Part shown: positions 1 to 64,000 of the stretch, one piece after another | Layout: each line of letters opens with the position of its first letter | How positions within the stretch are numbered: position 1 is the first letter of the stretch | Assembly: GCA_965231095.1 (NCBI GenBank) | Contig: OZ246416.1 | Coordinates: 677,595 to 741,594 of the forward strand | Reading direction: 5' to 3' | DNA: 64,000 bases | DNA from: an uncultured Gammaproteobacteria bacterium | GTDB lineage: Bacteria; Patescibacteriota; Patescibacteriia; XYB2-FULL-38-15 | Position numbers and translations under genes: made by a program | Notes under the pieces: generated by a model | Databases searched by the model: none | Told to the model about the DNA's origin: nothing | What the model saw: the letters and a program-made list of their open reading frames with translations, nothing else

Positions 1-939
1 GGAAAACCACCAATCTTGACCATGATCGCGCGGACCAAAATCATAAGTAAAGTAAGCATTGTCGTTCAGTAAACTAAGCGTCAGCCCAAGACGCATTTTT
101 TTCAAATCTTTTTGGCCGGTATCGTTAGTATCAACTCCATAGATAACTAAATATTTACTGTCAGCCGCCGACAGCCCATCATCAAAGGTGGTTTTCATCT
201 GATCACCCATAAAATTTTCCATCAAATACCCGTCAAAATATTCTCCGAATTCATTAATATCGCTGACGTCTTTTCCGGCATTAAAAATAACCAATTTATT
301 TTTTGTATTCAACTTTTCTATTTTTGAAAAAATATTTTTTGTGGCACTAAGCCATTCCGCGTCACTAATTGCTTCGGGACACCACCACTGTTTCTCCGTC
401 ACCATGTCAAAAATAATTCCGTCGTGCGATGCCTGATCCAAAACGTTTTTGTAAAAAGAAGTTATTAATCCAATCCATTTTTCATTTCTCGGATCCATGG
501 CGTAAATTTCTTCCTGCCCCCATTTTTCGGAAGCCCAACCAAAAGCGCATCTTTCACTATCGGGTTTATGCAAATACATCTCCTCCGTTATTTCTATTGG
601 GTCTTTTTTCCCATAATTTGCCACTGTTGCCAAAAAACTCATCCAGTCGCGGTTATCCCAAACCCAATTGACGGATAATCCTGCCAAAATTTTCGCGTTG
701 GGATTCGCCACTTTTATTTTTTCTGCTTCCTCGGGGGTAAACCAAGCCGTCATAACCAAATCGTAAGGGTGTTTGCCGGCGATTATTTCATCCTTTTTCG
801 CAAGCCAGCTCGCGATCTTTGGAAAATTAAATTCCGCCCCCGTTTCTTGATTAGTGTTTTGCGGCACGCAGCCACTTAAAAAAATAATCGCCAAAATTGC
901 GAATGTTAAAATTGTAAAATTATAATGTTTTATTTTCAT
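1..939 (-). CDS. Lipoprotein, putative glycoside-hydrolase-like (TIM-barrel GHL-type) protein; 3' end truncated by window edge
   Basis: Minus-strand ORF starting ATG at 937-939 (MKIKHYNFTILTFAILAIIFLSGC... lipobox LSGC) with no stop before position 1; not in the ORF track because it runs off the edge. Glycosidase-like call is a weak fold-level impression only. Confidence 0.45.
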   Translation of the reverse strand, partial: MKIKHYNFTILTFAILAIIFLSGCVPQNTNQETGAEFNFPKIASWLAKKDEIIAGKHPYDLVMTAWFTPEEAEKIKVANPNAKILAGLSVNWVWDNRDWMSFLATVANYGKKDPIEITEEMYLHKPDSERCAFGWASEKWGQEEIYAMDPRNEKWIGLITSFYKNVLDQASHDGIIFDMVTEKQWWCPEAISDAEWLSATKNIFSKIEKLNTKNKLVIFNAGKDVSDINEFGEYFDGYLMENFMGDQMKTTFDDGLSAADSKYLVIYGVDTNDTGQKDLKKMRLGLTLSLLNDNAYFTYDFGPRDHGQDWWFS

Positions 940-945
940 TATTAT

Positions 946-1067
946 ATTTCGCCTAACGTTTGCGTATATCTGATGTTTCGAGGAACGTAGCGGAGCAAAA
1001 TATAGGTAAAGGCTCTCTCAAGAGCCGTAACCAGATATACGCTGTTAGCTGATGTATTCCTTTTCTT
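946..1067 (-). repeat. Leader repeat element copy A: conserved flanks around a hairpin (stem 962-972/1032-1042, nested hairpin 1003-1018), ending aacgttaggcgaaat just upstream of the ATG at 939
   Basis: Near-identical flanks (atttcgcctaacgtt ... cagata..cg.tgttagctgatgtatt) to copy B at 15043-15153. Stem gcgtatatctg/cagatatacgc here versus acgagtatctg/cagatactcgt in B, with compensatory substitutions. Confidence 0.6.
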
Positions 1068-1077
1068 TTTATAAATC

Positions 1078-1452
1078 TTAATACCAGAAATCAAATATTC
1101 TTTTAAATACTATTCTATCAACGAAGGCTGCAAGAACAACGCCCAAAGCATACATTACATAATCCAAAGGATCGAAAACTCTCGCCAAGGCATAAATGCC
1201 AAAGTATTGTAGAGTTTCAGACAAAGCACATAGAATAAATACTGCGCTTGCCTTCGTATACCATTTTTGGAATGGTTTATATTTGTCTTCTACAAGCACT
1301 AGGAGCAAGTAATAGCAGAATGGTATTGCAATATCGGCAAAATAGCTATGAAAAAGGATATGTAAAGTTTCATTCGCCCAATCAGCTCCAACTACAAAAA
1401 TAGCAGCGATAATTAGTGATGTTATAACTACAATTGTTTTCTTGTTTTTCAT
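1078..1452 (-). CDS. Small integral membrane protein (4 predicted TM helices), hypothetical
   Basis: 124-aa ORF, hydrophobic segments; flanked by 23-25 bp inverted repeats ctgttagctga[a/t][a/g]tattccttttc at 1043-1065 and 1460-1484. Confidence 0.5.
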   Translation of the reverse strand: MKNKKTIVVITSLIIAAIFVVGADWANETLHILFHSYFADIAIPFCYYLLLVLVEDKYKPFQKWYTKASAVFILCALSETLQYFGIYALARVFDPLDYVMYALGVVLAAFVDRIVFKRIFDFWY

Positions 1453-1576
1453 GTTTTTGAAAAGGAATATTTCAGCTAACAGGTATTATATAAACTAGTT
1501 ATTTTTTTGGCTTAAACCCTCAATTGTGGTATGATTTATAAAGGATTTATATGTATTTTAACAGAATTAAACAAAA

Positions 1577-2053
1577 ATGATAATACTCGGCATTGACCCA
1601 GGATTTGCGAGAACGGGCTACGGAATAATTGAAGAAAAAAATAAAAATATCCGCATGCTTGATTATGGCTGTATCACGACCCCGGCGGGTGTTCTTTTTG
1701 AAAAAAGATTAAAAAAAATCCGCGAAGAAATTAATGATCTGATAAAAAAACATAAGCCGGATATCTGCGCCGTGGAAAAAATATTCTTTTGTAAAAACGC
1801 CAAAACCGCGATTGATGTCGGGCAGGCAAGGGGCGTTGTCATCTTGACTGCCGCAGAAAAAAATCTAAAAATTCTCGAATTTACCCCGCTCCAGGTTAAA
1901 CAATTTATCACGGGCTACGGAAAAGCGGAAAAAGGACAAATCCAAAAAATGGTAAAAATTCTCTTGGGGCTAAAAGAAATCCCCAAACCCGACGATGCGG
2001 CCGATGCCTTGGCGCTCGCCATTGCCGGTTCAAATAATTTTCTTACTAAATAA
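1577..2053 (+). CDS. ruvC: Crossover junction endodeoxyribonuclease RuvC
   Basis: MIILGIDPGFARTGYGIIEE N-terminal RNase H-fold motif, acidic catalytic residues, 158 aa. Confidence 0.9.
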   Translation: MIILGIDPGFARTGYGIIEEKNKNIRMLDYGCITTPAGVLFEKRLKKIREEINDLIKKHKPDICAVEKIFFCKNAKTAIDVGQARGVVILTAAEKNLKILEFTPLQVKQFITGYGKAEKGQIQKMVKILLGLKEIPKPDDAADALALAIAGSNNFLTK

Positions 2054-2056
2054 TCT

Positions 2057-3160
2057 ATGGCCACAAAAATTACTAAAATTTCCGAAAAACAAATCCAAAA
2101 ATTAATTGAAACTTCCCGCGAAGTGATCCGCGACTCGGCGCTTGAAAACGGCGCGATTGTCGCGACCAATACCGACCAAACTTATTATCCCCGCGAAGCG
2201 GCAAATTATCGTTGGGTTTGGCCGCGTGACGCGAGCTATATCTGCGTGGCGGCGGAAATTTTAAAAATTCCCATTCAAGAACCGTTTTTTGACTGGCTCT
2301 ATTCCCGCCCGAAAGATTTTAAAAAGGAAAAACTCCTTTTTGCCAATTATTCCACCAACGGCCAGTTCGGCAGCATGGGTCGCATTCTTCAAATTGACCA
2401 AGCCGGTACGGTTCTCTGGGCAATTTATGAACATTTTAAAAATGATCTGAAGAAAGCGCAAAAATATAAAGATTTGATTGAACAACTTTCTGATGGAATA
2501 GCGGCCAATTGGAATAAAAATTTTTTCCGCCCGCACACGGTTGATCTTTGGGAAGAACCGCACCGCCAAACTTCCACCACCATAGAAAATAATTTTACTT
2601 ACTCGCTCGCGGCCTCGGCCCGCGGCCTTCTTTTAGCCTGCGAAATGCTCCCTAATTGCCTTTGGAAGGAAGCCGCCTCGCAGATGATTGAAAAAATAAA
2701 TGACGCTTATAGCCCGGCCGAAAAATATTTTTTGCGCAGCAAGGGGAAAATTTCCGACAAAAATGTTGACGCCTCGCTTCTCGGTCTCGTTTGGCCGTTT
2801 CAAATCTTTGAGGCTAAAGACGAGAGAATGGCAAATACCATCGCCAAGATGGAAGAAAAAATTGTTATGGACGGCGGCGTGCATCGTTTTGAACAAGATT
2901 ATTTTGACGGGGAGGGCTCGGCCCAAGAAGGCGGCGGCGCTTGGCCGCTATTAAATTTTTGGATGGCCGTTTATTTCGCGAAAAAAGGCGACCGCGAAAA
3001 AGCTCTATCGTATTATAATTGGGTTTTGGAGCGGATTGGAAAATTTAAAGGTTTTATTCCCGAACAAATTTTTGATGATTTCCGCGTCGGCGTTTATCCC
3101 CTTGTCTGGTCCCACGCTATGTTTATTATCGCTTCGCGCGAGCTGGGTTTTATTAAGTAA
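2057..3160 (+). CDS. Glycoside hydrolase family 15 (glucoamylase/glucodextranase-like)
   Basis: WVWPRDASY and LWEE motifs typical of GH15 (alpha/alpha)6 barrel; adjacent to glgA. Confidence 0.7.
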   Translation: MATKITKISEKQIQKLIETSREVIRDSALENGAIVATNTDQTYYPREAANYRWVWPRDASYICVAAEILKIPIQEPFFDWLYSRPKDFKKEKLLFANYSTNGQFGSMGRILQIDQAGTVLWAIYEHFKNDLKKAQKYKDLIEQLSDGIAANWNKNFFRPHTVDLWEEPHRQTSTTIENNFTYSLAASARGLLLACEMLPNCLWKEAASQMIEKINDAYSPAEKYFLRSKGKISDKNVDASLLGLVWPFQIFEAKDERMANTIAKMEEKIVMDGGVHRFEQDYFDGEGSAQEGGGAWPLLNFWMAVYFAKKGDREKALSYYNWVLERIGKFKGFIPEQIFDDFRVGVYPLVWSHAMFIIASRELGFIK

Positions 3161-3172
3161 AGATTAACAATC

Positions 3173-4660
3173 ATGAAGAAAAAGTTAAAAATCGCCGTAG
3201 TCGCCGCGGAGGTCGCGCCTTTTTCCAAAACCGGCGGGCTGGCTGATGTCACGGGCTCTTTGCCCAAGAGTTTCCAAGAAATGGGAAATGATATCGTTGT
3301 GATTACGCCGTTCTACGGAAAACTAATTGATCCCCAAAAACATTCCCTGATTCTTTTAGAGAAAAATTTTTTTATTCGGCTCGGCAAAAACCAAAAGATA
3401 AAAATCTCTCTCTGGCGGGGAGAAATTGAAAAAAATCTGCCGGTTTATTTTATTGAATACAAAAAATATTTTTCCAAAAAACAATCTCTCTACGGCTCGA
3501 CTCATGAAAATTCCCGTTTCGCCTTTTTTAACTACGCTGTTTTGGAAATTTTGAAAAAAATAAATTTCGCCGCCGACATTATTCATTGCCACGACTGGCA
3601 CGCCGGCCTTATTCCGTATTTGTTAAAAAAAGATCCGCTCTACGCGAAAGATGATTTTTTCAAAAAAGCCGCCGCGGTTTTTACCATTCATAATTTAGCT
3701 TTCCAAATGGGGGGAAATTGGTGGAATCTCCCCGCGGAAAAAAGAGATTCCGGAATAGAGCCATTGCCAAAAATCCACACCAAGGCAATGGAAAAAATTA
3801 ATTTTGCCAAACGGGCGATTCTTTTTTCTGACGCGCTAAATACTGTTTCAGAAAAATATGCCGAAGAACTTTTAACTCCGGAATTTGGCCAGGGTTTGGA
3901 AAAAAACTTGCAACATCGCCAAAAAGACTTCTTTGGAATTATAAACGGCATTGACTATTCCGTTTTTAATCCAACCATAGATAAAAATATTTCCGTAAAT
4001 TACGACTGGAATTCTCTCCGTTGCAAGAAAAAAAATAAAGTTTATCTGCAAAAAAAATTAAAGTTGGAACAAAATGTAAATATCCCCCTGATCGGATTGG
4101 CCAGCCGGCTTGCCGAACAGAAGGGATATAATCTTGTCATCGAAAGCCTCGACACTCTTTTAAAACTTCCTTTGCAAATCGTTATCATCGCGAGCGGCGG
4201 CAAAGAAGCAAAAGAATACTCGGATACTTTCAAAAAAATTGCCAAAAAATATCCAAAAAAATTCGCTTTTGTCACTCCTTACACCGAAGAAGAAGCTTCG
4301 AGGGTTTATGCCGGTTCGGACATGCTTTTGATGCCCTCGCGTTTTGAACCATGTGGACTTTCTCCGCTCATCAGTTTGCGTTACGGTTCCATTCCAATTG
4401 TCCACGAAACCGGTGGCCTCGCGGAAACCATCACTGATTTTGATCCCAAAACTGGAAAGGGCAATGGCTTCGTTTTTGAAAATTATACCCGCGAAGAATT
4501 TTTAGCCGCGCTCGTCCGGGCCTTGGAAAATTTTAAATATGAAAAAGTTTGGGAACATTTAGTTTGGCGGGCAATGAAACAATCTTTCTCTTGGGAAATT
4601 CCCGCGGAAAAGTATATCGCACTTTTTAAAAAGGCAATGAGAAATAAGTCGAAAAAATAA
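3173..4660 (+). CDS. glgA: Glycogen synthase (ADP/UDP-glucose alpha-glucan glucosyltransferase, GT5)
   Basis: N-terminal EVAPFSKTGGLADV (KTGGL) motif, 495 aa, GT-B C-terminal signature. Confidence 0.9.
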   Translation: MKKKLKIAVVAAEVAPFSKTGGLADVTGSLPKSFQEMGNDIVVITPFYGKLIDPQKHSLILLEKNFFIRLGKNQKIKISLWRGEIEKNLPVYFIEYKKYFSKKQSLYGSTHENSRFAFFNYAVLEILKKINFAADIIHCHDWHAGLIPYLLKKDPLYAKDDFFKKAAAVFTIHNLAFQMGGNWWNLPAEKRDSGIEPLPKIHTKAMEKINFAKRAILFSDALNTVSEKYAEELLTPEFGQGLEKNLQHRQKDFFGIINGIDYSVFNPTIDKNISVNYDWNSLRCKKKNKVYLQKKLKLEQNVNIPLIGLASRLAEQKGYNLVIESLDTLLKLPLQIVIIASGGKEAKEYSDTFKKIAKKYPKKFAFVTPYTEEEASRVYAGSDMLLMPSRFEPCGLSPLISLRYGSIPIVHETGGLAETITDFDPKTGKGNGFVFENYTREEFLAALVRALENFKYEKVWEHLVWRAMKQSFSWEIPAEKYIALFKKAMRNKSKK

Positions 4661-4700
4661 TTTTTAACTTTTCATTTTTAACTTTTAATTTCGCGAAGCG

Positions 4701-5924
4701 ATGTATTGGGCCAACCTCCTCCACATTTACCAGCCGCCCGGCCAAAAGAAAGAAATTACCAAAAAAGTTGCCGCCGAAAGTTATTGGCGGATTGTTGATA
4801 TTTTAAAAAAACATCCTGAGGTGAAAATTAATTTAAACATCAACGCCTCGCTTACTGAACAGCTACCGGCCGCGGGTTTAAAAAAATTAATTGACGAAAT
4901 TACCGCCCTCGCTCGACGCGGCCAGATTGAATTTACCGGCAGCGCCAAATACCATGTCATCTTGGCGCTTTTGCCCGAATCGGAAATTATCCGCCAAATT
5001 AAACTTAACGACAAAACAAATAAAAAATTCTTCGGCGCGCTCTGGCAACCAACCGGATTTTTTATTCCCGAACTTTGCTACAGCGAAAAAGTAGCGCGCA
5101 CCGTGAAAAAACTCGGATTTAAATGGATTGTTTTAGACGAAGTCGCTTACAACGGAAAATTTAATAAAATAAAATTTGATAAACTTTATAAAATCAAGAA
5201 CGTCGGCCTGCCGGTTTTTTTCCGAAACACAAAAATTTCTAATCTTTTTTTCACGGCTGAAGCAAAAACCACGGCTGACTTTTTTAAAATTTTAAAAGAA
5301 GACGGACGCTCGGAAAAATATCTGCCTACGGCCATGGACGGCGAAAATCTTGGCCATCACCAGAAAGAAATGGACAAACTTTACGCCGATCTTTTGGATA
5401 CTGGAAAATTCGAGGCGATAACTTTTTCCGATTTACTTAAAATATATAAGTCATCACAAGAAATCGCCCCCGCTCCTTCCAGCTGGTCGTCGCGAGAAGA
5501 AGACATAAGAAGAAAAGTCTACTACCCGCTTTGGAAAAATCCAAAAAATGAAATCCATCGGCTACAGTGGCAGCTGACAAACCTCGCCATTAAAATCGTC
5601 AATAAAAACTCGGCCGATACAAATTTTAAAAAATCCCGCGCGCTTCTTGACCGGGCGTTACACTCCGATCAATACTGGTGGGCCTCCGCCAACCCCTGGT
5701 GGTCGGTGGAAATTATAGAAAATGGAGGCAACATGTTGCTTAATTCTTTAAAATCTTTAAAAACCTTATCTCCAAAAATTTTACAAAAAGCAGTTTTACT
5801 TAATAAAAAAATCTCGGCCACGGCGCATAATTGGCAAGATACCGGCCGAGCGAAAAAAATAAAAGAAGCGTATTTAGCCGGAGAACCCTACGAGCGTTAC
5901 TTTGCCGGCAAAGTGATAAAATAG
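4701..5924 (+). CDS. Glycoside hydrolase family 57 protein (alpha-glucan branching enzyme/amylase-like), paralog 1
   Basis: MYWANLLHIYQPP start, TAMDGENLGHH and ALHSDQYWWAS motifs resembling GH57 regions IV/V; tandem with paralog. Confidence 0.65.
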   Translation: MYWANLLHIYQPPGQKKEITKKVAAESYWRIVDILKKHPEVKINLNINASLTEQLPAAGLKKLIDEITALARRGQIEFTGSAKYHVILALLPESEIIRQIKLNDKTNKKFFGALWQPTGFFIPELCYSEKVARTVKKLGFKWIVLDEVAYNGKFNKIKFDKLYKIKNVGLPVFFRNTKISNLFFTAEAKTTADFFKILKEDGRSEKYLPTAMDGENLGHHQKEMDKLYADLLDTGKFEAITFSDLLKIYKSSQEIAPAPSSWSSREEDIRRKVYYPLWKNPKNEIHRLQWQLTNLAIKIVNKNSADTNFKKSRALLDRALHSDQYWWASANPWWSVEIIENGGNMLLNSLKSLKTLSPKILQKAVLLNKKISATAHNWQDTGRAKKIKEAYLAGEPYERYFAGKVIK

Positions 5925-5974
5925 TTTTTAATTGTAATTTTGCCTTTTGAATTTTAAATTTTGAATTTACTATT

Positions 5975-7462
5975 ATGTATTGGGCCAACTTTTTACACAT
6001 TTACCAGCCGCCGAACCAAATGCCGGATATTTTGGAAAGAATTGCTAATGAAAGCTATAGAAAATTATTTCGCGGCTTGCTCGCGAACCCCAAGGCGAAA
6101 TTAACTTTAAACATCAACGCGGGATTGACCGAGCAATTGGACAAGTATGGCTATCACGATATTATCCGCGATATAAAAAAACTCGCGGAGCGCGGCCAGA
6201 TTGAATTTACCGAAAGCGCCAAGTACCATCCTTTTATGCCGCTCACCCCTTGGGAAGAAAACGCGCGGCAAATAAAACTAAATAACGAAACTAATAAATT
6301 TTATTTTGGAAAAATTTATAAACCCCTTGGATTTTTTCCGCCGGAAATGGCCTACAGCCGAAAAATCGCCGATCTTGTTGCCTCGCTGGGCTACCACTTT
6401 ATGGTTGCCGATGAAATTTCCTACAACGGAAAAACCGAACAACTATCTTACGACAAAGCTTATACTATCAAAGGTCTCGGTAATTTTAAAATTTTTTTCC
6501 GTGATCGACGGGTGAGCAATCTCGTAATGTCGGCCATCGTGCGCACGGGAAAATCTCTCCTTGAAGCGGTGGGCGAAGAAAAAAATAAAAACAGATATTT
6601 ACTGACGGCCATGGACGGAGAAACTTTTGGCCATCACCGCCCGGGATTAGATCAGCTGCTTTTTGAAATTTTATCCTCACCAAAATTTAGGAAAATCACT
6701 CTCTCGGAAATCGCCGAACATTTTAAAACCCAAGAAATTGTTGACCCGATTGATTCAACCTGGGCTTCCTCTGAAGAGGACATCGGGCGCGGCGTGCAGT
6801 TTCTTTCCTGGAACGATCCGGAAAATCCCATCCACGCCTGGCAATGGGAATTTACCGGTTTTGTTTTAAAAATCGTGGAAAATTTGGACAAGAAAAAAGC
6901 TTATTACAAAATCGCCCGCGCCAAAATGGATGAAGCGCTCCACTCCTGCCAATATTGGTGGGCGAGCGGAAAACCGTGGTGGTCGCTTGAGATGATTGAG
7001 GGCGGCGCTTGGAAATTGCTTGACGTTCTCTATCAAATTCCGGATGTTTCCCCAAAAAATTTGGAAAAAGGAAAAGATTTTTACGGGCGGATTGTTCTCA
7101 AGGCTTTTGAGTGGCAGCGTACCGGCTACATCAGAAAATTGGCGGGCGAGCGCGGGAAAGAGGTAAAAATTCCTTTCAAAAAACGCTCGCTTCTTGCGGG
7201 AAAACCGGAAGTCTACTATGCTTTCATCAAAACTATGGATAAAGAAATGAGCAAGGCCATAAAAAATAAAGAATTTGAAAGAGCCATTCTCTGGCGCGAT
7301 GCCATTCTAAAAATTGAAAATCAAGACGATATTTACGACGCGGTGCATGCCACCGACCTCCTCCGGATGAGCGTACCGGGCGGAGATTTGGAAAAATTAA
7401 TGGATAAATACAAGACGCAATATAAAAAAATGCGCGGCGGCCAGCCGGAACAGCGCGGCTAA
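5975..7462 (+). CDS. Glycoside hydrolase family 57 protein, paralog 2, with C-terminal extension carrying a UVR-like motif
   Basis: MYWANFLHIYQPP, TAMDGETFGHH, ALHSCQYWWAS; C-terminal KNKEFERAILWRDAILKIE resembles UvrB/UvrC UVR helical hairpin. Confidence 0.65.
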   Translation: MYWANFLHIYQPPNQMPDILERIANESYRKLFRGLLANPKAKLTLNINAGLTEQLDKYGYHDIIRDIKKLAERGQIEFTESAKYHPFMPLTPWEENARQIKLNNETNKFYFGKIYKPLGFFPPEMAYSRKIADLVASLGYHFMVADEISYNGKTEQLSYDKAYTIKGLGNFKIFFRDRRVSNLVMSAIVRTGKSLLEAVGEEKNKNRYLLTAMDGETFGHHRPGLDQLLFEILSSPKFRKITLSEIAEHFKTQEIVDPIDSTWASSEEDIGRGVQFLSWNDPENPIHAWQWEFTGFVLKIVENLDKKKAYYKIARAKMDEALHSCQYWWASGKPWWSLEMIEGGAWKLLDVLYQIPDVSPKNLEKGKDFYGRIVLKAFEWQRTGYIRKLAGERGKEVKIPFKKRSLLAGKPEVYYAFIKTMDKEMSKAIKNKEFERAILWRDAILKIENQDDIYDAVHATDLLRMSVPGGDLEKLMDKYKTQYKKMRGGQPEQRG

Positions 7463-7476
7463 TTAAATTTACTAAA

Positions 7477-8553
7477 ATGAAAAAAATAAATCATAAAATA
7501 TTTTTAGATAACGCCTGGGCGATTGGATTTATGGCTCCGCGGATTAAAAAATATTGGCCCGAAGCCAAAGAACTTCTCTCCTTGAAGATTGATGTCGTCA
7601 AAATATTTCTGGATTATGTCCGCTTTACCCTGCGCTACCGCGTTTTTATAAAAACAGTCTCCGGAAAAATCTTAGAGAAAAAAATAATTTTAAAAGTTGA
7701 ACGGCCGAAAAAATTTTCCTGGCCGCCGCGCATCGGCCGCGTAGAGCGAGATTTTTTGGCCACAAAATTTTTAACAAAACACGGGCTCAAAAATCTGCTT
7801 CCCCGCCCGCTTGAATTTCATAAACCCCTTCATGCCTATCTTTATGAAGAAGTGGGCGGCGTAACTTTAAAAGAATTTATCCGACAGGAAAACTGGCAGG
7901 TGGATTATTTTTTTAAAAACGTCCCCGCGGCCATTCGCGCCCTAAAAAAAATCCACACCATAAAAATAAAACCTCCTTACGCCAACGGCAACCACAAAAA
8001 AATAATTGAAGATGGCATCCGAGAATGGTTTCTTATTATCTCCAAATATTACCCGGCCGGACGAATCCGCGGCAAGGCGATTGTTCTGGCGCTTGAAAAA
8101 ATAGAAAAAAAATATAAAAGTTATTTTTTCAGCCGAGAAAAATATTCTACCACGCACGGCGATTTCCAGGCTGACAACATTATTATCAGCCAGGACGAAA
8201 AAATTAAATTTATTGATCTTTCAGACAGTAAATTTTTCAATCCCTTAGACGACTTGGCTTCTTTTCTCGTCCAGGCTGAACTGCACTTCAAATATGTCCA
8301 GCCAAAAAATCATAAAACTCTGACGGAAAAATTAAAAAAAATAACTTACGCCGCATATTTTGGCAAAAAAATTAAAAAAGAAAATGAATTGCAAATAGAT
8401 TTCTTCGCCGCCAAAGACGTTCTGCGCATTATCACTTTTGTTTCTTTCACTCAGCGCTCTTGGCAGACAATCCAAGACCACAGTAAAATGATGGATGAAC
8501 TTTTAACTTTTACTGAAGAAAAAATTTCTGAAATTTTGAAAAAATACCTATGA
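7477..8553 (+). CDS. Aminoglycoside-phosphotransferase-fold (protein-kinase-like) phosphotransferase; possibly a sugar kinase (maltokinase-like) given context
   Basis: Brenner motif HGDFQADNIII and downstream IDLSDS; overlaps next gene by 4 bp (ATGA). Confidence 0.5.
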   Translation: MKKINHKIFLDNAWAIGFMAPRIKKYWPEAKELLSLKIDVVKIFLDYVRFTLRYRVFIKTVSGKILEKKIILKVERPKKFSWPPRIGRVERDFLATKFLTKHGLKNLLPRPLEFHKPLHAYLYEEVGGVTLKEFIRQENWQVDYFFKNVPAAIRALKKIHTIKIKPPYANGNHKKIIEDGIREWFLIISKYYPAGRIRGKAIVLALEKIEKKYKSYFFSREKYSTTHGDFQADNIIISQDEKIKFIDLSDSKFFNPLDDLASFLVQAELHFKYVQPKNHKTLTEKLKKITYAAYFGKKIKKENELQIDFFAAKDVLRIITFVSFTQRSWQTIQDHSKMMDELLTFTEEKISEILKKYL

Positions 8554-9440
8554 AATACATTGATCTCCACCTCCACTCCACTTTTTCCGAAGGCGACCTC
8601 TCGCCGCGGCAAATCATTGAACGCGCCAAAAAAGAAAATTTCGCCGTAATTTCTTTGGCTGACCACAACACCATCGACGGTGTCGCTGCCGTGATTCAAG
8701 AAGGGGCGAAAGAAAAAATTGAGGTCGTCCCTGGCGTGGAAATTTACACGGAATTCTCCGGAAAACGTTTACATCTTTTGGGATATAATTTTAATTTGGA
8801 GGATAAAAAATTAAATGACTTACTCTGGCAATCGCAAATCCACCATTTAGAATGGGCGAAAAAATCTTTAAAAAAAATGGCGGAAATTGGGCTTCAGATT
8901 GATTTTCCGGATTTAGAAAAATTAAAATCAAAGTATTGCGGCTTTCGGCACCTAAAAACCATCGTGGAAAAATATCCCGATAACATCCAAAGAATGATCG
9001 CGGATATCCGTCCGCAATTTGGCAAACCAACCTTGTTTGAATTTATAAATTTTTATTTTGCCGAAGGAAAATTCGCCCATATTCCGGAAATAAATATGCC
9101 AATCGACACGACGCTGGCGATAAAAATTATCTCCGAGGCCGGCGGCCTTCCGGTTCTTGCCCATCCGGGCCAACAACTCTCCTGGGGCGATGATCATTTA
9201 ATTTCCGAATTAAAAAATGCCGGCCTCCGCGGTTTGGAGGTTTTGTCTCCATATCACAATTGGCACCAAACCGAACATTACCAAAAATTGGCCAATGATT
9301 TAGACCTCGTGATTACCGGCGGCTCGGATTTTCACGGCGACCTTGTGGACTTTTCCCTCAAACACCAATTTGTCAAAAGCGCCTGGGATTATTTCCGCGT
9401 CCCCTGCGCCGTTTACGAAAATTTAAAAAGATATTTATAA
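8550..9440 (+). CDS. PHP-domain (polymerase/histidinol-phosphatase family) metal-dependent phosphoesterase
   Basis: N-terminal IDLHLHSTFSEGD and LADHNTIDG His-rich PHP motifs. Confidence 0.8.
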   Translation: MKYIDLHLHSTFSEGDLSPRQIIERAKKENFAVISLADHNTIDGVAAVIQEGAKEKIEVVPGVEIYTEFSGKRLHLLGYNFNLEDKKLNDLLWQSQIHHLEWAKKSLKKMAEIGLQIDFPDLEKLKSKYCGFRHLKTIVEKYPDNIQRMIADIRPQFGKPTLFEFINFYFAEGKFAHIPEINMPIDTTLAIKIISEAGGLPVLAHPGQQLSWGDDHLISELKNAGLRGLEVLSPYHNWHQTEHYQKLANDLDLVITGGSDFHGDLVDFSLKHQFVKSAWDYFRVPCAVYENLKRYL

Positions 9441-9453
9441 AATTTCTCAGGAT

Positions 9454-9527
9454 CGGCTTCAAAAAAGAAGTCGTTTTTTTTAATTAAAAAAGCTGCGCAA
9501 CTTTTTCTTGTCGCGCAGCGGTTTTTG
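9454..9527. terminator. Two rho-independent terminator hairpins (cggcttc/gaagtcg + T9; gctgcgc/gcgcagc with T-runs on both strands) separating PHP gene from the GC-rich island
   Basis: Inverted repeats followed by T tracts read directly from sequence. Confidence 0.6.
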
Positions 9528-9542
9528 TATCCTCCTCGAGAT

Positions 9543-10121
9543 CTATCCCGTCTTCAACCGACCGAGATAGAAGATCTTCGGTTCTCTCCAAAAATCTTCT
9601 CGCGCCGCCCCGATGTTCAAGGTCCTCCCCCTTAGTAACGGATAGTACAGGCCGAACTCCTCCTTGGAGATCGGCGTACCCAGGGCAACCACGGGAATTT
9701 CCCACGAAAAAACTGAGTCCCAGCGGGCGAGGCGCAGAAGATCAGAGAGCGTTCCAGGAAGAAGGTTCATGCCCCTGAGGCGCGCTTCGATTTCCAGGAC
9801 GGTCCAATGGCCCGGAACATTCTGCACTCTAAGTCGTTCAAGCTTCTCGCCTCGCTCGTCCGTTTCCTCCGGCTTCCAGGGGAAGTCTTCCTCTCGAAGA
9901 CCATCCGCGAGCGCCAGATTGCTCGTTATGAGCGCTCCACTAAACGTAGGTATGTCGCATGGCCTGAGGCTGTTGAACCAAACCGCGTCCAAAACCCGCC
10001 AGGGATCTTCGAGGAAGAACTGGAAAAGGTCGTGGTGCATCTGCCCCACCCCGACCATCTCGTGAAACTTTTCCATCTGCTCCATGCTCGGCTTTACGAA
10101 CTGCCCGGTTCCTCTTATCAT
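9543..10121 (-). CDS. Hypothetical protein encoded in GC-rich island 1 (192 aa from the AAGGAG-preceded ATG; longer TTG-initiated frame to 10247 possible)
   Basis: ~58% GC versus ~40% surroundings; SD AAGGAG 8 nt upstream of ATG at 10119-10121; consensus promoter TTGACA-17-TAAAAT at ~10238-10205 on minus strand. Confidence 0.5.
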   Translation of the reverse strand: MIRGTGQFVKPSMEQMEKFHEMVGVGQMHHDLFQFFLEDPWRVLDAVWFNSLRPCDIPTFSGALITSNLALADGLREEDFPWKPEETDERGEKLERLRVQNVPGHWTVLEIEARLRGMNLLPGTLSDLLRLARWDSVFSWEIPVVALGTPISKEEFGLYYPLLRGRTLNIGAAREDFWREPKIFYLGRLKTG

Positions 10122-10587
10122 CGTTGCCGCTCCTTTGACCCGCCAGTAGTCAGACCGCGACAGAGCCCCATGCTCCGACTTCGGCTGATACGCTGGGCGA
10201 GACAGTTGAATTTTAATCTCCTTCTTGTCCGCTGTCAACCGCCGCAAAGGGGTTTGCCAAAAGGCCTATTTTTTGTTAAAATAAATACAATTTATGAGCT
10301 TAATCGCCAATTACTAAGCAATGTCCTTAGCCCACAAAACCCAATCCCCGCAGAACTGGAGAGAAAGACCTTCTCGCCGGATTTTTAATAAATTAAAACT
10401 TGATAAAGTTAAAGAATTTTCCGCGCGGCTTCTGGGTTCTATAAAAAATAAATGGTCAAAAAATCTGTCGGCTGCTTCTCCAAATTCATCCACGGCGCGA
10501 CCAACTAATGCTCCTCTTACTCCACCCCTCCCGCCTTCCGCCGACCCAAAAAACTTTTTTTCTAAAATATTTCAAACTATTATTTTT

Positions 10588-13434
10588 ATGGCAAAAAAAA
10601 TTCGCTACAAGGCCGGAAGCTACCGCCGTAAATTCGGCTGGAATAAAATTATCGGCTATGGCATTGCCGGCATTTTATTTTGTGTTTTAATCAGCGGCGT
10701 CGTGGGCGTCGGGGCTCTGGCCTGGTTTTCCCGCGATCTTCCCGATCCTGACAAATTGCTTGACCGCCAAGTGGCGCAAAGCACAAAAATTTTTGACCGC
10801 ACCAGCGAGCACGTACTTTATGAAATTTACAGCGACCAGAAGCGCACCATGATTGAACTTGAAGACATTCCTGAATACGTAAAACAAGCGACCATTGTCG
10901 CCGAAGACCGCGGATTCTATACTCATCATGGTTTTGATTGGAAAGGAATTTTGCGTTCCGTCTGGCTGGATATTTTTAAGGGACAAAAAGTCGGCGGCTC
11001 AACCATCACTCAACAACTCGTGAAAAACGCCATTCTTTCTCCGGAAAAAACTTTCACCAGAAAATTTAAAGAGTTGGCGCTTTCCATCCAGATTGAAAGA
11101 AAATTTTCCAAAGATCAGATTTTAAAAATGTATTTTAACGAAATTCCTTACGGCTCAACCGCTTATGGCATTCAATCCGCCTCGCAAACTTATTTTGGAA
11201 AAAATGCCAAAGATTTGGATCTCGCCGAAGCAGCCTTGCTCGCCGGAGTGCCCAAAGCTCCAACTTACTATTCTCCTCGCGGCAGCCACACTGACGATTT
11301 AATTTTTCGCCAGCAATATATTTTAGACGGTATGGTTGAAGAGGGTTATATCACCGAAGACGAAGCCGACGCGGCAAAAAAAATTGATATTCTTGCCAGA
11401 GTTATTGATAAAAAAGAATCAATTACCGCGCCGCACTTTGTAATGTATGTTAAAGAATTGTTGACGGAAAAGTACGGTGAAAAAATCGTGGAGCAAGGGG
11501 GTCTCAAAGTTTATACCACCCTTGATTTTGATAAACAAAAATTCGCCGAAGAAGCGATTGAGGAAAACGTGGAAAAAAATTCTACCAAATATAATGCCTG
11601 GAACGCGGCGCTCGTGGCTATTGATCCAAAAACCGGACAGATTCTTGCCATGGTCGGCTCCAAAGATTATTTTGCCGAGCCGGAGCCGGAAGGATGCGAC
11701 CCGGGAGTAAATTGTAAATTTGAACCGAACGTCAACGTCACTCTTCGCCCGCGCCAGCCGGGATCTTCTTTCAAGCCAATCGTCTACGCTACGGCATATC
11801 AAAAAGGTTTTACTCCGGAAACTACGCTTTTTGATTTGGTGACAACTTTTAAAACCGACACCAAAGATTATACCCCGCACAATTACGATGACAAAGAACA
11901 TGGCCCGGTTTCTATGCGGTCTGCTATGGCCGGCTCGCTGAATATTCCCGCCGTGAAAACTTTGTATCTCGCGGGGATTGATAATGTCCTAAATTTGGCT
12001 CAAGCCATGGGCTATACAACCTTAAACGACCGCTCGCGTTTTGGGCTTTCTCTTGTTTTGGGCGGCGGCGAAGTGCGCTTAATGGAGCACGCTGCGGCTT
12101 TCGGCGTTTTCGCCAACGACGGAGTACTTCATACTACAACTCCAATTTTAAAAATTGAAGATGCCAAGGGACAAGTGCTTGAAGAATGGAAAGAAGACGC
12201 GGGCAAAGAAGTGATGTCAAAGCAAACCGCGCGGCAAATTCAAAGTGTAATGTCTGACGACGCGGCGCGCGCTTTCATCTTCGGAGCAGGAGGTCCGCTT
12301 ACTCTTCCCGGCCGGCCAGTCGGCGCGAAAACCGGTACGACCAATGATTGGCATGACGGCTGGACAATGGGTTATACTCCCTCGCTTGTCGCCGGCGTTT
12401 GGGCGGGAAATAATAATAACGACGCGATGAAGCGCGGAGCCGACGGGGTGTTTGTCGCCGCTCCGATTTGGAACGCGTTTATGAAAAAAGCGCTGGAAGG
12501 AACGCCGGTGGAAAATTTCCGATCGCCAGAACCGACGGAAACCGATAAACCGATTTTAAAAGGCGAACTGGGCGCGGAAACTATTATAAAAATTGACCGC
12601 ATCTCGGGAAAATTAGCCACGGAAAATACTCCGCCCTCCACAACTATTGAAAAAAAATTCCGCGAAGTGCATACCATTTTATTTTACATAAATAAAGACG
12701 ATCCAAACGGCCCGCCTCCGGCAAATCCGGCCGACGATCCGCAATTTGCCAATTGGGAAGCGCCGATTGCCAAGTGGGCCGAGGAGCAAGGATACACGAT
12801 TAATACCCAAGAAATTCCGACCGGCTACGACGACGTTCATCTGCCGCAAAATAAACCAACTGTTTCTATTACAAGTCCCGCGCCGAATGCGACGATAAAC
12901 TCGCGCGAAGCAATTGTCTCGGTTTTCGTCTCCGCGCCGCGCGGCGTAATTTCCCGCGTAGAATATTTTGTTGACGGACAAAAAGTGGGGATGTCTAATG
13001 TTACGCCATACACTGCGACGCTTATGATCCCAAATTCTATCAGCAATGGTTACCATACGTTGCGCGCCACGGCCTACGATGATATTGATAATTTCAATTC
13101 CGCGGAAATTACAATCAACTTGCTCGCGGAAAATCTCCCGCCGCAAATTAATTTTACGGCCCCAAGAAACGGCGCGAATTTCTACGCTTCCATGTTTCCT
13201 CTTTCGGTCACCGCCGAAGCAGATGATATCGGAAACATCGCGGAAATTTCTTTTTATGCTAAAGGTTCCGGCGAACCGGAATTGCTGAAAACATATTCCG
13301 CACCAACTGAAACCTCTTTCTCTTTCCGTTGGGACACTTCTCCCGCGCCGGGTTCTTACCAACTCTACGCCGAGGTAACCGACAAATCCGGCGCCACCAC
13401 CCGATCCAGACCGATTTCGGTGACGGTGTTGTAA
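10588..13434 (+). CDS. mrcA: Penicillin-binding protein 1A (bifunctional transglycosylase/transpeptidase) with two C-terminal Ig-like domains
   Basis: TM anchor after MAKKIRYK; GT51 motif EDRGFYTHHGFDW; transpeptidase SSFK, SLN, KTGT motifs; in-frame upstream extension from 10321 judged unlikely. Confidence 0.9.
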   Translation: MAKKIRYKAGSYRRKFGWNKIIGYGIAGILFCVLISGVVGVGALAWFSRDLPDPDKLLDRQVAQSTKIFDRTSEHVLYEIYSDQKRTMIELEDIPEYVKQATIVAEDRGFYTHHGFDWKGILRSVWLDIFKGQKVGGSTITQQLVKNAILSPEKTFTRKFKELALSIQIERKFSKDQILKMYFNEIPYGSTAYGIQSASQTYFGKNAKDLDLAEAALLAGVPKAPTYYSPRGSHTDDLIFRQQYILDGMVEEGYITEDEADAAKKIDILARVIDKKESITAPHFVMYVKELLTEKYGEKIVEQGGLKVYTTLDFDKQKFAEEAIEENVEKNSTKYNAWNAALVAIDPKTGQILAMVGSKDYFAEPEPEGCDPGVNCKFEPNVNVTLRPRQPGSSFKPIVYATAYQKGFTPETTLFDLVTTFKTDTKDYTPHNYDDKEHGPVSMRSAMAGSLNIPAVKTLYLAGIDNVLNLAQAMGYTTLNDRSRFGLSLVLGGGEVRLMEHAAAFGVFANDGVLHTTTPILKIEDAKGQVLEEWKEDAGKEVMSKQTARQIQSVMSDDAARAFIFGAGGPLTLPGRPVGAKTGTTNDWHDGWTMGYTPSLVAGVWAGNNNNDAMKRGADGVFVAAPIWNAFMKKALEGTPVENFRSPEPTETDKPILKGELGAETIIKIDRISGKLATENTPPSTTIEKKFREVHTILFYINKDDPNGPPPANPADDPQFANWEAPIAKWAEEQGYTINTQEIPTGYDDVHLPQNKPTVSITSPAPNATINSREAIVSVFVSAPRGVISRVEYFVDGQKVGMSNVTPYTATLMIPNSISNGYHTLRATAYDDIDNFNSAEITINLLAENLPPQINFTAPRNGANFYASMFPLSVTAEADDIGNIAEISFYAKGSGEPELLKTYSAPTETSFSFRWDTSPAPGSYQLYAEVTDKSGATTRSRPISVTVL

Positions 13435-13500
13435 TTAAAACAGGCACTTGATTACATAGCTTGAAAAACTTTTTAATTAAAATTAAATAAAAAAATTAAT

Positions 13501-13575
13501 AGTTTATATAATACCCGTTAGCTGAAATATTAAAAAATTCTTTTCGGCCTTTGCGGGCATTTAATCGGGGCAAAT
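13501..13575 (-). repeat. Inverted-repeat arm (left) of the UvrA-like cassette; contains gttagctgaaatatt core shared with repeats at 1043-1065, 1460-1484 and 15002-15071
   Basis: 13514-13575 is the near-exact reverse complement of 15002-15071 (perfect 16-bp tttaatcggggcaaat/atttgccccgattaaa at the gene boundaries). Confidence 0.7.
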
Positions 13576-13606
13576 TTATTTTTAAAGATTTAGAATTCGG
13601 AAAATT

Positions 13607-14995
13607 ATGAAATACATAACAGTAAAAAATATCACCAAGAATAATCTGAAACGATTTTCAGTTAAAATACCATTGCAAAAACTGGTCGCCATTGTTGGTC
13701 CGAGCGGAAGCGGCAAGTCTACGTTGGTTCATGAAGTGTTATATAACAATTCAATCAAAAAAGAGTGGGATATAAAAAATCTACCGAAAATTGTTGATAT
13801 TCTTGAACAAAAAGTAATTCTTCCAAGGGATTCAAAGTTGAGTCTAGGTGAATTTAACTTTGATAAATTAAAAAAGAAATTATCCGCAATTCATAAGGAA
13901 GATTTGTTGATTGTTGATGAACCCTGTGCTGGATTTTGTGAGAAAGAGCGAAAGACAATTTTGAAAATGTTAAAAGATAAAGTTAAGCAGGGATATTCAA
14001 TAATTGCAGTTGAACATAATAAGGAAATTATTGCTAATGCTGATTATGTAATTGAGCTTGGTCCCGGGGCTGGACGATATGGCGGAAAATTGATTTTTGA
14101 GGGAAATCTAAATGAATTTAAAAAGTCTGGCACAATTACGGCTGAACATGTTTTTAAGGCAAACAAAGACGCGGTAAAGCAAGGAACTTTTGAGAAAGGC
14201 AAAGAAGTTACAATTTCAAAAATATCTGCTGGAAATTTTAAAAATTACAGTTTTACATTTCCGCTCATAAGTATAGTTTGTTTAACTGGCTGTTCTGGTA
14301 GCGGAAAATCAACCTTATTGGATGTCGCTTATCGTGCTTTATTTAAAGGAAAAAATGCTTGGAAAATTAGATTAAAAACGGTTAACGTTAATGGAAAAAC
14401 TAATGTACGTAGGTCGTTTATTGTTCCACAATCTTCGATTGGAGATCATCCATCAAGCACGCTCGCGACCTATGCAAAAGTTTGGGATAACATAAGGGAG
14501 ATTTTTGCGAATGAAAAACTGGCAAAGCAGTTAAGATTAACGAAATCAGATTTCATTATTTCAAAAAGTATTTTGGAATCAAAAAGTGATTTTTCAAAGG
14601 ATGTTTTAAAAGTTTGCTATCAAAGGAAAAATATCAAAGAAGTTGCAAATCTTACGATTGATGAGGCATTAGAAATATTTGAAACTGACACTCTAATAGT
14701 GAGAAAATTGAAATTTTTACAGGAAGTAGGCTTAGGCTATTTGGTGCTTGGACAAAAATCAGGTTCTTTAAGTGGTGGAGAAGCTCAGCGAGTAAGAGTT
14801 GCAAAAATTCTTTCAAAAAAACTTGGCGATAGGTCTGTCTATATTTTTGATACTCCAACCAGAGGATTACATCTCAAAGATATTCCAGTACTAATAGATG
14901 TTTTTAGAAAAATTATAGACAAAAATAATACAATTTTAATAGCAGATAACAGAGAGGAAGTATTTCATTATTGTGACTATCGGATAAATCTTTAA
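13607..14995 (+). CDS. Minimal UvrA-like tandem ABC ATPase (two NBDs, no zinc-finger/UvrB-binding/DNA-binding insertions)
   Basis: Walker A GPSGSGKSTLVHEVLY and CLTGCSGSGKSTLLDVAY (UvrA-style), degenerate signature LSLGE, Walker B LLIVDEP...VEHN...GPGAG; signature LSGGEAQRVRVA and VYIFDTPTRGLHLKD (UvrA C-terminus-like, Glu to Thr); ~31% GC. Confidence 0.7.
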   Translation: MKYITVKNITKNNLKRFSVKIPLQKLVAIVGPSGSGKSTLVHEVLYNNSIKKEWDIKNLPKIVDILEQKVILPRDSKLSLGEFNFDKLKKKLSAIHKEDLLIVDEPCAGFCEKERKTILKMLKDKVKQGYSIIAVEHNKEIIANADYVIELGPGAGRYGGKLIFEGNLNEFKKSGTITAEHVFKANKDAVKQGTFEKGKEVTISKISAGNFKNYSFTFPLISIVCLTGCSGSGKSTLLDVAYRALFKGKNAWKIRLKTVNVNGKTNVRRSFIVPQSSIGDHPSSTLATYAKVWDNIREIFANEKLAKQLRLTKSDFIISKSILESKSDFSKDVLKVCYQRKNIKEVANLTIDEALEIFETDTLIVRKLKFLQEVGLGYLVLGQKSGSLSGGEAQRVRVAKILSKKLGDRSVYIFDTPTRGLHLKDIPVLIDVFRKIIDKNNTILIADNREEVFHYCDYRINL

Positions 14996-15001
14996 AAATG
15001 C

Positions 15002-15153
15002 ATTTGCCCCGATTAAATCTTTTGCCTTTAGGTAAAAGCCGAAAAGAATTTTTTAATACATCAGCTAACAACGAGTATCTGGTTTCGACTTTTTACAAAA
15101 GTCTCCACCCAAATGCTACGCACTTCAGATACTCGTAACGTTAGGCGAAATGA
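15002..15153 (+). repeat. Right inverted-repeat arm of the UvrA-like cassette fused to leader repeat copy B (hairpin stem 15072-15081/15127-15136, nested hairpin gacttttgtaaaaagtc) ending ...aacgttaggcgaaATG
   Basis: Matches 13514-13575 in inverted orientation and copy A (946-1067) in flanks and stem register. Confidence 0.65.
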
Positions 15154-15815
15154 TTCATTTATCACCCACCATGTCAAACACTATCCTTCAAGAAAAAGAC
15201 AGCGTGATTTACGCCAATTGTATGGCGGAATTGAAGGATCGTCTAAACAAAATAGAGTCTTCGCTGGATAAAAATTTTTCATTAGATATTTTTTTACTAG
15301 AATTTATTTGTCTACAATTCAGAAAAATATGCGAACTATTCGCTTTCGGAACTTTGATAGCTAGTAAAGATCTTTACAGACAAGTCAGAAAAGATTTCAG
15401 TAATGATTGGAACTTTGCTAGAATATTAACAACTGTAGAAAAAATTAATCCACGATACTTTCCAAAACCATTAAAATATGAGGGCAACAAAGCCTTTGCC
15501 GTCGTAACAAATGACTTTCTACTTCAAAAAAATATTATAGATATTTACGATGAATGTTCCGACATGATAAATGCCCAAAATCATTTCAAAGATTTGAAAA
15601 ATTTTTATCCAAATAGTGATGAGAAAAGAGATATTTGGCGTAAAAAATTCACAGAATGGAAAGAAAAATTTATTAAATTATTTGACTGCCATACAATTGG
15701 CATAAAGACTGATTTATATACAAAAGTTTTTATCACCTTCATGTATATAAATAATCCGAGCAAAGATATCAATGTTATCGCAGCGGATGTCATTCCAAAG
15801 CCAAAAGATAAATAA
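15150..15815 (+). CDS. Hypothetical protein, AT-rich, partner of UvrA-like ATPase (alternative start 15171)
   Basis: 221-aa ORF directly after repeat copy B; no recognisable motif; composition matches upstream AT-rich gene. Confidence 0.45.
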   Translation: MIHLSPTMSNTILQEKDSVIYANCMAELKDRLNKIESSLDKNFSLDIFLLEFICLQFRKICELFAFGTLIASKDLYRQVRKDFSNDWNFARILTTVEKINPRYFPKPLKYEGNKAFAVVTNDFLLQKNIIDIYDECSDMINAQNHFKDLKNFYPNSDEKRDIWRKKFTEWKEKFIKLFDCHTIGIKTDLYTKVFITFMYINNPSKDINVIAADVIPKPKDK

Positions 15816-15847
15816 ATCACATCTCCTCTTCTCGGACGTTAAATAAA

Positions 15848-16705
15848 GTGGCCAAAATGGAAATCGCTATCCCTTCGCCAGAAAATCTAGAAAAACTAAA
15901 ATCCGCTATCCGAAATGATGGGCCGGAAAATTTTCATGTTCTGGCTGACTTTGATCAAACTTTGACCAAAGCTTTTATCGGCGGGCGGTTCGTGCCATCG
16001 CTTATTTCCGTCTTGCGCGATGGAAGTTATCTAACCGCCGACTACGCAAAAAAATCACATGAACTTTTTAACAAATATCACCCGATAGAAATTGATACTT
16101 CTCTCCCGCCCGAAGTTAAAGACCGGGCAATGGTCCAATGGTGGAAGGAACATTTTGAAATTCTTTTCCAGGCCGGGCTCAAGAGAGGAGACGTTGAATC
16201 AATTGTTAATTCCGGAAAAATAAAATTGCGCGAGGGGCTTTGCGACTTTATCCATTTTCTCGGCAAAAGAAAAATCCCGCTTGTCATCATGTCTTCAAGC
16301 GGCTTGGGCGGCGACGCGCTTGGAATGCTTTTGGAAAAAGAGGGGTGTTCCAACGGTAATACCTTTTTTATCACGAACACTCTTATCTGGGACGACGAAG
16401 GAAAAGCTGTCGGCGTCAAAGAGCCGATAATTCACTCAATGAACAAGGACGAAACCATCCTTAAAAACTTTCCCGCTTTTCAAAAAATAAAAGACAGGAA
16501 AAATGTTTTGCTTTTAGGTAATACAGTTGAAGATGTTGGCATGGCCGCCGGAGTTCCTTACAAAAACCTTTTGAAAATTGGATTTTTAAATGAAAAGGTG
16601 GAAGAAAATCTGGAAGAATTTAAAAAAACTTTTGACGTTGTCTTGACGGGCGATCCGGGAATGGAATATATAAATAATTTATTAAAAGAAATTTTTTCGC
16701 ACTAA
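15848..16705 (+). CDS. HAD-superfamily pyrimidine 5'-nucleotidase-like hydrolase
   Basis: DFDQT (DxDxT) motif I near N-terminus, 285 aa, UMPH-1-like arrangement. Confidence 0.65.
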   Translation: MAKMEIAIPSPENLEKLKSAIRNDGPENFHVLADFDQTLTKAFIGGRFVPSLISVLRDGSYLTADYAKKSHELFNKYHPIEIDTSLPPEVKDRAMVQWWKEHFEILFQAGLKRGDVESIVNSGKIKLREGLCDFIHFLGKRKIPLVIMSSSGLGGDALGMLLEKEGCSNGNTFFITNTLIWDDEGKAVGVKEPIIHSMNKDETILKNFPAFQKIKDRKNVLLLGNTVEDVGMAAGVPYKNLLKIGFLNEKVEENLEEFKKTFDVVLTGDPGMEYINNLLKEIFSH

Positions 16706-16708
16706 CCT

Positions 16709-17188
16709 ATGTTAAGCTCATCTCTAAAAACCGGTTTGAGTTTTGGCCTGACCTCCGGCGTGATCACCACTCTCGGACTTTTGGTGGGCCTTGCGGCGGG
16801 CACTTCCTCGCGCCTCGCCGTCCTCGGGGGAATTTTGACGATTGCCTTGGCCGACGCTTTTTCCGACGCGCTCGGAATCCATATGTCCGAAGAATCGGAA
16901 AACGTACATACGCCCCGCGAAATTTGGCAATCAACTTTCGCCGCCTTCTTCACCAAACTTTTCTTTGCCTTAACTTTTGCCGTCCCGGTTTTATTTTTGG
17001 ATTTAAAACTCGCAGTCATAATTTCCGTAATCTGGGGATTTTTAGTTCTTACTATCACTAATTTCCTTATCGCCAAAATGGAAAAAATCGCCCAATGGAA
17101 AGTGATTGGCGAACATCTCCTAATCGCCGCGGTCGTAGTCGTCGCGACTTATTTTTTGGGCGGCCTCATTGCCCAACTCTTCGCCTAA
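16709..17188 (+). CDS. Small polytopic membrane protein (VIT1/CCC1-like glycine-rich TM helices), hypothetical
   Basis: GLSFGLTSGVITTLGLLVGL and further TM segments; family assignment weak. Confidence 0.35.
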   Translation: MLSSSLKTGLSFGLTSGVITTLGLLVGLAAGTSSRLAVLGGILTIALADAFSDALGIHMSEESENVHTPREIWQSTFAAFFTKLFFALTFAVPVLFLDLKLAVIISVIWGFLVLTITNFLIAKMEKIAQWKVIGEHLLIAAVVVVATYFLGGLIAQLFA

Positions 17189-17206
17189 AATAATCTTCAT
17201 AAACAA

Positions 17207-17237
17207 AACGCCCACCAACTTCGGTGGACGTTTTTTA
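17207..17237. terminator. Bidirectional terminator between convergent genes
   Basis: aacgcccacc-aacttc-ggtggacgtttttt hairpin with T-run. Confidence 0.5.
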
Positions 17238-17274
17238 TTTTCTAATTACTAATCACTATTTACCAGTTACTCAA

Positions 17275-18423
17275 TTACTTTTTTATCGGCATGACGATAT
17301 AGAGATAATCAGATTTTTCTGTTTTTGACCGGAGAAGGCACGGGCTTTCGCTGGAAGTTAATTCCAGCGCCACCTCTTCCACCTCCATGGCGCCGAGCCC
17401 GTCTAAAAGATATCTGTAATTTAAAGTTATTTCATTTTCTTTTCCCTCAACTTCCGCTTCAAGTTTTGCTGTGTTTTCGCCAAACTGTGAGTTCGCCGAG
17501 GATAAAACCAACTCGCCTGATTTTTCTTTTCCCGGTTTAAAACCAAAAGTGACATCAAAAATTCCGGGCTTGGCGAAAAGACTGGCGGTTTTTACAACCT
17601 TAATCAGTTCGTTGCGATTAAAGCCGGCCTTGGTTTCATAACTCGCCGGAATAATTTGTTTGTAATCGGGATACTGGCCGTCAATTACCCTCGAGACAAG
17701 ATCCACCCCGTTTAGGGAAAACATAATTTGATTTTCCGCCAGATATATTTTCACCAAATTTGGCGCATCGGGATCATCGCTCTCTCGAAAAACGGATAAA
17801 ATTCTCAAGACTTCTTGCATGGTTCTGGCCGGGACAATCACGTCGCGGGAATTTTCGTTTTCTTTTCCGGTGAGGGCCAGGGTTTTTTCCGCCAAGCGGT
17901 AACTGTCGGTCGCGGCGACCACAACTTTCATCCCGGCTCCGTCAAAATGCATTAAAATGCCGCTGATTTCCGGCCGGATTTCGTTGGTGGACGTCGCGAA
18001 AACCACCTGGGTCACTGCCTCACGAAATTTTCCCGCGTCCAGGCTGTACCCGGCGGTTTTTTCCACTTCGGGGATCAATGGGAATTCGCTCGTTGCCGCG
18101 CCGCGAAGCCGCGTCTCGTAATTTTTACATTTTATTTCCAGGGTTTGGTCTTGCAAATCCAAATCAATTTTGTCGTTTGGCAGGGAGCCAACGTAATCGG
18201 CAAAAAGTTTTGCCGGCAGAGTTATTGCTCCGTCAGCTTCAATTTTCCCCCGCACCTCGCACTTAATTCCAATCTCAAGATTTGTCGCGATAAGCGTAAT
18301 TACTCCGCCCTCGGCGCGAAATAAAATATTATTTAAAATGGGCAGATTAACGTTTTTGCTCGCGATGTGGCTTGAAATTAAAAGCCCCCGATTTAAATTT
18401 TCTTGAGTACAGGAGAGTTTCAT
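17275..18423 (-). CDS. dnaN: DNA polymerase III beta sliding clamp
   Basis: 382 aa, MKLSCTQENLNRGLLISSHIASKNVNLPILNNILF N-terminus typical of DnaN; downstream of dnaA. Confidence 0.9.
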   Translation of the reverse strand: MKLSCTQENLNRGLLISSHIASKNVNLPILNNILFRAEGGVITLIATNLEIGIKCEVRGKIEADGAITLPAKLFADYVGSLPNDKIDLDLQDQTLEIKCKNYETRLRGAATSEFPLIPEVEKTAGYSLDAGKFREAVTQVVFATSTNEIRPEISGILMHFDGAGMKVVVAATDSYRLAEKTLALTGKENENSRDVIVPARTMQEVLRILSVFRESDDPDAPNLVKIYLAENQIMFSLNGVDLVSRVIDGQYPDYKQIIPASYETKAGFNRNELIKVVKTASLFAKPGIFDVTFGFKPGKEKSGELVLSSANSQFGENTAKLEAEVEGKENEITLNYRYLLDGLGAMEVEEVALELTSSESPCLLRSKTEKSDYLYIVMPIKK

Positions 18424-18712
18424 AAAAATGTTTTAGTTTTATTTGTTGGTTGTATGTTTTGCACAATCAATCTTTTGTTTTATATTTTTAAAATATAGTA
18501 ATAACAAGCGTTTTGATTTTTGTGGATAGTTTTTGAAAAACGTTTTTGTTTAAAGAAAATTTTCATCTAGGCGGCTGTGGAAGAAAAATTTTTAGTTGTG
18601 GAAGTTTGGTGGAGAAAATTTGTGCCTTGGAGTTTTTTGGTTTTTTATCCCCATCTTAACAATTTTCTTCCACACAATTTTCCACCGAGTTTTGCACAGC
18701 CACTTTTTATTT
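18424..18712. promoter_or_regulatory. oriC: Candidate oriC: AT-rich dnaA-dnaN intergenic region with at least 6 DnaA-box-like 9-mers
   Basis: TGTGGATAG 18521-29, CTGTGGAAG 18575-83, TTGTGGAAG 18596-604, TTATCCCCA 18645-53, TTCCACACA 18668-76, TTTCCACCG 18680-88 (consensus TTATCCACA). Confidence 0.55.
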
Positions 18713-20074
18713 TTAGTTGTACAATCTTTGTTTTATTTGTTCTATTTCTTGTTTCAGCCGGTCGCTTGTTTCCACCTCGCGAGTGATTTTATCAAAGGCG
18801 TGCATGGCGGTTGTATGATCGCGGCCGCCGAGCTCCTGGCCGATCGCCGGGTATGAACTTTCTAATTCTTTTCTCATCAAATACATCACAATTTGTCTCG
18901 GAAAAGCCAGGCGTTTCTCGCGGGATTGTCCCAAAAGATCGTCAAGCCTTAAATCATAAAATTCCGCGACGGTATTTATCAGTTGTTTTGGTGTGGCGGA
19001 TTTTCTTCCGGAAACGACGTGGCTTATAAGAATTTTTTTTACTAAATCAAGCGTTAGCGGAACATGTTGGAACTGTTCGTAAGCAATAATTTTGTTTAGG
19101 GCGCCCTCAAGTTCTCTGATGTTGTTTTGGATAATGAGCGCAATGTGATCAACAATGTTTTGATCTAAAATAAGCCCCTTTTCAGCACATTTTGCTTTTA
19201 AAATAGCAATGCGCGTTTCATAATCCGGTTGGGAAATATCTGCAATCATCCCCCACTCAAAGCGGGAGATAAGCCGTTGTTCAAGCGCCGGAATCGCTTT
19301 GGGCGGTCGATCGGAAGACATAACAATTTGTTTGTCGGCTTGATGTAGGTCGTTAAAAGTATGAAAAAATTCTTGCTGGGTTCCGTCTTTCGCGGCCATG
19401 AACTGCACGTCATCAATTAAAAGAAGATCGGGGGTGCGGTAAGTTTGTTTAAATTTTTCCGTGGTTCGGGAGCGGATGGCCTGGACATAATCATTGGTAA
19501 ATTTTTCGCTCGTGGTATAAAGAACTTTTTTGCTCGGGTCGGCTTCTAAAATCGCGTGGCCGATTCCTTGGAGAAGATGCGTCTTCCCCAGCCCCACGCC
19601 GCCATAAATAAATAAAGGATTGTAAGTGCTCTTCCCGGGATTTTTGGAAACAGCTTGCGCCGCGGCATGAGCCAATTCATTATTTTTTCCGACAACGAAA
19701 CTCGGGAAAGTATATTTTGGATTTAATCCGAAGCGATTGCTCGGGACTTCGGCCGAGGCTGTTGGTTTTTCGGTTGGTTCGTGCGTCGCGGCGGAAGGAA
19801 TTTCCACCCGTTGTGTTTGAGGCTTTACTGCCTCCACGCGATAGGCAACTTCCTTGATGTGGCAGCCGACGATTTTTTGTAAAGTTTTTAAAATGGATTG
19901 GTGATATTTATTTTCCAACCACGCTTTGGTAAAAGTATTTGGCACGCCGACCGTAATCTTTTCTCCATCAATAAGAGAAATAGCGGTGTTTTTAAACCAA
20001 GTGGTAAAGTTGGCTTTTGTGAGAGAGAGTTCAAGCTCGCCCAGAACCGCCTGCCAAAGTTGAAGGTTTGTCAT
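18713..20074 (-). CDS. dnaA: Chromosomal replication initiator protein DnaA
   Basis: AAA+ Walker A GVGLGKTHLL, sensor motifs, C-terminal HTH; 453 aa. Confidence 0.95.
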   Translation of the reverse strand: MTNLQLWQAVLGELELSLTKANFTTWFKNTAISLIDGEKITVGVPNTFTKAWLENKYHQSILKTLQKIVGCHIKEVAYRVEAVKPQTQRVEIPSAATHEPTEKPTASAEVPSNRFGLNPKYTFPSFVVGKNNELAHAAAQAVSKNPGKSTYNPLFIYGGVGLGKTHLLQGIGHAILEADPSKKVLYTTSEKFTNDYVQAIRSRTTEKFKQTYRTPDLLLIDDVQFMAAKDGTQQEFFHTFNDLHQADKQIVMSSDRPPKAIPALEQRLISRFEWGMIADISQPDYETRIAILKAKCAEKGLILDQNIVDHIALIIQNNIRELEGALNKIIAYEQFQHVPLTLDLVKKILISHVVSGRKSATPKQLINTVAEFYDLRLDDLLGQSREKRLAFPRQIVMYLMRKELESSYPAIGQELGGRDHTTAMHAFDKITREVETSDRLKQEIEQIKQRLYN

Positions 20075-20231
20075 AAGGAGAAGAGTTATGATCTGCTGTC
20101 ACCTTTTCTAATATATCACAGATAGAGAAGTGATAAAATGGGGTGTAAAGAGGTAAAAAGTGAATAAGGTGTTGATGAGTTGGGGAAAACTATTTTAAAA
20201 TTTCTTAAGAAAAAATTAAAATCAGATTTTT

Positions 20232-20486
20232 CTATTTTAAGGGGTCAAAACCACCCTTGGAAAATGGATTGCAGCGCATGATTCGCCAAAGAGCCTTCGC
20301 TCCTCCGCGGAAAACACCATATTTTTCTATTGCCGCATAGCCAAATTCAGAGCAAGTCGGGTGGAAACGGCAAAAACCGTGGGGAAAAAGGGAGGAAAAG
20401 AAGCCGTGATCAAAAGAAAGGGTTTTTTGATAAATTTTAATGATTTTTAGGACGGTTTTTCTGGCGATAAGGGTAGTAAAAATCAT
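20232..20486 (-). CDS. yidD: Membrane protein insertion efficiency factor YidD
   Basis: CRFHPTCSEFGYAA...RIMRCNPFSKGGFDP motif. Confidence 0.8.
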   Translation of the reverse strand: MIFTTLIARKTVLKIIKIYQKTLSFDHGFFSSLFPHGFCRFHPTCSEFGYAAIEKYGVFRGGAKALWRIMRCNPFSKGGFDPLK

Positions 20487-20827
20487 TTTTTGGTTAGATT
20501 AAAGTGCTCTAATCCCGAAATTACGTCTTTTTTTAGATCTTCGTGGGTTTTTCCCGGGGCTCCCGACAAAACCGTGATGACAAAATCATATCCCGGCGGG
20601 ATTTTTCCCATTTTTTCTTTAATTATTTCCCGGATTTGCCGCTTTAGCCGGTTTCGTACGGTCGCGAGTTTGGAAATTTTAGTTCCGACGACGATTCCAA
20701 AACGAGAAACGGACAAATTATTTTGTAAAACCCTGAAACCAAGATTTTTGGTATAAAAACCCAGTCCCCTTTTCCAAATTTTTTGGAAATCCTTGTCAGA
20801 TAGTAAACGATGGGGTTTTGGGAGCAT
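20483..20827 (-). CDS. rnpA: Ribonuclease P protein component
   Basis: 114 aa basic protein, LPKPHRLLSDKDFQKIWKRG; between rpmH and yidD. Confidence 0.85.
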   Translation of the reverse strand: MLPKPHRLLSDKDFQKIWKRGLGFYTKNLGFRVLQNNLSVSRFGIVVGTKISKLATVRNRLKRQIREIIKEKMGKIPPGYDFVITVLSGAPGKTHEDLKKDVISGLEHFNLTKK

Positions 20828-20842
20828 GATTTTGGGAAAATT

Positions 20843-20983
20843 TTAAACAGTCAGTTTCTTTCTTCCTTTGGCCATTCTTCTTTTTAGGACATTGCGGCCG
20901 CCCGGCGAAGACATTCTCTTTAAAAATCCGTGCACCTTTTTGCGGTGAATTTTTTTGGGCTGGTAAGTTCTTTTTGTTGCCAT
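20843..20983 (-). CDS. rpmH: 50S ribosomal protein L34
   Basis: Manual translation [46 protein letters not shown] (46 aa); not in ORF track (below size cutoff). Confidence 0.85.
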
Positions 20984-21009
20984 AAATTTTTTTATTTATA
21001 ATTAATTTT

Positions 21010-21510
21010 TTATAATTTTTCCAATATTTTTAACTCTAGTTTGTCGGTGGAGGTATCGTAAACCGCGAAAGTCGCTTTGTAAAACATTCCCGCGAGCGTT
21101 CCGGGATTTACGAGCCGAGTTTTACCGATTTTTTCTTCCCACGGTTTGTGCGTATGGCCGTAAAAGACAAAATCAAACACATTTTTTTTGGCTAATTCAA
21201 GGGCTTTTTCCGGGAAATGGGTAAAAGCGATTTTTTTATCATCAACTTCAATTTCTCCGATCATTCCGTGGACTGCGACATTTTTAAAATTCTTGGCAAG
21301 TTCTTCCAGAAGATCGGGATCGCCGACATTTCCGTGGACAAAATGAAATTCCCCGGAAAATTTTGGCGCGATGACTTTAGGGAGTATTGCCGGCGCCGCG
21401 AGATCGCCGCAGTGGATTATGAAATTGATTTTTTCTTTGGCGATCCAGTCCAAAAACTTAAGAAAATTAGGGACGTTGTCGTGGCTGTCGGAGATAATCG
21501 TAAGGCGCAT
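21010..21510 (-). CDS. YfcE/MJ0936-family metallophosphoesterase
   Basis: MRLTIISDSHDN...HCGDL...GNVGDP...GHTH motifs. Confidence 0.75.
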   Translation of the reverse strand: MRLTIISDSHDNVPNFLKFLDWIAKEKINFIIHCGDLAAPAILPKVIAPKFSGEFHFVHGNVGDPDLLEELAKNFKNVAVHGMIGEIEVDDKKIAFTHFPEKALELAKKNVFDFVFYGHTHKPWEEKIGKTRLVNPGTLAGMFYKATFAVYDTSTDKLELKILEKL

Positions 21511-22790
21511 TATTTTGTGGCTAAGTTTTTGAGGATGAGAACCGCTTTTCGGTTTTTAATAATATTTCCAAGGTATTGTTTTGATTCCTCCGAGCGCACT
21601 CGTTCCAGAAGATCGGGCTCGTTTTTGTAAGCTTCACATAATTTTGTTATCTCTTCATCAATTTCCGCGTCCGTCGCTTCAATTTTTTCCGCGGCGGCAA
21701 TTTCTTTGATGGCCAGCGCCGTTTTTATCCGCTCCACCGCTCGCGGAGCAAAGTCTAACATTAATTGGCCTTCGGTCTTTTTGATATTTTTTAAATAATC
21801 ATCAAAATTGACCCCGCGTCCCGCCAAAGATTCTTCCAGTTCATGCACCATCTTGTGCGCCTCGGAATTAACAAGGGCTTCGGGGATGTCTTCCACTCTG
21901 GCTCCGGCGACAACTTGTTTTAAAACCTCTTCTTCCAGTCGCGCTTCTTCCTCGTTTTCCATTTCTTTAAGCAAATTTTCGCGGAGCAGATTCTTCAGTT
22001 TATCCATAGATTCCTGCCCCAAAGCTTTGGCAAAAGCATCGTCCATGGCCGGCGGCTGGAGCTCAAAAACCGAACTGATTTTTATTTTAAAATCAACATT
22101 TTTTCCGGCAAGATTTTTTTGATAATGCTCTTTGGGAAAAGAGAGAGAAAATTCCTTGCAATCTCCGGCAGAGAGGCCGATTAATTGATCGGTAAGGCCC
22201 GGAACATAATAGGCCTCGGCCATATAAATAGCGTGATTTTTTGTTTGTCCGCCTTCAAGCGCCACTTTGTCCAAAAACATTTCCATATCCAAAACAACTT
22301 TGTCGGCTTTTCCCGCCGGACGGCTGGCTAAAACTTCTTTGGTCTGCATTTTTTGTAAATCATGAAGTGCGGCGTCAATCTTTTTATCATCTACGTCGCT
22401 TTTTTTGCGGGAGATTTTTATTTTATGGTAATCACCAAGCTGGATGTGCGGCAGGAGAGAAACTTTAGCCTTGTAAACCAGAGGATTTCCCGGCGCAAGT
22501 TTTAAAACAGAAATTTCCGGAGAGCCGAGCGTTTCCAGATGCTCATCTTTTACAATTTTTGGATAAGTTTTTTCCACGGCGAGTTCCGCGGCCTTTTCAT
22601 AAATTGTCATTTCGCCGACGTGTTTTGCCAGAACGTCAAAAGGAATTTTTTCCGGGCGAAAGCCGTCAATTTTCACTTCAAGCGCAAGGGCGGCGGCAGC
22701 TTTATCCAAAAAAGGTTTTAGCTCTTCGGGGGGAATTTCTATTTCCAGCTCCGCGGTATTTTTTTGTAGAGTTTTTGAGTTTAGTTTCAT
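21510..22790 (-). CDS. tig: Trigger factor
   Basis: 426 aa; ribosome-binding N-domain (FRPEKIP), PPIase-like middle, C-terminal arm architecture. Confidence 0.85.
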   Translation of the reverse strand: MKLNSKTLQKNTAELEIEIPPEELKPFLDKAAAALALEVKIDGFRPEKIPFDVLAKHVGEMTIYEKAAELAVEKTYPKIVKDEHLETLGSPEISVLKLAPGNPLVYKAKVSLLPHIQLGDYHKIKISRKKSDVDDKKIDAALHDLQKMQTKEVLASRPAGKADKVVLDMEMFLDKVALEGGQTKNHAIYMAEAYYVPGLTDQLIGLSAGDCKEFSLSFPKEHYQKNLAGKNVDFKIKISSVFELQPPAMDDAFAKALGQESMDKLKNLLRENLLKEMENEEEARLEEEVLKQVVAGARVEDIPEALVNSEAHKMVHELEESLAGRGVNFDDYLKNIKKTEGQLMLDFAPRAVERIKTALAIKEIAAAEKIEATDAEIDEEITKLCEAYKNEPDLLERVRSEESKQYLGNIIKNRKAVLILKNLATK

Positions 22791-22955
22791 TTTGATTGGG
22801 GGAAAAATTGATTAGGTTTTTCTTTGATAAGTTTAAAGAAAAACTGTTTTTTTGTCAACAAATTTAGAGAAATCCACAAAATATCCACAGGGGGAGATTT
22901 TTAATAAAAAAGCCCGGCGATTTGTAGTCGCAGGGCGGGGAGGCCGGCAGGGGCG

Positions 22956-23168
22956 TCAGCTGCAAAGAATCTGGTGGCAGCCGTCTTCGCCCGGATCGTT
23001 GGGACAGCCGCAGCGCGGGCAAAGATGGGCTTCCGGCGATTGCTCCTCTTCGGGCAGACCGTCGGGAGGCAGGTATGTGCCGGGCAGACCGTAGAGAAGC
23101 CATTCGCCGACTTCTTCGTCCGTCACCCCAGAGGGAGATGGTTTTTGCAGCACTCTCTTGCTTGCCAT
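22956..23168 (-). CDS. Small zinc-ribbon protein (CPRCGCPNDPGEDGCHQ), GC-rich island 2
   Basis: 70-aa ORF with AGGAGG SD 5 nt upstream; ~63% GC. Confidence 0.45.
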   Translation of the reverse strand: MASKRVLQKPSPSGVTDEEVGEWLLYGLPGTYLPPDGLPEEEQSPEAHLCPRCGCPNDPGEDGCHQILCS

Positions 23169-23297
23169 GGTTTCCTCCTTTCCGTGGCATACAGATTAAT
23201 ATACTCGGGAAGAGGTTGTTTGTCAAGGTTATAAATAAAAAACAGGGCGGGCGATGCATTGGCTTCCGAAGAAACCTTGCATCACCCGCCCGAGCTG

Positions 23298-23738
23298 TCA
23301 AGCCGCCACCGTTGAGGCGGCCTCGCTGTCCTCCTTCTTGGGGAGAAAGGTCGTGGTGGCCCGCTGGCCATCCCCTTTCGCCCCCCTCGCCGCGTCGAGC
23401 ACCAGGCTCACGGCCGTGAGCCGCCGTCCGACCGTCTCGGTATACGCCCGTTCCGCGGGGGTCCACTTTTCCGGCTCGCCGCCGAGCAAGAGCTCGACCT
23501 CTTCTCGGAGAGTGGCGAACTCCGCCTCGCGCCTCGCCCTGATCGTCTGGATATCGGTGTCCGTGAGCTTGGCGGCCCACACCGCGAACCAGTCGACCGG
23601 ACCCTTGCCGCGCGTGACCTGGGCCGCGAGACCCTGGGTCACCGCCAACTCGTAGATGTCCACGATTGGCTCGGCCTTCGGCTTGCCTCCGAGTACCCCT
23701 CCCAGCCACTGTCCGAGCTCCGTGTCTTTTCCGCTCAT
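23298..23738 (-). CDS. Hypothetical protein, GC-rich island 2
   Basis: 146-aa ORF, GGAGGAGGAG SD; consensus promoter TTGACA-17-TATAAT on minus strand at ~23846-23818 overlapping palindrome tttgtcaa-gagctt-ttgacaaa. Confidence 0.5.
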   Translation of the reverse strand: MSGKDTELGQWLGGVLGGKPKAEPIVDIYELAVTQGLAAQVTRGKGPVDWFAVWAAKLTDTDIQTIRARREAEFATLREEVELLLGGEPEKWTPAERAYTETVGRRLTAVSLVLDAARGAKGDGQRATTTFLPKKEDSEAASTVAA

Positions 23739-23817
23739 TTTCTCCTCCTCCCGTCTGGCGGAAAGCTACTTTTCCGCACAATTTGCCAATCATGTAGCTT
23801 TTTATTATATAATAAGG

Positions 23818-23848
23818 TTAAGATTTTGTCAAGAGCTTTTGACAAAAA
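23818..23848 (-). promoter_or_regulatory. Consensus sigma70 promoter (TTGACA-17-TATAAT) with overlapping 8-6-8 palindromic operator-like site driving island 2 genes
   Basis: Read from reverse complement of 23790-23860. Confidence 0.6.
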
Positions 23849-23904
23849 TGGTTAAAAATAGCTTAAATTAGAGAAAAAAGAGGTGTTTTTATCCAAAAAC
23901 AAAA

Positions 23905-23930
23905 AACGGCCCTTCGGCCGTTAAATTTTT
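23905..23930. terminator. Perfect hairpin aacggcc-cttc-ggccgtt with flanking T/A runs
   Basis: Downstream of minus-strand gene ending 23943. Confidence 0.55.
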
Positions 23931-23942
23931 GTAAATTTATGT

Positions 23943-24257
23943 TTAATTAAGTCCGGAAATTTTCTTTTTTTTCACTTCTTCTTTAAATGCTCCTGCGTCT
24001 TGCTCCGCCTCGGCGCGGGCTTCATTTAAAATTTTAGTAATCATTTCGCGCGGTAGAATATCAGAGTTATCCAGGGAGTCCAAATATCTTTCGTACGCTT
24101 CATGTGCTTTTTCCGTCTCAATGTCGTCGCCCCTTCCAATTTGTGAAAGGTAATAGTTAAACCAAAAATCTCCGGCCAGCGTCCTTAATTTTTTTTCCGC
24201 CGCTTCTCTTTCGGGATCATTTTCTTGGTCAGGATTTTTTGGTTCCCTTTCCGCCAT
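23943..24257 (-). CDS. Hypothetical acidic protein
   Basis: 104-aa ORF, upstream of clpP on same strand. Confidence 0.4.
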   Translation of the reverse strand: MAEREPKNPDQENDPEREAAEKKLRTLAGDFWFNYYLSQIGRGDDIETEKAHEAYERYLDSLDNSDILPREMITKILNEARAEAEQDAGAFKEEVKKKKISGLN

Positions 24258-24261
24258 AAAT

Positions 24262-24870
24262 TTATTTTTTAATAATTTTATCTACGATTCCGTACTTCAA
24301 CGCTTCCTCCGCCGTCATAAAATAGTCGCGGTCTGTGTCTTTATCAATTTTGGCGATCGGCTGACCGGTGTGTTTGGCCAAAATTTCATTCAAGCGATCT
24401 TTAATTCTCAAAATATGTTCCGCTCGAATTTTTATATCAACGGCTTGGCCTTCGGCGCCGCCCATCACCTGATGAATCATTACTTCCGCGTTTGGCAACA
24501 AAAATCTTTTTCCTTTCGCGCCCGCCGCCAAAAGTGTCGCGGCCATTGACGCGGCCATGCCAACGCAAATTGTGGAAACATCTGGCTTGATGTATTGCAT
24601 GGTGTCGTAAATCGCAAGACCCGCCGTGACTGATCCGCCGGGGCTATTGATATACAATTTAATATCTTTATCTTTGTCTTGGCTTTCTAAAAATAAAAGT
24701 TGGGCAATGATCGTGTTGGCCGCGCCATCATCAATTTGGTCGCCCAAAAAGACAATCCGGTCTTTCAAGAGTCGGGAATAAATATCATAAGCCCGCTCAC
24801 CGTAAGTTGATTTTTCAATCACGGTCGGGATTAAATATTGTGAATTCGGTTCGTTATTTTTTGGAGTCAT
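24262..24870 (-). CDS. clpP: ATP-dependent Clp protease proteolytic subunit
   Basis: [19 protein letters not shown], catalytic GMAASMAA Ser region, MIHQ His. Confidence 0.9.
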
Positions 24871-24934
24871 ATTTATATTAAATTTTTAATTTTTTAATTT
24901 TTAAAGAATGTCTTAATTTTTAATTTTCAAAACT

Positions 24935-25357
24935 TTACGCCGCTTCTTTCCGCAGTTCTTTTCTGGTCGCTTCTCGTCCGGGCTTCGCTGGTTTTTTCCC
25001 ATGTCGATGACCTCTTCTTTCTGCCCCTTCCCTCTTCCCTTCATCGATTTTTCGCGATTGATCTTGTTTGGCTGCCACCTCTTCGTATGGGGGAGTTTCG
25101 GCAGATATTTTTTCGTGTTGATATTCTTTTTCTTCAAATTCTCGGCGGCGTTCGGCATCTTTTTGGAGACGTTCTTTTCTTGCGGATAAAGCTTGCTCAG
25201 CCACTTCTTCCGTGAATGGGCCTCGCGCGGCTAATTGTTTGCGGCGTTTTTCTTCTTCTCTTTGGCGCACGCCCCCTTGAAATTCAGCTCTTAGCCGAGC
25301 CCTTTCTTTATTTTTAGCCATTTCTTCTTCGTTGGGGGAAAAGATTTCTCGTTCCAT
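24935..25357 (-). CDS. Hypothetical highly charged (E/R/K-rich) protein
   Basis: 140-aa low-complexity ORF; alternative overlapping frame 24913-25158 exists. Confidence 0.3.
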   Translation of the reverse strand: MEREIFSPNEEEMAKNKERARLRAEFQGGVRQREEEKRRKQLAARGPFTEEVAEQALSARKERLQKDAERRREFEEKEYQHEKISAETPPYEEVAAKQDQSRKIDEGKREGAERRGHRHGKKPAKPGREATRKELRKEAA

Positions 25358-25387
25358 CTATTTAGTAATTAGATATTAGAAAATTTT

Positions 25388-26353
25388 TTATTCTACCATC
25401 CATCCACCGTTTATTTTAACCAATTTTCCCGGAATGGTAAACCCGGCGGCTTTGGCATGCCCGCCGCCGCCGAAAGTTTTTGCCAGGCGCGAAACATCAA
25501 TTCCCGGGGTTGTCGTTCTAAAACTTCCCTTGATTTTTCCGTCTTCCAGGGCTTTTAAAACTAAAACCATTTTTGCCCCTTTTAAATTATTCAAAAAATT
25601 CGTCACGCCCTCAAGCGCTTCTTCATCCAAGTTTGCCAGTTCCAAATCTTCTTGCGTAATGACGGTCGTCACAATACCCAAGTCTTTGTTTTCCGTCAGC
25701 CGTGACAAAATCACTCCCCAAAATTTTAAAACATCCAGAGATTTATTTTGTAAAACATTGGAAGAAATTTCTCCAAGCTTGGCTCCGCGGGCGAGAAGTT
25801 TTCCGGCGGCTTCAAGCGAAGAAAAGGTTGTGGCCGGGTTGCTGAAATTTGCCGTGTCGGTGATGAGGCCGGTCAAAAGCAATGTGGCCGCGTCTTTGCT
25901 AAAAGAAAAATTTAATTGTTCGAAAAGGGAAAAAACAATTTCTGCCGCGGAAGAAGATTCGGGGTCAACAATATTTAATACTCCAAAATTTTCATTGGTT
26001 TGGTGATGATCAATATTGATAATAGGAAATTCGGCGGGCAGGGTGCGGAGCTCGGGCTCAATTCCGGTTTGTTTGAAATCGCCGCAATCCAACATTATAA
26101 TCAAGTCGTAACAAGAAAGAGAAATCTCATCAAAATCATCTTTGATTTTTTTTCGGCCGGGCAAAAAATCCCCGGTGGAAGAAATCGGGCCAAGGGCGAA
26201 AAAGTCATTCTGCTTTCCAAGTGCGTCTAAAAATTCCGCGAAAGCCAAGCCGGAACCCAGCGCGTCGCCGTCCGGTTTTTGGTGCGTCATGACTAGGATT
26301 TTTTTGGCGGCTAAGATTAGCTGCTCTAATTTGTTAATTAATATTTGGTTCAT
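25388..26353 (-). CDS. nrnA: DHH-family phosphoesterase (NrnA-like oligoribonuclease/pAp phosphatase)
   Basis: HQKPDGDALGS, DCGD, IDHHQTN (DHH) motifs and GGGH in DHHA1 part. Confidence 0.75.
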   Translation of the reverse strand: MNQILINKLEQLILAAKKILVMTHQKPDGDALGSGLAFAEFLDALGKQNDFFALGPISSTGDFLPGRKKIKDDFDEISLSCYDLIIMLDCGDFKQTGIEPELRTLPAEFPIINIDHHQTNENFGVLNIVDPESSSAAEIVFSLFEQLNFSFSKDAATLLLTGLITDTANFSNPATTFSSLEAAGKLLARGAKLGEISSNVLQNKSLDVLKFWGVILSRLTENKDLGIVTTVITQEDLELANLDEEALEGVTNFLNNLKGAKMVLVLKALEDGKIKGSFRTTTPGIDVSRLAKTFGGGGHAKAAGFTIPGKLVKINGGWMVE

Positions 26354-26687
26354 CTTCTTTAACTTGGTTAATCAAATTTTCCACCACTTCGGCCTTTTTC
26401 TCGGTGATGTCAATTTTAAAATTTATCCTCGGCGTAAATTTGGTGTTCATTTTTCTGAATAATTTTTTCTGAAACTCGCGGACGGCGCGACCGGCGATCG
26501 CAAGGCAGGTTCCCGTGAATTTATCGGGCAAAACTGAAAGCCAGACCGTGGCGTATTTCAGGTCGTCGGAAACTTCGGCTCGGGTTAGGGTAACCAAGCA
26601 TTCAAGGGGAAATTCAACTTCCCGCGCGAAAAACTCGCTAAGTTCCCGGATAATTAATTCTTCAAATTGTTCTGTTCTTAGAGACAT
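26334..26687 (-). CDS. rbfA: Ribosome-binding factor A
   Basis: 117 aa, KH-like RbfA pattern (LTRAEVSDDLKYATVWLSVL). Confidence 0.8.
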   Translation of the reverse strand: MSLRTEQFEELIIRELSEFFAREVEFPLECLVTLTRAEVSDDLKYATVWLSVLPDKFTGTCLAIAGRAVREFQKKLFRKMNTKFTPRINFKIDITEKKAEVVENLINQVKEDEPNIN

Positions 26688-26952
26688 AAAGAAAATTTCT
26701 AATTTCCAATTTCCAATAAATGTTCAATAACCAGCGCCCGGATTCAAGCTTTGTCATTTAACATTTTAAATTTTGATTTTATTAGAAATTAGGCATTAGT
26801 AATTGGGAATTAAATTAATGGTCTATCTTAATACTATCACGAATTTCTGTCAAAGGCATGAGGACGGGGGTGAAAAGATAGCGGGACATTTTTATCTGTG
26901 GGCGGGTGCTAATTCTTGCCAAAGAATCCGTGAAAATGTAAAATACATCAAT

Positions 26953-29211
26953 ATGTATTTACAGAAACTAGAAATTCAAGGATTTAAGTCTTTTGCCAAT
27001 AAGACCGTTTTGGAATTTACTCCGAAAGATAAGGGTGGAAAAAGTATTACGGCGGTGGTTGGGCCAAACGGTTCGGGCAAATCAAATATTGCCGATGCCG
27101 TTCGTTGGGTTTTGGGCGAGCAGAGTTTGAAATTGCTTCGCGGAAAAAAGTCGGAAGATGTGATTTTTTCCGGATCGCCCAAAAAGCCGCGCATGGGTTT
27201 TGCTGAAGTTTCGCTGTATTTGAATAATGAAGACGGCTCCTCGCCGATTGATTTTCGCGAAGTGGTTTTGACCCGCCGGGTTTATCGCTCGGGCGAGAGT
27301 GAGTATTTGATAAATAAAAGTAAAGTGCGGCTTTCAGATGTCTTGCTCCTTTTGGCGCAATCAAATTTTGGCCAAAAAACTTATGCCATCATCGGCCAAG
27401 GAATGGTGGACGCGATGTTACTTGCCACGCCGCTCGAGCGCAAAGAATTTTTTGATGAAGCAACCGGCGTTGAGCAATACCAAATGAAACGCGATCAGGC
27501 GATGAATAAATTAAAAGCCAGTGAAGAAAATTTAGGTCAGGCGGAAACGCTTTTCGCGGAAATCGAGCCGCGGGTAAAATCTCTGACGCGGCAAATGAAA
27601 CGCCTGGCCGAGCGGAGCCAAGTTGAAGCCGAACTGAAAAATTTGCAGAAAAAATATTATAGCCATCTTTGGAAAGAGTTGAACAGTAAAATGAAAACCG
27701 AGGAAACACGACTCGCCCCGCTTTTAGCTAAAAAGAAAAAATTGGAAGAAGAAGTTGCCCTAGCCGAAGGAAAATTAAAGACCATGGAAAAAGAGCAGCC
27801 GACCTCCGACGTTTTTCGAAAACTTCAAACTGAGTACGAAAAATTATTTGAAGAAAAAAATCATTTGCGCGAGCGGGATATGGCCATAAAAAATAAGATG
27901 GCGCTCGCGGAGCACGCGGAACTTGTCCGGCCCATGGCCATGCCGGCCAATGAAATTGAAATGACCGTGGAAGATTTGTTTAAAAGTTATGAAAATTTTG
28001 TTAAAAAATTAGTGAACGCCAAGACCGAGGGCGCGATCGCGGATTTGAAAAAAGAAGCGGAAGAATTGAGGAAAGAATTCGCGGCTTTTTTTGCCAAATT
28101 AAAACGCGAGCCGGCCAAACGCGAAGCAACAAAGATTGATCCGTCGCTTCCGAAAGAACTTGAGAAAATTTCCGGAGAAATTGAAAATATAAATCGGGCG
28201 TTAACCGAGGTCCAAGTAAAAATTGAAAATTTTAATCGCGAGCAGGAAGCCGAGCGGAGAAGTTTTTTTGAGCTGCAAAGAAATCTCCAATTAAAACAGC
28301 ACGAGCTTTATCTTTTATCTTCGGAAATTAACGCGATTCAGGTGGAGGGGGCGGGCGCGGCGGCGCGGCGGGAAGATTTGGAAAGAGAAATTAGGCAGGA
28401 AGTGGGCGAGCCGGGGGAACTTGGCGAGCCGGAAGGATTTGAGCCGGATTGGCACGAGAAAATTTTTAAATTTAAGCATCAGCTGGAGTTGATTGGCGGA
28501 ATTGATCCGGAAACGGAAAAGGAATATAAAGAATCAAGCGAGCGTTATGAATTTTTAAAAACCCAGATCGGGGATTTACGCGGAGCGATTGATTCTTTGA
28601 TGAAAGTGATTGGCGAGTTGGATGGAATTATTAAAAAACAATTTGACACGGCTTTTCATAAGATCAACGACGAATTTGAAAAATATTTTAAGATTTTGTT
28701 TGGCGGGGGCAAGGCCCAATTGATTTTGAAAAAAGAAATTAAAGTTCCCGAAGAGGAAGCAGCGGCTGAAGGAGAAGAAATGTCAGCGGAAGAAAATGAA
28801 CCCGCCTCCGCTAAAGCTACGGCGGACAGGAAGAAGGGTGAAGAATTTATCGCCGGAATTGAAGTTGAAGCGACTCCCCCGGGAAAACGGCTAAAAGGAA
28901 TTGGCATGCTCTCGGGCGGCGAACGGGCGCTAACTTCTATCGCACTTCTCTCGGCAATTATTTCCCAGAATCCCGCGCCGTTTGTTGTTTTGGATGAAGT
29001 GGACGCGGCGCTTGATGAATCAAATTCCATCCGCTTTGCCAATGTTTTTGATGAGCTGACCGCGAAGACCCAATTTATTTTGATCACTCATAATCGCGCC
29101 ACAATGCAAAAAGCCAGTATTTTGTATGGTGTGACCATGGAGGCGGACGGCGTCTCGCGGCTTTTGAGTTTAAATCTGGAACAAGCGGAAAAAGCGGTAC
29201 GGTCCGCTTGA
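26953..29211 (+). CDS. smc: SMC-family chromosome segregation ATPase, unusually short (752 aa)
   Basis: MYLQKLEIQGFKSF start, Walker A GPNGSGKSN, long coiled coil, C-terminal LSGGERALTSIALL signature and VVLDEVDAALD Walker B; start trimmed from 26803. Confidence 0.75.
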   Translation: MYLQKLEIQGFKSFANKTVLEFTPKDKGGKSITAVVGPNGSGKSNIADAVRWVLGEQSLKLLRGKKSEDVIFSGSPKKPRMGFAEVSLYLNNEDGSSPIDFREVVLTRRVYRSGESEYLINKSKVRLSDVLLLLAQSNFGQKTYAIIGQGMVDAMLLATPLERKEFFDEATGVEQYQMKRDQAMNKLKASEENLGQAETLFAEIEPRVKSLTRQMKRLAERSQVEAELKNLQKKYYSHLWKELNSKMKTEETRLAPLLAKKKKLEEEVALAEGKLKTMEKEQPTSDVFRKLQTEYEKLFEEKNHLRERDMAIKNKMALAEHAELVRPMAMPANEIEMTVEDLFKSYENFVKKLVNAKTEGAIADLKKEAEELRKEFAAFFAKLKREPAKREATKIDPSLPKELEKISGEIENINRALTEVQVKIENFNREQEAERRSFFELQRNLQLKQHELYLLSSEINAIQVEGAGAAARREDLEREIRQEVGEPGELGEPEGFEPDWHEKIFKFKHQLELIGGIDPETEKEYKESSERYEFLKTQIGDLRGAIDSLMKVIGELDGIIKKQFDTAFHKINDEFEKYFKILFGGGKAQLILKKEIKVPEEEAAAEGEEMSAEENEPASAKATADRKKGEEFIAGIEVEATPPGKRLKGIGMLSGGERALTSIALLSAIISQNPAPFVVLDEVDAALDESNSIRFANVFDELTAKTQFILITHNRATMQKASILYGVTMEADGVSRLLSLNLEQAEKAVRSA

Positions 29212-29292
29212 CAAAAAAGCGGCAATATAGCAAAATAGCAATACGGTCAAAATAATTTTTTAAAAGAGAATAATTTAACAGAAAAAGAAACT

Positions 29293-29676
29293 ATGTTGGT
29301 AATTCGTTTATCGCGTACGGGCAAGAACGCGCAGCCAAGCTACCGCGTGATTGTTTCGGAAAAATCTAAAGATCCTTGGGGAAAATATTTAGAAATCCTC
29401 GGGCATTATTATCCAAAAAAAGAAGCCAAATTAGTTGATCTTAAAGAAGAAAGATTAAAATATTGGATTGGCAAGGGCGCCCAACTTTCTGAAACCGTGA
29501 ATAATATTTTGGTTAATCAAGGAGTGGTAAATGCGCCAAAAGTTAGAATGGTAAAAATCAGTAAACGGCGCGCGGCTAAGGCGGCGGAAAGTAAAAAAGC
29601 CGAAGCAGCTACCTCGGCGGCTCCGAAGACTGAAGCTCCGGCCGAAGCGGCGAAAACAGAAGCGCCGAAGGCCTAA
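29293..29676 (+). CDS. rpsP: 30S ribosomal protein S16 with Ala/Lys-rich C-terminal tail
   Basis: MLVIRLSRTGKNAQPSYRVIV. Confidence 0.9.
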   Translation: MLVIRLSRTGKNAQPSYRVIVSEKSKDPWGKYLEILGHYYPKKEAKLVDLKEERLKYWIGKGAQLSETVNNILVNQGVVNAPKVRMVKISKRRAAKAAESKKAEAATSAAPKTEAPAEAAKTEAPKA

Positions 29677-29799
29677 TAGAGATCCCGGACTTGACTTTTT
29701 TTGAAAAAAATGTTATTGTAATAATATAAATAGCTCTTCTGTGCATGGTCGAACAGCAAAGAAGCTATCTTAAGAACATTAAACAAAGAAAAGAAACGT

Positions 29800-30123
29800 A
29801 TGGCAGAACGAGATCAAGAGTTCGTTGAATACATCGTGAAGCAGATCGTCAATCATCCGGAAGACGTCAAGACCGAAAGAACGGTCGACGAAATGGGAGT
29901 TTTAATCACTCTCAAAATCAACCAGGAAGACATGGGTTACGTGATTGGCAAGCAGGGTCAAACCGCTCGCTCAATCAGAACTCTGTTGAAGATTGTCGGC
30001 GCGAAAGAAAAAGCCAGAGTCAATTTGAAGATCTACGAACCGGAAGGTTCAAGGATGAATCGAAGAGGCCCGGCTCCTTCTTCTTCCGATGTTGACGCGG
30101 ATGTTGAAGACTTGAAAATCTAA
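29800..30123 (+). CDS. KH-domain RNA-binding protein (YlqC/UPF0109-like)
   Basis: VIGKQGQTARSIRTLL KH GxxG motif; conserved position between rpsP and trmD. Confidence 0.7.
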   Translation: MAERDQEFVEYIVKQIVNHPEDVKTERTVDEMGVLITLKINQEDMGYVIGKQGQTARSIRTLLKIVGAKEKARVNLKIYEPEGSRMNRRGPAPSSSDVDADVEDLKI

Positions 30124-30142
30124 AACATCAATATATAAAAAT

Positions 30143-30175
30143 AACACACCACAAGCTGGTGTGTTATTTTGTTTC
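30143..30175 (+). terminator. Rho-independent terminator aacacacca-caagc-tggtgtgtt + T-run
   Basis: Perfect 9-bp stem, after KH gene. Confidence 0.6.
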
Positions 30176-30215
30176 AGGGCTCGACAGGATACGGTAAAAA
30201 CAATATAATAAGACC

Positions 30216-30878
30216 ATGATAAATTTTGACATCATTACAATTTTTCCCGAAATTTTTAGTTCTTACTTTTCCGAGAGCATGATTTTGCGTGGGCAAAAAA
30301 AGAAGTTGATAAAAATAAATATCCACGATTTGCGGAAGTGGACGACCGACAAACGTAAAACGGTTGATGATAAACAGTATGGTGGAGGCCCCGGAATGGT
30401 GATGAAACCAGAGCCGATCGCCAAGGCGCTCCGTGCATTGAAAAAAAATAAGAAATCAAAAGTGATTTTATTCTCCGCCGGCGGGAAACAATTTAATAAC
30501 GGCGTGGCGGCGGATTTTGCAGAGAAATATGATCGCCTGATTTTAATTTGCGGACATTATGAAGGGGTTGATGAACGGGTGAAAAAAATAATTAAAGATT
30601 TAGGTTTTGAATTTTCGGAAATTTCCATCGGGCCGTATGTTTTGACCGGCGGAGAGCTTCCGGCTATGGTTTTAGTCGATGCCGTGGCGCGACAGATTCC
30701 CGGCGTGCTCGGCAAAGCAGAATCGCTTGAAGAAAAACGTTTGGGTGTCGGCGTGCCGGCCTACACCCGCCCGGAAATTTTTAAATTTAAAAATAAAAAA
30801 TATCAAGTGCCGAAAGTTTTATTGTCCGGCGATCATAAAAAAATTGAGGAGTGGCGAAAGGGACAAATAAAAAAATAA
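30216..30878 (+). CDS. trmD: tRNA (guanine37-N1)-methyltransferase
   Basis: MINFDIITIFPE..., GGGPGMVM SAM-binding motif. Confidence 0.9.
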   Translation: MINFDIITIFPEIFSSYFSESMILRGQKKKLIKINIHDLRKWTTDKRKTVDDKQYGGGPGMVMKPEPIAKALRALKKNKKSKVILFSAGGKQFNNGVAADFAEKYDRLILICGHYEGVDERVKKIIKDLGFEFSEISIGPYVLTGGELPAMVLVDAVARQIPGVLGKAESLEEKRLGVGVPAYTRPEIFKFKNKKYQVPKVLLSGDHKKIEEWRKGQIKK

Positions 30879-30955
30879 AAAAACACCCCGGGAGCGTATG
30901 ACGTTCCAAGGGTGGCAAACGGTCGACGTGACGAACACGCGAAGCGCGACACCTC

Positions 30956-31222
30956 CTATCGCTTCGCCGCGGGAATCTGCCGCAGCACAGCTTCGGTGCA
31001 GGGAACATTGGCCAAGGCTGGCCCTCCTGTCCCACCGGTGCCGAAGTAGGCGAAACAGAGGTCGGTTCTCGGATCCTTCGCGTAGACCATGTTCCCGACC
31101 CAGTAGTTGACCTCCCCGCCGAGTTGCTCGGACACTGACACTGGCGGGTCATAGCAGCTCGCGCAGAATGTGAAAACGCCGAGCAGAAGAGCTAACGCCA
31201 AAAGCGACCAAAACTTCTTCAT
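30956..31222 (-). CDS. Small secreted lipoprotein-like protein, GC-rich island 3
   Basis: MKKFWSLLALALLLGVFTFCASC signal/lipobox; GGAGGA SD before ATG 31220-31222; ~58% GC; own promoter TTGACT-17-TACATT (minus). Confidence 0.5.
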   Translation of the reverse strand: MKKFWSLLALALLLGVFTFCASCYDPPVSVSEQLGGEVNYWVGNMVYAKDPRTDLCFAYFGTGGTGGPALANVPCTEAVLRQIPAAKR

Positions 31223-31344
31223 CTCTCTTCCTCCTCGTCCAGGGAAGATGATTTTCACCCAGACAAACCAATGTAACACGATCTTACATACAAGTCAAGG
31301 TTAGTGTAGGAAAAATGATTGTGGAAAAACTGGGGAAAAGCCCC

Positions 31345-31373
31345 TTGACATAAAAAAATAAAGGAGTTAAAAT
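31345..31373 (+). promoter_or_regulatory. rRNA promoter P1 TTGACA-17-TAAAAT
   Basis: Spacing and hexamers read directly. Confidence 0.55.
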
Positions 31374-31448
31374 ACACGTGTTCTTGAAAGTTGTTGCGTT
31401 TTTTACTTTATTATTAAAGAAAAAAACAGCCGAACATACATTTCACGA

Positions 31449-31477
31449 TTGACAATTTAAAAAGAACGTTTTAATAT
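31449..31477 (+). promoter_or_regulatory. rRNA promoter P2 TTGACA-17-TAATAT
   Basis: Spacing and hexamers read directly. Confidence 0.55.
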
Positions 31478-31624
31478 ACTATTGTCGCTAGAAATAGCGA
31501 CATTTAGTATCCGTTTCTTTGACAACTTAAAGTAACAGAAGTACGCCAATTTGTTCTAGTTCTCAAACTAGAACACTCCGTCGAAAGACGGAGCCTTAAG
31601 TATTTAAATTTTTATTTGAATACT

Positions 31625-33161
<1,537 letters not shown>

Positions 33162-33357
33162 AGGGAGAAAAAAATATTGTCCCCCTCACGGGACAAGATT
33201 GGTCGAAGTTTCATTTATTTGAAACTTTCAAAGTTATTAGGTGTGAAAAGATAAGAAAGCCGTACTTCTGTTACTTCAAGTTGTCAAATGCAAAAATGAT
33301 TGGTAAACTCTTGCAAGAACCAATCATTTTTGTTATCATTTTAGAAGTATATTTCGT

Positions 33358-33434
33358 GGGCGCGTAGCTCAGTCGGTTAGAGCGCGTCACTGATAATGAC
33401 GAGGTCGGAGGTTCGATTCCTCCCGCGCCCACCA
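33358..33434 (+). tRNA. tRNA-Ile (GAT), CCA encoded
   Basis: Cloverleaf folded by hand: acceptor gggcgcg/cgcgccc, anticodon loop ctGATaa. Confidence 0.9.
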
Positions 33435-33443
33435 TGAATTTTT

Positions 33444-33650
33444 ATGAAAGAAAGAGAACACGGACCAGAAAGAAAGTTGAATAAATATACCTATTGTGAT
33501 AATTCGGCGAAGGGTGAAGTTATTTTTGAATGCGTTGCTGAAAATATACTTGAAGCGGATAAACTCTACGAGGCGGCAACGGGCAAAAATCCGGAAAAGC
33601 AAAATCATGTTGGGTGCTCCGTAGAAAAAATAGAAGAAAATAAAATTTAA
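33444..33650 (+). CDS. Small hypothetical ORF between tRNA-Ile and tRNA-Phe
   Basis: 68-aa ORF only; no motif. Confidence 0.2.
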   Translation: MKEREHGPERKLNKYTYCDNSAKGEVIFECVAENILEADKLYEAATGKNPEKQNHVGCSVEKIEENKI

Positions 33651-33658
33651 TTATTCTT

Positions 33659-33730
33659 GCCGGGGTAGCTCAGTGGTAGAGCGAAGGACTGAAAATCCTT
33701 GCGTCGTGAGTCCGATTCTCACCCCCGGCA
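33659..33730 (+). tRNA. tRNA-Phe (GAA)
   Basis: acceptor gccgggg/ccccggc, anticodon loop ctGAAaa. Confidence 0.9.
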
Positions 33731-33746
33731 TTTGGCATTTTAAAAC

Positions 33747-33817
33747 CGGGGTGTAGTACAACGGTAGTATGCATGCTTTGGGAGCATGAGACCCGGGTTC
33801 AATTCCCGGCACCCCGA
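33747..33817 (+). tRNA. tRNA-Pro (TGG)
   Basis: acceptor cggggtg/caccccg, anticodon stem catgc/gcatg, loop ttTGGga. Confidence 0.85.
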
Positions 33818-33844
33818 TAAAAGTCCCGTGACGGGAATTAAATT

Positions 33845-34165
33845 ATGGAAAACGACAAAGATCTCGAAATTTTACCCCCAGAAGAAGTAGCGGAGAAAAT
33901 AAAAAATTTTCCCGGTTGGATTTATGCGAACGATAAAATAACAAAAACTTTTTTGTTTCCGACTTTTGATGATGGGCTGGCTTTAGTCGGCGAGCTCGCG
34001 CCTTTTTCCAATAGAATTGATCACCATCCGGATATTCATATTTATTATAAAAAAATAGTTTTTGATCTGCAGCGTTTTAGCGTTGGCGGAAAAGTGACTG
34101 AGCGAGATTTTACAGTCGCAGAAGAAATCGAACGTTTATACGCGGCGAAAAATTATAATTTATAA
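33845..34165 (+). CDS. Pterin-4a-carbinolamine dehydratase (PCD/DCoH)
   Basis: EIERLYAAKNY and DHHPDIHIYYKK match PCD signature [EDKH]x3H[HN]Px5-6[YW]. Confidence 0.7.
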   Translation: MENDKDLEILPPEEVAEKIKNFPGWIYANDKITKTFLFPTFDDGLALVGELAPFSNRIDHHPDIHIYYKKIVFDLQRFSVGGKVTERDFTVAEEIERLYAAKNYNL

Positions 34166-34169
34166 AATT

Positions 34170-34241
34170 GCGGGCGTCGTATAATGGCTATTATGTCACC
34201 CTTCCAAGGTGAAAATGCCGGTTCGATTCCGGTCGCCCGCT
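34170..34241 (+). tRNA. tRNA-Gly (TCC)
   Basis: acceptor gcgggcg/cgcccgc, anticodon stem tcacc/ggtga, loop ctTCCaa; D-stem imperfect. Confidence 0.75.
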
Positions 34242-34271
34242 TTTGAAAATAGTTTATTTGTATTATTTTAA

Positions 34272-34766
34272 ATGAGTTATTTAATTATCATTAGAGGTCC
34301 GCTTGGCTGCGGCAAAACAACGATAGCAAAAAAATTAGCTTCTCGGATTGGTGGTAAATATTTTTCCGTTGATAGAATTCTTAAAAAATATAAGCTGGGG
34401 TATGATGTTGAGGATGGTAATATTTCTCAAAAAAGTTTCTTGAAGACAAATGAAGTACTGTTCCCGGAAGCTAAAAAGTTTTTAAATAAAAATAAACCGG
34501 TTATTTTTGACGGAAATTTTTACTGGAAATCTCATATTGAAGATTTAATAAAAAAGTTGAATGTACCTTATTATATATTCACACTGCACGCTCCACTGGA
34601 GATTTGTATAGAACGTGATAAAAAAAGATTTAAGACTTATGGAGTCGAAGCCGCTATGGCGGTTTATGGAAGATCCACGGCATTAAATTATGGGGTGGAG
34701 ATTGATACTACTCAGCCGATTGAACATACAATTAAAAAAATTATAACTTTTTTACCAAAACCATAG
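34272..34766 (+). CDS. P-loop NTPase, AAA_33/zeta-toxin-like small kinase
   Basis: IIIRGPLGCGKTT Walker A, 164 aa. Confidence 0.55.
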   Translation: MSYLIIIRGPLGCGKTTIAKKLASRIGGKYFSVDRILKKYKLGYDVEDGNISQKSFLKTNEVLFPEAKKFLNKNKPVIFDGNFYWKSHIEDLIKKLNVPYYIFTLHAPLEICIERDKKRFKTYGVEAAMAVYGRSTALNYGVEIDTTQPIEHTIKKIITFLPKP

Positions 34767-34818
34767 TATAAGCTCTAACGCCATTCGATAAAGTGATTTT
34801 TTTAAAATAAATTTTTTT

Positions 34819-35562
34819 ATGACTCCCCTATTTTGGATAATCGGCAGCACGGTGGTTGTTAGTTTAATTTCTCTTATTGGTGTTTTAACTTTGGCGTTGC
34901 GAGAAAAATATTTAGAAAAAATTCTGCTTGTTTTAGTAGCTCTCGCGTCGGGCGCTCTGATGGGTGGGGCGTTTATTCATCTTCTTCCGGAGGCGGTAGA
35001 AAAAAACGATGGTCAATCGGTTTTTCTTTGGGTGCTTATTGCCTTTGTAGTTTTTTTTATCGTAGAAAAATTTTTTCAATGGCGGCATTGCCACGAAGAA
35101 CATTGTGAAGTCCACACTTTTGGATACATGACTTTGATTGGCGACGGTTTGCATAATTTTATTGATGGTTTAATTATCGCCGCGGCTTTTGTGGAGGGCA
35201 CTGGTTTGGGAATTGTTGTGACCGCCGTAGTTGTTTTGCACGAAGTACCGCAAGAAATCGGTGATTTTGGCACGCTTCTATATTCCGGTTTCAAAAAAAG
35301 AAGAGCTCTTTTTATGAATTTTTTGAGTGCGGTGACGGCAATGGCGGGCGGAGTGATTGGTTATTTTTTGGCCAACGCTTCAGAAAATTTTATTAATATT
35401 TTACTCCCCTTCGCGGCTGGCGGATTTATTTACATCGGAGCCTCGGATCTTTTGCCGGAAATCAGAAAAACAACAAAGTTAAAAGAATCAGTGGGCACGT
35501 TGGTGATGTTTACTTTGGGAATAGTTCTTATTTATTTAATGAAATTTTTGGATGTTGAGTAG
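34819..35562 (+). CDS. zupT: ZIP-family divalent metal (zinc) transporter
   Basis: HNFIDGLIIAAAF and HEVPQEIGDFGTLL motifs, 8 TM. Confidence 0.85.
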   Translation: MTPLFWIIGSTVVVSLISLIGVLTLALREKYLEKILLVLVALASGALMGGAFIHLLPEAVEKNDGQSVFLWVLIAFVVFFIVEKFFQWRHCHEEHCEVHTFGYMTLIGDGLHNFIDGLIIAAAFVEGTGLGIVVTAVVVLHEVPQEIGDFGTLLYSGFKKRRALFMNFLSAVTAMAGGVIGYFLANASENFINILLPFAAGGFIYIGASDLLPEIRKTTKLKESVGTLVMFTLGIVLIYLMKFLDVE

Positions 35563-35624
35563 GAGTTCAAAATAGAAGATGTGCGATTTGAAATAATTTA
35601 TAAAGAGGGAGGAAAAAAGAAGGG

Positions 35625-35681
35625 TTGACAAAATAGCCAAAATATGGTATATTAAAAAGTCCCCAAAATAAGGGATTTTTT
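35625..35681 (+). promoter_or_regulatory. Promoter TTGACA-17-TATATT followed within the leader by terminator-like hairpin tcccc-aaaataa-ggga + T6 (possible attenuator) upstream of 3D-domain gene
   Basis: Read from sequence 35625-35681. Confidence 0.4.
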
Positions 35682-35696
35682 AAATCTAAAACCAAA

Positions 35697-36200
35697 ATGA
35701 AGAACTTAACTCAAATTATGAAATCAAACAAACAAAAACCAAATCTTGTCCATTTTGTTGTTATTTTAGCCATTGTGGCGGACTTATTGTTTCCTAAGGC
35801 CACGGCGGCCGATAGCATGGTTCCGTCTTTTACGGCCATGGGCAATGAAGCTGTTTTAGAGGTTATAGAGAGCGAGCCCGCTCATCTTGTGCGCGCTCAT
35901 GATCGTGAGCCGAAAAAGGTAATTTATGTTACTGTGACGGCGTATTCTAGTACGCCGGACCAGACTGACGACTCGCCGTTTATCACAGCCAATGGCACGT
36001 GGGTTCATGACGGAACTTTGGCCGCGAATTTTTTGCGCTTTGGGACAAAAGTTCGTTTGCCGGAATATTCCGGAGACAAAGTTTACGTAGTTGAGGACAG
36101 AATGAATCAACGCTATGATTACCGCGCTGACATCTGGATGGAATCGCGCGAAGCAGCCAAGCAGTTTGGAGTGAAGTATTTAAAAATGGAAATTTACTAA
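35697..36200 (+). CDS. 3D-domain protein (MltA/RlpA-like double-psi beta-barrel), secreted; probable peptidoglycan-binding/lytic
   Basis: Signal-anchor, then VTAYSSTPDQTDDSPFITANG...VVEDRMNQRYDYRADIWM with the three conserved Asp. Confidence 0.7.
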   Translation: MKNLTQIMKSNKQKPNLVHFVVILAIVADLLFPKATAADSMVPSFTAMGNEAVLEVIESEPAHLVRAHDREPKKVIYVTVTAYSSTPDQTDDSPFITANGTWVHDGTLAANFLRFGTKVRLPEYSGDKVYVVEDRMNQRYDYRADIWMESREAAKQFGVKYLKMEIY

Positions 36201-36261
36201 AGAAAAATAAAGAAACAAAAAGGGTTGCCAAAAGCAGCCTTTTTTGTTAAATTTAGTAAAC

Positions 36262-36333
36262 GGCCACGTAGCCAAGTGGTAAGGCAGGAGTCTGCAAAAC
36301 TCCTATACGCCGGTTCAATTCCGGCCGTGGCCT
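36262..36333 (+). tRNA. tRNA-Cys (GCA)
   Basis: acceptor ggccacg/cgtggcc, 3-bp D-stem, anticodon loop ctGCAaa, discriminator U. Confidence 0.9.
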
Positions 36334-36342
36334 TTTTAAAAT

Positions 36343-37257
36343 ATGGAAAAAAAATTTATTATCATTGATGGCAATGCGATCTTGCATCGCGCCTGGCATG
36401 CCCTGCCGCCGCTTACAACGCCGACAGGTGAGCCGGTAAATGCGGCATATGGTTTTACTTTGATTTTGATGAAAGCAATAAAGGATATCAAGCCAGCGTA
36501 CGCGGCCGTAACTTTTGACCGCAAAGAAAAAACTTTTCGTCATGAAATGTACGCCGAATATAAAGCGACGCGGGTGAAACAGCCGGATGAACTTTACGCC
36601 CAAATTCCCATCATTAAAAAAATTGTGACGGCGTTTGGTTTGCCGATTTATGAAAAAGAACGTTTTGAAGCCGACGATGTAATTGCCACAATTTGTAAAA
36701 ATAAAGAAGTTAATAAACCGGAAGTGGAGTCAATCGTCGTGACGGGCGACATGGACGCGCTGCAGCTAGTTGATGATAATACAAAAGTTTACGCGTTGCG
36801 CAAAGGAATTACCGACACGGTAATTTACGATGAGGCCGCGGTTTTTCTAAAATACGGATTGAGGCCGGATCAGTTGAATGATTTTAAAGCAATGCGAGGC
36901 GATCCGTCGGATAATATCCCGGGCGCGAAAGGAATCGGCGAGGTTGGCGCGGCGGCACTTATTAAGGAATTTGGATCAATCGAAAAAATGTATGAAGCGA
37001 TTGAAAAAAATGATGCACGTTTCCAAAAATTTAAACCGCGGATAATTGATATTTTGAAAAAAGAAAAAGACAATGTTTTTTTAGGAAAAAAATTGGTGAC
37101 GTTGGTTTTTGATGCGCCGGTGGATTTTAACCTCGAAGCGTGTAAAGTAAAAATTGATCCGAGTTCTGTGGTAGAAATTTTCAAAGACTTGGGTTTTACC
37201 TCGCTTCTTAAAAAAGTTGATGAATTGGCCGGCGGCGCGCAGAGTAATTTGTTATAA
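36343..37257 (+). CDS. 5'-3' exonuclease / flap endonuclease (stand-alone Pol I N-terminal domain homolog)
   Basis: IIDGNAILHRAWHALPP, FDRKEKTFRHEMYAEYKATR, H3TH region GIGEVGAAALI. Confidence 0.85.
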   Translation: MEKKFIIIDGNAILHRAWHALPPLTTPTGEPVNAAYGFTLILMKAIKDIKPAYAAVTFDRKEKTFRHEMYAEYKATRVKQPDELYAQIPIIKKIVTAFGLPIYEKERFEADDVIATICKNKEVNKPEVESIVVTGDMDALQLVDDNTKVYALRKGITDTVIYDEAAVFLKYGLRPDQLNDFKAMRGDPSDNIPGAKGIGEVGAAALIKEFGSIEKMYEAIEKNDARFQKFKPRIIDILKKEKDNVFLGKKLVTLVFDAPVDFNLEACKVKIDPSSVVEIFKDLGFTSLLKKVDELAGGAQSNLL

Positions 37258-37281
37258 AATTTTCGGCGAGAGTTTATTTAT

Positions 37282-39063
37282 ATGATTACGGAAATTATTG
37301 ATAGTCAGAGAAAAATAAAAGATTTAGAAAAAAAGCTCGCTAAACAAAGAGCTTTTGTTTTTAATATTGAAACGGAAGAACAATCACCTTTTACTTCAAA
37401 AATTTTAGGCATGAGTTTTTGCTTAGAGGAAGGAGGCGCGTTTTATGTCCCCTGCCCTAAAGCGGAGATTTTGAATTTTAAATCCATTTTAGAAAATTCA
37501 AAAATTGAAAAATACGGACATGATTTAAAACATAATCTTCGAGTGTTGCGTGAGAATGGCGTAAATTTAACCGGCATCGCGTTTGACACCATGCTCGCCG
37601 CTTACTTACTTAATTCCGGCGCCAAAAATTATGAATTGCAAGACTTAGTTTCAGTGAAGTTTGGAGAAAAAATTACGCCGATCGAAAATTTGGTTGGCGA
37701 GGGGAGAAAAAAAATTAGCCTCGGTCAAGTGTCAACAGAAAAAATAGCAGCTTATTGTGGGGAGCGGGCGGAAGCGATTTGGCGCTTGGTGGAAGTTTTA
37801 AAAACAGAGTTGGAAGAAAATAATCTTCTAAAACTTTTTTATAATTTGGAAATGCCGCTTTTGCCGATTTTGGCCGAAATGGAATCCAACGGCGTGAAAA
37901 TCGACGCGGAGGTTTTGAAAAAAAATTCTAAACAAGTAGAAAAAAGGTTGGCAAAAATTTCAGAAAAAATTTTTAAACTGACAAAAACAAAATTTAATTT
38001 AGATTCCCCTATTCAACTTCGAGAAGTTTTATTTGAAAAATTAGAAATCAATCCGGCCGGCCTGCGGCGCGGTAAAACCGGTATTTCTACCGAAGCGGGT
38101 GAGCTTGCTAAATTAAAGGATAAACATCCGGTTATTGATTTAATTTTGGAATATCGCGAATTGGCAAAGCTGCTTTCAACTTATCTTCTCGCCCTTCCAA
38201 AACTTATAAACCCGGCTACAAAAAGAATTCATACAAATTTTAATCAAACGGTGACAGCTACCGGCCGACTTTCTTCCTCAAATCCAAATTTACAAAATAT
38301 CCCGGCTAAAGGAGAAATGGCGGAGGCGATTAGAAAAGCTTTTGTCGCGCCGCGCGGTTTTAAAATTCTGGCCGCGGATTATTCTCATATTGATTTACGG
38401 GTTGTGGCCTCGCTCGCCAACGACCCGAATATGATTAAAGCTTTTTGCGCCGGCGCCGATATCCATCAGGAAACTGCTTCGCAAATTTGGAATATTCCTC
38501 CGGAAAAAGTTACCCCCGAACTTCGCAAGGCGGCGAAAACTATTAATTTCGGCGTGACATATGGGATGGGGGCAAAGGCGCTTGCTCTTGGCGCGGGCAT
38601 TACTTTTGATGAAGCAAAACAATTCATCAGCAAATATTTTACTGTTTATGAGGGCGTTAGAAATTTTCTAGAAGAAACGCGGCAAAAGGCCCACGACCTA
38701 GGGTTTGTGGAAACTCTTTTTGGCCGACGGCGTTATTTGCCGGAAATTTATTCGCCCGTTCCCCAGATCGCCGCCGAAGCCGAGCGAATGGCGATTAATA
38801 TGCCGGTTCAAGGCACGGCCGCCGATATTATGAAATTAGCAATGATAAAAATCGTCGCGGAATTGCCCGAGGTCAGCCCTTCTTCCAAAATGATTTTACA
38901 AGTTCATGACGAATTGGTTTTTGAAGTTCCGGATAAAGATATAAAAAAAGTCGCGAGTTTTGTCAAAAAAACAATGGCTGGCGCGACAAAACTTAAAGTA
39001 CCACTCGCTTCTAAAATTGAAGTTGGGGAAAATTGGGGAGAGATGAAGAAGTTGGAATTATGA
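37282..39063 (+). CDS. polA: DNA polymerase I, Klenow-like fragment (3'-5' exo-like domain + polymerase domain)
   Basis: Motif A DYSHIDLRV, motif B RKAAKTINFGVTYGMG, motif C QVHDELVFE. Confidence 0.9.
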   Translation: MITEIIDSQRKIKDLEKKLAKQRAFVFNIETEEQSPFTSKILGMSFCLEEGGAFYVPCPKAEILNFKSILENSKIEKYGHDLKHNLRVLRENGVNLTGIAFDTMLAAYLLNSGAKNYELQDLVSVKFGEKITPIENLVGEGRKKISLGQVSTEKIAAYCGERAEAIWRLVEVLKTELEENNLLKLFYNLEMPLLPILAEMESNGVKIDAEVLKKNSKQVEKRLAKISEKIFKLTKTKFNLDSPIQLREVLFEKLEINPAGLRRGKTGISTEAGELAKLKDKHPVIDLILEYRELAKLLSTYLLALPKLINPATKRIHTNFNQTVTATGRLSSSNPNLQNIPAKGEMAEAIRKAFVAPRGFKILAADYSHIDLRVVASLANDPNMIKAFCAGADIHQETASQIWNIPPEKVTPELRKAAKTINFGVTYGMGAKALALGAGITFDEAKQFISKYFTVYEGVRNFLEETRQKAHDLGFVETLFGRRRYLPEIYSPVPQIAAEAERMAINMPVQGTAADIMKLAMIKIVAELPEVSPSSKMILQVHDELVFEVPDKDIKKVASFVKKTMAGATKLKVPLASKIEVGENWGEMKKLEL

Positions 39064-39080
39064 ATTAAGAATTAGGAATT

Positions 39081-40073
39081 ATGATTTTTTTTCTTTACGG
39101 CGAAGATAGTTATAGTTCGCGAAAAAAATTAAAACAGATTGAGGAGAAATTTAAAAAAACCGACAAGAGTCGGGTGAATTTTGTTAGGATAGACGGGGAA
39201 AAGAATTTATGGAAAAATATAGAAAAAGAAATTCTATCTCCGCCGTTTTTGCATGATAAAAAATTATTAGTGGTGGAAAATTTTTTGAAAAAACGCGGAC
39301 AAAAATTTGATGAGGCAATAGCTTTTTTGAAAGGAGAAAAAATTCCCGCCGGAACAGTGGTGGTTTTTTGGGAAGATAATAAACCAGACGAGCGCACGGC
39401 GATTTTTAAATTTTTGGCCAAGCCGAGCCAGGCGGAGAGATTTAATTTTCTCGACGCGCCAAAATTGAGAAAATGGATTGTGGGAGCGGCCGCGGAAAAA
39501 GACTTAAAGATTAACGCTGGAGCCATAGAGGAGCTGGTTGGTTTAATTGGTCCGGATCTTTGGCAGATGGCAAGCGAGCTTGATAAATTAGCGGCTTATG
39601 TTCGCGGAAGAAAAGAAAAAGACGACATTGTTTCCGCCAAAGATATCGCGCTTTTTGTGAAAGGAAAATTTGATGAAAATATTTTTTCTCTGACGGACGC
39701 CCTTGGTTCTAAAAATAAGAAGTTAGTTTTTAAAATATTAAATGAGCAAATTGAGGCCGGTCTTGGCGAAGGATATATTTTTGCGATGCTCGTGCGGCAA
39801 TTTAGAATTTTGTTGCAGATAAAAGAATTAGTCGCCGTTGATTTTCCTTTTCTTTCGGCGAGCGACCCCGGCATAAAACAAAAAATTTCTTTAGAGCTCG
39901 GATTGCATCCGTATGTTATTCAAAAAACTCTTTATCAGGTAAAAAATTTTTCTCTTCCGGAATTGAAAAAAATTTACGGAAAATTATTGGCTCTTGATAT
40001 GAAAATGAAGAGAGGTAATTTTAACCCGCGGGCGTTTTTAGAGTTATTTATTGCCGAAGTTTGTTCTGCGTAA
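39081..40073 (+). CDS. holA: DNA polymerase III delta subunit
   Basis: MIFFLYGEDSYSS start typical of HolA, 330 aa, follows polA. Confidence 0.7.
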   Translation: MIFFLYGEDSYSSRKKLKQIEEKFKKTDKSRVNFVRIDGEKNLWKNIEKEILSPPFLHDKKLLVVENFLKKRGQKFDEAIAFLKGEKIPAGTVVVFWEDNKPDERTAIFKFLAKPSQAERFNFLDAPKLRKWIVGAAAEKDLKINAGAIEELVGLIGPDLWQMASELDKLAAYVRGRKEKDDIVSAKDIALFVKGKFDENIFSLTDALGSKNKKLVFKILNEQIEAGLGEGYIFAMLVRQFRILLQIKELVAVDFPFLSASDPGIKQKISLELGLHPYVIQKTLYQVKNFSLPELKKIYGKLLALDMKMKRGNFNPRAFLELFIAEVCSA

Positions 40074-40121
40074 TAAAATAGATTATAAGTATAGCGCTTA
40101 TTATTTTTTAAAAAATATTTT

Positions 40122-40463
40122 ATGACAACTTTTTTCTTTTTGGAGTTGGTTGTTATCGCCCTGTTAAATGCCGCGGCGCAGGTTTTTATCAAAAAAGCGA
40201 GCATTGTTAATTGGTTTGACTGGTCAACGATTTCCAATAAAAATTTATGGCTGGGGGGATTGCTTTATGTCGCGGGGTTTTTCCTCTGGGTAAAAGCTCT
40301 GAATCAAGGAGAGCTTACATTTATTGTCCCTCTTACGACAAGTTTAATGTATATTGCCACGATATTTTTTGGTTGGTATTTTTTTAAAGAACAAATGACG
40401 TTAATCAGGGTGGTGGGAATTTTTGTGATTTGTGCAGGGATGTTTTTGGTGATGAAAAAATAA
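40122..40463 (+). CDS. Small 4-TM membrane protein, DMT/EamA-SMR-like
   Basis: 113 aa, four hydrophobic helices. Confidence 0.45.
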   Translation: MTTFFFLELVVIALLNAAAQVFIKKASIVNWFDWSTISNKNLWLGGLLYVAGFFLWVKALNQGELTFIVPLTTSLMYIATIFFGWYFFKEQMTLIRVVGIFVICAGMFLVMKK

Positions 40464-40522
40464 ATTTTATTAAAAATAAAAAACTACCCCGCATAATTTG
40501 CGGGGTAGTTTTTGTAATAATT

Positions 40523-40792
40523 TTATTTTTTCATCAGAGAATTGAGTTTTTTCATCAATCTGGATTTTTTTCTGCCGCCGGTATTTTTTTTGATAATACC
40601 TTTTGAAATCGCTCGATCAATTTCCTTGATTGCCTGTTTGATGATTTTTTGGGCTTCATTAATTTTTTTTGTCTCAAGCAGCTTTTGCGCCCCCTTTAGA
40701 TTTTTTTTCAGGCTATTTTTTATTTTTAAATTACGGGCCATTCTTTTTTTGCTTTGCCTCAAATCTTTAAAACTTGCTTTCTTAATCGGCAT
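40523..40792 (-). CDS. rpsT: 30S ribosomal protein S20
   Basis: MPIKKASFKDLRQSKKRMARNLKIKNSLKK, 89 aa basic helical protein. Confidence 0.85.
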   Translation of the reverse strand: MPIKKASFKDLRQSKKRMARNLKIKNSLKKNLKGAQKLLETKKINEAQKIIKQAIKEIDRAISKGIIKKNTGGRKKSRLMKKLNSLMKK

Positions 40793-40917
40793 GTTCCTTC
40801 GCTTCGCTCAGTCAAATGCAAAATGAAAAATTCAAAATGTAAAATGGCTGAGGGAATATTGATTTATCAAATATTAGTATATTTAGATTAGCAAAAGGCT
40901 TTATTTTTGTCAACCGC

Positions 40918-41985
40918 CTAAGCGTCCGTTTTTGGTTTATCAATTAACATTGGCTCTATTTGACTTTCGCCGCCGGCGATTTTAATAACATCCTTATCTA
41001 TTTTTTTTAATTCGCTGGAGGCGGAATTATAGGCACCGACGGTGGTGCCAAGATGATTTCCGAGTTTTACAAAATATTCATCATAGGCGTTTAAGTGTTT
41101 TCCCAAGTCCCCTACTCTTTTTATAATTTCCTTAACTGACTCGCTAATTTTCATCCGGCGCAGGCCTTCGGCAAAAAGTTGAAGATAAACATGAAAGGTT
41201 GTTGGGGAAACAATAATGACGTGTTTTTCGCGGTTCGCATATTCCACAAGATCGCGAGTGTTAATTTTTATCGCGCCGATTTGATTTACCAGCAGATCAT
41301 AATAAATTGCTTCGGCGGGAATGAACATAAACGCGTATTCAACGGTTCCCTCTTCGGGCCGCACGTATTTGGCCGTTTCATCAATTCTGTTTTTTAAATC
41401 TTGTTTAAAAAGTTTTTCAAATTTTTCCCGCTCCGTTGGGTCGTGTTCCGCGATAATTTTATTATAATTTTCTAAACTGAATTTTGAATCTATGGGAATA
41501 ATTTGTTCGCCCAAAAAAATCACGGCATCAACAATTTCTCCATCTTTAAATTTATATTGCATTTGGTAAGCGGTCGGCGGCAGAACATTTTTTAAAACAG
41601 TTTCCAAATAGTATTCGCCGAGAATTCCCCGCTGCTTTGGATTTTTTAAAATATCTTCCAAGCTTTGAAGTTGTCCGGCAAAATTTACGATTTGTTTTCC
41701 CGTTTCATCAAGTTTAGTTAATTTTTCGGTGACCTCTTGGATGATTTTTGTGCTAGCGCCAAACTGTGCTTGGACAGACCGGTGATTTTCAGATAATTTA
41801 GTATCAACCGTTTTAACAAGCTCGTTAATTTGATTTTGTAGAAGGAGGAGGGATTTGTCATTTTGGGCCCCCTCTTTAAGCTCGCGTATTTTTTGGCTAA
41901 GGAAATAAAAAATTAACGCCAGGGCGGCAACAATTACAAATGCGGCGATAAAAATATAAGTACCCATGCTTTGACTTTTAATCAA
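40918..41985 (-). CDS. rmuC: DNA recombination protein RmuC
   Basis: N-terminal TM, coiled coil, conserved C-terminal ...IPIDSKFSLENY... RmuC region. Confidence 0.75.
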   Translation of the reverse strand: MIKSQSMGTYIFIAAFVIVAALALIFYFLSQKIRELKEGAQNDKSLLLLQNQINELVKTVDTKLSENHRSVQAQFGASTKIIQEVTEKLTKLDETGKQIVNFAGQLQSLEDILKNPKQRGILGEYYLETVLKNVLPPTAYQMQYKFKDGEIVDAVIFLGEQIIPIDSKFSLENYNKIIAEHDPTEREKFEKLFKQDLKNRIDETAKYVRPEEGTVEYAFMFIPAEAIYYDLLVNQIGAIKINTRDLVEYANREKHVIIVSPTTFHVYLQLFAEGLRRMKISESVKEIIKRVGDLGKHLNAYDEYFVKLGNHLGTTVGAYNSASSELKKIDKDVIKIAGGESQIEPMLIDKPKTDA

Positions 41986-42184
41986 TTCTTTATTAAGATT
42001 ATATCAGAAAAAGGATGTGGCAGTAAAGGGCTTATTTAAAAAATAAGAAAATTTTTGTAATAGTAAGTAAAAGATTAAGAAAAAAAGAGAAGAAAAAACC
42101 TATCTTATATTTTACGACACTTGATTTTATTTAATATAAGGTAAAATTTAAGGAAGACGTTCAAAATATAAATTGTTCTCCCCT

Positions 42185-42256
42185 GCCCTCGTAGCTCAAC
42201 GGATAGAGCAAACCCGTCCTAAGGGTGAGATGGGGGTTCAATTCCCTCCGGGGGCA
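42185..42256 (+). tRNA. tRNA-Arg (CCT)
   Basis: acceptor gccctcg/cgggggc (one GU), anticodon loop gtCCTaa, T-loop ttcaatt. Confidence 0.8.
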
Positions 42257-42268
42257 AAAAATAATCTT

Positions 42269-42775
42269 ATGGCCGGAAAAGATAGATATATTATCGCTAA
42301 AAATTGGCCATTTGTTGTGGTTGGCTGTCTTGTAGTAAGGGGCGATAAAGTGCTTTTAGTCAAGGAGGCGAGAAAAGAAGCCGGGAGTTGGAATCAGCCA
42401 GCCGGTTGGTTAGAAAAATATGAAAATCCTGTTGTTGGGGCTAAAAGAGAAGCAGAGGAAGAAACAGGTTTTAGAATTAAAATTAAGGGGTTTTTGGGAG
42501 TTTACAGTTTGGATCGTAGAAAAGTAAAAAGATGGCAAAGGGCGGGGCCAGTTGATCTACATGCTATTAAATTTTTATTTATCGCAAAAGTGGTAGGAAG
42601 GGGGCAAAAATTAAATCCTCTAGAAATTGCCGAAGTTAGGTGGTTTAGTTTAAAAGAGATTAAAAACCTTCATAAGCAGAAAATTTTGCGCGATCCGGAT
42701 ATGATCAATGAGGTTCAAGATTATTTGGCGGGTAGAAGTTATGACCTTAAATTAGTTCGTCATCTTATAGTTTAA
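42269..42775 (+). CDS. NUDIX hydrolase
   Basis: Nudix box GWLEKYENPVVGAKREAEEETGF; start trimmed from 42173 because the longer frame overlaps tRNA-Arg. Confidence 0.75.
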   Translation: MAGKDRYIIAKNWPFVVVGCLVVRGDKVLLVKEARKEAGSWNQPAGWLEKYENPVVGAKREAEEETGFRIKIKGFLGVYSLDRRKVKRWQRAGPVDLHAIKFLFIAKVVGRGQKLNPLEIAEVRWFSLKEIKNLHKQKILRDPDMINEVQDYLAGRSYDLKLVRHLIV

Positions 42776-42789
42776 ATTATTTATTTCGC

Positions 42790-42860
42790 GGGCCCGTAGT
42801 AAAGTGGTATTACGCCGCATTCGCATTGCGGAGGCGGGAGTTCGATTCTCCCCGGGTCCA
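42790..42860 (+). tRNA. tRNA-Ala (CGC)
   Basis: G3:U70 identity pair (gggcccg/cgggtcc), anticodon loop ttCGCat, discriminator A. Confidence 0.85.
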
Positions 42861-42864
42861 CTTT

Positions 42865-42890
42865 AAAACCCACCAATTATGGTGGGTTTT
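42865..42890 (+). terminator. Perfect hairpin aaaacccacc-aattat-ggtgggtttt
   Basis: 10-bp stem after tRNA-Ala. Confidence 0.55.
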
Positions 42891-42960
42891 AAAATTGTTT
42901 CACGTGAAACAATTTTGATAAAGAAAGGTTTTTAAAGCAATTGTTTCACGTGAAACAATT
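42891..42960. promoter_or_regulatory. Two copies of a perfect 22-26 bp palindrome AATTGTTTCACGTGAAACAATT (CACGTG core), 21 bp apart; candidate dimeric transcription-factor operator
   Basis: 42891-42916 and 42939-42960 are exact self-complementary copies. Confidence 0.5.
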
Positions 42961-43255
42961 AATAAATTACATATTTTAATAAATTAAATGTTTTTAATTA
43001 TTATAAAATATAGATTATTTTTTTGATTAATGATAAATTTTTTATTTGTGAAAAGAACGATGACATTTTGTGGATAACTTGTAAGTAAAATTTACCGTAT
43101 CGCTAGGAAACTGGTTTTATCGGCGTTGGGGGGGGTGGGATAGAGGGTGAGTGGTGTCGAGTGGTTTTTAACAAAAAAGTGAACATTAATCTTAACACAA
43201 TGTGTAGAATAACTTACACATAGTCAATGAACTAAAAAGTTGTTCACATCTGCGA

Positions 43256-43284
43256 TTGACTTTTTCGTAAAATCGTGGTATAAT
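43256..43284 (+). promoter_or_regulatory. Textbook sigma70 promoter TTGACT-17-(TGg)TATAAT heading the surface-protein operon, followed by ~250-nt structured leader
   Basis: Hexamers, 17-bp spacer and extended -10 TG read directly. Confidence 0.6.
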
Positions 43285-43539
43285 AATTATGTAAGTTATG
43301 ATAGTTAATAGGGAAAGGAGATTTTGTTTCTTTTTCCTGATAGTTATCAACAATTTAATATAAAAGGTAGCAGAGGTTAAGGTTTCTTTCCCAATCAAGG
43401 TCGTTTTCAAAAACGATCTCGTCCCGGAGGCGGCGTTTGTCGGCCGGGAGTGCCCGTTAGTACCCCAAAGGTGCTTGTACCCGAGTACCTTGGAACAGAA
43501 ATTTTAATCTTAGGTTTACCTTGAAATAGGTGATCGACG

Positions 43540-44223
43540 TTGTTTATGAAATATTTTTTCATAAAACTCATTATAATCACTTTTGTTTTTATTTCTCTCA
43601 TTGCTCTGTGGAAGGCGCCAGTTAGCTTGGCCCTGATGAATTCGGAGAGTTATATTAACTGGATGGATTCGCTGAATTTTGGGGGAGAAGAAACCTCCAC
43701 TTCAACAAACTATAGATTCCAAGATACTTTAGGAGAGATTGGGACAGGGGAAATTTCGAGCACCAATTATGCCGGCTTGATAGGTTTTCGCCAATCTGAC
43801 GCGGATCCCAAGATGACTTTTTCCATTTCCGATACTTCAGTGGACTTTGGTACATTGTCTACGAGCGCGGTTTCTTCGGACAGCATTACGATTACAAGTA
43901 CGACAAACGCGGTGGATGGATATATTACAACAATTTTTGAAACAGAAAATTTAAAAACCGGGGCAGGTGCGGATATTGATGATGTGGCCGATGGAACAGT
44001 GACGGCCGGTTCGGAAGAATACGGTGTCAGAACTTCCGGCGCTGACGGACAGATGAACGGGGCGGACACGGGGATTACAACTTCGCCGCAAACAGTTGCT
44101 TCTAACGCGAGTTGGATAAATGGAAGCGCGGTGACAATAACTTTTAAGGCAGCAATTTCATCGCTTACGTCCGCAGGGGCTTACGCGCACAATGTCACAT
44201 TGATTTCCACCGGAAGATTTTAA
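43540..44223 (+). CDS. Secreted beta-rich surface protein, paralog A (C-terminal ...LISTGRF)
   Basis: Signal peptide; shares ANDGY/AVDGY, EE(Y/F)GV(R/S)TS and C-terminal (F/L)ISTG(T/R)F with next gene. Confidence 0.6.
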   Translation: MFMKYFFIKLIIITFVFISLIALWKAPVSLALMNSESYINWMDSLNFGGEETSTSTNYRFQDTLGEIGTGEISSTNYAGLIGFRQSDADPKMTFSISDTSVDFGTLSTSAVSSDSITITSTTNAVDGYITTIFETENLKTGAGADIDDVADGTVTAGSEEYGVRTSGADGQMNGADTGITTSPQTVASNASWINGSAVTITFKAAISSLTSAGAYAHNVTLISTGRF

Positions 44224-44254
44224 AAATTCGCAGTTTATTATTTTTTAAAAATAT

Positions 44255-45358
44255 ATGGAAAGAAAAAAATTAGTTAAAAAAATTGTTTGGGGGACTCTTC
44301 TGAGTTTAATTTTGATGTTGGGTTTTCCGTCGGTTCCGGCGCGCGCGACGCACAGTGTTATTAAAGATACGATGAGCCGCCTCAAGGCGTCCACCGCGTC
44401 AAATCACACAATTACTTTTACGCTGGATGCGTCAACAAATATTATTGAGAATGAAACAATCACTATTACTTTTGCCGCGTCTTGGGTAGATGGGTTAAAC
44501 AGCATTGATTGCGAGGATATTGATATTTTGGATGATGGTGTGGAAGAATCAATTGCTGAGGTGGCCGTAGAGGCTTGCGCGGCCGATGCCGATGAATGGG
44601 GGGCTGTGGTTGCGGGAGATGTTCTTACTTTGACTGCTCCGTCTACGGGCTCAACTTATATTGATGCGAGCTCGGTAGTAATCATAGAAATTGGTACAAA
44701 TGCAACAGAAGAACATACTGGCAATACGCAGATTACAAATCCGGTCGCGGCTAATAATTTGGTTGTGAATATTGGCGGTACGGGTGATAGCGGAACAGAT
44801 CCGGACGGGCAATTCGCGGTTTCGATTATCGCGGAAGATCAGGTGACAGTGACGGCCACGGTTTTGCCGACTTTTACTTTTACAATTAGCGCAAGTACGT
44901 GTGCCCTAGGGGACTTGACTCTTGGCACAGTGCAAACCTGCGGTGTAACTTTAACAACGACAACCAATGCCAACGATGGTTATGCCACGACGATAGTTGG
45001 AACGGCTTCTGGCGCAGAGATGGTGCATTCCAACGCCACAGATAACATTGATAATGCCGGGGGTACAGTGGTTAGTCCTAATTCGGAAGAGTTCGGCGTG
45101 AGCACGAGCGATTCGTTGGTAGATATTGAACAATTAACTACGCACGGTAGTTGTGTATTGGCCGATGGTGTCGCTGTTGATGTTAGTGGTGTATCAATTG
45201 ATACACTTGGCGATAATACGGCCGCTTCAATCGCCTCAAATACCGTTCCGGTTTCCGCGGAAGCAACAACCGCCTGCTTTGTCGCTTCTGCCGCGGCAAC
45301 AACGGCTGCCGGCGAATATTCTTCTACGGTAACATTTATTTCTACCGGCACATTTTAA
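44255..45358 (+). CDS. Secreted surface protein, paralog B; N-terminal module duplicated in the 756-aa dockerin protein
   Basis: Signal peptide; DTMSRLK...ENETITITF...GLNSIDCEDIDILDDGVEE...CAADADEWGA...LTLTAPST module also at start of 46533 gene; ends TFISTGTF. Confidence 0.6.
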   Translation: MERKKLVKKIVWGTLLSLILMLGFPSVPARATHSVIKDTMSRLKASTASNHTITFTLDASTNIIENETITITFAASWVDGLNSIDCEDIDILDDGVEESIAEVAVEACAADADEWGAVVAGDVLTLTAPSTGSTYIDASSVVIIEIGTNATEEHTGNTQITNPVAANNLVVNIGGTGDSGTDPDGQFAVSIIAEDQVTVTATVLPTFTFTISASTCALGDLTLGTVQTCGVTLTTTTNANDGYATTIVGTASGAEMVHSNATDNIDNAGGTVVSPNSEEFGVSTSDSLVDIEQLTTHGSCVLADGVAVDVSGVSIDTLGDNTAASIASNTVPVSAEATTACFVASAAATTAAGEYSSTVTFISTGTF

Positions 45359-45431
45359 TTTTTATAAAATAATGTTTTTCCCCGCGGTAATTTACGCGGA
45401 AAGAAAAACCATAATTTAAAATAGGGGGACT

Positions 45432-46454
45432 ATGAAAAAAGTTTTTTTCGCGATTACTCTGGCTGCTTTAATTTTTGGCTTGGCGCCGGCGATCGCCTCC
45501 GCGACAACAATTTCTCCGCCGGTCATAGAATTTGACGCGCGGCCGGGGGATACAATTGTTGATGTTATTAAATTGTTTAATGAGACGGCTGAAGAAGTTA
45601 CCTTGACCGGAGAGGTGAGAACTTTTAAAGCGTTGAATGAAACCGGCGCGCCGTCATTTCTTCCCCCTGAAGAATCAACTGATTTGGCAACTTGGTTAAA
45701 ACTTGACGAGGCGACAGTCACTCTGCCGGCTGACGAGAGAAAAGATATTTTGTTTAGTATTAATGTTCCGGAAAACGCCGAGCCGGGCGGACACTTTGCC
45801 GGAATTCTTTGGACGCCGACTGGCGCACCAGCATTAGAAGGAAGCGGAGTTGGCATTACCATGAAAACCGGAACTTTGGTTTTGGTTCGCGTGGCAGGAG
45901 ATGTTAATGAGACCGGACGGCTGGCGAGTTTTACGGCCGACAGAGCTTCTTATAATTATTTGCCTGTTAATTTTTCAGTTCGTTTTGAAAATTTAGGAAA
46001 TGTTCATTTAAAACCGGCGGGCGTGATTGAAATTAAAAATTTGTTAGGAAGAAAAGTCGCCGCGCTTCCGGTGAATGGAGATTTATCAAACGTTCTCCCC
46101 GAGTCAATAAGAAAATTTGATGCGACTTGGCAAAAAACAGAAGTGCCGCTTGGCGCGTCCGAATGGCAAAGAGAAATGGACAATTTTGCTTGGGGAAAAT
46201 ATACCGCCACGCTTATTTTGGATTATGGAATAGATGGGCAACAAACATCCGCCTCGCTCGCTTTCTGGGTTTTTCCGTGGCGCGTGACTCTTTTCTATCT
46301 GGCCATAGCGATAATAATTATTCTCTTAATTATCATTGGTATTAGAAGCTATAATAAGTGGGTTATAAAAAAATTCAGTCAGCAAAACAATCAACAAAAT
46401 AATCCTCCAAGCGATTTGCCAACCGACGGAGTTGACGATCAAAAAATGGAGTAG
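45432..46454 (+). CDS. Surface protein with signal peptide, beta-rich ectodomain and single C-terminal TM anchor + Q/N-rich tail (DUF916/DUF3324, CscA-like architecture)
   Basis: MKKVFFAITLAALIFGLAPAIASA signal; C-terminal VTLFYLAIAIIIILLIIIGIRSY TM; family call by architecture only. Confidence 0.5.
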   Translation: MKKVFFAITLAALIFGLAPAIASATTISPPVIEFDARPGDTIVDVIKLFNETAEEVTLTGEVRTFKALNETGAPSFLPPEESTDLATWLKLDEATVTLPADERKDILFSINVPENAEPGGHFAGILWTPTGAPALEGSGVGITMKTGTLVLVRVAGDVNETGRLASFTADRASYNYLPVNFSVRFENLGNVHLKPAGVIEIKNLLGRKVAALPVNGDLSNVLPESIRKFDATWQKTEVPLGASEWQREMDNFAWGKYTATLILDYGIDGQQTSASLAFWVFPWRVTLFYLAIAIIIILLIIIGIRSYNKWVIKKFSQQNNQQNNPPSDLPTDGVDDQKME

Positions 46455-46532
46455 GGGATTCGCGCGGAAAAAAAGAAATTTATAGAGCTTAGATAAAAGC
46501 GTAAAAACAAAAATCAAAATTAAAAAACGTCA

Positions 46533-48803
46533 ATGGGGGAGTTTGTAAGAAAAAAAAGTATTGGTATTTTAATCACGGTTCTTACCCTGACAAGTTTTTT
46601 CGTTGGATTCAATCAATCTGCTGCCAGCAAACTTTCTTCGGTCAGCGACACGATGAGCAGGCAGAAAATCGGAGTATCCGCCAATCATGAAATTATTTTT
46701 ACTTTAGCCGGCGGATCGGCAGTCACGGAAAATGAAACGATTACGATTATTTTTCCGACTGGTTTTGCTTCGGGGTTAAATAGTATAGAGTGTGGTGATG
46801 TTGATTTATTGGATGATGGAGTTCAAGAAAATTTTGCGGCGTCGCCCGGATGCGCGGCGGATGCGGACGAATGGGGCGCGGCGGTCAGTACAAGGACATT
46901 GACACTTACGGCGCCGTCTACGGCCGCGACTTATATTAATGCGAGCTCAGTTGTCACTTTGCGGGTTGGAACAAATACAACAGAAGAAGGGGTAGGCAAT
47001 GCGCAGATTGTTAATCCTGGGAGCGCGGGAAGTAAGGTAATAAATATTGGGGGAACTTTTGGCGATTCAATCGAGATTGCCATTGCCATTGTGACAAATG
47101 ATCAAGCCGCGGTTATCGGGACTATTCCGACAGGCGATACTCCGGGCGGCGGTTCACCCGGGTCAGACACGACGCCGCCAATTATTTCAAATTTAAGAGT
47201 GGAAAATATTTTACAAACTTCGGCCACGGTTCTTTGGGACACAAATGAACCGGCGACTTCAAGAGTGAATTATGGCTTGACGAGTGGCTATGGATCGTCC
47301 ACTACGGGCGACGGCGGAGGATTAGTTCTTAGCCATAGAGTTGATCTGACCGGACTCACGGCAGATACAATTTATCATTTTAATGTAGTGACAGCCGATT
47401 CGCTTGGACATACAACGACTACAGTTGACGATACTTTTAGAACGCTTTCCGGCCTAGATATTACCGCTCCTGTAATTTCCAATATTCAAGTTATAAATAT
47501 TACGGAGACCGGCGCGACTGTGACATGGACAACAAATGAGCCGGCAAATTCAAAAGTAGAATATGGTTTGACCGACGCGTATGAATTGGGAGAAATAACC
47601 GCCGCGGATTTTGTGGCTTCGCATAGTTTGCCGCTCGCGGGATTAACAGGAAACACAACATATCATTTCCGCGTGACGTCGGCTGATTCTTCCGGTAATG
47701 CCGCGACTTCTCCTGACGGCACTTTTACGACAATTGCTCCGGCAGACCTGACAGCGCCAATTATTTCAAATATCAGAGTTATAAATATTACAGAAAATTC
47801 CGCGACTGTTACTTGGGACACGAATGAGGCGGCAAATTCAAGGGTGCGATATGGTTTGACGGCAACTTACGGATTGGGAAATATTTTTTCCGCCGATTTA
47901 GTTTTGGCACACAGTATAAATTTAAGTTCCTTGACTCGCAGCACAATTTATCATTTTGAAATTACTTCATCTGACAGCTCGGGGAACACGGCCGTTTCCG
48001 GAGACAGAACTTTTTCAACTTTACCGGATATAATTCCGCCGGGAAATGTGACAGATTTTTTAGCCACGCCAACTGCGGCGAGAACAATTTTATTGACCTG
48101 GGTTAATCCAACTGATACTGATTTTGCCGGAGTTTTAATTAAGAGAAGTTTTACTGGGTATCCGGCAAGTCCGGCTGACGGAGAATTAGTTTTTGACGGA
48201 GTAGCAACCTCCTTTCCCGATACAGCAATCACTCCCGCAAATTATAACCGACCAATTTACTACACAGCTTTTGCCTATGACACAACTGGAAATTTTGCTT
48301 CAGGCGCTCTGGCAGAAGCGACGATTGAAGTGTCCCTGACATTAGACGTTAAGGCCTGGCCGGAAAAAAGATGGCCGCGAAGCGGAAATTGGTCAACCAG
48401 AGGCGCGGTGGAATTGAGGGATGTGGCAACATCAAATATTTTATATGAAGATACTGTTGCGACCTCAGACCTTGGTTTGGGCTCGGTGGAATTTCCCACG
48501 GCACCGATTGTAAATTATGATATTAGCTTTAAAGGTTTGTCGCATTTAAGAAAAATTTTGCGCGACGCTCCACTTTCGGGCGGAGTAAATTCATTGGATT
48601 TTACTTTAGCAAATACTTTTTATCTTTTGGCCGGAGACGTTCATCGCTCGTCTGATAATATGGTAAACGCCCTGGATATTTCCACCCTGCTCGGTTCTCT
48701 TTCCACCGGCAACGAAGTTACTGATTTGAATCATGACACCGGAGTCAATTCTTTGGATATAAATATTTTATTGGCCAACCTGATGGTCAGGGGAGACGAA
48801 TAA
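46533..48803 (+). CDS. Secreted multidomain protein: paralog-B-like N-module, three FN3-like repeats, C-terminal dockerin
   Basis: Three ~100-aa repeats (P(V/I)ISN(L/I)(R/Q)V...TV(L/T)W(D/T)TNE...YHF.(V/I)TS(A/S)DS.GN); C-terminal SDNMVNALDISTLL and DLNHDTGVNSLDINILLANL match dockerin Ca-binding DxNxDGxVNxxD repeats. Confidence 0.7.
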   Translation: MGEFVRKKSIGILITVLTLTSFFVGFNQSAASKLSSVSDTMSRQKIGVSANHEIIFTLAGGSAVTENETITIIFPTGFASGLNSIECGDVDLLDDGVQENFAASPGCAADADEWGAAVSTRTLTLTAPSTAATYINASSVVTLRVGTNTTEEGVGNAQIVNPGSAGSKVINIGGTFGDSIEIAIAIVTNDQAAVIGTIPTGDTPGGGSPGSDTTPPIISNLRVENILQTSATVLWDTNEPATSRVNYGLTSGYGSSTTGDGGGLVLSHRVDLTGLTADTIYHFNVVTADSLGHTTTTVDDTFRTLSGLDITAPVISNIQVINITETGATVTWTTNEPANSKVEYGLTDAYELGEITAADFVASHSLPLAGLTGNTTYHFRVTSADSSGNAATSPDGTFTTIAPADLTAPIISNIRVINITENSATVTWDTNEAANSRVRYGLTATYGLGNIFSADLVLAHSINLSSLTRSTIYHFEITSSDSSGNTAVSGDRTFSTLPDIIPPGNVTDFLATPTAARTILLTWVNPTDTDFAGVLIKRSFTGYPASPADGELVFDGVATSFPDTAITPANYNRPIYYTAFAYDTTGNFASGALAEATIEVSLTLDVKAWPEKRWPRSGNWSTRGAVELRDVATSNILYEDTVATSDLGLGSVEFPTAPIVNYDISFKGLSHLRKILRDAPLSGGVNSLDFTLANTFYLLAGDVHRSSDNMVNALDISTLLGSLSTGNEVTDLNHDTGVNSLDINILLANLMVRGDE

Positions 48804-48807
48804 AGAT

Positions 48808-51435
48808 ATGAGGAGGATAATTTATACAATTGCTGCGATTGGTTTCAGTTTTCTTCTCGGCCAAGCCGCGCTTGCCGCTCGCTTTGAATTATCTCCCGCT
48901 TCAACTGGTTTTATTACCGGATGCGATTCGGCGGTGAGCATTGAAATTGATACTGAAGGAGTAACTTCTGATGCGGCAAATGTTTTGGTTCATTATGATC
49001 CAACAAAAATTGAAATAGTTGATACAAATCCATCGGCAGCCGGAATCCAAATCAGAAATGGAAATGCTTACGAGGCTTATGCTGACAATACTGTTTTGTC
49101 GGGAAGCGGAGTGATTCGCTTAACTGGATTTTCTTTTATAAGTCATCTTTCCGGCCGAGCAACTTTCGGAACAATTATTTTCCGCGGACGACCCGGAGCA
49201 GCTGATGCAAATTTCACAATTGAATATGTGGCAGGTAGCACAACCGACAGCAATATTGCCGAATATCTTACAAGTGATGACCTTTTAACCGGAGTAGGAA
49301 ACGGCGCTTACACTTTTCGCGGCGGATCGTGCGTGGCCGACGTTGTCCCACCAAATGTTTTAAACCCAACTCCCGCACCAGATGAACGCGACGTGCCGCT
49401 TGATACAAATATTACTTTTGATATTCGCGACGCTCAGTCCGGAGTTGACTTGGATACCTTAACAATAAATGTTGACGGAACAATTTATACGCGCGACGGA
49501 TTAAGCAGATTTTCTTTTGTCGGGACGCCGGCGTCCTATGCCGTGGCAATAAACCCCAACACAGATTTTATTTTAGGTTCGCCGGTGCTTGTGGAAATCA
49601 ATGCTTCTGATTTTTCCGGAAACAGCATGGCTCCGTATCGTTATATTTTTAATCAGCCGGCCGCTCCGCCGCCAGTTCCGCCATCATGCGCCGCGCTTGG
49701 TTGCGCCACTCCGACTGAATGTACCGCCGATCCGGTTTTGCCGGAAGATATTGATGAAGAACCGACCGTTCCTGAATCGCAACAACTTTCTTTCTCGGAT
49801 TTTTCTTTTTACGGCGCTGATGGAACAATCCAACTTTTACCAAATCGAAATAATGAAATAACAACTCTCGCCGGGAGCTCGGTAATTGTTTCCGCCGCGG
49901 CGAGCAAATTTCCTCGTGAGGTGGCGCGGGTCGTCATAACCCTAAACGGTCGGTCGTATCTTCTCGGTTATAATTTGACGGCAGATGCGTATCAAACAAT
50001 TTTGCAAATGCCCGCCGCCGGATTGCATTCTTCAATAATTTTGATTGATTACGCGGACGATTCGCACGATCGCGTAGAGGGCGCTTTTTCACTTTTATCC
50101 CAAGGTTTTGTTTGGCAAGGAACAACGGCAAATAAATTATCCGGCGCAACCGTCACGCTTTACGAAAGTTCTCCCGCGTCTCGCGTTTGGGATGCCGCTC
50201 TTTATCGTCAAGATAATCCAATAACAACTAATGCGTCCGGCCAATTTTCATATCTCGTTCCGTTAGGTCGTTATTATTTAGTAATTTCAAAAGAGGGCTA
50301 TCGCGACCAAACCACGCCGGTTTTTGAAGTCGCAAACAATGTTGTAAATCCGAGCGTGGAAATTCTCGTCGTCCCTCCGCCGCTTGCCGAAGTTTGGGAT
50401 CCGGCCGCGCCCGTCACGGAAAATTTACAAAATGTTATTGAAAATTTAGGCCAAAAAACAATTTACGCAAGTGAAGTTTTACAAAAAGATGTTTTGGATA
50501 ATCCGGCGGTGGAAGAAAGTACGGAAAATATTGCCGCGCCGGCCGTGGCCGCCGTGGCCGTTGTCACTTACGGCACCGCCATTTCTCTTGGTTCGCTTTT
50601 GCCATTTTTACAATTACTTTTTACCCAACCGATTTTACTTCTTTTTCCAAAACGGAGAAAAGGTTGGGGAACGGTTTATCATTCTTTATCAAAAATGCCG
50701 GTGGATTTGGCGATTGTTCGTTTGTATGAAAAAGTGACAAATCGCTTGGTGCAAACTCGCGTGACGGATAAAGAAGGGCGCTTCGCGTTTTTCGTCCAGC
50801 CCGGACAATATTTTATCAAAGTAATAAAACCCAATTTTTCTTTCCCGACAAATTTTTTGAAAAATACAAAAGAAGATGTTAAATATTTTGATCTTTATCA
50901 CGGCGAAGAAATTACCGTGACGGAAAAAAATACTCTCGTCACGCCAAACATTCCGATTGATCCGGAGGGAGAGGGGAAAATGTCGCCTGACAAAAAAGTT
51001 CTCTTTGTTCATTTTGGAAGAAAAATTCAAAACATTATCGCGCCGTTGGGAATTGTCGCCGCCACTATTTCAGTTTTGGTCTCGCCGCAAATTTGGATGG
51101 TCGCGATTTTGGCCGGACACTGTTTACTCTATGCTCTTTTCCGACGATTGGCGAGAAGTAAAAAACCAAAGAGCTGGGGAATTGTTTATGAAAGTAAAAC
51201 TAAATCTCCGGTCGGACTCACTGTCGCAAGAATTTTTGAAACCGAATACAACAAACTTTTGGAAACACAAGTGACCGACGGCCGCGGCAGATATTCATTC
51301 TTGGTCGGCTCGAACGCCTACTACGTGACTTTCAGCAAACCGGGTTTTGAACCGAAGAGAACCGAGACGGTTGATCTTCGCGGAGCAAAAGAAGGAGGAG
51401 CGGTGGGGTTGGATGTGGGGTTGGATAAAGTATAG
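48808..51435 (+). CDS. Membrane-anchored scaffold-like protein: N-terminal cohesin-like domain, Ig-like region, carboxypeptidase-regulatory-like domains, two TM segments
   Basis: Signal peptide; FELSPASTGFITGCDSAVSIEIDTEGVTSDAANVLVHYDPTKIEIVD...FGTIIFRG resembles type-I cohesin (YDPxxLEI); CarbopepD_reg-like (TVTLYESSPAS...SGQFSYLVPLGRYYLVISKEGY; VRLYEKVTNRL...GRFAFFVQPGQYFIKV); TM ~50500-50640 and ~51050-51130. Confidence 0.65.
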   Translation: MRRIIYTIAAIGFSFLLGQAALAARFELSPASTGFITGCDSAVSIEIDTEGVTSDAANVLVHYDPTKIEIVDTNPSAAGIQIRNGNAYEAYADNTVLSGSGVIRLTGFSFISHLSGRATFGTIIFRGRPGAADANFTIEYVAGSTTDSNIAEYLTSDDLLTGVGNGAYTFRGGSCVADVVPPNVLNPTPAPDERDVPLDTNITFDIRDAQSGVDLDTLTINVDGTIYTRDGLSRFSFVGTPASYAVAINPNTDFILGSPVLVEINASDFSGNSMAPYRYIFNQPAAPPPVPPSCAALGCATPTECTADPVLPEDIDEEPTVPESQQLSFSDFSFYGADGTIQLLPNRNNEITTLAGSSVIVSAAASKFPREVARVVITLNGRSYLLGYNLTADAYQTILQMPAAGLHSSIILIDYADDSHDRVEGAFSLLSQGFVWQGTTANKLSGATVTLYESSPASRVWDAALYRQDNPITTNASGQFSYLVPLGRYYLVISKEGYRDQTTPVFEVANNVVNPSVEILVVPPPLAEVWDPAAPVTENLQNVIENLGQKTIYASEVLQKDVLDNPAVEESTENIAAPAVAAVAVVTYGTAISLGSLLPFLQLLFTQPILLLFPKRRKGWGTVYHSLSKMPVDLAIVRLYEKVTNRLVQTRVTDKEGRFAFFVQPGQYFIKVIKPNFSFPTNFLKNTKEDVKYFDLYHGEEITVTEKNTLVTPNIPIDPEGEGKMSPDKKVLFVHFGRKIQNIIAPLGIVAATISVLVSPQIWMVAILAGHCLLYALFRRLARSKKPKSWGIVYESKTKSPVGLTVARIFETEYNKLLETQVTDGRGRYSFLVGSNAYYVTFSKPGFEPKRTETVDLRGAKEGGAVGLDVGLDKV

Positions 51436-51451
51436 AAGCAGATTCAGTAGT

Positions 51452-51489
51452 TCCCCTCCCTTGATGGGAGGGGATTGAGGGGAGGGTGG
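51452..51489. repeat. G/C palindrome tcccctccc-ttgat-gggagggga + ttgaggggagggtgg upstream of DUF559 gene
   Basis: Mirror partner at 51826-51863 (cacccctctccc ... ccctctccc-acaa-gggagaggg). Confidence 0.6.
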
Positions 51490-51492
51490 TAA

Positions 51493-51840
51493 ATGAATCA
51501 TTTAATCACATTTGCCAAAAATTTAAGAGAAAATTCCACTGACGCAGAGAGATTATTGTGGCACTACCTTAGAGCAAAACAATTTGGTGATTTAAAGTTT
51601 AGAAGACAGCAGATCATTGGAAAATATATCGTAGATTTTGTTTGTTTTGCTAAGAAGATTGTTATTGAACTTGATGGAAGTCAACACGCAGATGTAGATA
51701 ACAAACTAAAAGATAAAATAAGAGATAGGTGGTTAGGAAGTCAAGGATTTATTGTTCTTCGTTTTTGGGACAATGATGTTTTAAAAAATATTGAAGGAGT
51801 TTGGGGTGAAATTGAAAAGCAGTTACACCCCTCTCCCTAA
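51493..51840 (+). CDS. DUF559 endonuclease-domain protein (Vsr/restriction-endonuclease-like fold), probable selfish element
   Basis: 115 aa, ...DFVCFAKKIVIELDGSQHAD...; flanked by CCCTCCC/GGGAGGG palindromes; strong GGAGG SD unlike neighbours. Confidence 0.7.
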   Translation: MNHLITFAKNLRENSTDAERLLWHYLRAKQFGDLKFRRQQIIGKYIVDFVCFAKKIVIELDGSQHADVDNKLKDKIRDRWLGSQGFIVLRFWDNDVLKNIEGVWGEIEKQLHPSP

Positions 51841-51998
51841 CCCTCTCCCACAAGGGGAGAGGGGAAAAACACAACGTTCTTCGGCAGAGATTTCATCGTT
51901 TAGTTGTTTCTAAAAGTAAGACAAAAAGGTAGAAATAAAAACCCCGCCTTCGCTAAAGCTATGGCGGGCGAGGAAAAACAAAAACAAAAAGTACCCAT

Positions 51999-54900
51999 AT
52001 GTTTAGTCCAGGAGGAGAAAAACCTAATATTGTAATTAAATCCCAAGGCGGAACCAACTTGACTCTGTTGGTGTTTGTCTTGGGTATTTTGTCATTAACG
52101 AGCGTTGGAATAATGACGCTCTCGGTCGTGGAGCAACTCCGGCCGGTGGCTTTTACGGCAATCAATAAACAACTTAATTATCAAGGCAAACTGCAAAACG
52201 CGGGGGGTATCACCCTTCCAGACGGGAATTATTCAATGAAGTTTTCCGTCTACGACGCGGCCGCGGCCGGCACGCGGCTTTGGACAGAATGCGGTACGGT
52301 CGGCACGCCAACGGCGCGAACCGTCGCGGTCGCGAACGGAGTTTTTTCGGTGCTGCTCGGCGATACGGCTTCCGGCGCTTGCCCGGGCCCGGCGAATGCC
52401 AACGCCATCACTTTGGATTTTAACAGCGACGCATATTATCTCGGTTTGACGGTTGAAGCCGACTCGGAAATGACGCCGAGAAAACGTCTCGGCGCTTCGG
52501 GCTATGCTTTTAACGCCGATTTATTGGACGGCCTTAATACTTCCGCCGCCGGCGGCTCAAACGCTTTCGTGCCGGTGACGGACGCGAGCGGCCATTTAAC
52601 TTTGACACAAAATTTAACTTTGGGCGGAGTGTTTAAAAATTCCGACGGCTCTGCCGCTTCGCCTTCCTATACTTTTACGAACGATCCCAACACAGGTTTT
52701 TATAGCGCGGCGGGAAATAATATTGGAGTCGCGGCAAATGGCGCGATGATTGCATATTTGATGGCGACGACCAATTACACTGATTCGTATTTCTATTCTC
52801 CAAGATTTATCACGCCGGCAACAACAAATTACCCGATGACTTTGACCGGAAGAATAGATGATGGAGCAGCCGCGGTCGGAGTGATTTTAGACAACTCCAC
52901 AACTTTGGCAACGGCGGGCGCGAAGATTGTCTCCTTTAAAAACAACACCACCGAAAAAGCCGCCATAGGTTTGAATGGCGAAGTTATGGCAGGGGCTGGG
53001 ACGGCTTTATTGCCCGCCCTTTCATTTTTAGGAGATCCAAATACCGGTTTTTATACCTACTCGGCAAATCAAATAGGAATCGCCAACGATGGAGGAATCA
53101 CCGGCGTCTTTTCTTCGGGTTCTCTATATATCAATTATATATTGGCGCTTTCCGGGAACACTTTAAACCTTACCGGTTCAATGGCAGACGGAGGAACGGC
53201 AGTTGGCGTGAAATTGGGTTCTTCTGTAGACCTTACAGTTGCGGGAAGTAAGATTGCTTCTTTTGTAGACAATAACACGACCGAAAAATCCGCTATTGGG
53301 CTTAATGGCGAAATAATGGCCGGAGCGGGAACAGCGTTGTTGCCTTCATTAAGTTTTCTCGGCGACCCGAATTCTGGAATGTATACTTACGCTTCCGATA
53401 CTTTGGGTTTTGCCGTAGGGGGGACAGCAGTCGGAGTCTGGGACGGCTCCACGATTTATGTTCCGGCGGTTCATCCTCTCGCTACTACGGCGTTGACTTT
53501 GAAGGGTAGGGTAGCAGACGGCGGAACCGCGGTAGGCGTGATTTTGGACAACACAACTTCCCTGACAACTGCAGGAGCAAAATTAGTTAGCATTAAAAAT
53601 GCTACAGTAGAAAAAGCATATATTGATAAGGATGGTAACGCCTACCTCCCCGGATTAAATGTTTCCGGCCTCACCGCCTCTTTAGCTGTCTACACCGACG
53701 GATCAAAAAATTTAACCTCAACCGCTCCGACTTCCGGCGCGATTGGATATTGGTCTCGCGCCACGACAACTTTGTCTCCAACAACGGCGAATGATAATAT
53801 TTCGGTTAGTTCAAATGTTACCGGAGCGGCGATTACCGGAACAGCTTCCGCCACCGGCGCGGTCATAAACTATGGCGTCTACGGCACTGCCGCAGGCAAC
53901 TCCGCCAAGGGCGTTTACGGAAGTGCCACCGCCACCGGCGCAGTGTTAAATTTCGGCGGAGATTTTTACGCGGCGGGCAATAGCGGCCAGGCCGTGCGCG
54001 GAACGGCTTCCGCCACCGGCGCGGTGACAAACTACGGCGGCGTTTTCTATGCCGCGGGTGACACGGGTTTTGGTATTGTTGCCGACGCGACATCAACTAA
54101 TGCCGGACAAAATTTTGGCGGATATTTTTATGCCAGAGGCACTACCGGCGTTGCTGTTTTTGGCAATGCCCCGGCCACCGGTGCTGTCACAAACTACGGC
54201 GGTAGTTTCCAGGCGGCGGGCAATAGCGGCCAAGCGGTGCGCGGCAATGCCACGGCCACCGGCGCGGCGGCAAACTATGGCGGCACATTTTATTCAGCGG
54301 GTAATTCCGGCGTAGCGGTTTATGGCTCGGCTTCCGCCACCGGCGCGGTCACAAACTACGGCGGGCAGTTTTATTCAGCCGGCGATACTGGTATGGCCGT
54401 TTTTGGTTACGCCACCGGCGCTGGCCTAAACTATGGCATTTATGGTTCCACAAATTCTGCCTCCGGATGGAGCGGATATTTTAACGGCGGTTTGGGTATG
54501 TATGCTTCCGCGGCGAGAATTAATTCTCTCACCGCTTCTTCCGCGGTCTATACCGACGCGTCAAAAAATTTAACTTCCACCGCTCCGACTTCCGGCGCGA
54601 TTGGATATTGGTCTCGGAGCAGTACAACATTAAGTACGGCTACAGCCGGCGACATAGTTTCTCTTTCCGGCGGTTTGAATATGAACGCGAGTCCGATTAC
54701 CGCTTCGTATATTTCCACAAATCCTTGGGGAACAAACTCGGTTGGTTCGGCAAACGGCGTGGGCCTGCAGATGAATCGGTTGCTCGGCGCGAACACCGGA
54801 CGCTATACCGTCACTTCAAGCGGCATTAATACAACCTCTGTTTTGTTTGATAATTTTTATGATTCCGCGGGAACCATTGCGGTCGGGGACACGGGCGTTA

Positions 54901-57900
54901 TTACAGTTGATTTTAATCCTCAACTTGCTTGGACAGCCAGCACGGCAACAGGTTTTGTTTATCAGAACGGAATAATTGTAATGAGTTTTTATAATACAGT
55001 TATACCGACCGACGTGACAGTGGAAGTTTATAGATGTTCGCCAAACGTTGATTGCGCGGCCGGGACAGGAACTGACGCTTGGGTGACGATTTACAGCACA
55101 ACAACCAACGATAAAAATCCTTTGGTTATCAGCCCGACTCCGTCTGTCAATTATATTAAGAGAATAAGATTTACTTTTGCCGATGGCGATCCGACTTATG
55201 GTTCATGGATTTCTGAATTGGAATGGTTTCCGACTCGTGACGCTTCGGCAAACCAATTGGCTGTTCTTCCAAAATATTTCAACCAAAGCCTAGACGTTTC
55301 CTGGACGAGTTGGAATATGAAAAAAGTTGCCGACTGGAGCACGACCGCGACAATTTCAAACGCCGGCGCGGCGTATTTTGCCGGACCGGTTGGTGTAAAT
55401 GATGCCGGACCCGACGCTTCTTTGGAAGTTGTAAATGACGGCTCGGGGGATTCTTTCTTGGTCGCCGATACTAATGATGGAGATGCTACGCCATTTGTGA
55501 TTCAAGCAGATGGGGATGTTGGTATTGGAACAGCGGCACCAGCTGCTTTATTACACATAGCAAAAGACTCAACATACAATAGTGAGGCAGCGGCAGGCAT
55601 AAAAATAACTGATTCAACTTTAACTGATACTGGTCTTCTTTTGGGCGCCGACGCGACAAACGATATTGCCTACATCCAATCAATGGATCCGGGAACGGGT
55701 TACACTAGGGCGCTTTCAATAAATCCTAATGGCGGAATGACAAGATTATTTATGAACAGGGGCGCAGCGGCTGGAACAGGTATTTCTTGGTATTTACCAA
55801 CTTTTACGGCGTGGGCGGAATACATGGCTCAGGCGACGCAAACCCTAGCCGGTCCGACGGCAAACATTACTGCTCCTTCGGGAACGATTGTTACCTCGTG
55901 GGCACTCAGAAGTTTTATTGAAAATGCCTCTAATTACGGTTGGACTTTTGAATCGGGAACATCAACTGGTCAGCCGAGTGTAGTGGCGGAAATTAGATCT
56001 AGCGACGGAACAATCAGATCAAATACTAGCGTTCTCGCTGCCGTGAGTATGGGCATCGGCGACGATACCCCCGACGCTTCTTTGGAAGTTGTGAACGACG
56101 GTTCGGGAGATTCGTTCTTGGTCGCCGATACAAATGATGGCGACGCTACGCCTTTTGTAATTGACCCCGACGGAGATGTTGGCATTGGAACAACAGGACC
56201 TCTCACTAAATTTCATGTAAATAGCGCGAATACATTAACCGGTTCTTATCATCAGGCCGTGATAACCTCAAGTGATACGGCGGCGATTGATAAGGGCGGG
56301 TCAATTGGTTTTGGCGGAGCTTATACGGGAACAACCCTGACACAGTGGGCGGGCATCTCGGGAAGAAAGGAAAATGTGACGGCCGGAAATTATGCCGGCT
56401 ATCTTGCTTTGGAAACAAGAGCAAATGGTGGAAATCTTACGGAACAAGTGCGTATTGATTCCGCGGGAAGTGTTGGTATTGGAACAACCGGACCGGACAG
56501 AAAATTGGATGTGTTGGCCGCCTCAAGCCCGCAATTGCGTTTGACTCAAGTTGACAATACCACTTACGCAGATTTTCAAGTTGATTCCAACGGTGATTTG
56601 ATAATGAATGTTGATGGCATCTCAAGCCAACTGGTTTTAGATAATGGCGGGAATATCGGGATTGGAACCGCGGCGCCGGCCGGGGCCTTGGATATAGTTT
56701 CCGCAAACGCCCCCACCTTGCGTCTCGCGACGAACGCGACCGACGCTACGGTTAAATACGGGTATGTCGCTTCTCGCCATTATACGAATGCCGAGCAAGA
56801 TCTTATGGTATTTATGAGTGGAAGTTCCGCCACGGAAAATAGCATTCGTTTGGGCGGAGGATCAGGATCTTTTAATGCGACAAATAGAATATCTTTTTAT
56901 ACGGCCGCGGATCAAATAACTTTGGACGGAACCGAAAGAATGAAGATAGATTCATCGGGCAACATTTGGATAAATTCTCTTGACGCCTCTTCAATCGTCT
57001 ACACTGACGCTTCAAAAAATTTAACTTCAACTCCTCCGGGTGCGGGAACGATCGGATATTGGTCTCGAGGTGGGACGACTTTATCTCCGGCGACGGCGAA
57101 TGATGTGGTTTCCGTTTCGGGCACTGGCGCGACAGCGATTACCGGCACAAGTTCAGCCGCGGGAGGCAAAGGAATTTATGGCACAGCGACCGACGCGACT
57201 GCTGTTGCAAATTACGGAGTTTATGGAACAGCCGCTGGGACAGGAGCTCTTTCTGCCGGCGTTTACGGCGTAGCTTCGGGCGCGGCGAATTCCGTTACCG
57301 GCGTATATGCTGAGGCTTCGAATACGGGCGCTTATGAAAATTACGGCGGAGCCTTTTTTGCGCGGGGAGAGACCGGCGTCGGCATCTACGGCGAAGGAGT
57401 TTCTACTGCCGCGGCTGTAAATTACGGCGGAAAATTTTCTGCTCATGGTAAGGCCACTGGTTCAGCCGCTGTTTACGGTGCGGCGCCCGAGGCCGGAGCG
57501 TTCACAAGTTATGGCGGATATTTTACGACAGTTAGCGATACCGGCAGAGGTGTTTACGGCTCGGCTACGGCTTCCGGCGCAGTCACAAACTACGGCGGAT
57601 ATTTTACCTCGGCCGGAACAGGCATTCTGACAAGTGGTGTTTACGGAGAAGCTTCTGGCGCGGCAAATAATATCGCAGGAATTTATGGCAAGGCGTCAAA
57701 TACAGGGGCTTATACAAATTTCGGCGGGGTGTTTTACGCCGCCGGAGAAACGGGCATTGGTATTCGCGGTGAGGCTACTTCCACCGCGGCGGCCATAAAT
57801 TTTGGCGCAAAGTTTTACGCGAATGGCGCAGCATCAGGTACGGCTGGCGTTTATGGACAAGGCGTTGATACCACTGCCATCGTTAATTATGGAGGATATT

Positions 57901-60900
57901 TTAATGCAAGAGGAACCGCTACCGGAGCAAGCGGTGTTTATGGAGAAGCAAGCGGCGCGGGCGCGGTTTACGGAGTTTATGGAAACGCTTCAGCCACCGG
58001 CGCAGTCACAAACTACGGCGGCGTTTTTTACGCCGCAGGTGATTCCGGCAGAGGTCTCTATAGTAACGCCACCGCCACCGGCGCGGTCACAAACTACGGC
58101 GGTTATTTTTCCGCCGCGGGTAATTCCGGCGCTGGTATTTACGGCACGGCCACCGCCACCGGCGCGATCACAAATTACGGCGGCGTTTTTTACGCCGCGG
58201 GTGATTCCGGCGCTGGCGTGTACGGCACGGCGACGTCTACTACGGGGACAAATTTCGGCGGATATTTTATTGCGGCCGGAACGGGTAGCGATACGGCCGG
58301 GGTTTATGGTTCATCTACCGGCACAGGAGGGACCAAAGCGCTCTATGGCGGGCGTTTTATCGCGGCAGGGGCGGTTACGGGAACAGCCGGCGTTTACGGT
58401 TCGGCGTCCGGCGCGGGAACGGTTTATGGCGTTCAGGGAAATGCTTCGGACACCGGCGCGGTGACAAATTATGGCGGATATTTTACGGCGGCGGGCGATA
58501 CCGGTCGCGGCGTCTACGGCGCGGCAACCGACTCGGGTGCGGTTGCAAATTACGGCGGATATTTTACAGCCGCGGGGACAAGCAGTGCGTCCGGAATTTA
58601 TGCTGAAGCAACGGGCGCAGGTCTGGTTAGCGGTGTTTATGGGTTAGCTAGTGACGCGACTGCCGGAACAGCTAATTTTGGAGGGTATTTTGAAGCTAGG
58701 GGTCCTCACAGCTGGAGTTATGGAGTCAAAGGTTATATTCCGAATAGCGTTGGTGGCAAAGCCGTTTGGGGCCACGCCGCGGAAACAACTTCAACAAATT
58801 ACGGAGGTTATTTTAAAGCGGATGGCGCGGGTGCCGCGGCGGCTGGTGTTTATGGCTGGGCTTCGGGGGCGGCCGCGGTCTACGGCGTTCAGGGGTATGC
58901 TTCAGATGCTACCGCCGTGACAAACTATGGCGGGTATTTTTCTGGTGGCGGGCAAACCGGGCGCGGGGTTTATGGTTCGGCCACTTATACTGGTGCGACG
59001 ACAAATTATGGTGGATTTTTTGAAGCGGCTGGAACTTCTTTCGCGACGGGCGTTTATGGCCGAGCGACTGGGGCGGGCACGGTCTACGGTGTTCAGGGAA
59101 TCGCAAGCGACACCACTGCTGTGACAAACTATGGCGGATATTTTATAGGATGGGGAGATACGGGATATGGTGTTTACGGCGAAGCGGGAGATACCGGCGC
59201 GGGCGCAAACTACGGCGGATATTTTAAGGGAAGAGGGAGCGGAGGAGCTTACGGGGTTTATGCTCTTGCTGACGCGGCATCCGGAACAAACTATGCTGTT
59301 TATGGCAACGTAACTTCTTCAACCGGTTACGGCGGTTATTTTACCGGCGGTTATGGACTTTACGGAAGCCGCGGACAAATTGCTAGAGCGCCGAGCGGTA
59401 ATGATACTTCTTATGCCCTGGTTGTTGAGGGCGCGGTTTGTATTGATGATAGTTCGGCAAATTGTCCGAGTACGCCAACTTCGGGCACGCTTTATACTGA
59501 AGGCGCGGCTTTGCAAACTTTTGACTTAGCCGAACTTTATGAATCAACCGAAGCGCTCGCGGCAGGTGATGTGGTAAGTGTTGATACCGGTAGCGCGAGA
59601 AAAATAGTGAAGTCAACCGAAGCATATCAAAATACAACAATGGGAGTTATTTCTACCGCTCCGGGTATTACTTTGGGCGGATGGAGCGCCGGACCAAATC
59701 AATATCCGGTGGCTTTGGCTGGCCGCGTGCCGGTAAAAGTGAGCGATGAAAATGGACCGATCGCGATCGGCGATATTTTAACTTCGTCTTCTACAACAGG
59801 CGTGGCAATGAAAGCAACTCGTCCGGGACAAAAAATCGGCGTGGCGCTTGAAGCGTGGAGCGGAACGGGCGTTGGAGTTCTTGAAGTATTTATGGCCCCC
59901 GGCTGGGATTCTGCCGGAACAATTGCCACTGATGGCACAGCAATTTTCTTGAATGATACTTTTACTTTTAATAAATTGGATACTGCGGATAATATTATTC
60001 AGGGGTATGGTTCAAAAGGTTTGTCTTTCCGCGGATCAGGATGGGACGGCACGGCAGGGCAAAATGTTGAAATGAAACTTTTGAGTAAAGTTACTGACGC
60101 GACAAATTATAAACTCGCAGTTTTAAATAATGCGGGTGAAGAAGTGGCTTATGTTGGAGGAGATGGATCGTTTGGAGTTACCGGAAAATTTTATCCGGCG
60201 GCAACGACCGGAGCGCAAACTGACGCGTATATTTTCTATGCCGCAAATTATATGCGAACCAATGCTGATGGTTGGTCAACCGGTTCGTTTGATTTCGCGG
60301 AAATGTTTTTGTCGCACGAGTTGCTCGAAGCCGGCGACATTGTCACGCTTGATGAAGCAACAAATGAGTATGTTAAAAAATCAGTCGCGGCTTATGATAA
60401 TATGGCGCTTGGTATTGTTTCCACAAAACCGGGATTTTTAGCCGGAACAAACGTTGACTTTAATAATCCTTCGGCAGACCAAGGGTATCCGATTGCCTTA
60501 GCCGGACGCGTGCCGACCAAGGTTTCCGCGGAAAACGGGCCGATTCGTCCGGGCGACTTTTTAACAACTTCCGCGACCTCGGGGGTAGCGATGAAGGCGA
60601 CCGAGTCGGGAATGATTTTGGGCACGGCGCTTGAAAGTTTTGACGGGCAGGGAATCGGGCTGGTAAAAGTTTTTGTAAATTTATCTTGGTACAACGTGGC
60701 AAGCGAATCAACACCGGTTGGTGAAATGGCGCAGCTCACGTTGACGGGCGATTTGAACATGGCGGGAAATTATATTTTAAATGTTGGGAAAATTGTCGGG
60801 GTGGATGAAAAATGGAGTATTGATGAAAATGGAATTTTGAAAGTGAAATTGATAGCGGAAGACGCGAGCGAGAAAGAAATGTTTGGATTGACTTCGGCCA

Positions 60901-61355
60901 AAGTGGAATTGACATTGTCCGGTACCGGTCGATTGGAAAATGGCACGAGCATGATTGATTTAAGTTTAATTGATCCTGATTTTGCCAAAAATATTTCCGC
61001 GGAAACACCGATAAAAGTGATAGTCACCTTAACTGAACCTGCGAATGGTATATATGTCGCGGAAAAATCCGCTTATGGTTTCCGAGTGGCGGAATTGAAT
61101 GCCGGAACAACGGACGCGGCGTTTGATTGGATTGTTATTGCGAGAAGAAAAGGATATGAAGATGTGTTGGCTGGCGGCGAGGTTCCTCTCCCGAGCGAAC
61201 CGGCGCCAAGCGCGCCCGCTCCGTCAGAACCCGTGCCTTCCGAGCCGGCACCAGAAGTTCCTCCGAGCGAACCGCCTCCGGAAGTTCCTCCGTCAGAACC
61301 GGCACCAAGCGAGACGCCTCCTCCAGAGCCAGCACCGACAGAGCCCACGCCATAG
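51999..61355 (+). CDS. Giant (3118 aa) N-terminally membrane-anchored cell-surface fibre/adhesin-like protein with ~27-aa Gly-rich repeat arrays, tail-fibre-like xVGIGTxxP motifs, duplicated C-terminal beta modules and Pro-rich tail
   Basis: TM anchor LTLLVFVLGILSLTSVGIMTL; repeats consensus TGAVTNYGGYF.AAGDSG.GVYG.A.A (blocks ~53810-54480 and ~57120-59345); duplicated 125-bp segment 55420-55545/56075-56200; duplicated ~110-aa modules ~59520-59900 and ~60290-60650; PxxPSEP tail. Confidence 0.8.
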   Translation: MFSPGGEKPNIVIKSQGGTNLTLLVFVLGILSLTSVGIMTLSVVEQLRPVAFTAINKQLNYQGKLQNAGGITLPDGNYSMKFSVYDAAAAGTRLWTECGTVGTPTARTVAVANGVFSVLLGDTASGACPGPANANAITLDFNSDAYYLGLTVEADSEMTPRKRLGASGYAFNADLLDGLNTSAAGGSNAFVPVTDASGHLTLTQNLTLGGVFKNSDGSAASPSYTFTNDPNTGFYSAAGNNIGVAANGAMIAYLMATTNYTDSYFYSPRFITPATTNYPMTLTGRIDDGAAAVGVILDNSTTLATAGAKIVSFKNNTTEKAAIGLNGEVMAGAGTALLPALSFLGDPNTGFYTYSANQIGIANDGGITGVFSSGSLYINYILALSGNTLNLTGSMADGGTAVGVKLGSSVDLTVAGSKIASFVDNNTTEKSAIGLNGEIMAGAGTALLPSLSFLGDPNSGMYTYASDTLGFAVGGTAVGVWDGSTIYVPAVHPLATTALTLKGRVADGGTAVGVILDNTTSLTTAGAKLVSIKNATVEKAYIDKDGNAYLPGLNVSGLTASLAVYTDGSKNLTSTAPTSGAIGYWSRATTTLSPTTANDNISVSSNVTGAAITGTASATGAVINYGVYGTAAGNSAKGVYGSATATGAVLNFGGDFYAAGNSGQAVRGTASATGAVTNYGGVFYAAGDTGFGIVADATSTNAGQNFGGYFYARGTTGVAVFGNAPATGAVTNYGGSFQAAGNSGQAVRGNATATGAAANYGGTFYSAGNSGVAVYGSASATGAVTNYGGQFYSAGDTGMAVFGYATGAGLNYGIYGSTNSASGWSGYFNGGLGMYASAARINSLTASSAVYTDASKNLTSTAPTSGAIGYWSRSSTTLSTATAGDIVSLSGGLNMNASPITASYISTNPWGTNSVGSANGVGLQMNRLLGANTGRYTVTSSGINTTSVLFDNFYDSAGTIAVGDTGVITVDFNPQLAWTASTATGFVYQNGIIVMSFYNTVIPTDVTVEVYRCSPNVDCAAGTGTDAWVTIYSTTTNDKNPLVISPTPSVNYIKRIRFTFADGDPTYGSWISELEWFPTRDASANQLAVLPKYFNQSLDVSWTSWNMKKVADWSTTATISNAGAAYFAGPVGVNDAGPDASLEVVNDGSGDSFLVADTNDGDATPFVIQADGDVGIGTAAPAALLHIAKDSTYNSEAAAGIKITDSTLTDTGLLLGADATNDIAYIQSMDPGTGYTRALSINPNGGMTRLFMNRGAAAGTGISWYLPTFTAWAEYMAQATQTLAGPTANITAPSGTIVTSWALRSFIENASNYGWTFESGTSTGQPSVVAEIRSSDGTIRSNTSVLAAVSMGIGDDTPDASLEVVNDGSGDSFLVADTNDGDATPFVIDPDGDVGIGTTGPLTKFHVNSANTLTGSYHQAVITSSDTAAIDKGGSIGFGGAYTGTTLTQWAGISGRKENVTAGNYAGYLALETRANGGNLTEQVRIDSAGSVGIGTTGPDRKLDVLAASSPQLRLTQVDNTTYADFQVDSNGDLIMNVDGISSQLVLDNGGNIGIGTAAPAGALDIVSANAPTLRLATNATDATVKYGYVASRHYTNAEQDLMVFMSGSSATENSIRLGGGSGSFNATNRISFYTAADQITLDGTERMKIDSSGNIWINSLDASSIVYTDASKNLTSTPPGAGTIGYWSRGGTTLSPATANDVVSVSGTGATAITGTSSAAGGKGIYGTATDATAVANYGVYGTAAGTGALSAGVYGVASGAANSVTGVYAEASNTGAYENYGGAFFARGETGVGIYGEGVSTAAAVNYGGKFSAHGKATGSAAVYGAAPEAGAFTSYGGYFTTVSDTGRGVYGSATASGAVTNYGGYFTSAGTGILTSGVYGEASGAANNIAGIYGKASNTGAYTNFGGVFYAAGETGIGIRGEATSTAAAINFGAKFYANGAASGTAGVYGQGVDTTAIVNYGGYFNARGTATGASGVYGEASGAGAVYGVYGNASATGAVTNYGGVFYAAGDSGRGLYSNATATGAVTNYGGYFSAAGNSGAGIYGTATATGAITNYGGVFYAAGDSGAGVYGTATSTTGTNFGGYFIAAGTGSDTAGVYGSSTGTGGTKALYGGRFIAAGAVTGTAGVYGSASGAGTVYGVQGNASDTGAVTNYGGYFTAAGDTGRGVYGAATDSGAVANYGGYFTAAGTSSASGIYAEATGAGLVSGVYGLASDATAGTANFGGYFEARGPHSWSYGVKGYIPNSVGGKAVWGHAAETTSTNYGGYFKADGAGAAAAGVYGWASGAAAVYGVQGYASDATAVTNYGGYFSGGGQTGRGVYGSATYTGATTNYGGFFEAAGTSFATGVYGRATGAGTVYGVQGIASDTTAVTNYGGYFIGWGDTGYGVYGEAGDTGAGANYGGYFKGRGSGGAYGVYALADAASGTNYAVYGNVTSSTGYGGYFTGGYGLYGSRGQIARAPSGNDTSYALVVEGAVCIDDSSANCPSTPTSGTLYTEGAALQTFDLAELYESTEALAAGDVVSVDTGSARKIVKSTEAYQNTTMGVISTAPGITLGGWSAGPNQYPVALAGRVPVKVSDENGPIAIGDILTSSSTTGVAMKATRPGQKIGVALEAWSGTGVGVLEVFMAPGWDSAGTIATDGTAIFLNDTFTFNKLDTADNIIQGYGSKGLSFRGSGWDGTAGQNVEMKLLSKVTDATNYKLAVLNNAGEEVAYVGGDGSFGVTGKFYPAATTGAQTDAYIFYAANYMRTNADGWSTGSFDFAEMFLSHELLEAGDIVTLDEATNEYVKKSVAAYDNMALGIVSTKPGFLAGTNVDFNNPSADQGYPIALAGRVPTKVSAENGPIRPGDFLTTSATSGVAMKATESGMILGTALESFDGQGIGLVKVFVNLSWYNVASESTPVGEMAQLTLTGDLNMAGNYILNVGKIVGVDEKWSIDENGILKVKLIAEDASEKEMFGLTSAKVELTLSGTGRLENGTSMIDLSLIDPDFAKNISAETPIKVIVTLTEPANGIYVAEKSAYGFRVAELNAGTTDAAFDWIVIARRKGYEDVLAGGEVPLPSEPAPSAPAPSEPVPSEPAPEVPPSEPPPEVPPSEPAPSETPPPEPAPTEPTP
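53810..59345 (+). repeat. Coding tandem repeat arrays (81-bp / 27-aa Gly-rich units, >30 copies in two blocks) inside giant gene
   Basis: Recurrent aactacggcgg(a/c)tattttac...gccgcgggtgattccggc... units. Confidence 0.8.
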
Positions 61356-61397
61356 CTTGTCATTCTGAGCCGTAGTGAAGCAATATATAAAGATATA

Positions 61398-61849
61398 AAT
61401 CCAAAATCTAAATTTCAAATGTCAAACCAAGCCCAAAATCCAAATGATAAAAAGAAATATGATCTCGAGGAAAGAACAGCGAAGTTTGGCGAGGACATCA
61501 TAAAATTTGCCTGCGCTTTATCCGCCACACCGGTTAATCGACCATTAATCAGTCAAATTGTCCGTTCGGGCACGAGCGTCGGAGCAAATTACATGGAAGC
61601 CGACGGTGCTGAATCTAAAAAAGATTTCCATCATAAAATCGGCATTTGTAAAAAAGAATCGAAAGAGACAATGCATTGGTTTAGAATGATTGCTATGGCA
61701 AACCCGACGAAGAAAGATGAGTGTCGCAATCTTTGGAAAGAAGCCCACGAACTTTCTTTAATCTTTTCGGCGATTATTAGAAAGAAAAAGCAATTTGGAT
61801 TTTAGGTTTGGGATTTGGTTTGGCCTTTGGATTTTGACATTTGGGTTTT
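61398..61849. mobile_element. Four-helix-bundle gene cassette bounded by ~45-bp imperfect inverted repeats built of CCAAAAT-like units (61398-61446 / 61801-61849)
   Basis: revcomp(61801-61849)=aaaacccaaatgtcaaaatccaaaggccaaaccaaatcccaaacctaaa versus 61398-61446 aaatccaaaatctaaatttcaaatgtcaaaccaagcccaaaatccaaat. Confidence 0.55.
61419..61805 (+). CDS. Four-helix-bundle protein (rRNA intervening-sequence-type protein family)
   Basis: 128 aa; TAKFGEDIIKF...RSGTSVGANYMEA...KKDFHHKIGICKKESKETMHWF pattern typical of this family. Confidence 0.7.
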   Translation: MSNQAQNPNDKKKYDLEERTAKFGEDIIKFACALSATPVNRPLISQIVRSGTSVGANYMEADGAESKKDFHHKIGICKKESKETMHWFRMIAMANPTKKDECRNLWKEAHELSLIFSAIIRKKKQFGF

Positions 61850-62066
61850 ACAAATAGCAAATTGTAAGCGAGTTGTGCCTTCGGGTACGGGTCATAACTC
61901 GTATATAATATCAACTCCCCACCGCAAGGTGAGGAGTTGTTGTATTCAATTAAATATTTTTATTTTTTGTGGTATAATATATGAAAGAGGAGGATTAGTG
62001 GATAAGCTGAAGAAAGAGAAAAAAACAGAGAAAAACAAAATTTAATATAAATACATAAGTTTTTCT

Positions 62067-64000
62067 TATGTTTGACAAAGTTTCCAAGGTAGAAAAAGAA
62101 AATAACCCCGGAGGTTATTGTTTGCGGAGGAAGAAGAGTAATTTACGCCCTCTAGTTTTGATTTTGGGTTTTTTTGCCATGGCGAGCCTTGGGGTTATTG
62201 CTTTTGCCTTATTGCAAAAATGGAACGTGCCAGCTTCCGCCGCTCCGGGAATTTATAAAACTTTAAATTATCAAGGAAAGTTAGAAGACGCGGACGGCGT
62301 GACGGTCGCCGACGGGGCGTACAACATTAAATTTACAATTTACGACGCGGCCGCGGTTGGAAACGTTTTGTGGACAGCGCGCGAATCAGATGCTTGCGGC
62401 GCGGCTTTTAACCCATCGGCAAAATCTGTCACAACCTCGCTCGGAGTTTTTTCCACGCAACTTGGCGAGTCTGGGGACTGTCCAATAAATTTGGATTTTA
62501 ATGACGACTCATATTATTTGGGCATAACAGTTGGCGCGGATTCAGAAATGACGCCGCGGAAAAGGCTTGGCGCGGCCGGTTATGCTTTTAATGCAGATCT
62601 TTTAGATGGTCTTAATACTTCTGCGGTGGGTGGCGCTTCGGCTTTTGTCCCGGCGACTGATTCGTCCGGGAATTTGGTTTTGACCGGTAACATTACTTTC
62701 GATACCACAACTTTTTACCTTGATTCCGCAAACGATAATATTGGTATTGGCACTGTGGCGCCGGAGATCTTTCGCACCGTGGATTTAGTAACAGCAAAAA
62801 AATACGGAGTTTACGCTTCATCAAGTTCGGCCGTAAATCATATGGCGGTAATTTACGCGGAAGCGACAGATACGACAAACATTAATCAAATGGGCGGATC
62901 TTTTTCTGTGGCAAGTCCGAGCGGTAAGGGTGTTTTGGGTACAGCCATCACGTCAGGGAATCCTCTCGTTGCAAATTACGGTGGATATTTTACCGCGGCA
63001 GGCGATTCCGGAGTCGGCGTTTATGGCGAAGCATCGGCGAGCGGCGTTGGTCTTACTAATTACGGTGGCTCTTTTACAGCAAACGGCGATACGGGTCGCG
63101 GCGTTTACGGCTTGGCCATTGCAACAGATGGGGTAAATTACGGCGGAAATTTTAGAGCGAATGGAGCGGGCGGATACGGCGTTTACGGTTTGGCTGCGAG
63201 CGCGGCTGCTACCGCAAATTACGGCGGATATTTCAAGGCGGCGGGTCAGGGCGCGTATGGCGCTTATGGTTGGGCTTCAAATACCGCAGTAGCAAATTAC
63301 GGCGGATATTTTAAATCAGATGGCGCAGGCGGCTACGCTGTTTATGGAACAGCAACCGACGCGACGGCGGCAACTAATTACGGAGGATATTTTTTGGCGG
63401 CGGGTCAGGGTGGTTATGGCGCTTATGGTTACGCGAGTGAGGCGACGATAGTAAACACCGGTGTTTATGGGCAGGCCGACGGTCCGGCCGGATATGGCGT
63501 CTATGGCTACGCGGCAAATGTGGCCGGCGGAAATTATGGTGGATATTTTTTGGGTGCCGCTGCGGCGAGTTATGGCGCTTATGGAAAAGCAACGGGCACT
63601 GGCGGCTACGGCGTTTATGGCTGGGCTTCAAATACTGCGGCAACAAATTATGGAGGATATTTTAAATCAGACGGAGCGGGCGGCTACGGGGTTTACGCTT
63701 CAGCCACCGACGTTACAGCTGTTGTAAATTACGGAGGATTTTTTCAAGCCAATGGGCGGGGCGGAATAGGCGTTTACGGCGCTGCCCCTGACTCCACGGC
63801 CTTAGCAGTAAATTTTGGAGGCTACTTTGTTACGAACGGAGTCGGCACGGGGTCAGCCGGAGTTTATGGACAAGCATCAGGGGCAGGGACAGTGGCCGGT
63901 GTTTATGGACTTGCCGCTGACAGCGCCGGAGGCACGGCAAATTACGGAGGATTTTTTCAAGCCAATGGACAGGGCGGCGCGCGCGGTGTTTATGGTAAAG
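62067..64000 (+). CDS. Second giant surface fibre-like protein (paralog of 51999-61355), 3' end beyond window
   Basis: ATG 62067; TM anchor LVLILGFFAMASLGVIAF; shared N-module LNYQGKLEDADGVTVADGAYNIKFTIYDAAAVGNVLW...PRKRLGAAGYAFNADLLDGLNTSA; then NIGIGTVAPE and 27-aa Gly-rich repeats; absent from ORF track because no stop in window. Confidence 0.75.

Follow-up and report, generated by a model that had tools for sequence, protein, structure and literature searches.

A probable divergent copy of the Pam pilus system, followed by two giant fibre adhesins, in a CPR bacterium

Does a run of predicted surface proteins, encoded on one strand of a CPR genome, form an attachment system of a new kind? 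A sequence-only reading of the window (the whole stretch of 64,000 nucleotides analysed here) had taken this locus for a composite of adhesin types that corresponds to no described system. Nearly all of the features that it listed were found where it had placed them, and the locus stands as a chromosomal cell-surface attachment locus of a CPR genome. Its novelty is not supported: the first two proteins (P1 and P2) match NCBIfam models of the Pam pilus, which was described in a 2026 preprint (10.64898/2026.03.03.709456), and P1 to P5 read as parts of one donor-strand pilus rather than as an assortment. The locus is best read as a diverged version of the Pam system known from ultrasmall CPR bacteria, with two giant fibre adhesins encoded after it.

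Nine ORFs (P1 to P9), all on the plus strand, lie between position 43540 and a point beyond 64000 (Table 1), with intergenic gaps of 4-78 bp within P1-P5. The consensus promoter recognised earlier at the 5' end is indeed the top sigma-70 match within positions 42700-62200 (19.5 kb), and both of its hexamers are invariant in three relatives (L002-L004). The palindrome upstream of it would be expected in 0.06 copies by chance and also occurs, in two or three copies, 5' of the pilin genes in six related loci (L002, L003, L004, L054, L066 and L070); the pair is a candidate operator of the operon. For the 5' leader, RNAalifold predicts 66 pairs, 17 with compensatory changes, a weak signal from only four close relatives, and an Rfam search of the leader returned no family. 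For P9 a separate promoter is probable (TGGTATAAT near 61970), with a stem-loop 5' of the gene at 61912-61939.

Table 1. Features of the locus, with positions in the window
Feature	Position	Strand	Evidence
Two perfect copies of the 16-bp palindrome TGTTTCACGTGAAACA	42896-42911 and 42942-42957	.	5' of operon
Sigma-70-type promoter, TTGACT-17-TATAAT with TG extension	43256..43284	+	11/12 positions
5' leader, ~250 nt, conserved long-range helix around variable hairpins	43285..43539	+	RNAalifold
P1, 227 aa, PamT-like tip subunit	43540..44223	+	NF058579, NF058581
P2, 367 aa, two-domain Pam-type shaft pilin	44255..45358	+	NF058581, AF2 model
P3, 340 aa, membrane-anchored pilus chaperone (PamC/D-like; DUF916/WxLIP-like)	45432..46454	+	AF2, Foldseek
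P4, 756 aa, predicted chain terminator and stalk	46533..48803	+	P2 homology, Pfam
P5, 875 aa, predicted membrane anchor, multi-pass, cohesin-like	48808..51435	+	Pfam, profiles, TM scan
P6, 115 aa, DUF559 endonuclease-like cassette	51493..51840	+	PF04480 at 6e-40
P7, 3118 aa, complete, signal-anchored fibre	51999..61355	+	TM scan, NF053851, PDB 8ond_A
P8, 128 aa, four-helix-bundle cassette (23S rRNA intervening-sequence protein family)	61419..61805	+	TIGR02436, PF05635
P9, at least 644 aa, second fibre paralogue, runs past window end	62068..64000	+	P7 homology

Eight genes had been credited with Sec signals or signal-anchors. A hydrophobicity scan of the nine ORFs confirmed that P1-P5, P7 and P9 have a hydrophobic segment at the N-terminus and that P6 and P8 do not, so the signal-bearing genes number seven. 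P6 and P8, rightly picked out before as small selfish cassettes, are mobile insertions, moved or absent in close relatives. The DUF559 gene P6, flanked by G/C-rich hairpins and no part of the apparatus, separates P4 from P5 in L004 and is missing from L003; P8 matches 23S_rRNA_IVP (TIGR02436) at 2e-22 and PF05635 at 5e-15, and a homologue in L005 lies between the chaperone and the P4-like gene.

According to the preprint, the Pam pilus consists of two-domain pilins, a tip pilin, membrane-anchored PapD-like chaperones and a membrane terminator; its filaments were resolved by cryo-EM, its pilins carry two or three paired cysteine sets, and PamA and PamB have a conserved linker and C-terminal strand (10.64898/2026.03.03.709456). 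P2 is predicted to comprise an N-terminal beta-sandwich, a linker or donor strand (residues ~193-206, VTVTATV) and a C-terminal acceptor domain ending in TGTF. Its AF2 model (pLDDT 87.5) predicts two beta domains with linker residues 193-206 unpaired; its best-conserved segments include the linker, the start of the mature protein and the C-terminal strand, and it has six cysteines. Residues 213-367 match NF058581 (CPR_Pam_pilin_C) at 2.4e-7 and 30.9 bits, below the curated cutoff of 55, and the same model is matched by 39 of 46 P2 relatives, at best with 3e-40. The P2 family numbers 5,928 cluster representatives. The final residue is exactly F or Y in 114 of 133 pilin-family ORFs, and a synteny check, which had been proposed with the sequence-only reading, placed a pilin gene immediately 5' of the chaperone gene in nearly all 80 related loci.

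In P1, a signal peptide and a short N-terminal extension are combined with an acceptor domain of the pilin C-terminal kind; a pilin N-domain and linker are lacking. It matches NF058579 (CPR_pilus_PamT) at 4e-18 (65.7 bits, cutoff 240) and NF058581 at 5.7e-9 (36.2 bits, curated cutoff 55), below the cutoff in both cases. Judged by its sequence, P1 is a PamT homologue of matching layout (acceptor domain only) and not an equivalog, the NF058579 cutoff being missed; within the Falkowbacteria-like relatives its identity is at least 80%. Residues 90-227 of P1 resemble the C-domain of P2 (residues 205-367; 35% identity, E 1e-11), and the two proteins end in LISTGRF and FISTGTF, respectively. The paralogy and the ISTG(T/R)F ends noted earlier are real, but the accompanying likeness to TasA and WxL proteins found no support: no Peptidase_M73/TasA family domain, as in TasA and camelysin fibres, was found at the locus, and neither P1 nor P2 matches the Pfam WxL domain.

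P3 is modelled as a PapD/FimC-like chaperone with a C-terminal TM helix. The AF2 model (pLDDT 91.1) has two Ig-like domains ahead of the helix (residues 283-322), and a C-terminal TM is present in 90 of 91 complete P3 relatives; relatives were found in 352 GTDB species genomes. The NCBIfam Pam models searched against P3 gave no match. Foldseek ranks the E. faecium WxLIP structures first (9i25_C/9i1y; 1.7e-11 for 9i25_C), followed by the chaperone-usher chaperones CfaA, CsuC, FimC and Caf1M (1e-9 to 1e-7). The description of P3 as CscA (DUF916/DUF3324)-like is supported by the structure search and by the DUF916 name under which close homologues are annotated; in Pfam, PF06030 (WxLIP_PGBD) gives a weak match of 18.3 bits, short of its cutoff of 27.3, and DUF3324 gives none.

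These matches recall the WxL/Csc clusters of Firmicutes, in which WxLIP (DUF916 plus DUF3324 plus TM) is predicted to donate a beta-hairpin strand to WxL (PMC10599100). P3 would then act as the WxLIP (CscA) of a non-filamentous surface complex, holding P1 and P2 as monomeric surface adhesins, with P4 and P5 as further surface proteins. P3 resembles WxLIP in architecture, its gene is likewise clustered with those of small and large secreted partners, and the WxL system, source of the closest solved relative of P3, is not known to form filaments, which counts against the Pam reading. Such a complex is nevertheless unlikely here: P1-P5 contain no W-x-L motif, the locus has no LPXTG protein or motif, and the linker is suited to chain formation. 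P1 and P2 belong instead to a family which NCBIfam links with the Pam filaments resolved by cryo-EM, and the conserved linker motif reappears at the mature N-terminus of dockerin proteins, which fits in-trans strand donation along a chain.

A Pam-type pilus at this locus would share with chaperone-usher pili (Pap, Fim, Csu, CFA/I) Ig-like subunits that receive their missing strand in trans, a chaperone fold of two domains, a tip/shaft/terminator logic as with PapH, and a conserved aromatic end residue. Unlike those pili, the locus is usher-less, with no outer-membrane usher family among the nine ORFs in Pfam or NCBIfam; its chaperone is membrane-tethered, its shaft subunit carries an additional N-domain, and the donor strand comes from an internal linker instead of an N-terminal extension. 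CPR cells are not known to have an outer membrane.

P4 is predicted to be the chain terminator. It opens with a pilin N-domain and linker (residues 1-200, nt 46533-47135), 50% identical to P2 residues 3-206 (E 1e-51), and lacks an acceptor domain, having no match to the P2 C-domain. Three FN3 domains follow (residues ~216-500; three stretches of fn3/Pur_ac_phosph_N in Pfam), then a module rich in beta strands, and the C-terminus (residues ~700-756, nt ~48630-48803) is dockerin-like. The hydrophobicity scan found no TM in P4 past the signal peptide; the TM part sits in P5, the predicted membrane anchor, which comprises a signal peptide, a cohesin-like domain (residues ~24-175, nt 48877-49332), Big_5 and CarboxypepD_reg-like domains (CarboxypepD_reg, 1e-19), and TM segments at residues 575-613 and 740-774.

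The dockerin and cohesin calls made earlier fall below threshold in P4 and P5 themselves and gain their support from relatives. The P4 C-terminus matches Dockerin_1 at E 0.003 (18.1 bits, cutoff 22.9) and, weakly, PDB dockerin 5k39_B (E 0.03); its second repeat, DLNHDTGVNSLD, is near-canonical and its first degenerate, and the relatives' dockerin profile aligns to residues 706-747. The Cohesin model matches the P5 N-terminus at E 0.13 (12.9 bits, below the cutoff of 24.1), the orthologue in L004 at E 0.0047 (17.6 bits) and the positional equivalent in L022 at 2.5e-7 (31.4 bits), above the cutoff. A profile (A3) aligns full-length, though weakly, to PDB cohesins 1g1k and 2vn5 (E ~0.05), and all 83 cohesin-profile proteins have a TM.

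The arrangement of these modules varies among related loci. Ten loci encode a single fused protein corresponding to P4 residues ~2-599 plus P5 residues ~283-875; it lacks exactly two modules, the dockerin-like and the cohesin-like, and shows the PamR-type combination of donor strand, FnIII and C-terminal TM. In 41 other loci, a short protein made of a donor strand plus a canonical dockerin starts within ~90 bp of the chaperone, and membrane cohesins lie 3' of it in nearly all of them. About 40 of 45 dockerin-profile proteins carry the linker motif directly after the signal peptide, and one donor-strand dockerin protein matches PDB dockerin 2y3n_B at 4e-4. A cohesin-dockerin pair apparently tethers the pilus to the cell; the binding between P4 and P5 that we infer has indirect support from the modules missing in the ten fused proteins.

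Cohesin and dockerin signatures in P4, P5 and their positional equivalents could also point to a cellulosome-like scaffold that assembles enzymes or glycan binders for polysaccharide use, with no pilus at all, and glycan-active surface proteins often contain FN3 and CarboxypepD_reg domains. As in cellulosomal pairs, a two-repeat, dockerin-like module ends a secreted protein and a cohesin-like domain begins an adjacently encoded, cell-bound scaffold. However, P1-P5 contain no catalytic or carbohydrate-binding module in Pfam or NCBIfam, the dockerin and cohesin of the window are degenerate, and an integral membrane protein serves as the scaffold. The dockerin proteins bear the pilin linker motif or the pilin N-domain, beginning with the donor strand of a pilin, and always lie 3' of the chaperone gene. 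The fused variants replace cohesin-dockerin by a covalent link to the membrane part, which indicates tethering rather than enzyme recruitment; a scaffold for polysaccharide use is highly improbable here.

P7 and P9, by sequence comparison, appear to be membrane-anchored fibres related to the MAT (mosaic adhesive trimer) prey-recognition fibres of Bdellovibrio (PMC10769870; NF053851; 8OND). They had been correctly described as giant paralogues with tail-fibre-like and Gly-rich regions; their identity is 54% over the N-domain and 44% over the Gly-rich repeats. P7 has a TM (residues 18-45), a MAT-N-like domain (residues 55-215), Gly-rich repeats with a period of 27 residues (residues ~600-830 and ~1700-2460) and Bd2133-like beta-helix segments at residues ~1160-1630, three stretches of which match PDB 8ond_A (Bd2133) at an overall E of 2.4e-5. 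A module of ~130 aa is duplicated in its C-terminal part (residues 2508-2632 and 2765-2895), followed by a Pro-rich tail. The match to NF053851 (Bdello_MAT_N) is below the cutoff of 60 both in P7 (E 3.5e-4, 20.4 bits) and in P9 (E 0.002-0.006, 16.4-17.8 bits), the TM of which spans residues 25-51. The model is matched by the N-domains of 16 of 18 relatives (best 3.2e-10). Of the 80 related loci, 23 contain MAT-N fibre genes, and fibre genes of this type are frequent neighbours of such operons.

Like MAT fibres, these proteins combine a conserved cell-proximal N-terminal domain with variable distal parts, contain beta-helix-like segments with G-x-V-G-I-G-T motifs and are encoded by a bacterium living on other bacteria. 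Unlike them, they stay below the family cutoff, and P7 has three times their length, a membrane anchor at its N-terminus, long blocks of the Gly-rich repeat and a duplicated C-terminal module without known family. A Pfam search with P7 returned no family, and no S74 chaperone domain was detected in it. That the locus is a prophage or tail-fibre remnant, a counter-case named beforehand, is very improbable, the least likely of the readings: the beta-helix motifs of P7 are common to fibre proteins related to phage adhesins (PMC10769870) and PHROG gives weak matches (a 'major tail protein' for the P4 FN3 region and, at E 0.0014, a virion structural protein for P7), but the ORFs scanned include no capsid, terminase, portal or integrase family, the flanking genes are housekeeping genes (RuvC, PBP1A, SMC, TrmD, PolA, HolA, RmuC and NUDIX), IMG/VR searches with P3 and with the N-domain and C-terminal region of P7 retrieved no relatives, the position of the module relative to the chaperone is conserved across many CPR lineages, and both fibres have N-terminal membrane anchors.

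The locus and the Pam pilus of Candidatus Mycosynbacter amalyticus have in common that they are CPR-specific, Sec-dependent and usher-less. In both, the pilins have two domains joined by a conserved linker, and their Ig-like C-domain is incomplete (predicted here). Both also have a single-domain tip (PamT), a PapD-like chaperone held in the membrane by a C-terminal helix, and a donor-only terminator with FN3 domains; the tail-fibre-like gene adjoining the locus also has a counterpart in Pam operons, where such a neighbour is conserved (10.64898/2026.03.03.709456). This likeness is to the NCBIfam models and the preprint's description rather than to the M. amalyticus Pam sequences, and the matches lie below the curated NCBIfam cutoffs. 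The lineage also differs, looking Falkowbacteria-like here as against Saccharimonadia or Microgenomatia for Pam, and the locus has one shaft pilin and one chaperone where Pam has PamA/B/E and PamC/D. P4 contains a whole pilin N-domain and three FN3 domains and, unlike the Pam terminator PamR with its C-terminal TM, has no membrane anchor of its own; it ends in the dockerin-like region and is followed by a separate cohesin-like membrane protein. ATP synthase genes are reported as Pam neighbours (10.64898/2026.03.03.709456), whereas none of the 20 upstream ORFs scanned here matched an ATP synthase family.

We put the probability that P1-P5 form a Pam-type pilus of a monoderm CPR bacterium, built by donor-strand exchange without an usher, at roughly three in four. 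The homologies, predicted folds, domain orders, synteny and the split or fused state of P4 and P5 are observed; that subunits polymerise, in which order they assemble, that cohesin binds dockerin and that the locus serves host contact are inferred. Every subunit would be exported by Sec, and P3, remaining in the membrane through its C-terminal helix, would hold the incomplete Ig-like C-domain of each. The fibre would start at its tip with P1, which offers only an acceptor domain, and copies of P2 would join at the base, each inserting its linker strand into the C-domain of the preceding subunit. P4 would end polymerisation because it has the pilin N-domain and linker and no acceptor domain. 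Its three FN3 domains would form a stalk, and its dockerin-like C-terminus would bind the cohesin-like N-domain of the multi-pass P5, thereby tethering the pilus. P7 and P9 would be separate membrane-anchored fibres of the MAT or tail-fibre kind, probably trimeric.

The dockerin-like terminator and the cohesin-like membrane protein set the locus apart from the described Pam pilus; the preprint mentions neither cohesin nor dockerin (10.64898/2026.03.03.709456). Because the locus joins a divergent Pam copy, an apparent cohesin-dockerin tether and the fibres, it reads as a coherent attachment apparatus and not as a wholly unknown system, and the pilus and the P7/P9 fibres together would be the likely host-contact apparatus of this bacterium.

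The surface locus of the window is probably a divergent donor-strand pilus operon of the Pam type, with a predicted split cohesin-dockerin anchor, two MAT-like fibre genes after it and two putative mobile cassettes interrupting it. The Pam pilus is known from the CPR bacterium Candidatus Mycosynbacter amalyticus, where PamA and PamB are two-domain pilins (filaments seen by cryo-EM), PamT is a single-domain tip, PamC and PamD are PapD/FimC-like chaperones retaining a C-terminal membrane helix, and the terminator PamR combines a strand at its N-terminus with two FnIII domains and a transmembrane segment; the neighbouring genes include a tail-fibre-like one and those of ATP synthase (bioRxiv 10.64898/2026.03.03.709456). 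The M. amalyticus proteins have the accessions WP_260763287.1 (PamA), WP_260763280.1 (PamB), WP_260763289.1 (PamT), WP_260763277.1 (PamC), WP_260763284.1 (PamD) and WP_260763282.1 (PamR). Two NCBIfam models describe this pilus, CPR_pilus_PamT and CPR_Pam_pilin_C (10.64898/2026.03.03.709456). The tip protein P1 matches the former (4e-18, 65.7 bits, cutoff 240) and the latter (6e-9), and residues 213-367 of the shaft pilin P2 match CPR_Pam_pilin_C (2.4e-7, 30.9 bits, cutoff 55), as do 39 of 46 P2 relatives (top 3e-40); the PamT model is matched by 13. The pilin family thus appears from its sequences to be continuous with Pam, though the window proteins score under the curated cutoffs and likeness to Pam was judged by the models of NCBIfam and by what the preprint describes. 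These matches correct the sequence-only reading, which had called the combination an undescribed system: its core is of a kind already described.

The C-domain of P2 is 35% identical to P1 residues 90-227. An AF2 model of P2 (pLDDT 87.5) contains two beta domains, with residues 193-206 outside any strand; P2 has six cysteines. Within the family, which comprises 5,928 cluster representatives (50% identity clusters; E <=0.001), conservation peaks at the mature N-terminus, in the linker AEDQVTVTATVLPT, in a TNAxxGY patch of the C-domain and in the C-terminal strand, and the last residue is exactly F or Y in 114 of 133 pilin-family ORFs of related loci. The homology search with P1 returned no protein named PamT, no Mycosynbacter occurs among the best 80 of 352 chaperone loci in the GTDB scan, and PDB sequence searches with P1 and P2 gave nothing useful. 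Structure searches with P2 returned generic Ig-like and pilin/adhesin folds only, the PamA/B structures not being among its matches in the PDB copy searched. The earlier label of TasA/WxL-like proteins is therefore without specific support; the W-x-L motif is also absent from P1-P5. A sortase-type pilus was rejected because the LPXTG motif is absent.

Pilin-like stretches also occur in larger proteins. The top match of the pilin profile (P0360) has 3077 aa and ten matched stretches, the best-scoring of which matches the pilin N-domain. In four Paceibacteria-type loci (L018 3-8723, L031 2-7765, L042 2-7765 and L045 2-7735), a protein of at least 2,500-2,900 aa is encoded 5' of the shaft pilin; its last ~75 residues are pilin C-domain-like and end in TYVTVGLF. 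This suggests that a giant tip adhesin replaces the small P1 in these relatives.

Genes and regulatory features of the surface locus (window positions)
Feature	Position	Strand	Size	Remark
Palindrome TGTTTCACGTGAAACA, two perfect copies	42896-42911 and 42942-42957			~300-360 bp 5' of promoter
DnaA box TTATCCACA	43069-43077	-		sole perfect one in the 64 kb window; between tRNA-Ala and promoter
Sigma-70-like site	43256-43284			TTGACT-17-TATAAT + TG extension
Leader	43285-43539		~250 nt	predicted conserved long-range helix of ~28 bp, ~43332-43360 pairing with 43494-43525
P1	43540-44223	+	227 aa	PamT-like tip
P2	44255-45358	+	367 aa	shaft pilin
P3	45432-46454	+	340 aa	membrane-anchored chaperone
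P4	46533-48803	+	756 aa	predicted terminator
P5	48808-51435	+	875 aa	cohesin-like membrane protein
P6	51493-51840	+	115 aa	DUF559; putative cassette
P7	51999-61355	+	3118 aa	fibre paralogue
P8	61419-61805	+	128 aa	four-helix bundle; putative cassette
Stem-loop	within 61912-61978		12 bp	3' of P8
Extended -10 TGGTATAAT	within 61912-61978			~90 bp 5' of P9
P9	62068 to beyond 64000	+	>=644 aa	fibre paralogue

The chaperone P3 is conserved far above the pilins. Its model (pLDDT 91.1) comprises two Ig-like domains and a helix (residues 283-322), and its top Foldseek matches are the WxLIP structures of E. faecium (9i25_C and 9i1y, 1.7e-11), followed by CfaA, CsuC, FimC and Caf1M. P3 itself is sub-threshold for Pfam WxLIP_PGBD (formerly DUF916), and its close homologues are labelled DUF916 or bear PF06030. 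The sequence-only assignment of P3 to CscA was thus right at the level of the fold. For WxLIP, insertion of a strand into the partner WxL protein has been predicted (PMC10599100), the same logic as that of a pilus chaperone. WxL and DUF916 are unmentioned in the Pam preprint (10.64898/2026.03.03.709456).

Over residues 3-200, P4 shares 50% identity with the N-domain and linker of P2 (E 1e-51), the linker reading VTVTATV in P2 and AAVIGTI in P4, and no part of P4 matches the P2 C-domain. The linker is followed by three FN3 domains and a beta-rich module, and the C-terminus matches Dockerin_1 (E 0.003, under the cutoff) and a dockerin of known structure, 5k39_B (E 0.03). Analogy with PapH and PamR suggests that P4 is a chain terminator, a subunit that donates a strand but cannot accept one and therefore should end the chain. 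P5 begins with a cohesin-like domain (Pfam E 0.13; 0.0047 in the orthologue of L004, a related locus), continues with Big_5 and CarboxypepD_reg-like domains and includes transmembrane segments. The profile of the cohesin-like domain aligns over its full length with the cohesins 1g1k and 2vn5 (E ~0.05), and the positional equivalent of P5 in L022 exceeds the Pfam gathering score for cohesin (2.5e-7).

That P4 and P5 act together, with cohesin-dockerin as the pilus socket, is argued mainly from a pattern of fusion and splitting. In ten loci, a single protein of 1038-1859 aa corresponds to P4 residues ~2-599 plus P5 residues ~283-875 and lacks precisely the dockerin-like and cohesin-like modules (P4 residues 600-756 and P5 residues 1-289). 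Forty-one loci encode a dockerin protein of ~300 aa that begins at most ~90 bp from the chaperone gene and ends in a canonical two-repeat dockerin (4e-4 to PDB 2y3n_B in one example). In ~40 of 45 dockerin-profile proteins, the first element after the signal peptide is the linker motif of the pilins, (V/I)x(V/I)(T/S)A(T/V)V. One to three cohesin-profile proteins come after the dockerin proteins, and all 83 complete ones have a transmembrane segment beyond the signal peptide. The words cohesin and dockerin are absent from the text of the Pam preprint (10.64898/2026.03.03.709456); a dockerin protein noted as essential in a Saccharibacterium (PMC10633639) could not be linked to the present system.

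We give slightly less than even odds (about 0.45) to the following general model. In much of the CPR, Pam-type pili would be held indirectly, by a terminator (donor strand or pilin N-domain plus dockerin) that plugs into membrane cohesins, and lineages would alternate between this joint and a covalently fused anchor; the match of P3 to WxLIP would further point to one ancestral monoderm membrane-chaperone system behind CPR Pam pili, the WxL/Csc clusters of Firmicutes and chaperone-usher pili. The pilus core was already described; what is new is the proposed mode of anchoring, the putative link to WxLIP and the apparent wide occurrence.

The distribution comes from a scan in which the P3 alignment was run against the species genomes of GTDB and 352 relatives were confirmed. 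Falkowbacteria, Kerfeldbacteria, Nomurabacteria, Gracilibacteria and other CPR groups are named among the best 80 loci, which were compared, and nearly all 80 have a pilin-family gene directly 5' of the chaperone. Several loci (L005, L021, L026, L012, L016 and L060) come from MAGs with the titles Gammaproteobacteria, Rikenella, Pirellulales or Nanoarchaeia, and one protein match comes from a Bathyarchaeia MAG; such non-CPR titles on a CPR-type operon probably reflect mis-binned or mislabelled contigs.

The fibre proteins P7 and P9 are paralogues, each with an N-terminal membrane anchor. Their N-domain weakly matches the model of the Bdellovibrio MAT fibre N-domain, which is matched by 16 of 18 related N-domains (top 3.2e-10), and the central part of P7 includes three matches to the beta-helix region of Bd2133 (8ond_A, E 2.4e-5). 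MAT fibres are adhesins that form trimers and recognise prey (PMC10769870). Elsewhere in P7, Gly-rich repeats of 27 residues form two blocks, a C-terminal module is duplicated and the tail is rich in Pro; known families matched none of these (Pfam; PDB sequence search of the C-terminal region). Four P7 segments had no credible Pfam family, and PDB sequence searches with its N-terminal and C-terminal regions found nothing useful. Fibre N-domain genes occur in 23 of 80 related loci, mostly just 3' of the anchor gene, like the 'tail fibre-like' neighbour of Pam (10.64898/2026.03.03.709456).

P6 and P8 fit mobile insertions, as had been proposed: in L004 relatives of the cassettes separate P4 from P5, in L005 they follow the chaperone and precede the P4-like gene, and L003 has none. 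G/C-rich hairpins at 51446-51484 and 51828-51862 border P6 and may be where the inserted cassette begins and ends. A prophage origin of the locus was rejected: PHROG matches are weak, no relatives of P3, the P7 N-domain or the P7 C-terminal region were found in IMG/VR (single-sequence viral scans reach close relatives only), and the upstream genes scanned are housekeeping genes (RuvC, glycogen enzymes, PBP1A, SMC, TrmD, PolA, HolA, RmuC, NUDIX). No ATP synthase families occur among the 20 upstream ORFs scanned. DNA polymerase I is encoded in two genes (window 36343-39063), a 5'-3' exonuclease (36343-37257) and a polymerase (37282-39063), and the ORF listed at 42173-42775 overlaps tRNA-Arg (42184-42257), the true gene being a later-starting NUDIX hydrolase.

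Intergenic spacing from P1 to P5 is 31, 73, 78 and 4 bp. In a hydrophobicity scan, N-terminal hydrophobic segments were found only in P1-P5, P7 and P9 and not in P6 or P8, so that seven genes rather than the eight first counted carry export signals, the rest of that description standing; P3 has a C-terminal and P5 internal transmembrane segments. The promoter placed at 43256 coincides with the top sigma-70-like site within 19.5 kb, and both hexamers are unchanged in three relatives. That it drives a single 21 kb operon is beyond what sequence can show, and a separate promoter probably serves P9: the stem-loop and extended -10 preceding it suggest separate transcription.

Between the tRNA-Ala gene (3' end at 42861) and the promoter, the palindrome TGTTTCACGTGAAACA occurs twice against 0.06 copies expected by chance, and two to three copies lie 5' of pilin genes in six more loci (L002, L003, L004, L054, L066, L070), making it a candidate operator. 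The motif TTTGTGGATAACTT at the DnaA box is kept in L002-L004. The leader helix encloses hairpins that vary among the four close relatives compared, and the leader matched no Rfam family. A sub-threshold Rfam Leu_leader match (42862-42955, minus strand), which coincides in part with the terminator hairpin of tRNA-Ala and with the palindromes, was taken as chance.

Very few of the ultrasmall CPR bacteria are cultivable, and the way in which they locate and keep their hosts is little understood. The locus indicates that relatives of the Pam pilus, whose structure is resolved for a single cultured species of Saccharimonadia, occur far outside that group. The comparison offers a testable model of the pilus base, a donor-only terminator with a cohesin-dockerin membrane joint, or a fused anchor in other lineages. 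If the model is true, the cohesin-dockerin pair would serve a structural role outside cellulosomes, as a pilus socket, and pili could be shed or exchanged; Pam pili are reported to detach easily (10.64898/2026.03.03.709456), which a non-covalent base joint would possibly fit. The adjacent MAT-like giant fibres, kin of proteins for prey recognition in a predatory bacterium, are candidate specificity determinants and may set host specificity.

Follow-up and report, generated by a model that had tools for sequence, protein, structure and literature searches.

The window, by which we mean the whole 64-kb stretch of DNA analysed here, belongs to an ultra-small (CPR) bacterium and contains a 650-bp spacer that leads from a tRNA-Ala gene to the first gene of a pilus operon. 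Taken as a whole, the spacer is quite probably best explained as a composite of separate elements, which are listed below together with the genes on either side.

42790-42861, + strand: tRNA-Ala(cgc), identified by ARAGORN and Rfam
42862-42893, + strand: intrinsic-terminator-like hairpin of the tRNA transcript, with a 14-pair stem, adjoining parS site 1
42896-42911, no strand: parS site 1, the 16-bp core TGTTTCACGTGAAACA inside a 26-bp palindrome (42891-42916)
42942-42957, no strand: parS site 2, the core TGTTTCACGTGAAACA again, inside a 22-bp palindrome (42939-42960)
42961-43060, no strand: AT-rich spacer, poorly conserved
43069-43077, - strand: perfect DnaA box TGTGGATAA (TTATCCACA on the - strand), a 9/9 match (relaxed consensus TTWTNCACA)
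43128-43147, + strand: G-rich tract GGGGGGGGTGGGATAGAGGG
43182-43246, no strand: upstream promoter region with three dyads
43256-43284, + strand: sigma-70-type promoter TTGACT-17-TGgTATAAT (extended -10), the best promoter-like site of the region
43287-43363, + strand: leader helix P1, a long 5'-proximal hairpin that base-pairs the first transcribed nucleotides
43364-43522, + strand: leader domain 2, in which helix P2 closes a variable multi-hairpin core
43528-43582, + strand: translation initiation region, with the Shine-Dalgarno sequence AGGTGATC (43528-43535) and the ATG at 43546
43546-51435, + strand: Pam-like pilus operon of five genes, assigned with NCBIfam and Pfam

The order of the surrounding block, which runs rmuC, tRNA-Arg(cct), (NUDIX), tRNA-Ala, parS, pilus operon, is conserved, and the tRNA-Arg/tRNA-Ala pair lies upstream of the pilus locus in most related loci. 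The operon itself encodes five proteins.

Gene 1: PamT-like protein, 225 aa
Gene 2: protein with a Pam-pilin C-terminal domain, 367 aa
Gene 3: membrane-anchored chaperone-like protein, 340 aa
Gene 4: FnIII protein, 756 aa
Gene 5: protein of 875 aa with CarboxypepD_reg domains

Gene 1 matched the NCBIfam model NF058579 (PamT) with E = 4e-18 and 65.7 bits (cutoff 240), and genes 1 and 2 matched NF058581 (Pam pilin C-terminal domain) with 36.3 and 30.9 bits (cutoff 55) and E-values of 5e-9 and 2e-7. The scores against both models lie far below the NCBIfam cutoffs, and the E-values indicate distant homology, from which we conclude that the operon is distantly related to the one that encodes the Pam pilus in CPR bacteria (Troman et al., bioRxiv 10.64898/2026.03.03.709456). 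Its genes follow an order that would fit the Pam layout of pilins, membrane-anchored chaperone(s) and FnIII anchor protein, with the chaperone assigned from sequence, and the chaperone-like gene 3 and the FnIII gene 4 parallel PamC/D and the RbmA-like PamR. The genome analysed here is Falkowbacteria-like, whereas Pam is found mainly in Saccharimonadia and Microgenomatia (bioRxiv 10.64898/2026.03.03.709456). What the first-pass annotation had described as a surface or adhesin operon can thus be refined to a distant Pam-type CPR pilus operon.

The promoter of the operon matches 11/12 hexamer positions, carries the TG of an extended -10 element and has a 17-bp spacer. It stands where it had originally been placed, and both TTGACTTTTT and TGnTATA are invariant in 7-15 relatives. 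Its position points to a putative transcription start near 43291. Three dyads, which are conserved in relatives A2, A4 and others, precede the promoter.

43182-43193: dyad 1, AACATTAATCTT
43201-43220: dyad 2, TGTGTA-N8-TACACA
43228-43246: dyad 3, TGAAC-N9-GTTCA, overlapping the DnaA-box-like TTGTTCACA (43240-43248)

The DnaA-box-like sequence TTGTTCACA is part of dyad 3, the other arm of which is also conserved, and this arrangement appears to suit a different dimeric factor better than DnaA. We regard the three dyads as realistic operator candidates for the pilus operon, which would be driven by the near-consensus extended -10 promoter with these dyads before it.

Farther upstream, the box at 43069-43077 is the sole perfect DnaA box in the window. 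Because one perfect 9-mer per 64 kb is about the chance level, the significance of the box rests on its conservation. It is invariant in 13 related genomes, in which the surrounding DNA is unconserved and 166-187 bp (about 176 bp) separate the box from the -35 element. Across related loci, 41 perfect DnaA boxes lie on the upstream side of the pilus gene and 7 on the downstream side; in distant relatives DnaA-type boxes cluster upstream of the same operon, with extra boxes (TTGTCCACA, TTATCCACT/C and TTTTCCACA) beside the perfect one. The box that the first-pass annotation had reported is therefore present and conserved far beyond chance, and its conservation suggests that it probably provides a DnaA input to the pilus promoter. 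DnaA would bind the box and either modulate the promoter or be titrated there, and expression of the pilus genes would thereby be coupled to the replication cycle. DnaA boxes outside oriC occur at dnaA, nrdAB and datA in E. coli and at the DBCs, sda and others in B. subtilis. The box at the pilus locus is like these in being a perfect conserved 9-mer near the origin, with a promoter downstream and dnaA present, but differs in that it is a single box that lies about 176 bp upstream of the -35 element. A single perfect box so far from the promoter argues against a classical repressor or activator. We know of no report that places the pilus operon in the DnaA regulon, and we regard the association of a DnaA box with the pilus promoter as new.

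An alternative is that TGTGGATAA serves as the target of some protein besides DnaA or is kept for a structural reason, as might be expected of a lone site 176 bp from the promoter in a clade that shows neither a DnaA-trio nor a second strong box here. We consider this unlikely in view of the 9/9 match to the DnaA consensus in dozens of genomes, the bias of 41 to 7 toward the upstream side, the further DnaA-type boxes that accompany the site in distant relatives, and the presence of dnaA within the window.

Between the promoter and the first pilus gene, the transcript is predicted to begin with a long structured leader. The leader (43285-43545) folds at -88.7 kcal/mol, with z = -6.5 relative to dinucleotide shuffles, and its minimum-energy fold contains both of the hairpins that the first-pass annotation had quoted. 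At about 255 nt in length, it is conserved in about 15 relatives, and 13/15 homologues give z values of -3 to -8. Every independent fold recovers the helices P1 and P2, and RNAalifold identified 20 pairs with compensatory changes. P1 is present as a hairpin of 15-25 bp in 13/15 homologues despite a sequence identity of just 45%, and several of its arms are purine-rich and Shine-Dalgarno-like. Domain 2 comprises the following helices.

43364-43391 paired with 43492-43522: helix P2
43398-43419, 43422-43449, 43450-43463 and 43468-43491: hairpins of the core

P2 contains a nearly invariant core of 19-20 bp (43373-43391 with 43492-43511, with one bulged C). In a register test, 93.6% of the cells were paired, compared with 58-62% when the partner was slid by one column. 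The strands of P2 are 87-89% identical, whereas the core that they enclose is 53% identical and varies in sequence, length and number of hairpins (2-4). P2 shows one compensatory change from an AU to a GC pair, which occurs in 6 sequences; P2 and the helices at the start codon, described below, show little or no covariation because they are almost invariant in sequence. Their conservation could derive in part from Shine-Dalgarno and coding constraints, or from a function at the level of DNA or protein binding.

When Rfam 15 was applied to the whole window at the gathering threshold and to positions 42700-43700 at E-values up to 10, only chance-level matches were obtained over the leader, and within the window and about 20 loci the leader motif occurs only upstream of this gene. 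Identity with 6S, SRP, RNase P, tmRNA or a T-box was rejected because no model matched. The first-pass annotation had suggested an uncharacterised cis-regulatory RNA that senses a metabolite or second messenger, and had proposed an Rfam scan and a comparison with relatives: the scan returned no family, and the structure is kept in relatives, so that a conserved structured RNA outside Rfam stands, while the idea of ligand sensing fares poorly, as discussed below. Homologues below about 50% identity have no leader altogether and carry TGGTATAAT 7-14 nt before the ATG, which indicates that the leader is not essential to the system. Taken together, the folding and conservation patterns lead us to conclude that the leader is a lineage-specific RNA with genuine conserved structure, and that it is a new, previously undescribed RNA leader family.

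At the end of the leader, P2 terminates 5 nt before the Shine-Dalgarno sequence, which is 8 nt long and very strong, and the conserved start codon is the ATG at 43546-43548. An ATG at 43540 had been named as the start, which is the only listed feature that needs correction: the codon at that position is an unconserved TTG, and we rejected it as a start because CTG or TTA is found there in relatives. We also rejected an 'ATG TAA' start-stop mini-ORF at 43290, which lies at the transcription start without a Shine-Dalgarno sequence and has a start that is not conserved. In the predicted structure of the initiation region, a hairpin between TTTATGAAA (43543-43551) and TTTCATAAA (43557-43565, codons 5-7) buries the AUG, and the Shine-Dalgarno sequence has its predicted pairing partner in ATCACTT (43576-43582, codons 11-13). 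This pairing is 94% conserved with zero covariation. Since the pairs never vary, a covariation test of these helices is uninformative, and the structure is accordingly predicted rather than proven. Such a structure around the start codon would gate initiation.

We propose that the leader acts mainly in post-transcriptional control, for which stability, processing or translational control is more likely than a riboswitch function. P1 would protect the 5' end of the transcript from 5'-dependent decay, and P2 may serve as a processing site for an RNase III-like enzyme or as a protein-binding site. Comparable roles are known for leaders of highly expressed surface-protein genes and other mRNA stabilisers (the ompA 5' UTR, S-layer gene leaders, aprE and the cryIIIA STAB-SD), and leaders processed by RNase III are known for pnp and rnc. 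Like the stabilising and processed leaders, the pilus leader combines a strong promoter, considerable length and a 5' end within a stem, and P2, at about 20 bp, would offer RNase III a helix of sufficient length. In contrast to all of these leaders, with none of which it shares sequence homology, it features a much larger, multi-branched domain.

The possibility that the leader is a riboswitch or another ligand-sensing RNA for the pilus genes draws on its likeness to riboswitches and Rfam cis-regulatory leaders in 5' UTR position, size and strong fold, on its length and conservation, and on its location directly upstream of a Shine-Dalgarno sequence that is predicted to be sequestered. Because the leader is absent from Rfam, such a riboswitch would be a new class. 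However, its pattern of conservation is the reverse of that of an aptamer. A riboswitch is expected to show conserved core nucleotides and covarying stems, but here the core, where a ligand pocket would be expected, has only 53% identity and a variable architecture, and the helix that closes it is near-invariant. Furthermore, no known riboswitch matched, a search for a terminator in the leader or for a conserved alternative pairing of the sequestered Shine-Dalgarno sequence and AUG identified neither, and distant orthologous operons do without the leader. We therefore view a riboswitch as very unlikely, and control of stability, processing or translation remains our preferred reading. The strong promoter and the long closing helix around an internal domain might also recall a separate gene for a small RNA, 6S-like or similar, with no tie to the operon beyond its upstream position, but this is a very remote prospect, given that no terminator separates the leader from the Shine-Dalgarno sequence only 5 nt beyond P2, that 6S, SRP, RNase P and tmRNA models went unmatched even at E = 10, and that, across the window and about 20 loci, the structure is confined to the region before this gene.

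At the other end of the spacer, the palindrome AATTGTTTCACGTGAAACAATT is present in exactly two copies (42893-42914 and 42939-42960), as the first-pass annotation had noted, and the first copy is nested in the 26-bp palindrome; the number of copies expected from shuffles is 0. The cores of both copies match the 16-bp parS consensus tGTTNCACGTGAAACa at 16/16 positions, and their centres are 46 bp apart. In Bacillus subtilis the parS consensus reads TGTTNCACGTGAAACA, and for Hyphomonas it is given as TGTTTCACGTGAAACA (PMC7022226 Table 1). A search for further sites, which had been proposed as a way to define a regulon, yielded no third copy in the 64 kb even when 3 mismatches were allowed. In other genomes, the same 16-mer is present across many phyla among the matches listed. 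Of 120 of these 16-mer loci, each 8 kb long, 41 encode an ORF with a ParB signature, and two of these ORFs were confirmed by Pfam as ParB_N + HTH_ParB + ParB_C. In relatives, the sites number 1-4 with a spacing of 44-57 bp, and their variants are symmetric (TGTTCCACGTGGAACA and TGTTTCCCGGGAAACA), positions 7 and 10 included. Among about 50 related loci, 59 parS-like sites lie upstream of the pilus gene and 0 downstream; in distant relatives, the palindromes track and flank tRNA-Arg and tRNA-Ala as closely as they do the pilus gene. About 24 kb, or roughly 3% of the 886-kb chromosome, separate the pair from dnaA-dnaN with the probable oriC, and the window also encodes SMC (26803-29211). No parB gene was found within the 64-kb window, and a literature search on ParB/parS in Patescibacteria returned nothing usable.

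Judged by their sequence and setting, we conclude that the palindromes are chromosome-partition (parS) centromere sites, which are of an already known kind, rather than an operator pair. We infer that ParB binds the two sites: ParB dimers would load there, past the tRNA terminator, which would lead to the origin region being organised and segregated. The sites resemble those of B. subtilis Spo0J/ParB (TGTTNCACGTGAAACA) in their multiple copies, origin-proximal location and nearby SMC gene, and relatives of the locus show the symmetric variants that are usual for parS. They differ from B. subtilis parS in that the sites of this clade sit in longer palindromes (22-28 bp) with covarying flanks and are deeply syntenic with the tRNA pair and the pilus operon. 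These sites document canonical parS in ultra-small bacteria, which presumably implies ParABS-type segregation. A hairpin or terminator as the main explanation of the palindromes was rejected, because the symmetric changes extend to positions 7 and 10, whose separation of only 2 nt is too short for pairing. Rfam matches over the palindromes (Leu_leader, with 43.9 bits where the gathering score is 50, along with miRNA precursors and sRNAs) can be attributed to a hairpin that could form from both palindromes together with the terminator.

The first-pass annotation had interpreted the palindromes as the operator pair of a dimeric repressor or activator, which would then control the pilus operon. 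The palindromes are perfect dyads and are kept upstream of the homologous gene in many genomes, and never downstream. In addition, spreading of ParB from parS has been reported to affect nearby genes at the com operon of Streptococcus pneumoniae (PMC4488948), which makes a side effect of parS-bound ParB on the promoter 340 bp away conceivable. We nevertheless find an operator pair highly improbable. The core has the sequence of the universal parS centromere and is found together with parB in unrelated phyla, neither the spacing (44-57 bp) nor the copy number (1-4) is fixed, the palindromes are about 340 bp upstream of the -35 element, and the sites of distant relatives border on tRNA-Arg and tRNA-Ala. 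Better operator candidates, moreover, lie immediately upstream of the -35 element. For sequence scans, the lesson from these parS sites is to think of parS first and of an operator second when a perfect 16-bp palindrome centred on CACGTG turns up near dnaA.

The probable origin itself lies elsewhere in the window, where the genes are arranged as rpmH-dnaA-dnaN.

17275-18423: dnaN
18424-18712: oriC-like spacer between dnaN and dnaA, with at least 6 DnaA-type boxes
18713-20074: dnaA

The GC skew reaches its minimum at 13-26 kb of the window and is positive on either side of 43 kb (26-64 kb), with no sign change there. That the parS sites, the AT-rich stretch and the DnaA box jointly form a replication origin at 43 kb might be supposed from the 28% G+C spacer with the window's only perfect DnaA box, the 2-4 DnaA-type boxes that cluster here in distant relatives and the adjoining parS sites, but we rejected this reading, which has very little chance of being correct, on the basis of the GC skew, the better and typical oriC candidate beside dnaA, and the single strong box of this clade, the position of which tracks the promoter.

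Taken together, we conclude that two things are new at the locus, the family of leader RNAs and the association with a DnaA box, and that the parS sites beside them are already known in kind. A more far-reaching model, which we consider quite unlikely, is that pilus expression is wired to the chromosome cycle: the fixed DnaA box and ParB spreading would set transcription, the leader of about 255 nt and of a new class would sense a protein or small molecule, and the invariant 20-bp helix together with the sequestered Shine-Dalgarno sequence and AUG would gate the first pilin. If true, expression of a host-contact pilus would be tied to the chromosome cycle in one lineage of Patescibacteria. To our knowledge, almost nothing is known about gene regulation in CPR/Patescibacteria. 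The Pam pilus was first described in 2026 without regulatory information, in a paper that mentions no promoter, UTR or tRNA and has no replication-origin content (bioRxiv 10.64898/2026.03.03.709456). The locus supplies a Pam-type system with testable cis-elements, namely the conserved promoter and its three dyads, the DnaA box at its fixed position, and the structured leader that is particular to this lineage and outside Rfam.

Several further features of the spacer were observed. The intergenic region at 42862-43255 has 28% G+C and is the most AT-rich long spacer among those examined. Relatives carry G-runs of the GGGGATAGGGGA type at the same place as the G-rich tract (43128-43147); a G-quadruplex in this tract was rejected because a four-run motif is present in just 2/13 relatives. 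Finally, the first-pass annotation had missed tRNA-Ala(cgc) and the terminator hairpin that abuts the first palindrome, and hairpins of other sequence occupy the same terminator spot in the related loci L001, L002 and L004.

All features listed by the first-pass annotation ahead of the pilus operon are present in the sequence, which confirms its observation, and its interpretation is partly supported; the start codon needs correction, the operator-pair reading is rejected, and metabolite sensing finds no support. The twin 22-bp palindromes lie at 42893-42914 and 42939-42960, two copies against an expectation of zero, with no third copy in the 64-kb window at up to three mismatches. The first adjoins the terminator hairpin of a tRNA gene:
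42790-42861: tRNA-Ala(cgc)
42862-42893: tRNA-Ala(cgc) terminator hairpin

The 16-bp core of the palindrome, TGTTTCACGTGAAACA, is the canonical site to which ParB binds on chromosomes; in a review table (PMC7022226), parS is listed as TGTTNCACGTGAAACA in Bacillus subtilis and as an identical TGTTTCACGTGAAACA in Hyphomonas. An exact-match scan for TGTTTCACGTGAAACA, using one genome per species, returned at least 120 loci, and the matches listed include Streptomyces, Alphaproteobacteria, Clostridia, Saccharibacteria and others, many of them with several copies in a cluster. Among these listed matches, a ParB-signature ORF was found in 41 of 120 8-kb loci with the core, and both ORFs checked (n=2) contain ParB_N, HTH_ParB and ParB_C domains. 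No parB gene was found within the 64-kb window. The pair lies approximately 24 kb from dnaA, or about 3% of the chromosome, with SMC close by. Origin-proximal placement with SMC nearby is usual for parS. By their sequence, the palindromes are parS sites, a known element.

Across approximately 50 related Patescibacteria loci, parS-like sites (two mismatches or fewer) numbered 59 upstream and 0 downstream of the homologous gene. The variants TGTTCCACGTGGAACA, TGTTTCGCGCGAAACA and TGTTTCCCGGGAAACA remain symmetric, with matched changes at positions 7 and 10 that are unable to pair over a 2-nt loop, which indicates recognition of the dyad by a protein rather than a hairpin. Relatives carry 1-4 copies at a pair spacing of 44-57 bp and at -89 to about -1500 from the gene, all of which vary. 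We therefore reject the proposal that the palindromes form an operator pair, because the core is parS, occurs with parB elsewhere, and is variable in copy number, spacing and distance to the gene. In Streptococcus pneumoniae, ParB that spreads outward from parS can influence genes nearby (PMC4488948), and it is possible that parS could affect the pilus promoter, only 340 bp distant, in this way. Distant relatives feature parS sites that directly flank tRNA-Arg(cct) and tRNA-Ala(cgc), and polA, holA, rmuC, tRNA-Arg, tRNA-Ala and the pilus operon comprise a deeply conserved block. Within this clade, the cores sit in longer perfect palindromes of 22-36 bp, with flanks that are genome-specific yet symmetric (AATT/AATT, CTGGAA/TTCCAG, CTTTCTTTTT/AAAAAGAAAG):
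42891-42916: long palindrome in the window
3322-3349: long palindrome in the homologous locus L002
2572-2607: long palindrome in the homologous locus L017

The perfect DnaA box TGTGGATAA was likewise found as annotated, at 43069-43077, and is the sole perfect one in 64 kb. One such 9-mer per 64 kb approximates chance expectation, but its conservation is beyond chance: TTTGTGGATAAC is invariant within AT-rich spacer DNA that is otherwise unalignable, and in related loci, where equal amounts of DNA were compared, perfect boxes number 41 on the upstream side of the gene versus 7 downstream. The box lies 166-187 bp from the -35 element in 13 close relatives, and its distance to parS differs by hundreds of bp among relatives. 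Distant relatives contain two to four DnaA-type boxes (TTGTCCACA, TGTGGATAA, TTATCCACT/C, TTTTCCACA) within approximately 150 bp upstream of the pilus operon. Judged from these comparisons, the DnaA box is a real element under positional constraint, and we infer that DnaA would act on the pilus promoter or that the box would titrate DnaA. Five distant loci (L066, L068, L070, L074, L075) also feature a second conserved palindrome, TTTGTCYACA-N6-TGTAGACAAA, which comprises two DnaA-box-like halves located approximately 15-40 bp upstream of TGTGGATAA.

An oriC at the DnaA box was rejected, as the skew keeps its sign there and a better oriC candidate exists at dnaA-dnaN. The source genome belongs to the CPR/Patescibacteria, with Falkowbacteria and 'Patescibacteria group' as nearest named relatives, and the window covers the origin region of the 886-kb contig:
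17275-18423, minus strand: dnaN
18424-18712: dnaA-dnaN spacer, 289 bp, 29% G+C, with an AT-rich stretch and at least six TGTGGA/TCCACA-type DnaA boxes
18713-20074, minus strand: dnaA, with an rpmH-like gene upstream
26803-29211: SMC

Because of its boxes and low G+C, the dnaA-dnaN spacer is the most likely oriC candidate. Cumulative GC skew is lowest across 13.4-26 kb and then climbs steadily up to 64 kb; the origin probably lies somewhere in 13-27 kb. The minimum is broad and double (approximately 13.4 and 26 kb), the plus strand carries the genes at 1-17 kb despite negative skew there, and gene orientation flips at 26.35-26.8 kb. The window contains seven tRNA genes, among them tRNA-Ile, Phe, Pro and Gly, which come after its 16S rRNA gene at 31625-34241. 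A 23S gene is lacking there, which looks like an unlinked rRNA arrangement, and the gene for a '23S rRNA intervening sequence protein' is located elsewhere, at 61419-61805. The mechanical ORF of a NUDIX hydrolase (42173-42775) overlaps tRNA-Arg(cct) (42184-42257); the true start must be further downstream, near 42269.

The annotated promoter (43256-43284, TTGACT-17-TGgTATAAT) clearly outranks every other promoter-like site, and TTGACTTTTT and TGnTATA do not vary in any leader-bearing relative. The promoter is an ordinary one, but well conserved. Upstream, an 85-bp conserved block holds three dyads, which are plausible operators, and a G-rich tract lies farther upstream:
43128-43147, coding strand: G-rich tract (G8, G3, G3) amid AT-rich spacer
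43182-43193: dyad 1, AACATTAATCTT
43201-43220: dyad 2, TGTGTA-N8-TACACA
43228-43246: dyad 3, TGAAC-N9-GTTCA, overlapping TTGTTCACA

Several relatives replace TTGTTCACA with TTATTCACA, which makes this site a relaxed DnaA box by sequence. The G-tract recurs in relatives with GGGGATAGGGGA-like runs, and only 2 of 13 have a four-run G-quadruplex motif. In some relatives, homing-endonuclease-type ORFs (LAGLIDADG, GIY-YIG) have been inserted between parS and the promoter or within the operon itself (L206 1160-1456 and 5433-5674; L208 129-524; L209 4955-5215).

The leader is structured, as annotated (43285-43545, -88.7 kcal/mol, z = -6.5). Homologous leaders were found by nhmmer in approximately 20 loci, each directly upstream of an orthologous gene with protein identity of at least 56%, and each of the fifteen distinct homologues aligned gave one common plan when folded singly, with z-scores of -3 to -8 in 13 of 15:
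43287-43363: P1, a 5'-proximal hairpin with the first transcribed nucleotides paired at its base
43364-43391 with 43492-43522: P2, a closing helix with a 19-20-bp core and one bulged pyrimidine

Inside P2 lie two to four hairpins that make up the leader core, among them both hairpins quoted in the first-pass annotation. P1 is a 15-25-bp hairpin in 13 of 15 homologues despite a mere 45% sequence identity, and the covariation check recovered 20 pairs with compensatory changes (RNAalifold, six sequences). P2 strands are 87-89% identical, and 93.6% of cells pair in register versus 58-62% with the partner shifted one column; six sequences show one clear AU to GC compensatory pair, with covariation otherwise low because the sequence barely changes. 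We conclude that the leader is a genuine structured 5' UTR, hitherto undescribed. A constant helix that closes a variable core reverses the pattern of a ligand-binding aptamer, which, together with zero family matches in an Rfam scan of the leader, argues against the suggested metabolite sensing. The predicted fold instead argues for a role in stability, processing or translational control, and the conservation of P2 points to its possible recognition as a helix, e.g., by a protein specific for double strands such as RNase III, or to constraint on both strands. The leader is wholly absent from homologues below approximately 50% identity and is therefore a lineage-specific addition. In P1, a purine-rich 5' arm that resembles a Shine-Dalgarno sequence (AAGGAGG, GGGAAAGGAG) often pairs with pyrimidines similar to the 16S 3' end, CUUUUUCCU, which recalls STAB-SD stabilisers; this arm occurs at 43310-43338 and in L201, L203, L204, L207, L208 and L007, not in all relatives. 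A small GUAC-CCRA-GUAC hairpin module, GUACCCAAGUACCC, occurs at 43476-43487 and in the cores of L002, L005, L008, L203 and L208, on the 5' or 3' side depending on the genome and on both sides in L208.

The ATG assigned to 43540 is in fact TTG, and CTG or TTA in relatives; the conserved start is ATG 43546. Folding of the initiation region, which took in 45 nt of coding sequence, predicted the Shine-Dalgarno sequence to be paired with probability 0.63-0.99 across 15 homologues and the AUG at approximately 1.0 in 14 of 15 and 0.65 in the remaining one:
43528-43535: Shine-Dalgarno sequence AGGTGATC, 8 nt, 10 nt from the AUG and 5 nt downstream of the end of P2
43543-43551 with 43557-43565 (codons 5-7): predicted helix, TTTATGAAA with TTTCATAAA
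43576-43582 (codons 11-13): ATCACTT, predicted to pair with AGGTGAT

These pairs are 94% conserved and never vary, which leaves the covariation test neutral, neither for nor against, and the codons UUC and AUC, which end invariably in C within an AT-rich genome, are no more than suggestive. In five loci (L022, L027, L049, L052, L053), distant orthologues of the first pilus gene have TGGTATAAT just 7-14 nt ahead of the ATG and lack a Shine-Dalgarno sequence in the preceding 30 nt; they appear to produce leaderless or near-leaderless mRNAs, in contrast to the 255-nt leader here.

The nearest NCBIfam family to protein 1 of the operon is the CPR pilus tip protein PamT (E = 4e-18, below the curated cutoff), and proteins 1 and 2 come closest to the Pam pilin C-terminal domain, with scores under curated cutoffs. 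Protein 3 has a weak WxLIP-type Ig-like match and, in its translated sequence, a C-terminal hydrophobic stretch that looks like a membrane anchor, and protein 4 has three FnIII domains. Proteins 3 and 4 parallel the membrane-anchored chaperones and RbmA-like anchor of the Pam pilus of Candidatus Mycosynbacter amalyticus (bioRxiv 10.64898/2026.03.03.709456), a report that mentions no promoters, UTRs or tRNAs and in which 'origin' never means replication origin. Downstream of the operon, a DUF559 endonuclease-like gene (51493-51840) precedes the gene for a giant 3118-aa protein (51999-61355), which features dozens of repeats of the GAVTNYGG-F-AAG type and a C-terminus rich in proline.

Follow-up and report, generated by a model that had tools for sequence, protein, structure and literature searches.

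A likely Pam-type pilus operon in a CPR genome, with a WxLIP-related chaperone and an apparently split membrane anchor

Gene order and transcription of the locus

Five genes, here called A to E, follow one another on the forward strand at ~43.26-51.44 kb of the window, the whole stretch of 64,000 nucleotides that was analysed (Table 1). The gaps between them measure 4-78 nt. The promoter-like site ahead of A is the best promoter match within 42700-52100 (11/12), and both of its hexamers are identical in the orthologous loci L002-L004. A single conserved promoter, a terminator upstream of it and the short intergenic gaps suggest that A-B-C-D-E are one transcription unit. The leader contains blocks conserved in a four-species alignment; it matched no Rfam family, and its fold z-score of -1.94 is not significant. 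Within the reading frame listed for A, the true start is probably the ATG at 43546, as three orthologous loci keep both this codon and the preceding ribosome-binding site, AGGTGA. The N-termini of A, B and C read as signal peptides. By domain HMMs and the linker motif described below, the operon encodes exactly one protein of each kind: acceptor-only, donor-plus-acceptor and donor-only.

Table 1. Features of the locus, with nucleotide positions in the window and residue numbers in each protein
Feature	Residues	Nucleotides	Strand	Remarks
tRNA		42790-42860		upstream of the promoter-like site
Terminator		42862-42893		14-bp stem; upstream of the promoter-like site
Promoter-like site		43256..43284	+	TTGACT-17-TATAAT with TG extension; upstream of operon
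Leader		43285..43545	+	~255 nt, partly conserved; ends in ribosome-binding site AGGTGA
A	227 aa	43540..44223	+	PamT-like, putative tip pilin; acceptor only
A, Pam C-terminal domain	~89-227
B	367 aa	44255..45358	+	putative shaft pilin; donor plus acceptor
B, signal peptide	1-31
B, N-terminal beta-sandwich	32-192	44348-44830
B, conserved linker/donor strand	193-206	44831-44872		EDQVTVTATVLPT
B, C-terminal acceptor domain	207-367	44873-45355
B, conserved end		45317-45355		Y-x3-VTFISTGTF-COOH
C	340 aa	45432..46454	+	putative membrane-anchored chaperone; WxLIP/DUF916 homologue, PapD-like fold
C, signal peptide				N-terminus
C, domain 1	25-154	45504-45893
C, PGGHFAGIL hairpin	117-155			within domain 1
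C, domain 2	162-280	45915-46271
C, TM helix	from 283	from 46278		single, C-terminal
C, tail				Q/N-rich, cytoplasmic
D		46533..48803	+	putative donor-only terminator/adaptor
D, signal peptide				start of protein
D, pilin N-terminal domain and linker strand	33-200	46629-47132
D, Gly/Pro spacer				after linker strand
D, three FN3 domains	~212-505			FN3 matches
D, beta module				between FN3 domains and dockerin-like C-terminus
D, dockerin-like C-terminus	~700-750	48630-48782
E		48808..51435	+	putative membrane anchor
E, cohesin-like module	24-185	48877-49362		after signal peptide
E, Ig-like and Pro-rich region				after cohesin-like module
E, CarboxypepD_reg-type domains	325-875	49780-51432

Pilin-like proteins A and B

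A first-pass annotation, made from the sequence alone, had described A and B as two secreted paralogs with a common C-terminal ending. The comparison bears this out: residues 90-227 of A align with residues 205-367 of B at 35% identity (E 1e-11), and the paralogy is confined to the C-terminal ~140-160 residues. The endings are LISTGRF in A and FISTGTF in B, and their conservation in homologues, which the annotation had proposed to check, is pronounced. The motif Y-x3-(L/V/I)-T-(Y/F)-(I/V)-x-T-(G/A)-x-(F/Y)-COOH forms the exact end of 124 of the 128 proteins that bear this C-terminal domain (CTD) in 80 other species and the window; the last residue is Phe in 106 and Tyr in 18. Of 997 other ORFs, 17 end in a looser version of the motif, and the ending is far from chance. 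With this conserved free C-terminus (...T-G-x-F-COOH) the acceptor domain closes its last strand, and chaperone and donor strand probably both recognise it in part.

Outside this domain the two proteins are built differently. Behind its signal peptide, A carries an N-terminal extension of ~55 residues with three SSxNY-type repeats, which are conserved in 14 species, and has no DDQVxV, that is, no linker (donor) strand. An AF2 model of B (pLDDT 87.1) contains two beta domains, at residues 36-192 and 207-365, separated by a segment (193-206) that is unpaired in the monomer model; few stretches of the family are as conserved as the corresponding linker, DDQVxVTATV. When the B model was compared by Foldseek with a copy of the PDB that lacked the PamA and PamB entries, only generic tandem-Ig adhesins were returned, with TM-scores near 0.2.

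The specific profile matches of both proteins are to Pam pilins. Protein A matches NCBIfam NF058579 (CPR_pilus_PamT) over model positions 5-168/241 with E 4.1e-18 and 65.7 bits (equivalog cutoff 240), NF058581 over the full domain with E 5.7e-9 and 36.2 bits (cutoff 55), and a locally built CTD HMM with E 1e-27. Residues 213-367 of B match NF058581 (CPR_Pam_pilin_C) at model positions 3-148/148, with E 2.4e-7 and 30.9 bits (cutoff 55); the same model is matched by 34/40 members of the B family (best 3e-40). For pilins of the related loci L009 and L012 its score is 135-172 bits (cutoff 55), and these pilins adjoin chaperones that match the C-family profile at E 1e-114 to 4e-128 and are 40-41% identical to C by tblastn. 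As the scores of A and B themselves lie below the curated NCBIfam cutoffs, we assign them to the Pam family by transitive homology.

Pam pili are an already published kind of filament (bioRxiv 2026), described in Candidatus Mycosynbacter amalyticus (Troman et al., bioRxiv 10.64898/2026.03.03.709456). By cryo-EM, PamA and PamB (PDB 25PZ, 25QA) combine an N-terminal sandwich with a linker strand and an open CTD, and they polymerise by donor-strand exchange; the operon also encodes the CTD-only PamT, the TM-anchored, PapD-like PamC and PamD (WP_260763277.1, WP_260763284.1) and the TM-anchored FnIII protein PamR (bioRxiv 10.64898/2026.03.03.709456). The window matches this description in many respects. 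Both hosts are CPR bacteria, both pilins (B according to its AF2 model) join an N-terminal beta-sandwich through a conserved linker strand to a C-terminal Ig-like domain, and both operons include a small CTD-only protein, PamT or A. By fold and architecture, C shares with PamC and PamD a PapD-like fold and a C-terminal TM helix; both systems have a basal FnIII protein without an acceptor domain, and both are without usher and without ATPase. There are also differences. Instead of PamA, PamB and PamE with PamC and PamD, the window has a single shaft pilin and a single chaperone; A and B score under the NCBIfam cutoffs; no ATP synthase genes were seen adjoining the operon in the annotated part of the window; and its anchor is a separate protein, E, apparently joined through dockerin and cohesin. 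PamR consists of a bare N-terminal strand, two FnIII domains and a TM helix, whereas D carries a whole pilin N-terminal domain with linker and three FN3 domains. The window is Falkowbacteria-like by its closest relatives, which carry that label, whereas the Pam paper deals mainly with Saccharimonadia and Microgenomatia. Among 80 loci, one genome per GTDB species, the phylum-level titles are mostly Patescibacteria lineages; other labels are Gammaproteobacteria, Rikenella, Pirellulales, FCPU426 and Nanoarchaeia. The 'Nanoarchaeia' contig (L067), the one such label that we checked, is bacterial, with leuS_bact at 922 bits and ComEC. We regard the distribution as restricted to CPR/Patescibacteria.

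Beta-rich, secreted proteins with a conserved C-terminal strand might also build amyloid-like matrix fibres, of the TasA/camelysin type or another, or a coat resembling an S-layer, with C as an unrelated Ig-fold membrane protein, and the first-pass annotation had listed TasA/peptidase M73 among the families to search. That search returned nothing: Peptidase_M73/TasA matched neither A nor B (E up to 1) nor any of 40 family members including B (E 10). The specific matches being to Pam models, and the fold and synteny of C favouring a dedicated chaperone, we consider such fibres or coats very unlikely.

The membrane-anchored partner C and related systems

Protein C has the layout that had been proposed for it, namely a signal peptide, a beta ectodomain, a single C-terminal TM segment and a Q/N-rich tail, as both sequence and AF2 model confirm. 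The model (pLDDT 88.9) comprises two beta-sandwich domains, a long helix (283-322) that contains the TM segment and the Q/N-rich tail. In Foldseek searches of the PDB its best matches are the Enterococcus faecium WxLIP structures 9i25_C (E 9e-12) and 9i1y, followed by the chaperones CfaA, CsuC, YadV, FimC, PapD and Caf1M, and also DraB, EcpB and SafB; matches to chaperone-usher chaperones have E 1e-9 to 1e-7 and a TM-score on the target of 0.5-0.58. The tip of the hairpin (133-141) is of low confidence in the model; the equivalent hairpin of WxLIP is reported to become ordered only upon binding (PMC10599100). With hhalign, the C-family profile aligns to eight Firmicutes DUF916+DUF3324 proteins at 98.3% probability (E 2.5e-14) over the full length (columns 1-336 versus 6-359), and against PDB sequences its sole match is EfmWxLIP1. 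WxLIP_PGBD (PF06030), the DUF916 model, hits 23/34 homologues of C (best 3.8e-8), but C itself only weakly (E 0.0024) and below the gathering score, and the DUF3324 model, which the first-pass annotation had likewise proposed to search, gives no hit. On these profile and fold comparisons, C is a full-length homologue of Firmicutes WxLIP/CscA (CscA = DUF916 + DUF3324 + TM), a link between chaperone and WxLIP that looks new. The family is very large (16,078 cluster representatives at E <= 0.001), and a pilin-CTD gene lies directly upstream of the chaperone gene in 68/71 loci from different CPR species.

WxL/Csc clusters occur in Lactobacillales and Bacillales (Siezen 2006, PMC1534035; Hassan & Williamson, PMC9772566, PMC10599100). 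They share with the window a small domain-only protein, a larger protein that ends in the same domain and an anchored two-domain partner (PMC10599100); for both, the anchored protein is predicted to contribute a hairpin strand that completes the beta-sandwich of its partner, which has an aromatic-containing end strand (...YxTTLTWxL in WxL proteins, ...YxxTLTYIATGTF in the pilins). By contrast, the partners in the window possess a conserved inter-domain donor strand, the hosts are CPR bacteria rather than Bacilli, and WxL proteins have been described not as fibres but as platforms bound to peptidoglycan. WxL clusters often include a small LPXTG protein (CscD), but the operon has no LPXTG ORF. 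They also encode at least two proteins with a WxL domain, marked by two Trp-x-Leu motifs. The Pfam WxL model (PF13731), another search that the first-pass annotation had proposed, matches neither A nor B nor any of 40 relatives up to E 10; a locally built WxL HMM detects no pilin CTD among 3327 CPR ORFs, and conversely the pilin CTD HMM has no matches in the Firmicutes loci. A profile-profile alignment of CTD and WxL is colinear and weak (hhalign P 0.014, probability 3%), with a score reached by 0/150 column shuffles and 4/150 block shuffles; at the WxL-motif positions the pilin CTD reads G-Y-x-x-T and T-Y-I-A, and W-x-L motifs are absent. Since no WxL HMM matches and Pam pilin models do, we do not regard A and B as WxL-domain proteins. 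The CscA/WxL reading of the first pass therefore stands for C and for the similar gene layout, but not for A and B.

These comparisons also bear on whether the proteins polymerise. In a static complex of the Csc/WxL type, C would hold A and B non-covalently and so display the N-terminal domain of B, with no polymer formed. The homology of C to WxLIP along its entire length, a gene layout that matches WxL clusters (PMC10599100) and the weak colinear CTD/WxL similarity speak for such a complex. However, A and B match pilin models whose structurally solved members are polymers, WxL HMM matches are absent in both directions, the hhalign probability is very low, and a static complex would have no need of the conserved inter-domain linker, which is kept even in the CTD-less D. 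We thus consider it unlikely, and favour polymerisation into a Pam-type filament.

Chaperone-usher pili (Pap, Fim, Caf1, archaic Csu, class 5 CFA/I) share with the window the two-domain Ig-like chaperone fold, the logic of acceptor-only tip, donor-plus-acceptor shaft and terminator, and a conserved subunit C-terminus. In Pap and Fim structures, the C-terminal carboxylate of the pilin is gripped by the chaperone. The window system differs in lacking an usher and an outer membrane, in tethering its chaperone to the cytoplasmic membrane rather than using a soluble, periplasmic one, and in having two-domain subunits whose donor strand is an inter-domain linker rather than an N-terminal extension. 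No usher-like protein was found in the operon among ORFs or with Pfam and NCBIfam models, and no sequence similarity of the window pilins to chaperone-usher pilins is detectable. With a TM-anchored chaperone, no usher and only the chaperone fold in common, the locus is not classed here as a chaperone-usher pilus operon.

A putative terminator, an apparently split anchor and a proposed model of assembly

The N-terminal module of B recurs in D, as the first-pass annotation had recognised: residues 3-206 of B and 6-200 of D are 50% identical (E 1e-51), and D matches the pilin N-terminal domain (NTD) HMM at E 8e-45. The donor-strand linker motif is retained in D, in which neither a match to the acceptor CTD HMM nor a TM segment was found. 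For the C-terminal 90 residues of D, the only Pfam match is Dockerin_1 (PF00404; E 5.7e-4, 20.5 bits, GA 22.9); this end contains a duplicated D-x-N-x-D...D calcium-loop segment and has a weak PDB dockerin match (5k39_B). The N-terminal module of E in turn matches only Cohesin (PF00963; E 0.037, 14.7 bits, GA 24.1), a match that reaches E 0.002 and 18.7 bits (GA 24.1) in the L003 orthologue, and within residues 325-875 of E lie two or more hydrophobic membrane regions (~580-598 and ~740-758).

In eight relatives (L006, L007, L015, L034, L050, L061, L075 and L079), a single protein takes the place of D and E. Residues 1-587 of the L006 protein are 56% identical to residues 1-597 of D, and its residues 653-1197 are 51% identical to residues 325-875 of E. 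In L013 and L058 the D-like protein terminates, like PamR, in a single TM helix. The split is confined to the clade of the window, and the ends added there, for which dockerin and cohesin are the only Pfam matches, lie exactly at the break point of the relatives' single chain. This arrangement implies a non-covalent membrane anchor, in which D and E seem to be joined by a putative cohesin-dockerin pair. The link to a cohesin-dockerin system drawn in the first-pass annotation is in this way upheld by the fusion in relatives and by matches that remain below the gathering scores. As in cellulosomal systems, one protein ends dockerin-like and the other starts cohesin-like, here from adjacent genes that are fused in relatives; cellulosomal pairs, by contrast, scaffold enzymes, whereas the pair in the window, both of whose matches fall below Pfam thresholds, is proposed to tie down a pilus base. 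A split anchor of this kind looks new.

Alternatively, D and E could constitute a separate cohesin-dockerin surface assembly, such as a display scaffold, with a borrowed pilin-like N-terminal fold, and the pilus would then owe its termination or anchoring to another component, or would be shed. An NTD-only gene directly follows the chaperone in just 15/69 loci, so that this type of terminator is not universal; Pam pili are reported to detach easily (Troman et al., bioRxiv 10.64898/2026.03.03.709456); and the CarboxypepD_reg and SdrD_B-type domains of E are common in adhesins. Against a separate assembly, D keeps the donor-strand motif alongside the fold, a D-type gene, where present, always lies directly after the chaperone on the same strand, and the single-chain relatives of D are membrane proteins, like PamR. 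We judge a separate assembly to be quite unlikely, and assign D and E to the base of the pilus.

The homologies, domain content and synteny of the five genes, and the fusion of D and E in relatives, are direct observations. Together they make it likely that A-B-C-D-E is a Pam-type donor-strand-exchange pilus operon, whose product is most likely a thin surface filament of Pam type. The steps from these genes to a fibre, including how strands are inserted, in which order the subunits assemble and that cohesin binds dockerin, are inferred, as follows. All five proteins, A to E, would be exported by Sec, with C kept in the membrane by its C-terminal helix. The PGGH-hairpin strand of C may then cap the open CTD of freshly exported A and B, as PapD-type chaperones do and as is predicted for WxLIP and for PamC/PamD. 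Having only an acceptor CTD, A would start the fibre as its tip. Each incoming B would displace the chaperone by inserting its linker in the CTD of the subunit added before it, and the shaft would grow from the base by successive addition of B. Incorporation of D, with a pilin N-terminal domain and donor strand but no acceptor CTD, would stop growth, and its dockerin could bind the N-terminal cohesin of E and thus tie the fibre base to the cell.

We tentatively raise the possibility that CPR Pam pili and the WxL/Csc systems of Bacilli represent two branches of a single ancient chaperone-subunit assembly system, belonging to bacteria that have no outer membrane. If so, this system would be marked by a PapD-like chaperone tethered to the membrane (WxLIP, the PamC/PamD type and C of the window), the WxL domain would be the counterpart of the Pam acceptor CTD, and WxL clusters would share the start, extend and stop logic of A, B and D plus E. 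In the Firmicutes loci that we retrieved, small WxL and small LPXTG (CscD) proteins start with a similar strand-like GxIxF motif, which sits on a Pro-rich stalk, the appearance to be expected of a donor strand and a wall-anchored terminator. Cohesin-dockerin pairing would then be a third mode of anchoring the base, the other two being a TM helix (PamR) and sortase (CscD).

CPR bacteria need contact with host cells, and the abundant Pam pili are thought to establish it. The locus would represent a minimal five-gene version of the Pam type, from a lineage outside those emphasised so far, with a clean division of labour between tip, shaft and stop that is directly testable. The homology of its chaperone to WxLIP/CscA, known from lactobacilli, enterococci and Listeria, suggests that the WxL surface clusters, a long-standing puzzle, could rely on the same strand-complementation chemistry. 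The division between D and E, finally, offers a natural test case in which a cohesin-dockerin pair may replace a covalent link in the anchor of a pilus.

A probable divergent Pam-type pilus operon

Five consecutive genes, A to E, look like a single operon, and each of their products has, on a reading of its sequence, a signal-peptide-like N-terminus. The first-pass annotation took A, B and C for a Csc/WxL-type cluster. That reading holds for C, which belongs to the CscA/WxLIP family, but the operon as a whole fits best with the Pam pilus system that was recently described in CPR bacteria, of which it would be a compact and divergent member. The NCBIfam Pam models go back to work posted as a preprint in 2026 (Troman et al., bioRxiv 10.64898/2026.03.03.709456), in which filament cryo-EM of PamA and PamB from Ca. 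Mycosynbacter amalyticus revealed an N-terminal beta-sandwich (NTD), a single linker strand and, at the C-terminus, an open Ig-like domain (CTD) that takes the linker strand of the neighbouring subunit. PamT, the proposed tip, consists of a CTD only; PamC and PamD are PapD/FimC-like chaperones that carry a TM helix at the C-terminus; and PamR, with an N-terminal strand, two FnIII domains and a TM helix, is the proposed terminator and anchor.

Features of the pilus operon and its flanks, in window positions
Feature	Position	Strand	Remarks
tRNA gene	42790-42860	+	Rfam 67.7 bits
Terminator	42862-42893	+	14-bp stem; directly 3' of tRNA
Promoter-like site	43256-43284	+	TTGACT-17-TATAAT; best-scoring in region
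5' leader	43285-43545	+	~255 nt; between conserved promoter and A
A	43540-44223	+	ORF, 227 aa
A N-terminal extension	43627-43800	+	A residues ~30-87; ~55 aa before CTD; three SSxNY-type repeats, Gly-rich turns between
B	44255-45358	+	ORF, 367 aa
C	45432-46454	+	ORF, 340 aa
D	46533-48803	+	ORF, 756 aa; 78 nt gap after C
E	48808-51435	+	ORF, 875 aa; 4 nt gap after D
DUF559 gene	51493-51840	+	between E and giant ORF; Pfam E 6e-40
Giant ORF	51999-61355	+	3118 aa; downstream of operon

The upstream region begins with a NUDIX gene, and the tRNA gene and terminator that follow mark the upstream limit of the operon. The promoter, an AGGTGA ribosome-binding site and an ATG at 43546 are identical in three orthologous loci; because this ATG is kept, it is the likelier start of A. 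The leader contains blocks conserved in four species with variable GC-rich stem-loops in between. It has no match in Rfam and its folding stability is not significant (z-score -1.94). It could be a regulatory leader. Downstream, the DUF559 gene, encoding a very-short-patch-repair-like endonuclease fold, is probably unrelated to the pilus. At the N-terminus of the giant ORF's product, a TM segment precedes the motif INKQLNYQGKLQ; a very similar N-terminal segment, for example (A)INKQLNYQGKL with variants, is found in proteins after the pilus operon at five related loci in other genomes (L006, L007, L034, L058 and L079). Its first 500 and last 818 residues have no match in Pfam. A 'tail fibre-like protein' is described by Troman et al. 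as a constant neighbour of pam operons, and the giant ORF may encode it.

A and B were proposed to be paralogues with a common C-terminal ending, and both points are borne out. Residues 90-227 of A and 205-367 of B are 35% identical (E 1e-11), and the ending is no coincidence: among 128 CTD proteins, drawn from the window and 80 other species, 124 terminate precisely at Y-x3-(L/V/I)-T-(Y/F)-(I/V)-x-T-(G/A)-x-(F/Y), with F or Y as the final residue. In Pfam neither protein matches anything, including WxL, which leaves their proposed role as WxL-type partners without support, and peptidase M73/TasA, a reading that was likewise set aside. Instead, A matches the NCBIfam models NF058579, 'CPR-type pilus protein PamT' (E 4.1e-18), and NF058581, 'Pam pilus system pilin subunit' (E 5.7e-9), and B matches NF058581 over the whole model (E 2.4e-7), all under the NCBI naming cutoffs. 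Although these scores are sub-threshold, the assignment of A and B by sequence as divergent Pam-family members is probably sound, because 34 of 40 B homologues match NF058581 (best 3e-40) and the pilins of related loci reach 135-172 bits where the cutoff is 55. The PamT model is matched by 11 of the 40.

An AlphaFold2 model of B (pLDDT 87.1) has the two-domain plan of PamA and PamB. Residues 193-206 (EDQVTVTATVLPT), between the domains, are unpaired in the monomer model, and few stretches of the family are as conserved as this linker, whose consensus is DDQVxVTATVDPT. A has the CTD and no linker. The PamT model also spans its N-terminal extension, whose SSxNY-type repeats are kept in small CTD-only proteins from 14 species; groove self-capping and an adhesive tip are candidate roles. 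Searches of PDB chain sequences with A, B and the B-family profile returned nothing useful, in PDB copies that lacked PamA and PamB (25PZ, 25QA). Foldseek matched the B model only to generic tandem-Ig adhesins (SdrD, integrins, CsuE, PapG, EbpB, RbmA) at TM-scores of ~0.2, which says little beyond 'tandem beta-sandwich surface protein'. B contains six cysteines, two in the NTD and four in the CTD, and the NTD pair recurs in D's copy of this domain (46533-47132); three disulfides are reported for PamB, for which six cysteines would suffice.

The proposed chaperone C and its WxLIP kinship

The predicted build of C, a beta ectodomain with a C-terminal TM segment and Q/N-rich tail, is confirmed by its AlphaFold2 model (pLDDT 88.9), in which two beta-sandwich domains precede a long helix that starts at residue 283 and includes the TM segment. 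C matches PF06030 (WxLIP_PGBD, that is, DUF916; E 0.0024), as do 23 of 34 homologues (best 3.8e-8); some homologues already carry the NCBI name 'DUF916 domain-containing protein'. The sole match of the C-family profile among all PDB sequences is EfmWxLIP1 (E 0.0049). Foldseek of the C model places WxLIP on top (9i25_C, 'WxLIP ... bound to long WxL', E 9e-12, and 9i1y), followed by the chaperone-usher chaperones CfaA, CsuC, YadV, FimC, PapD, Caf1M, DraB, EcpB and SafB. For comparison, eight Firmicutes WxL clusters (L082-L089) were taken from plasmid records, and profile-profile alignment of the C family with their DUF916+DUF3324 proteins gave 98.3% probability (E 2.5e-14) over the full length. 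On these results, C is a membrane-tethered homologue of CscA/WxLIP with a PapD-like fold. The DUF916 assignment first made for C thus stands; the Pfam model for DUF3324 gives no match. As judged from the description by Troman et al., PamC and PamD share the architecture of C; the text of that preprint mentions neither DUF916 nor WxL. A search seeded with the chaperone of a related locus (L012) brought up no match named PamC or PamD. In WxLIP, a disordered hairpin is predicted to order into a strand and close a gap in the WxL beta-sandwich (Hassan and Williamson, PMC10599100). The corresponding hairpin of C bears the family signature PGGH(Y/F)AGIL; no part of the modelled ectodomain other than the hairpin tip (133-141) has low confidence.

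Sequence tests do not show that the pilin CTD is a WxL domain. HMM-to-sequence searches between the two found nothing in either direction, and hhalign, with a CTD alignment built with hmmalign, gave P 0.014 and a probability of 3%, with most of the signal in the last strand. At low stringency the two profiles align colinearly and three motifs pair up: ...FG... of the first strand, TNAxxGYxxTV with RGxNxGWxLxV, and AGxYxxTLTYIAT with YxTTLTWxL. Column shuffling never reached this score in 150 trials; of 150 block shuffles, 146 stayed below it. In the Firmicutes clusters, small mature WxL proteins start with a strand-like (T/S/D)xGx(I/V)xF and then a Pro-rich spacer; in the small LPXTG proteins, a signal peptide is followed by a similar strand (GEIGFTG, AGVIFTH, TRISFVS), then by a Pro-rich spacer and LPxTG. 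From their sequences, these N-terminal strands look like donor strands on stalks, which would parallel A, B and D.

A proposed terminator and anchor split between D and E

The N-terminal module of B is, as first noticed, duplicated at the start of D (50% identity between B residues 3-206 and D residues 6-200, E 1e-51). D retains the pilin NTD and the donor-strand motif (...IVTNDQAAVIGTIPT), followed by a Gly/Pro spacer, three FN3 domains and a C-terminal module where the CTD would be. At eight related loci (L006, L007, L015, L034, L050, L061, L075 and L079) the D equivalent is a single chain of 1038-1394 aa, homologous to E in its C-terminal half; in L006, residues 1-587 are 56% identical to D 1-597 and residues 653-1197 are 51% identical to E 325-875. 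In L013 and L058 it ends in a single TM helix, as does PamR. The split form occurs in the window's clade (L002-L004) only, and D 598-756 and E 1-324 are exclusive to it. The sole Pfam match of the last 90 residues of D, searched alone, is Dockerin_1 (E 5.7e-4), and that of E 24-184 is Cohesin (E 0.037; 0.002 for an orthologue), both just below the gathering score. A PDB dockerin matches D weakly; the E N-terminus has no cohesin match among PDB sequences. Because gene fission left a dockerin-like and a cohesin-like new end, we infer that D binds E, in support of the suggested tie between the triad and a cohesin-dockerin system.

Relatives and a model for assembly

In a scan of one genome per GTDB species, 390 stretches encode a relative of C, and an exhaustive profile search put the chaperone family at 16,078 cluster representatives at E <= 0.001 (2,600 at E <= 1e-30). 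Record titles among the best 80 of the 390 loci include Falkowbacteria, Kerfeldbacteria, Microgenomatus, Woykebacteria, Nomurabacteria, Uhrbacteria, Kuenenbacteria, Gracilibacteria, Peribacteria, Paceibacterota and Saccharibacteria. With HMMs built from the window's own families, a CTD-bearing gene was found directly upstream of the chaperone at 68 of 71 of these best loci and a large protein with a pilin NTD and no CTD directly downstream at 15 of 69; two chaperone genes are present at 12 of the 80. One contig labelled Candidatus Nanoarchaeia (L067, DATBWR010000012.1) carries a complete tip-pilin-chaperone set. It also encodes a bacterial-type LeuRS (922 bits) and ComEC, and an archaeal occurrence was therefore rejected in favour of a mis-binned bacterial contig; several 'Gammaproteobacteria', 'Rikenella' and 'Pirellulales' labels are probably similar errors. 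At four loci (L053 1785-7211, L056 209-4249, L068 5070-8765 and L070 2380-5085), giant proteins of 901-1808 aa have a C-terminal acceptor domain as their sole recognisable part. By analogy these would be tip adhesins with big cargo domains, the counterparts of 'large WxL' proteins and of FimH/PapG.

Among the operon's products, A is the sole acceptor-only protein, B the sole donor-plus-acceptor protein and D the sole donor-only protein; the tethered chaperone C and the membrane anchor E complete the set. The homologies, architecture, synteny and D/E fusion are observed here, and strand insertion, an assembly order and cohesin-dockerin binding are proposed by analogy with Pam and chaperone-usher pili. 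Exported A and B would have their open CTDs capped by C; A would begin the fibre as its tip, and the linker of each incoming B would displace the chaperone strand from the CTD of the preceding subunit. D would stop growth, because it offers no CTD, and its dockerin would clip the fibre base to E. The free C-terminus, which is invariant, forms the final strand of the acceptor domain. The chaperone of chaperone-usher systems, as seen in Pap and Fim structures, grips the C-terminal carboxylate of the subunit; a similar grip would explain why CTD proteins end exactly at the motif. Within the literature found, two points look new: that the Pam-type chaperone family is explicitly tied by homology to WxLIP, and a split terminator and anchor joined by cohesin-dockerin.
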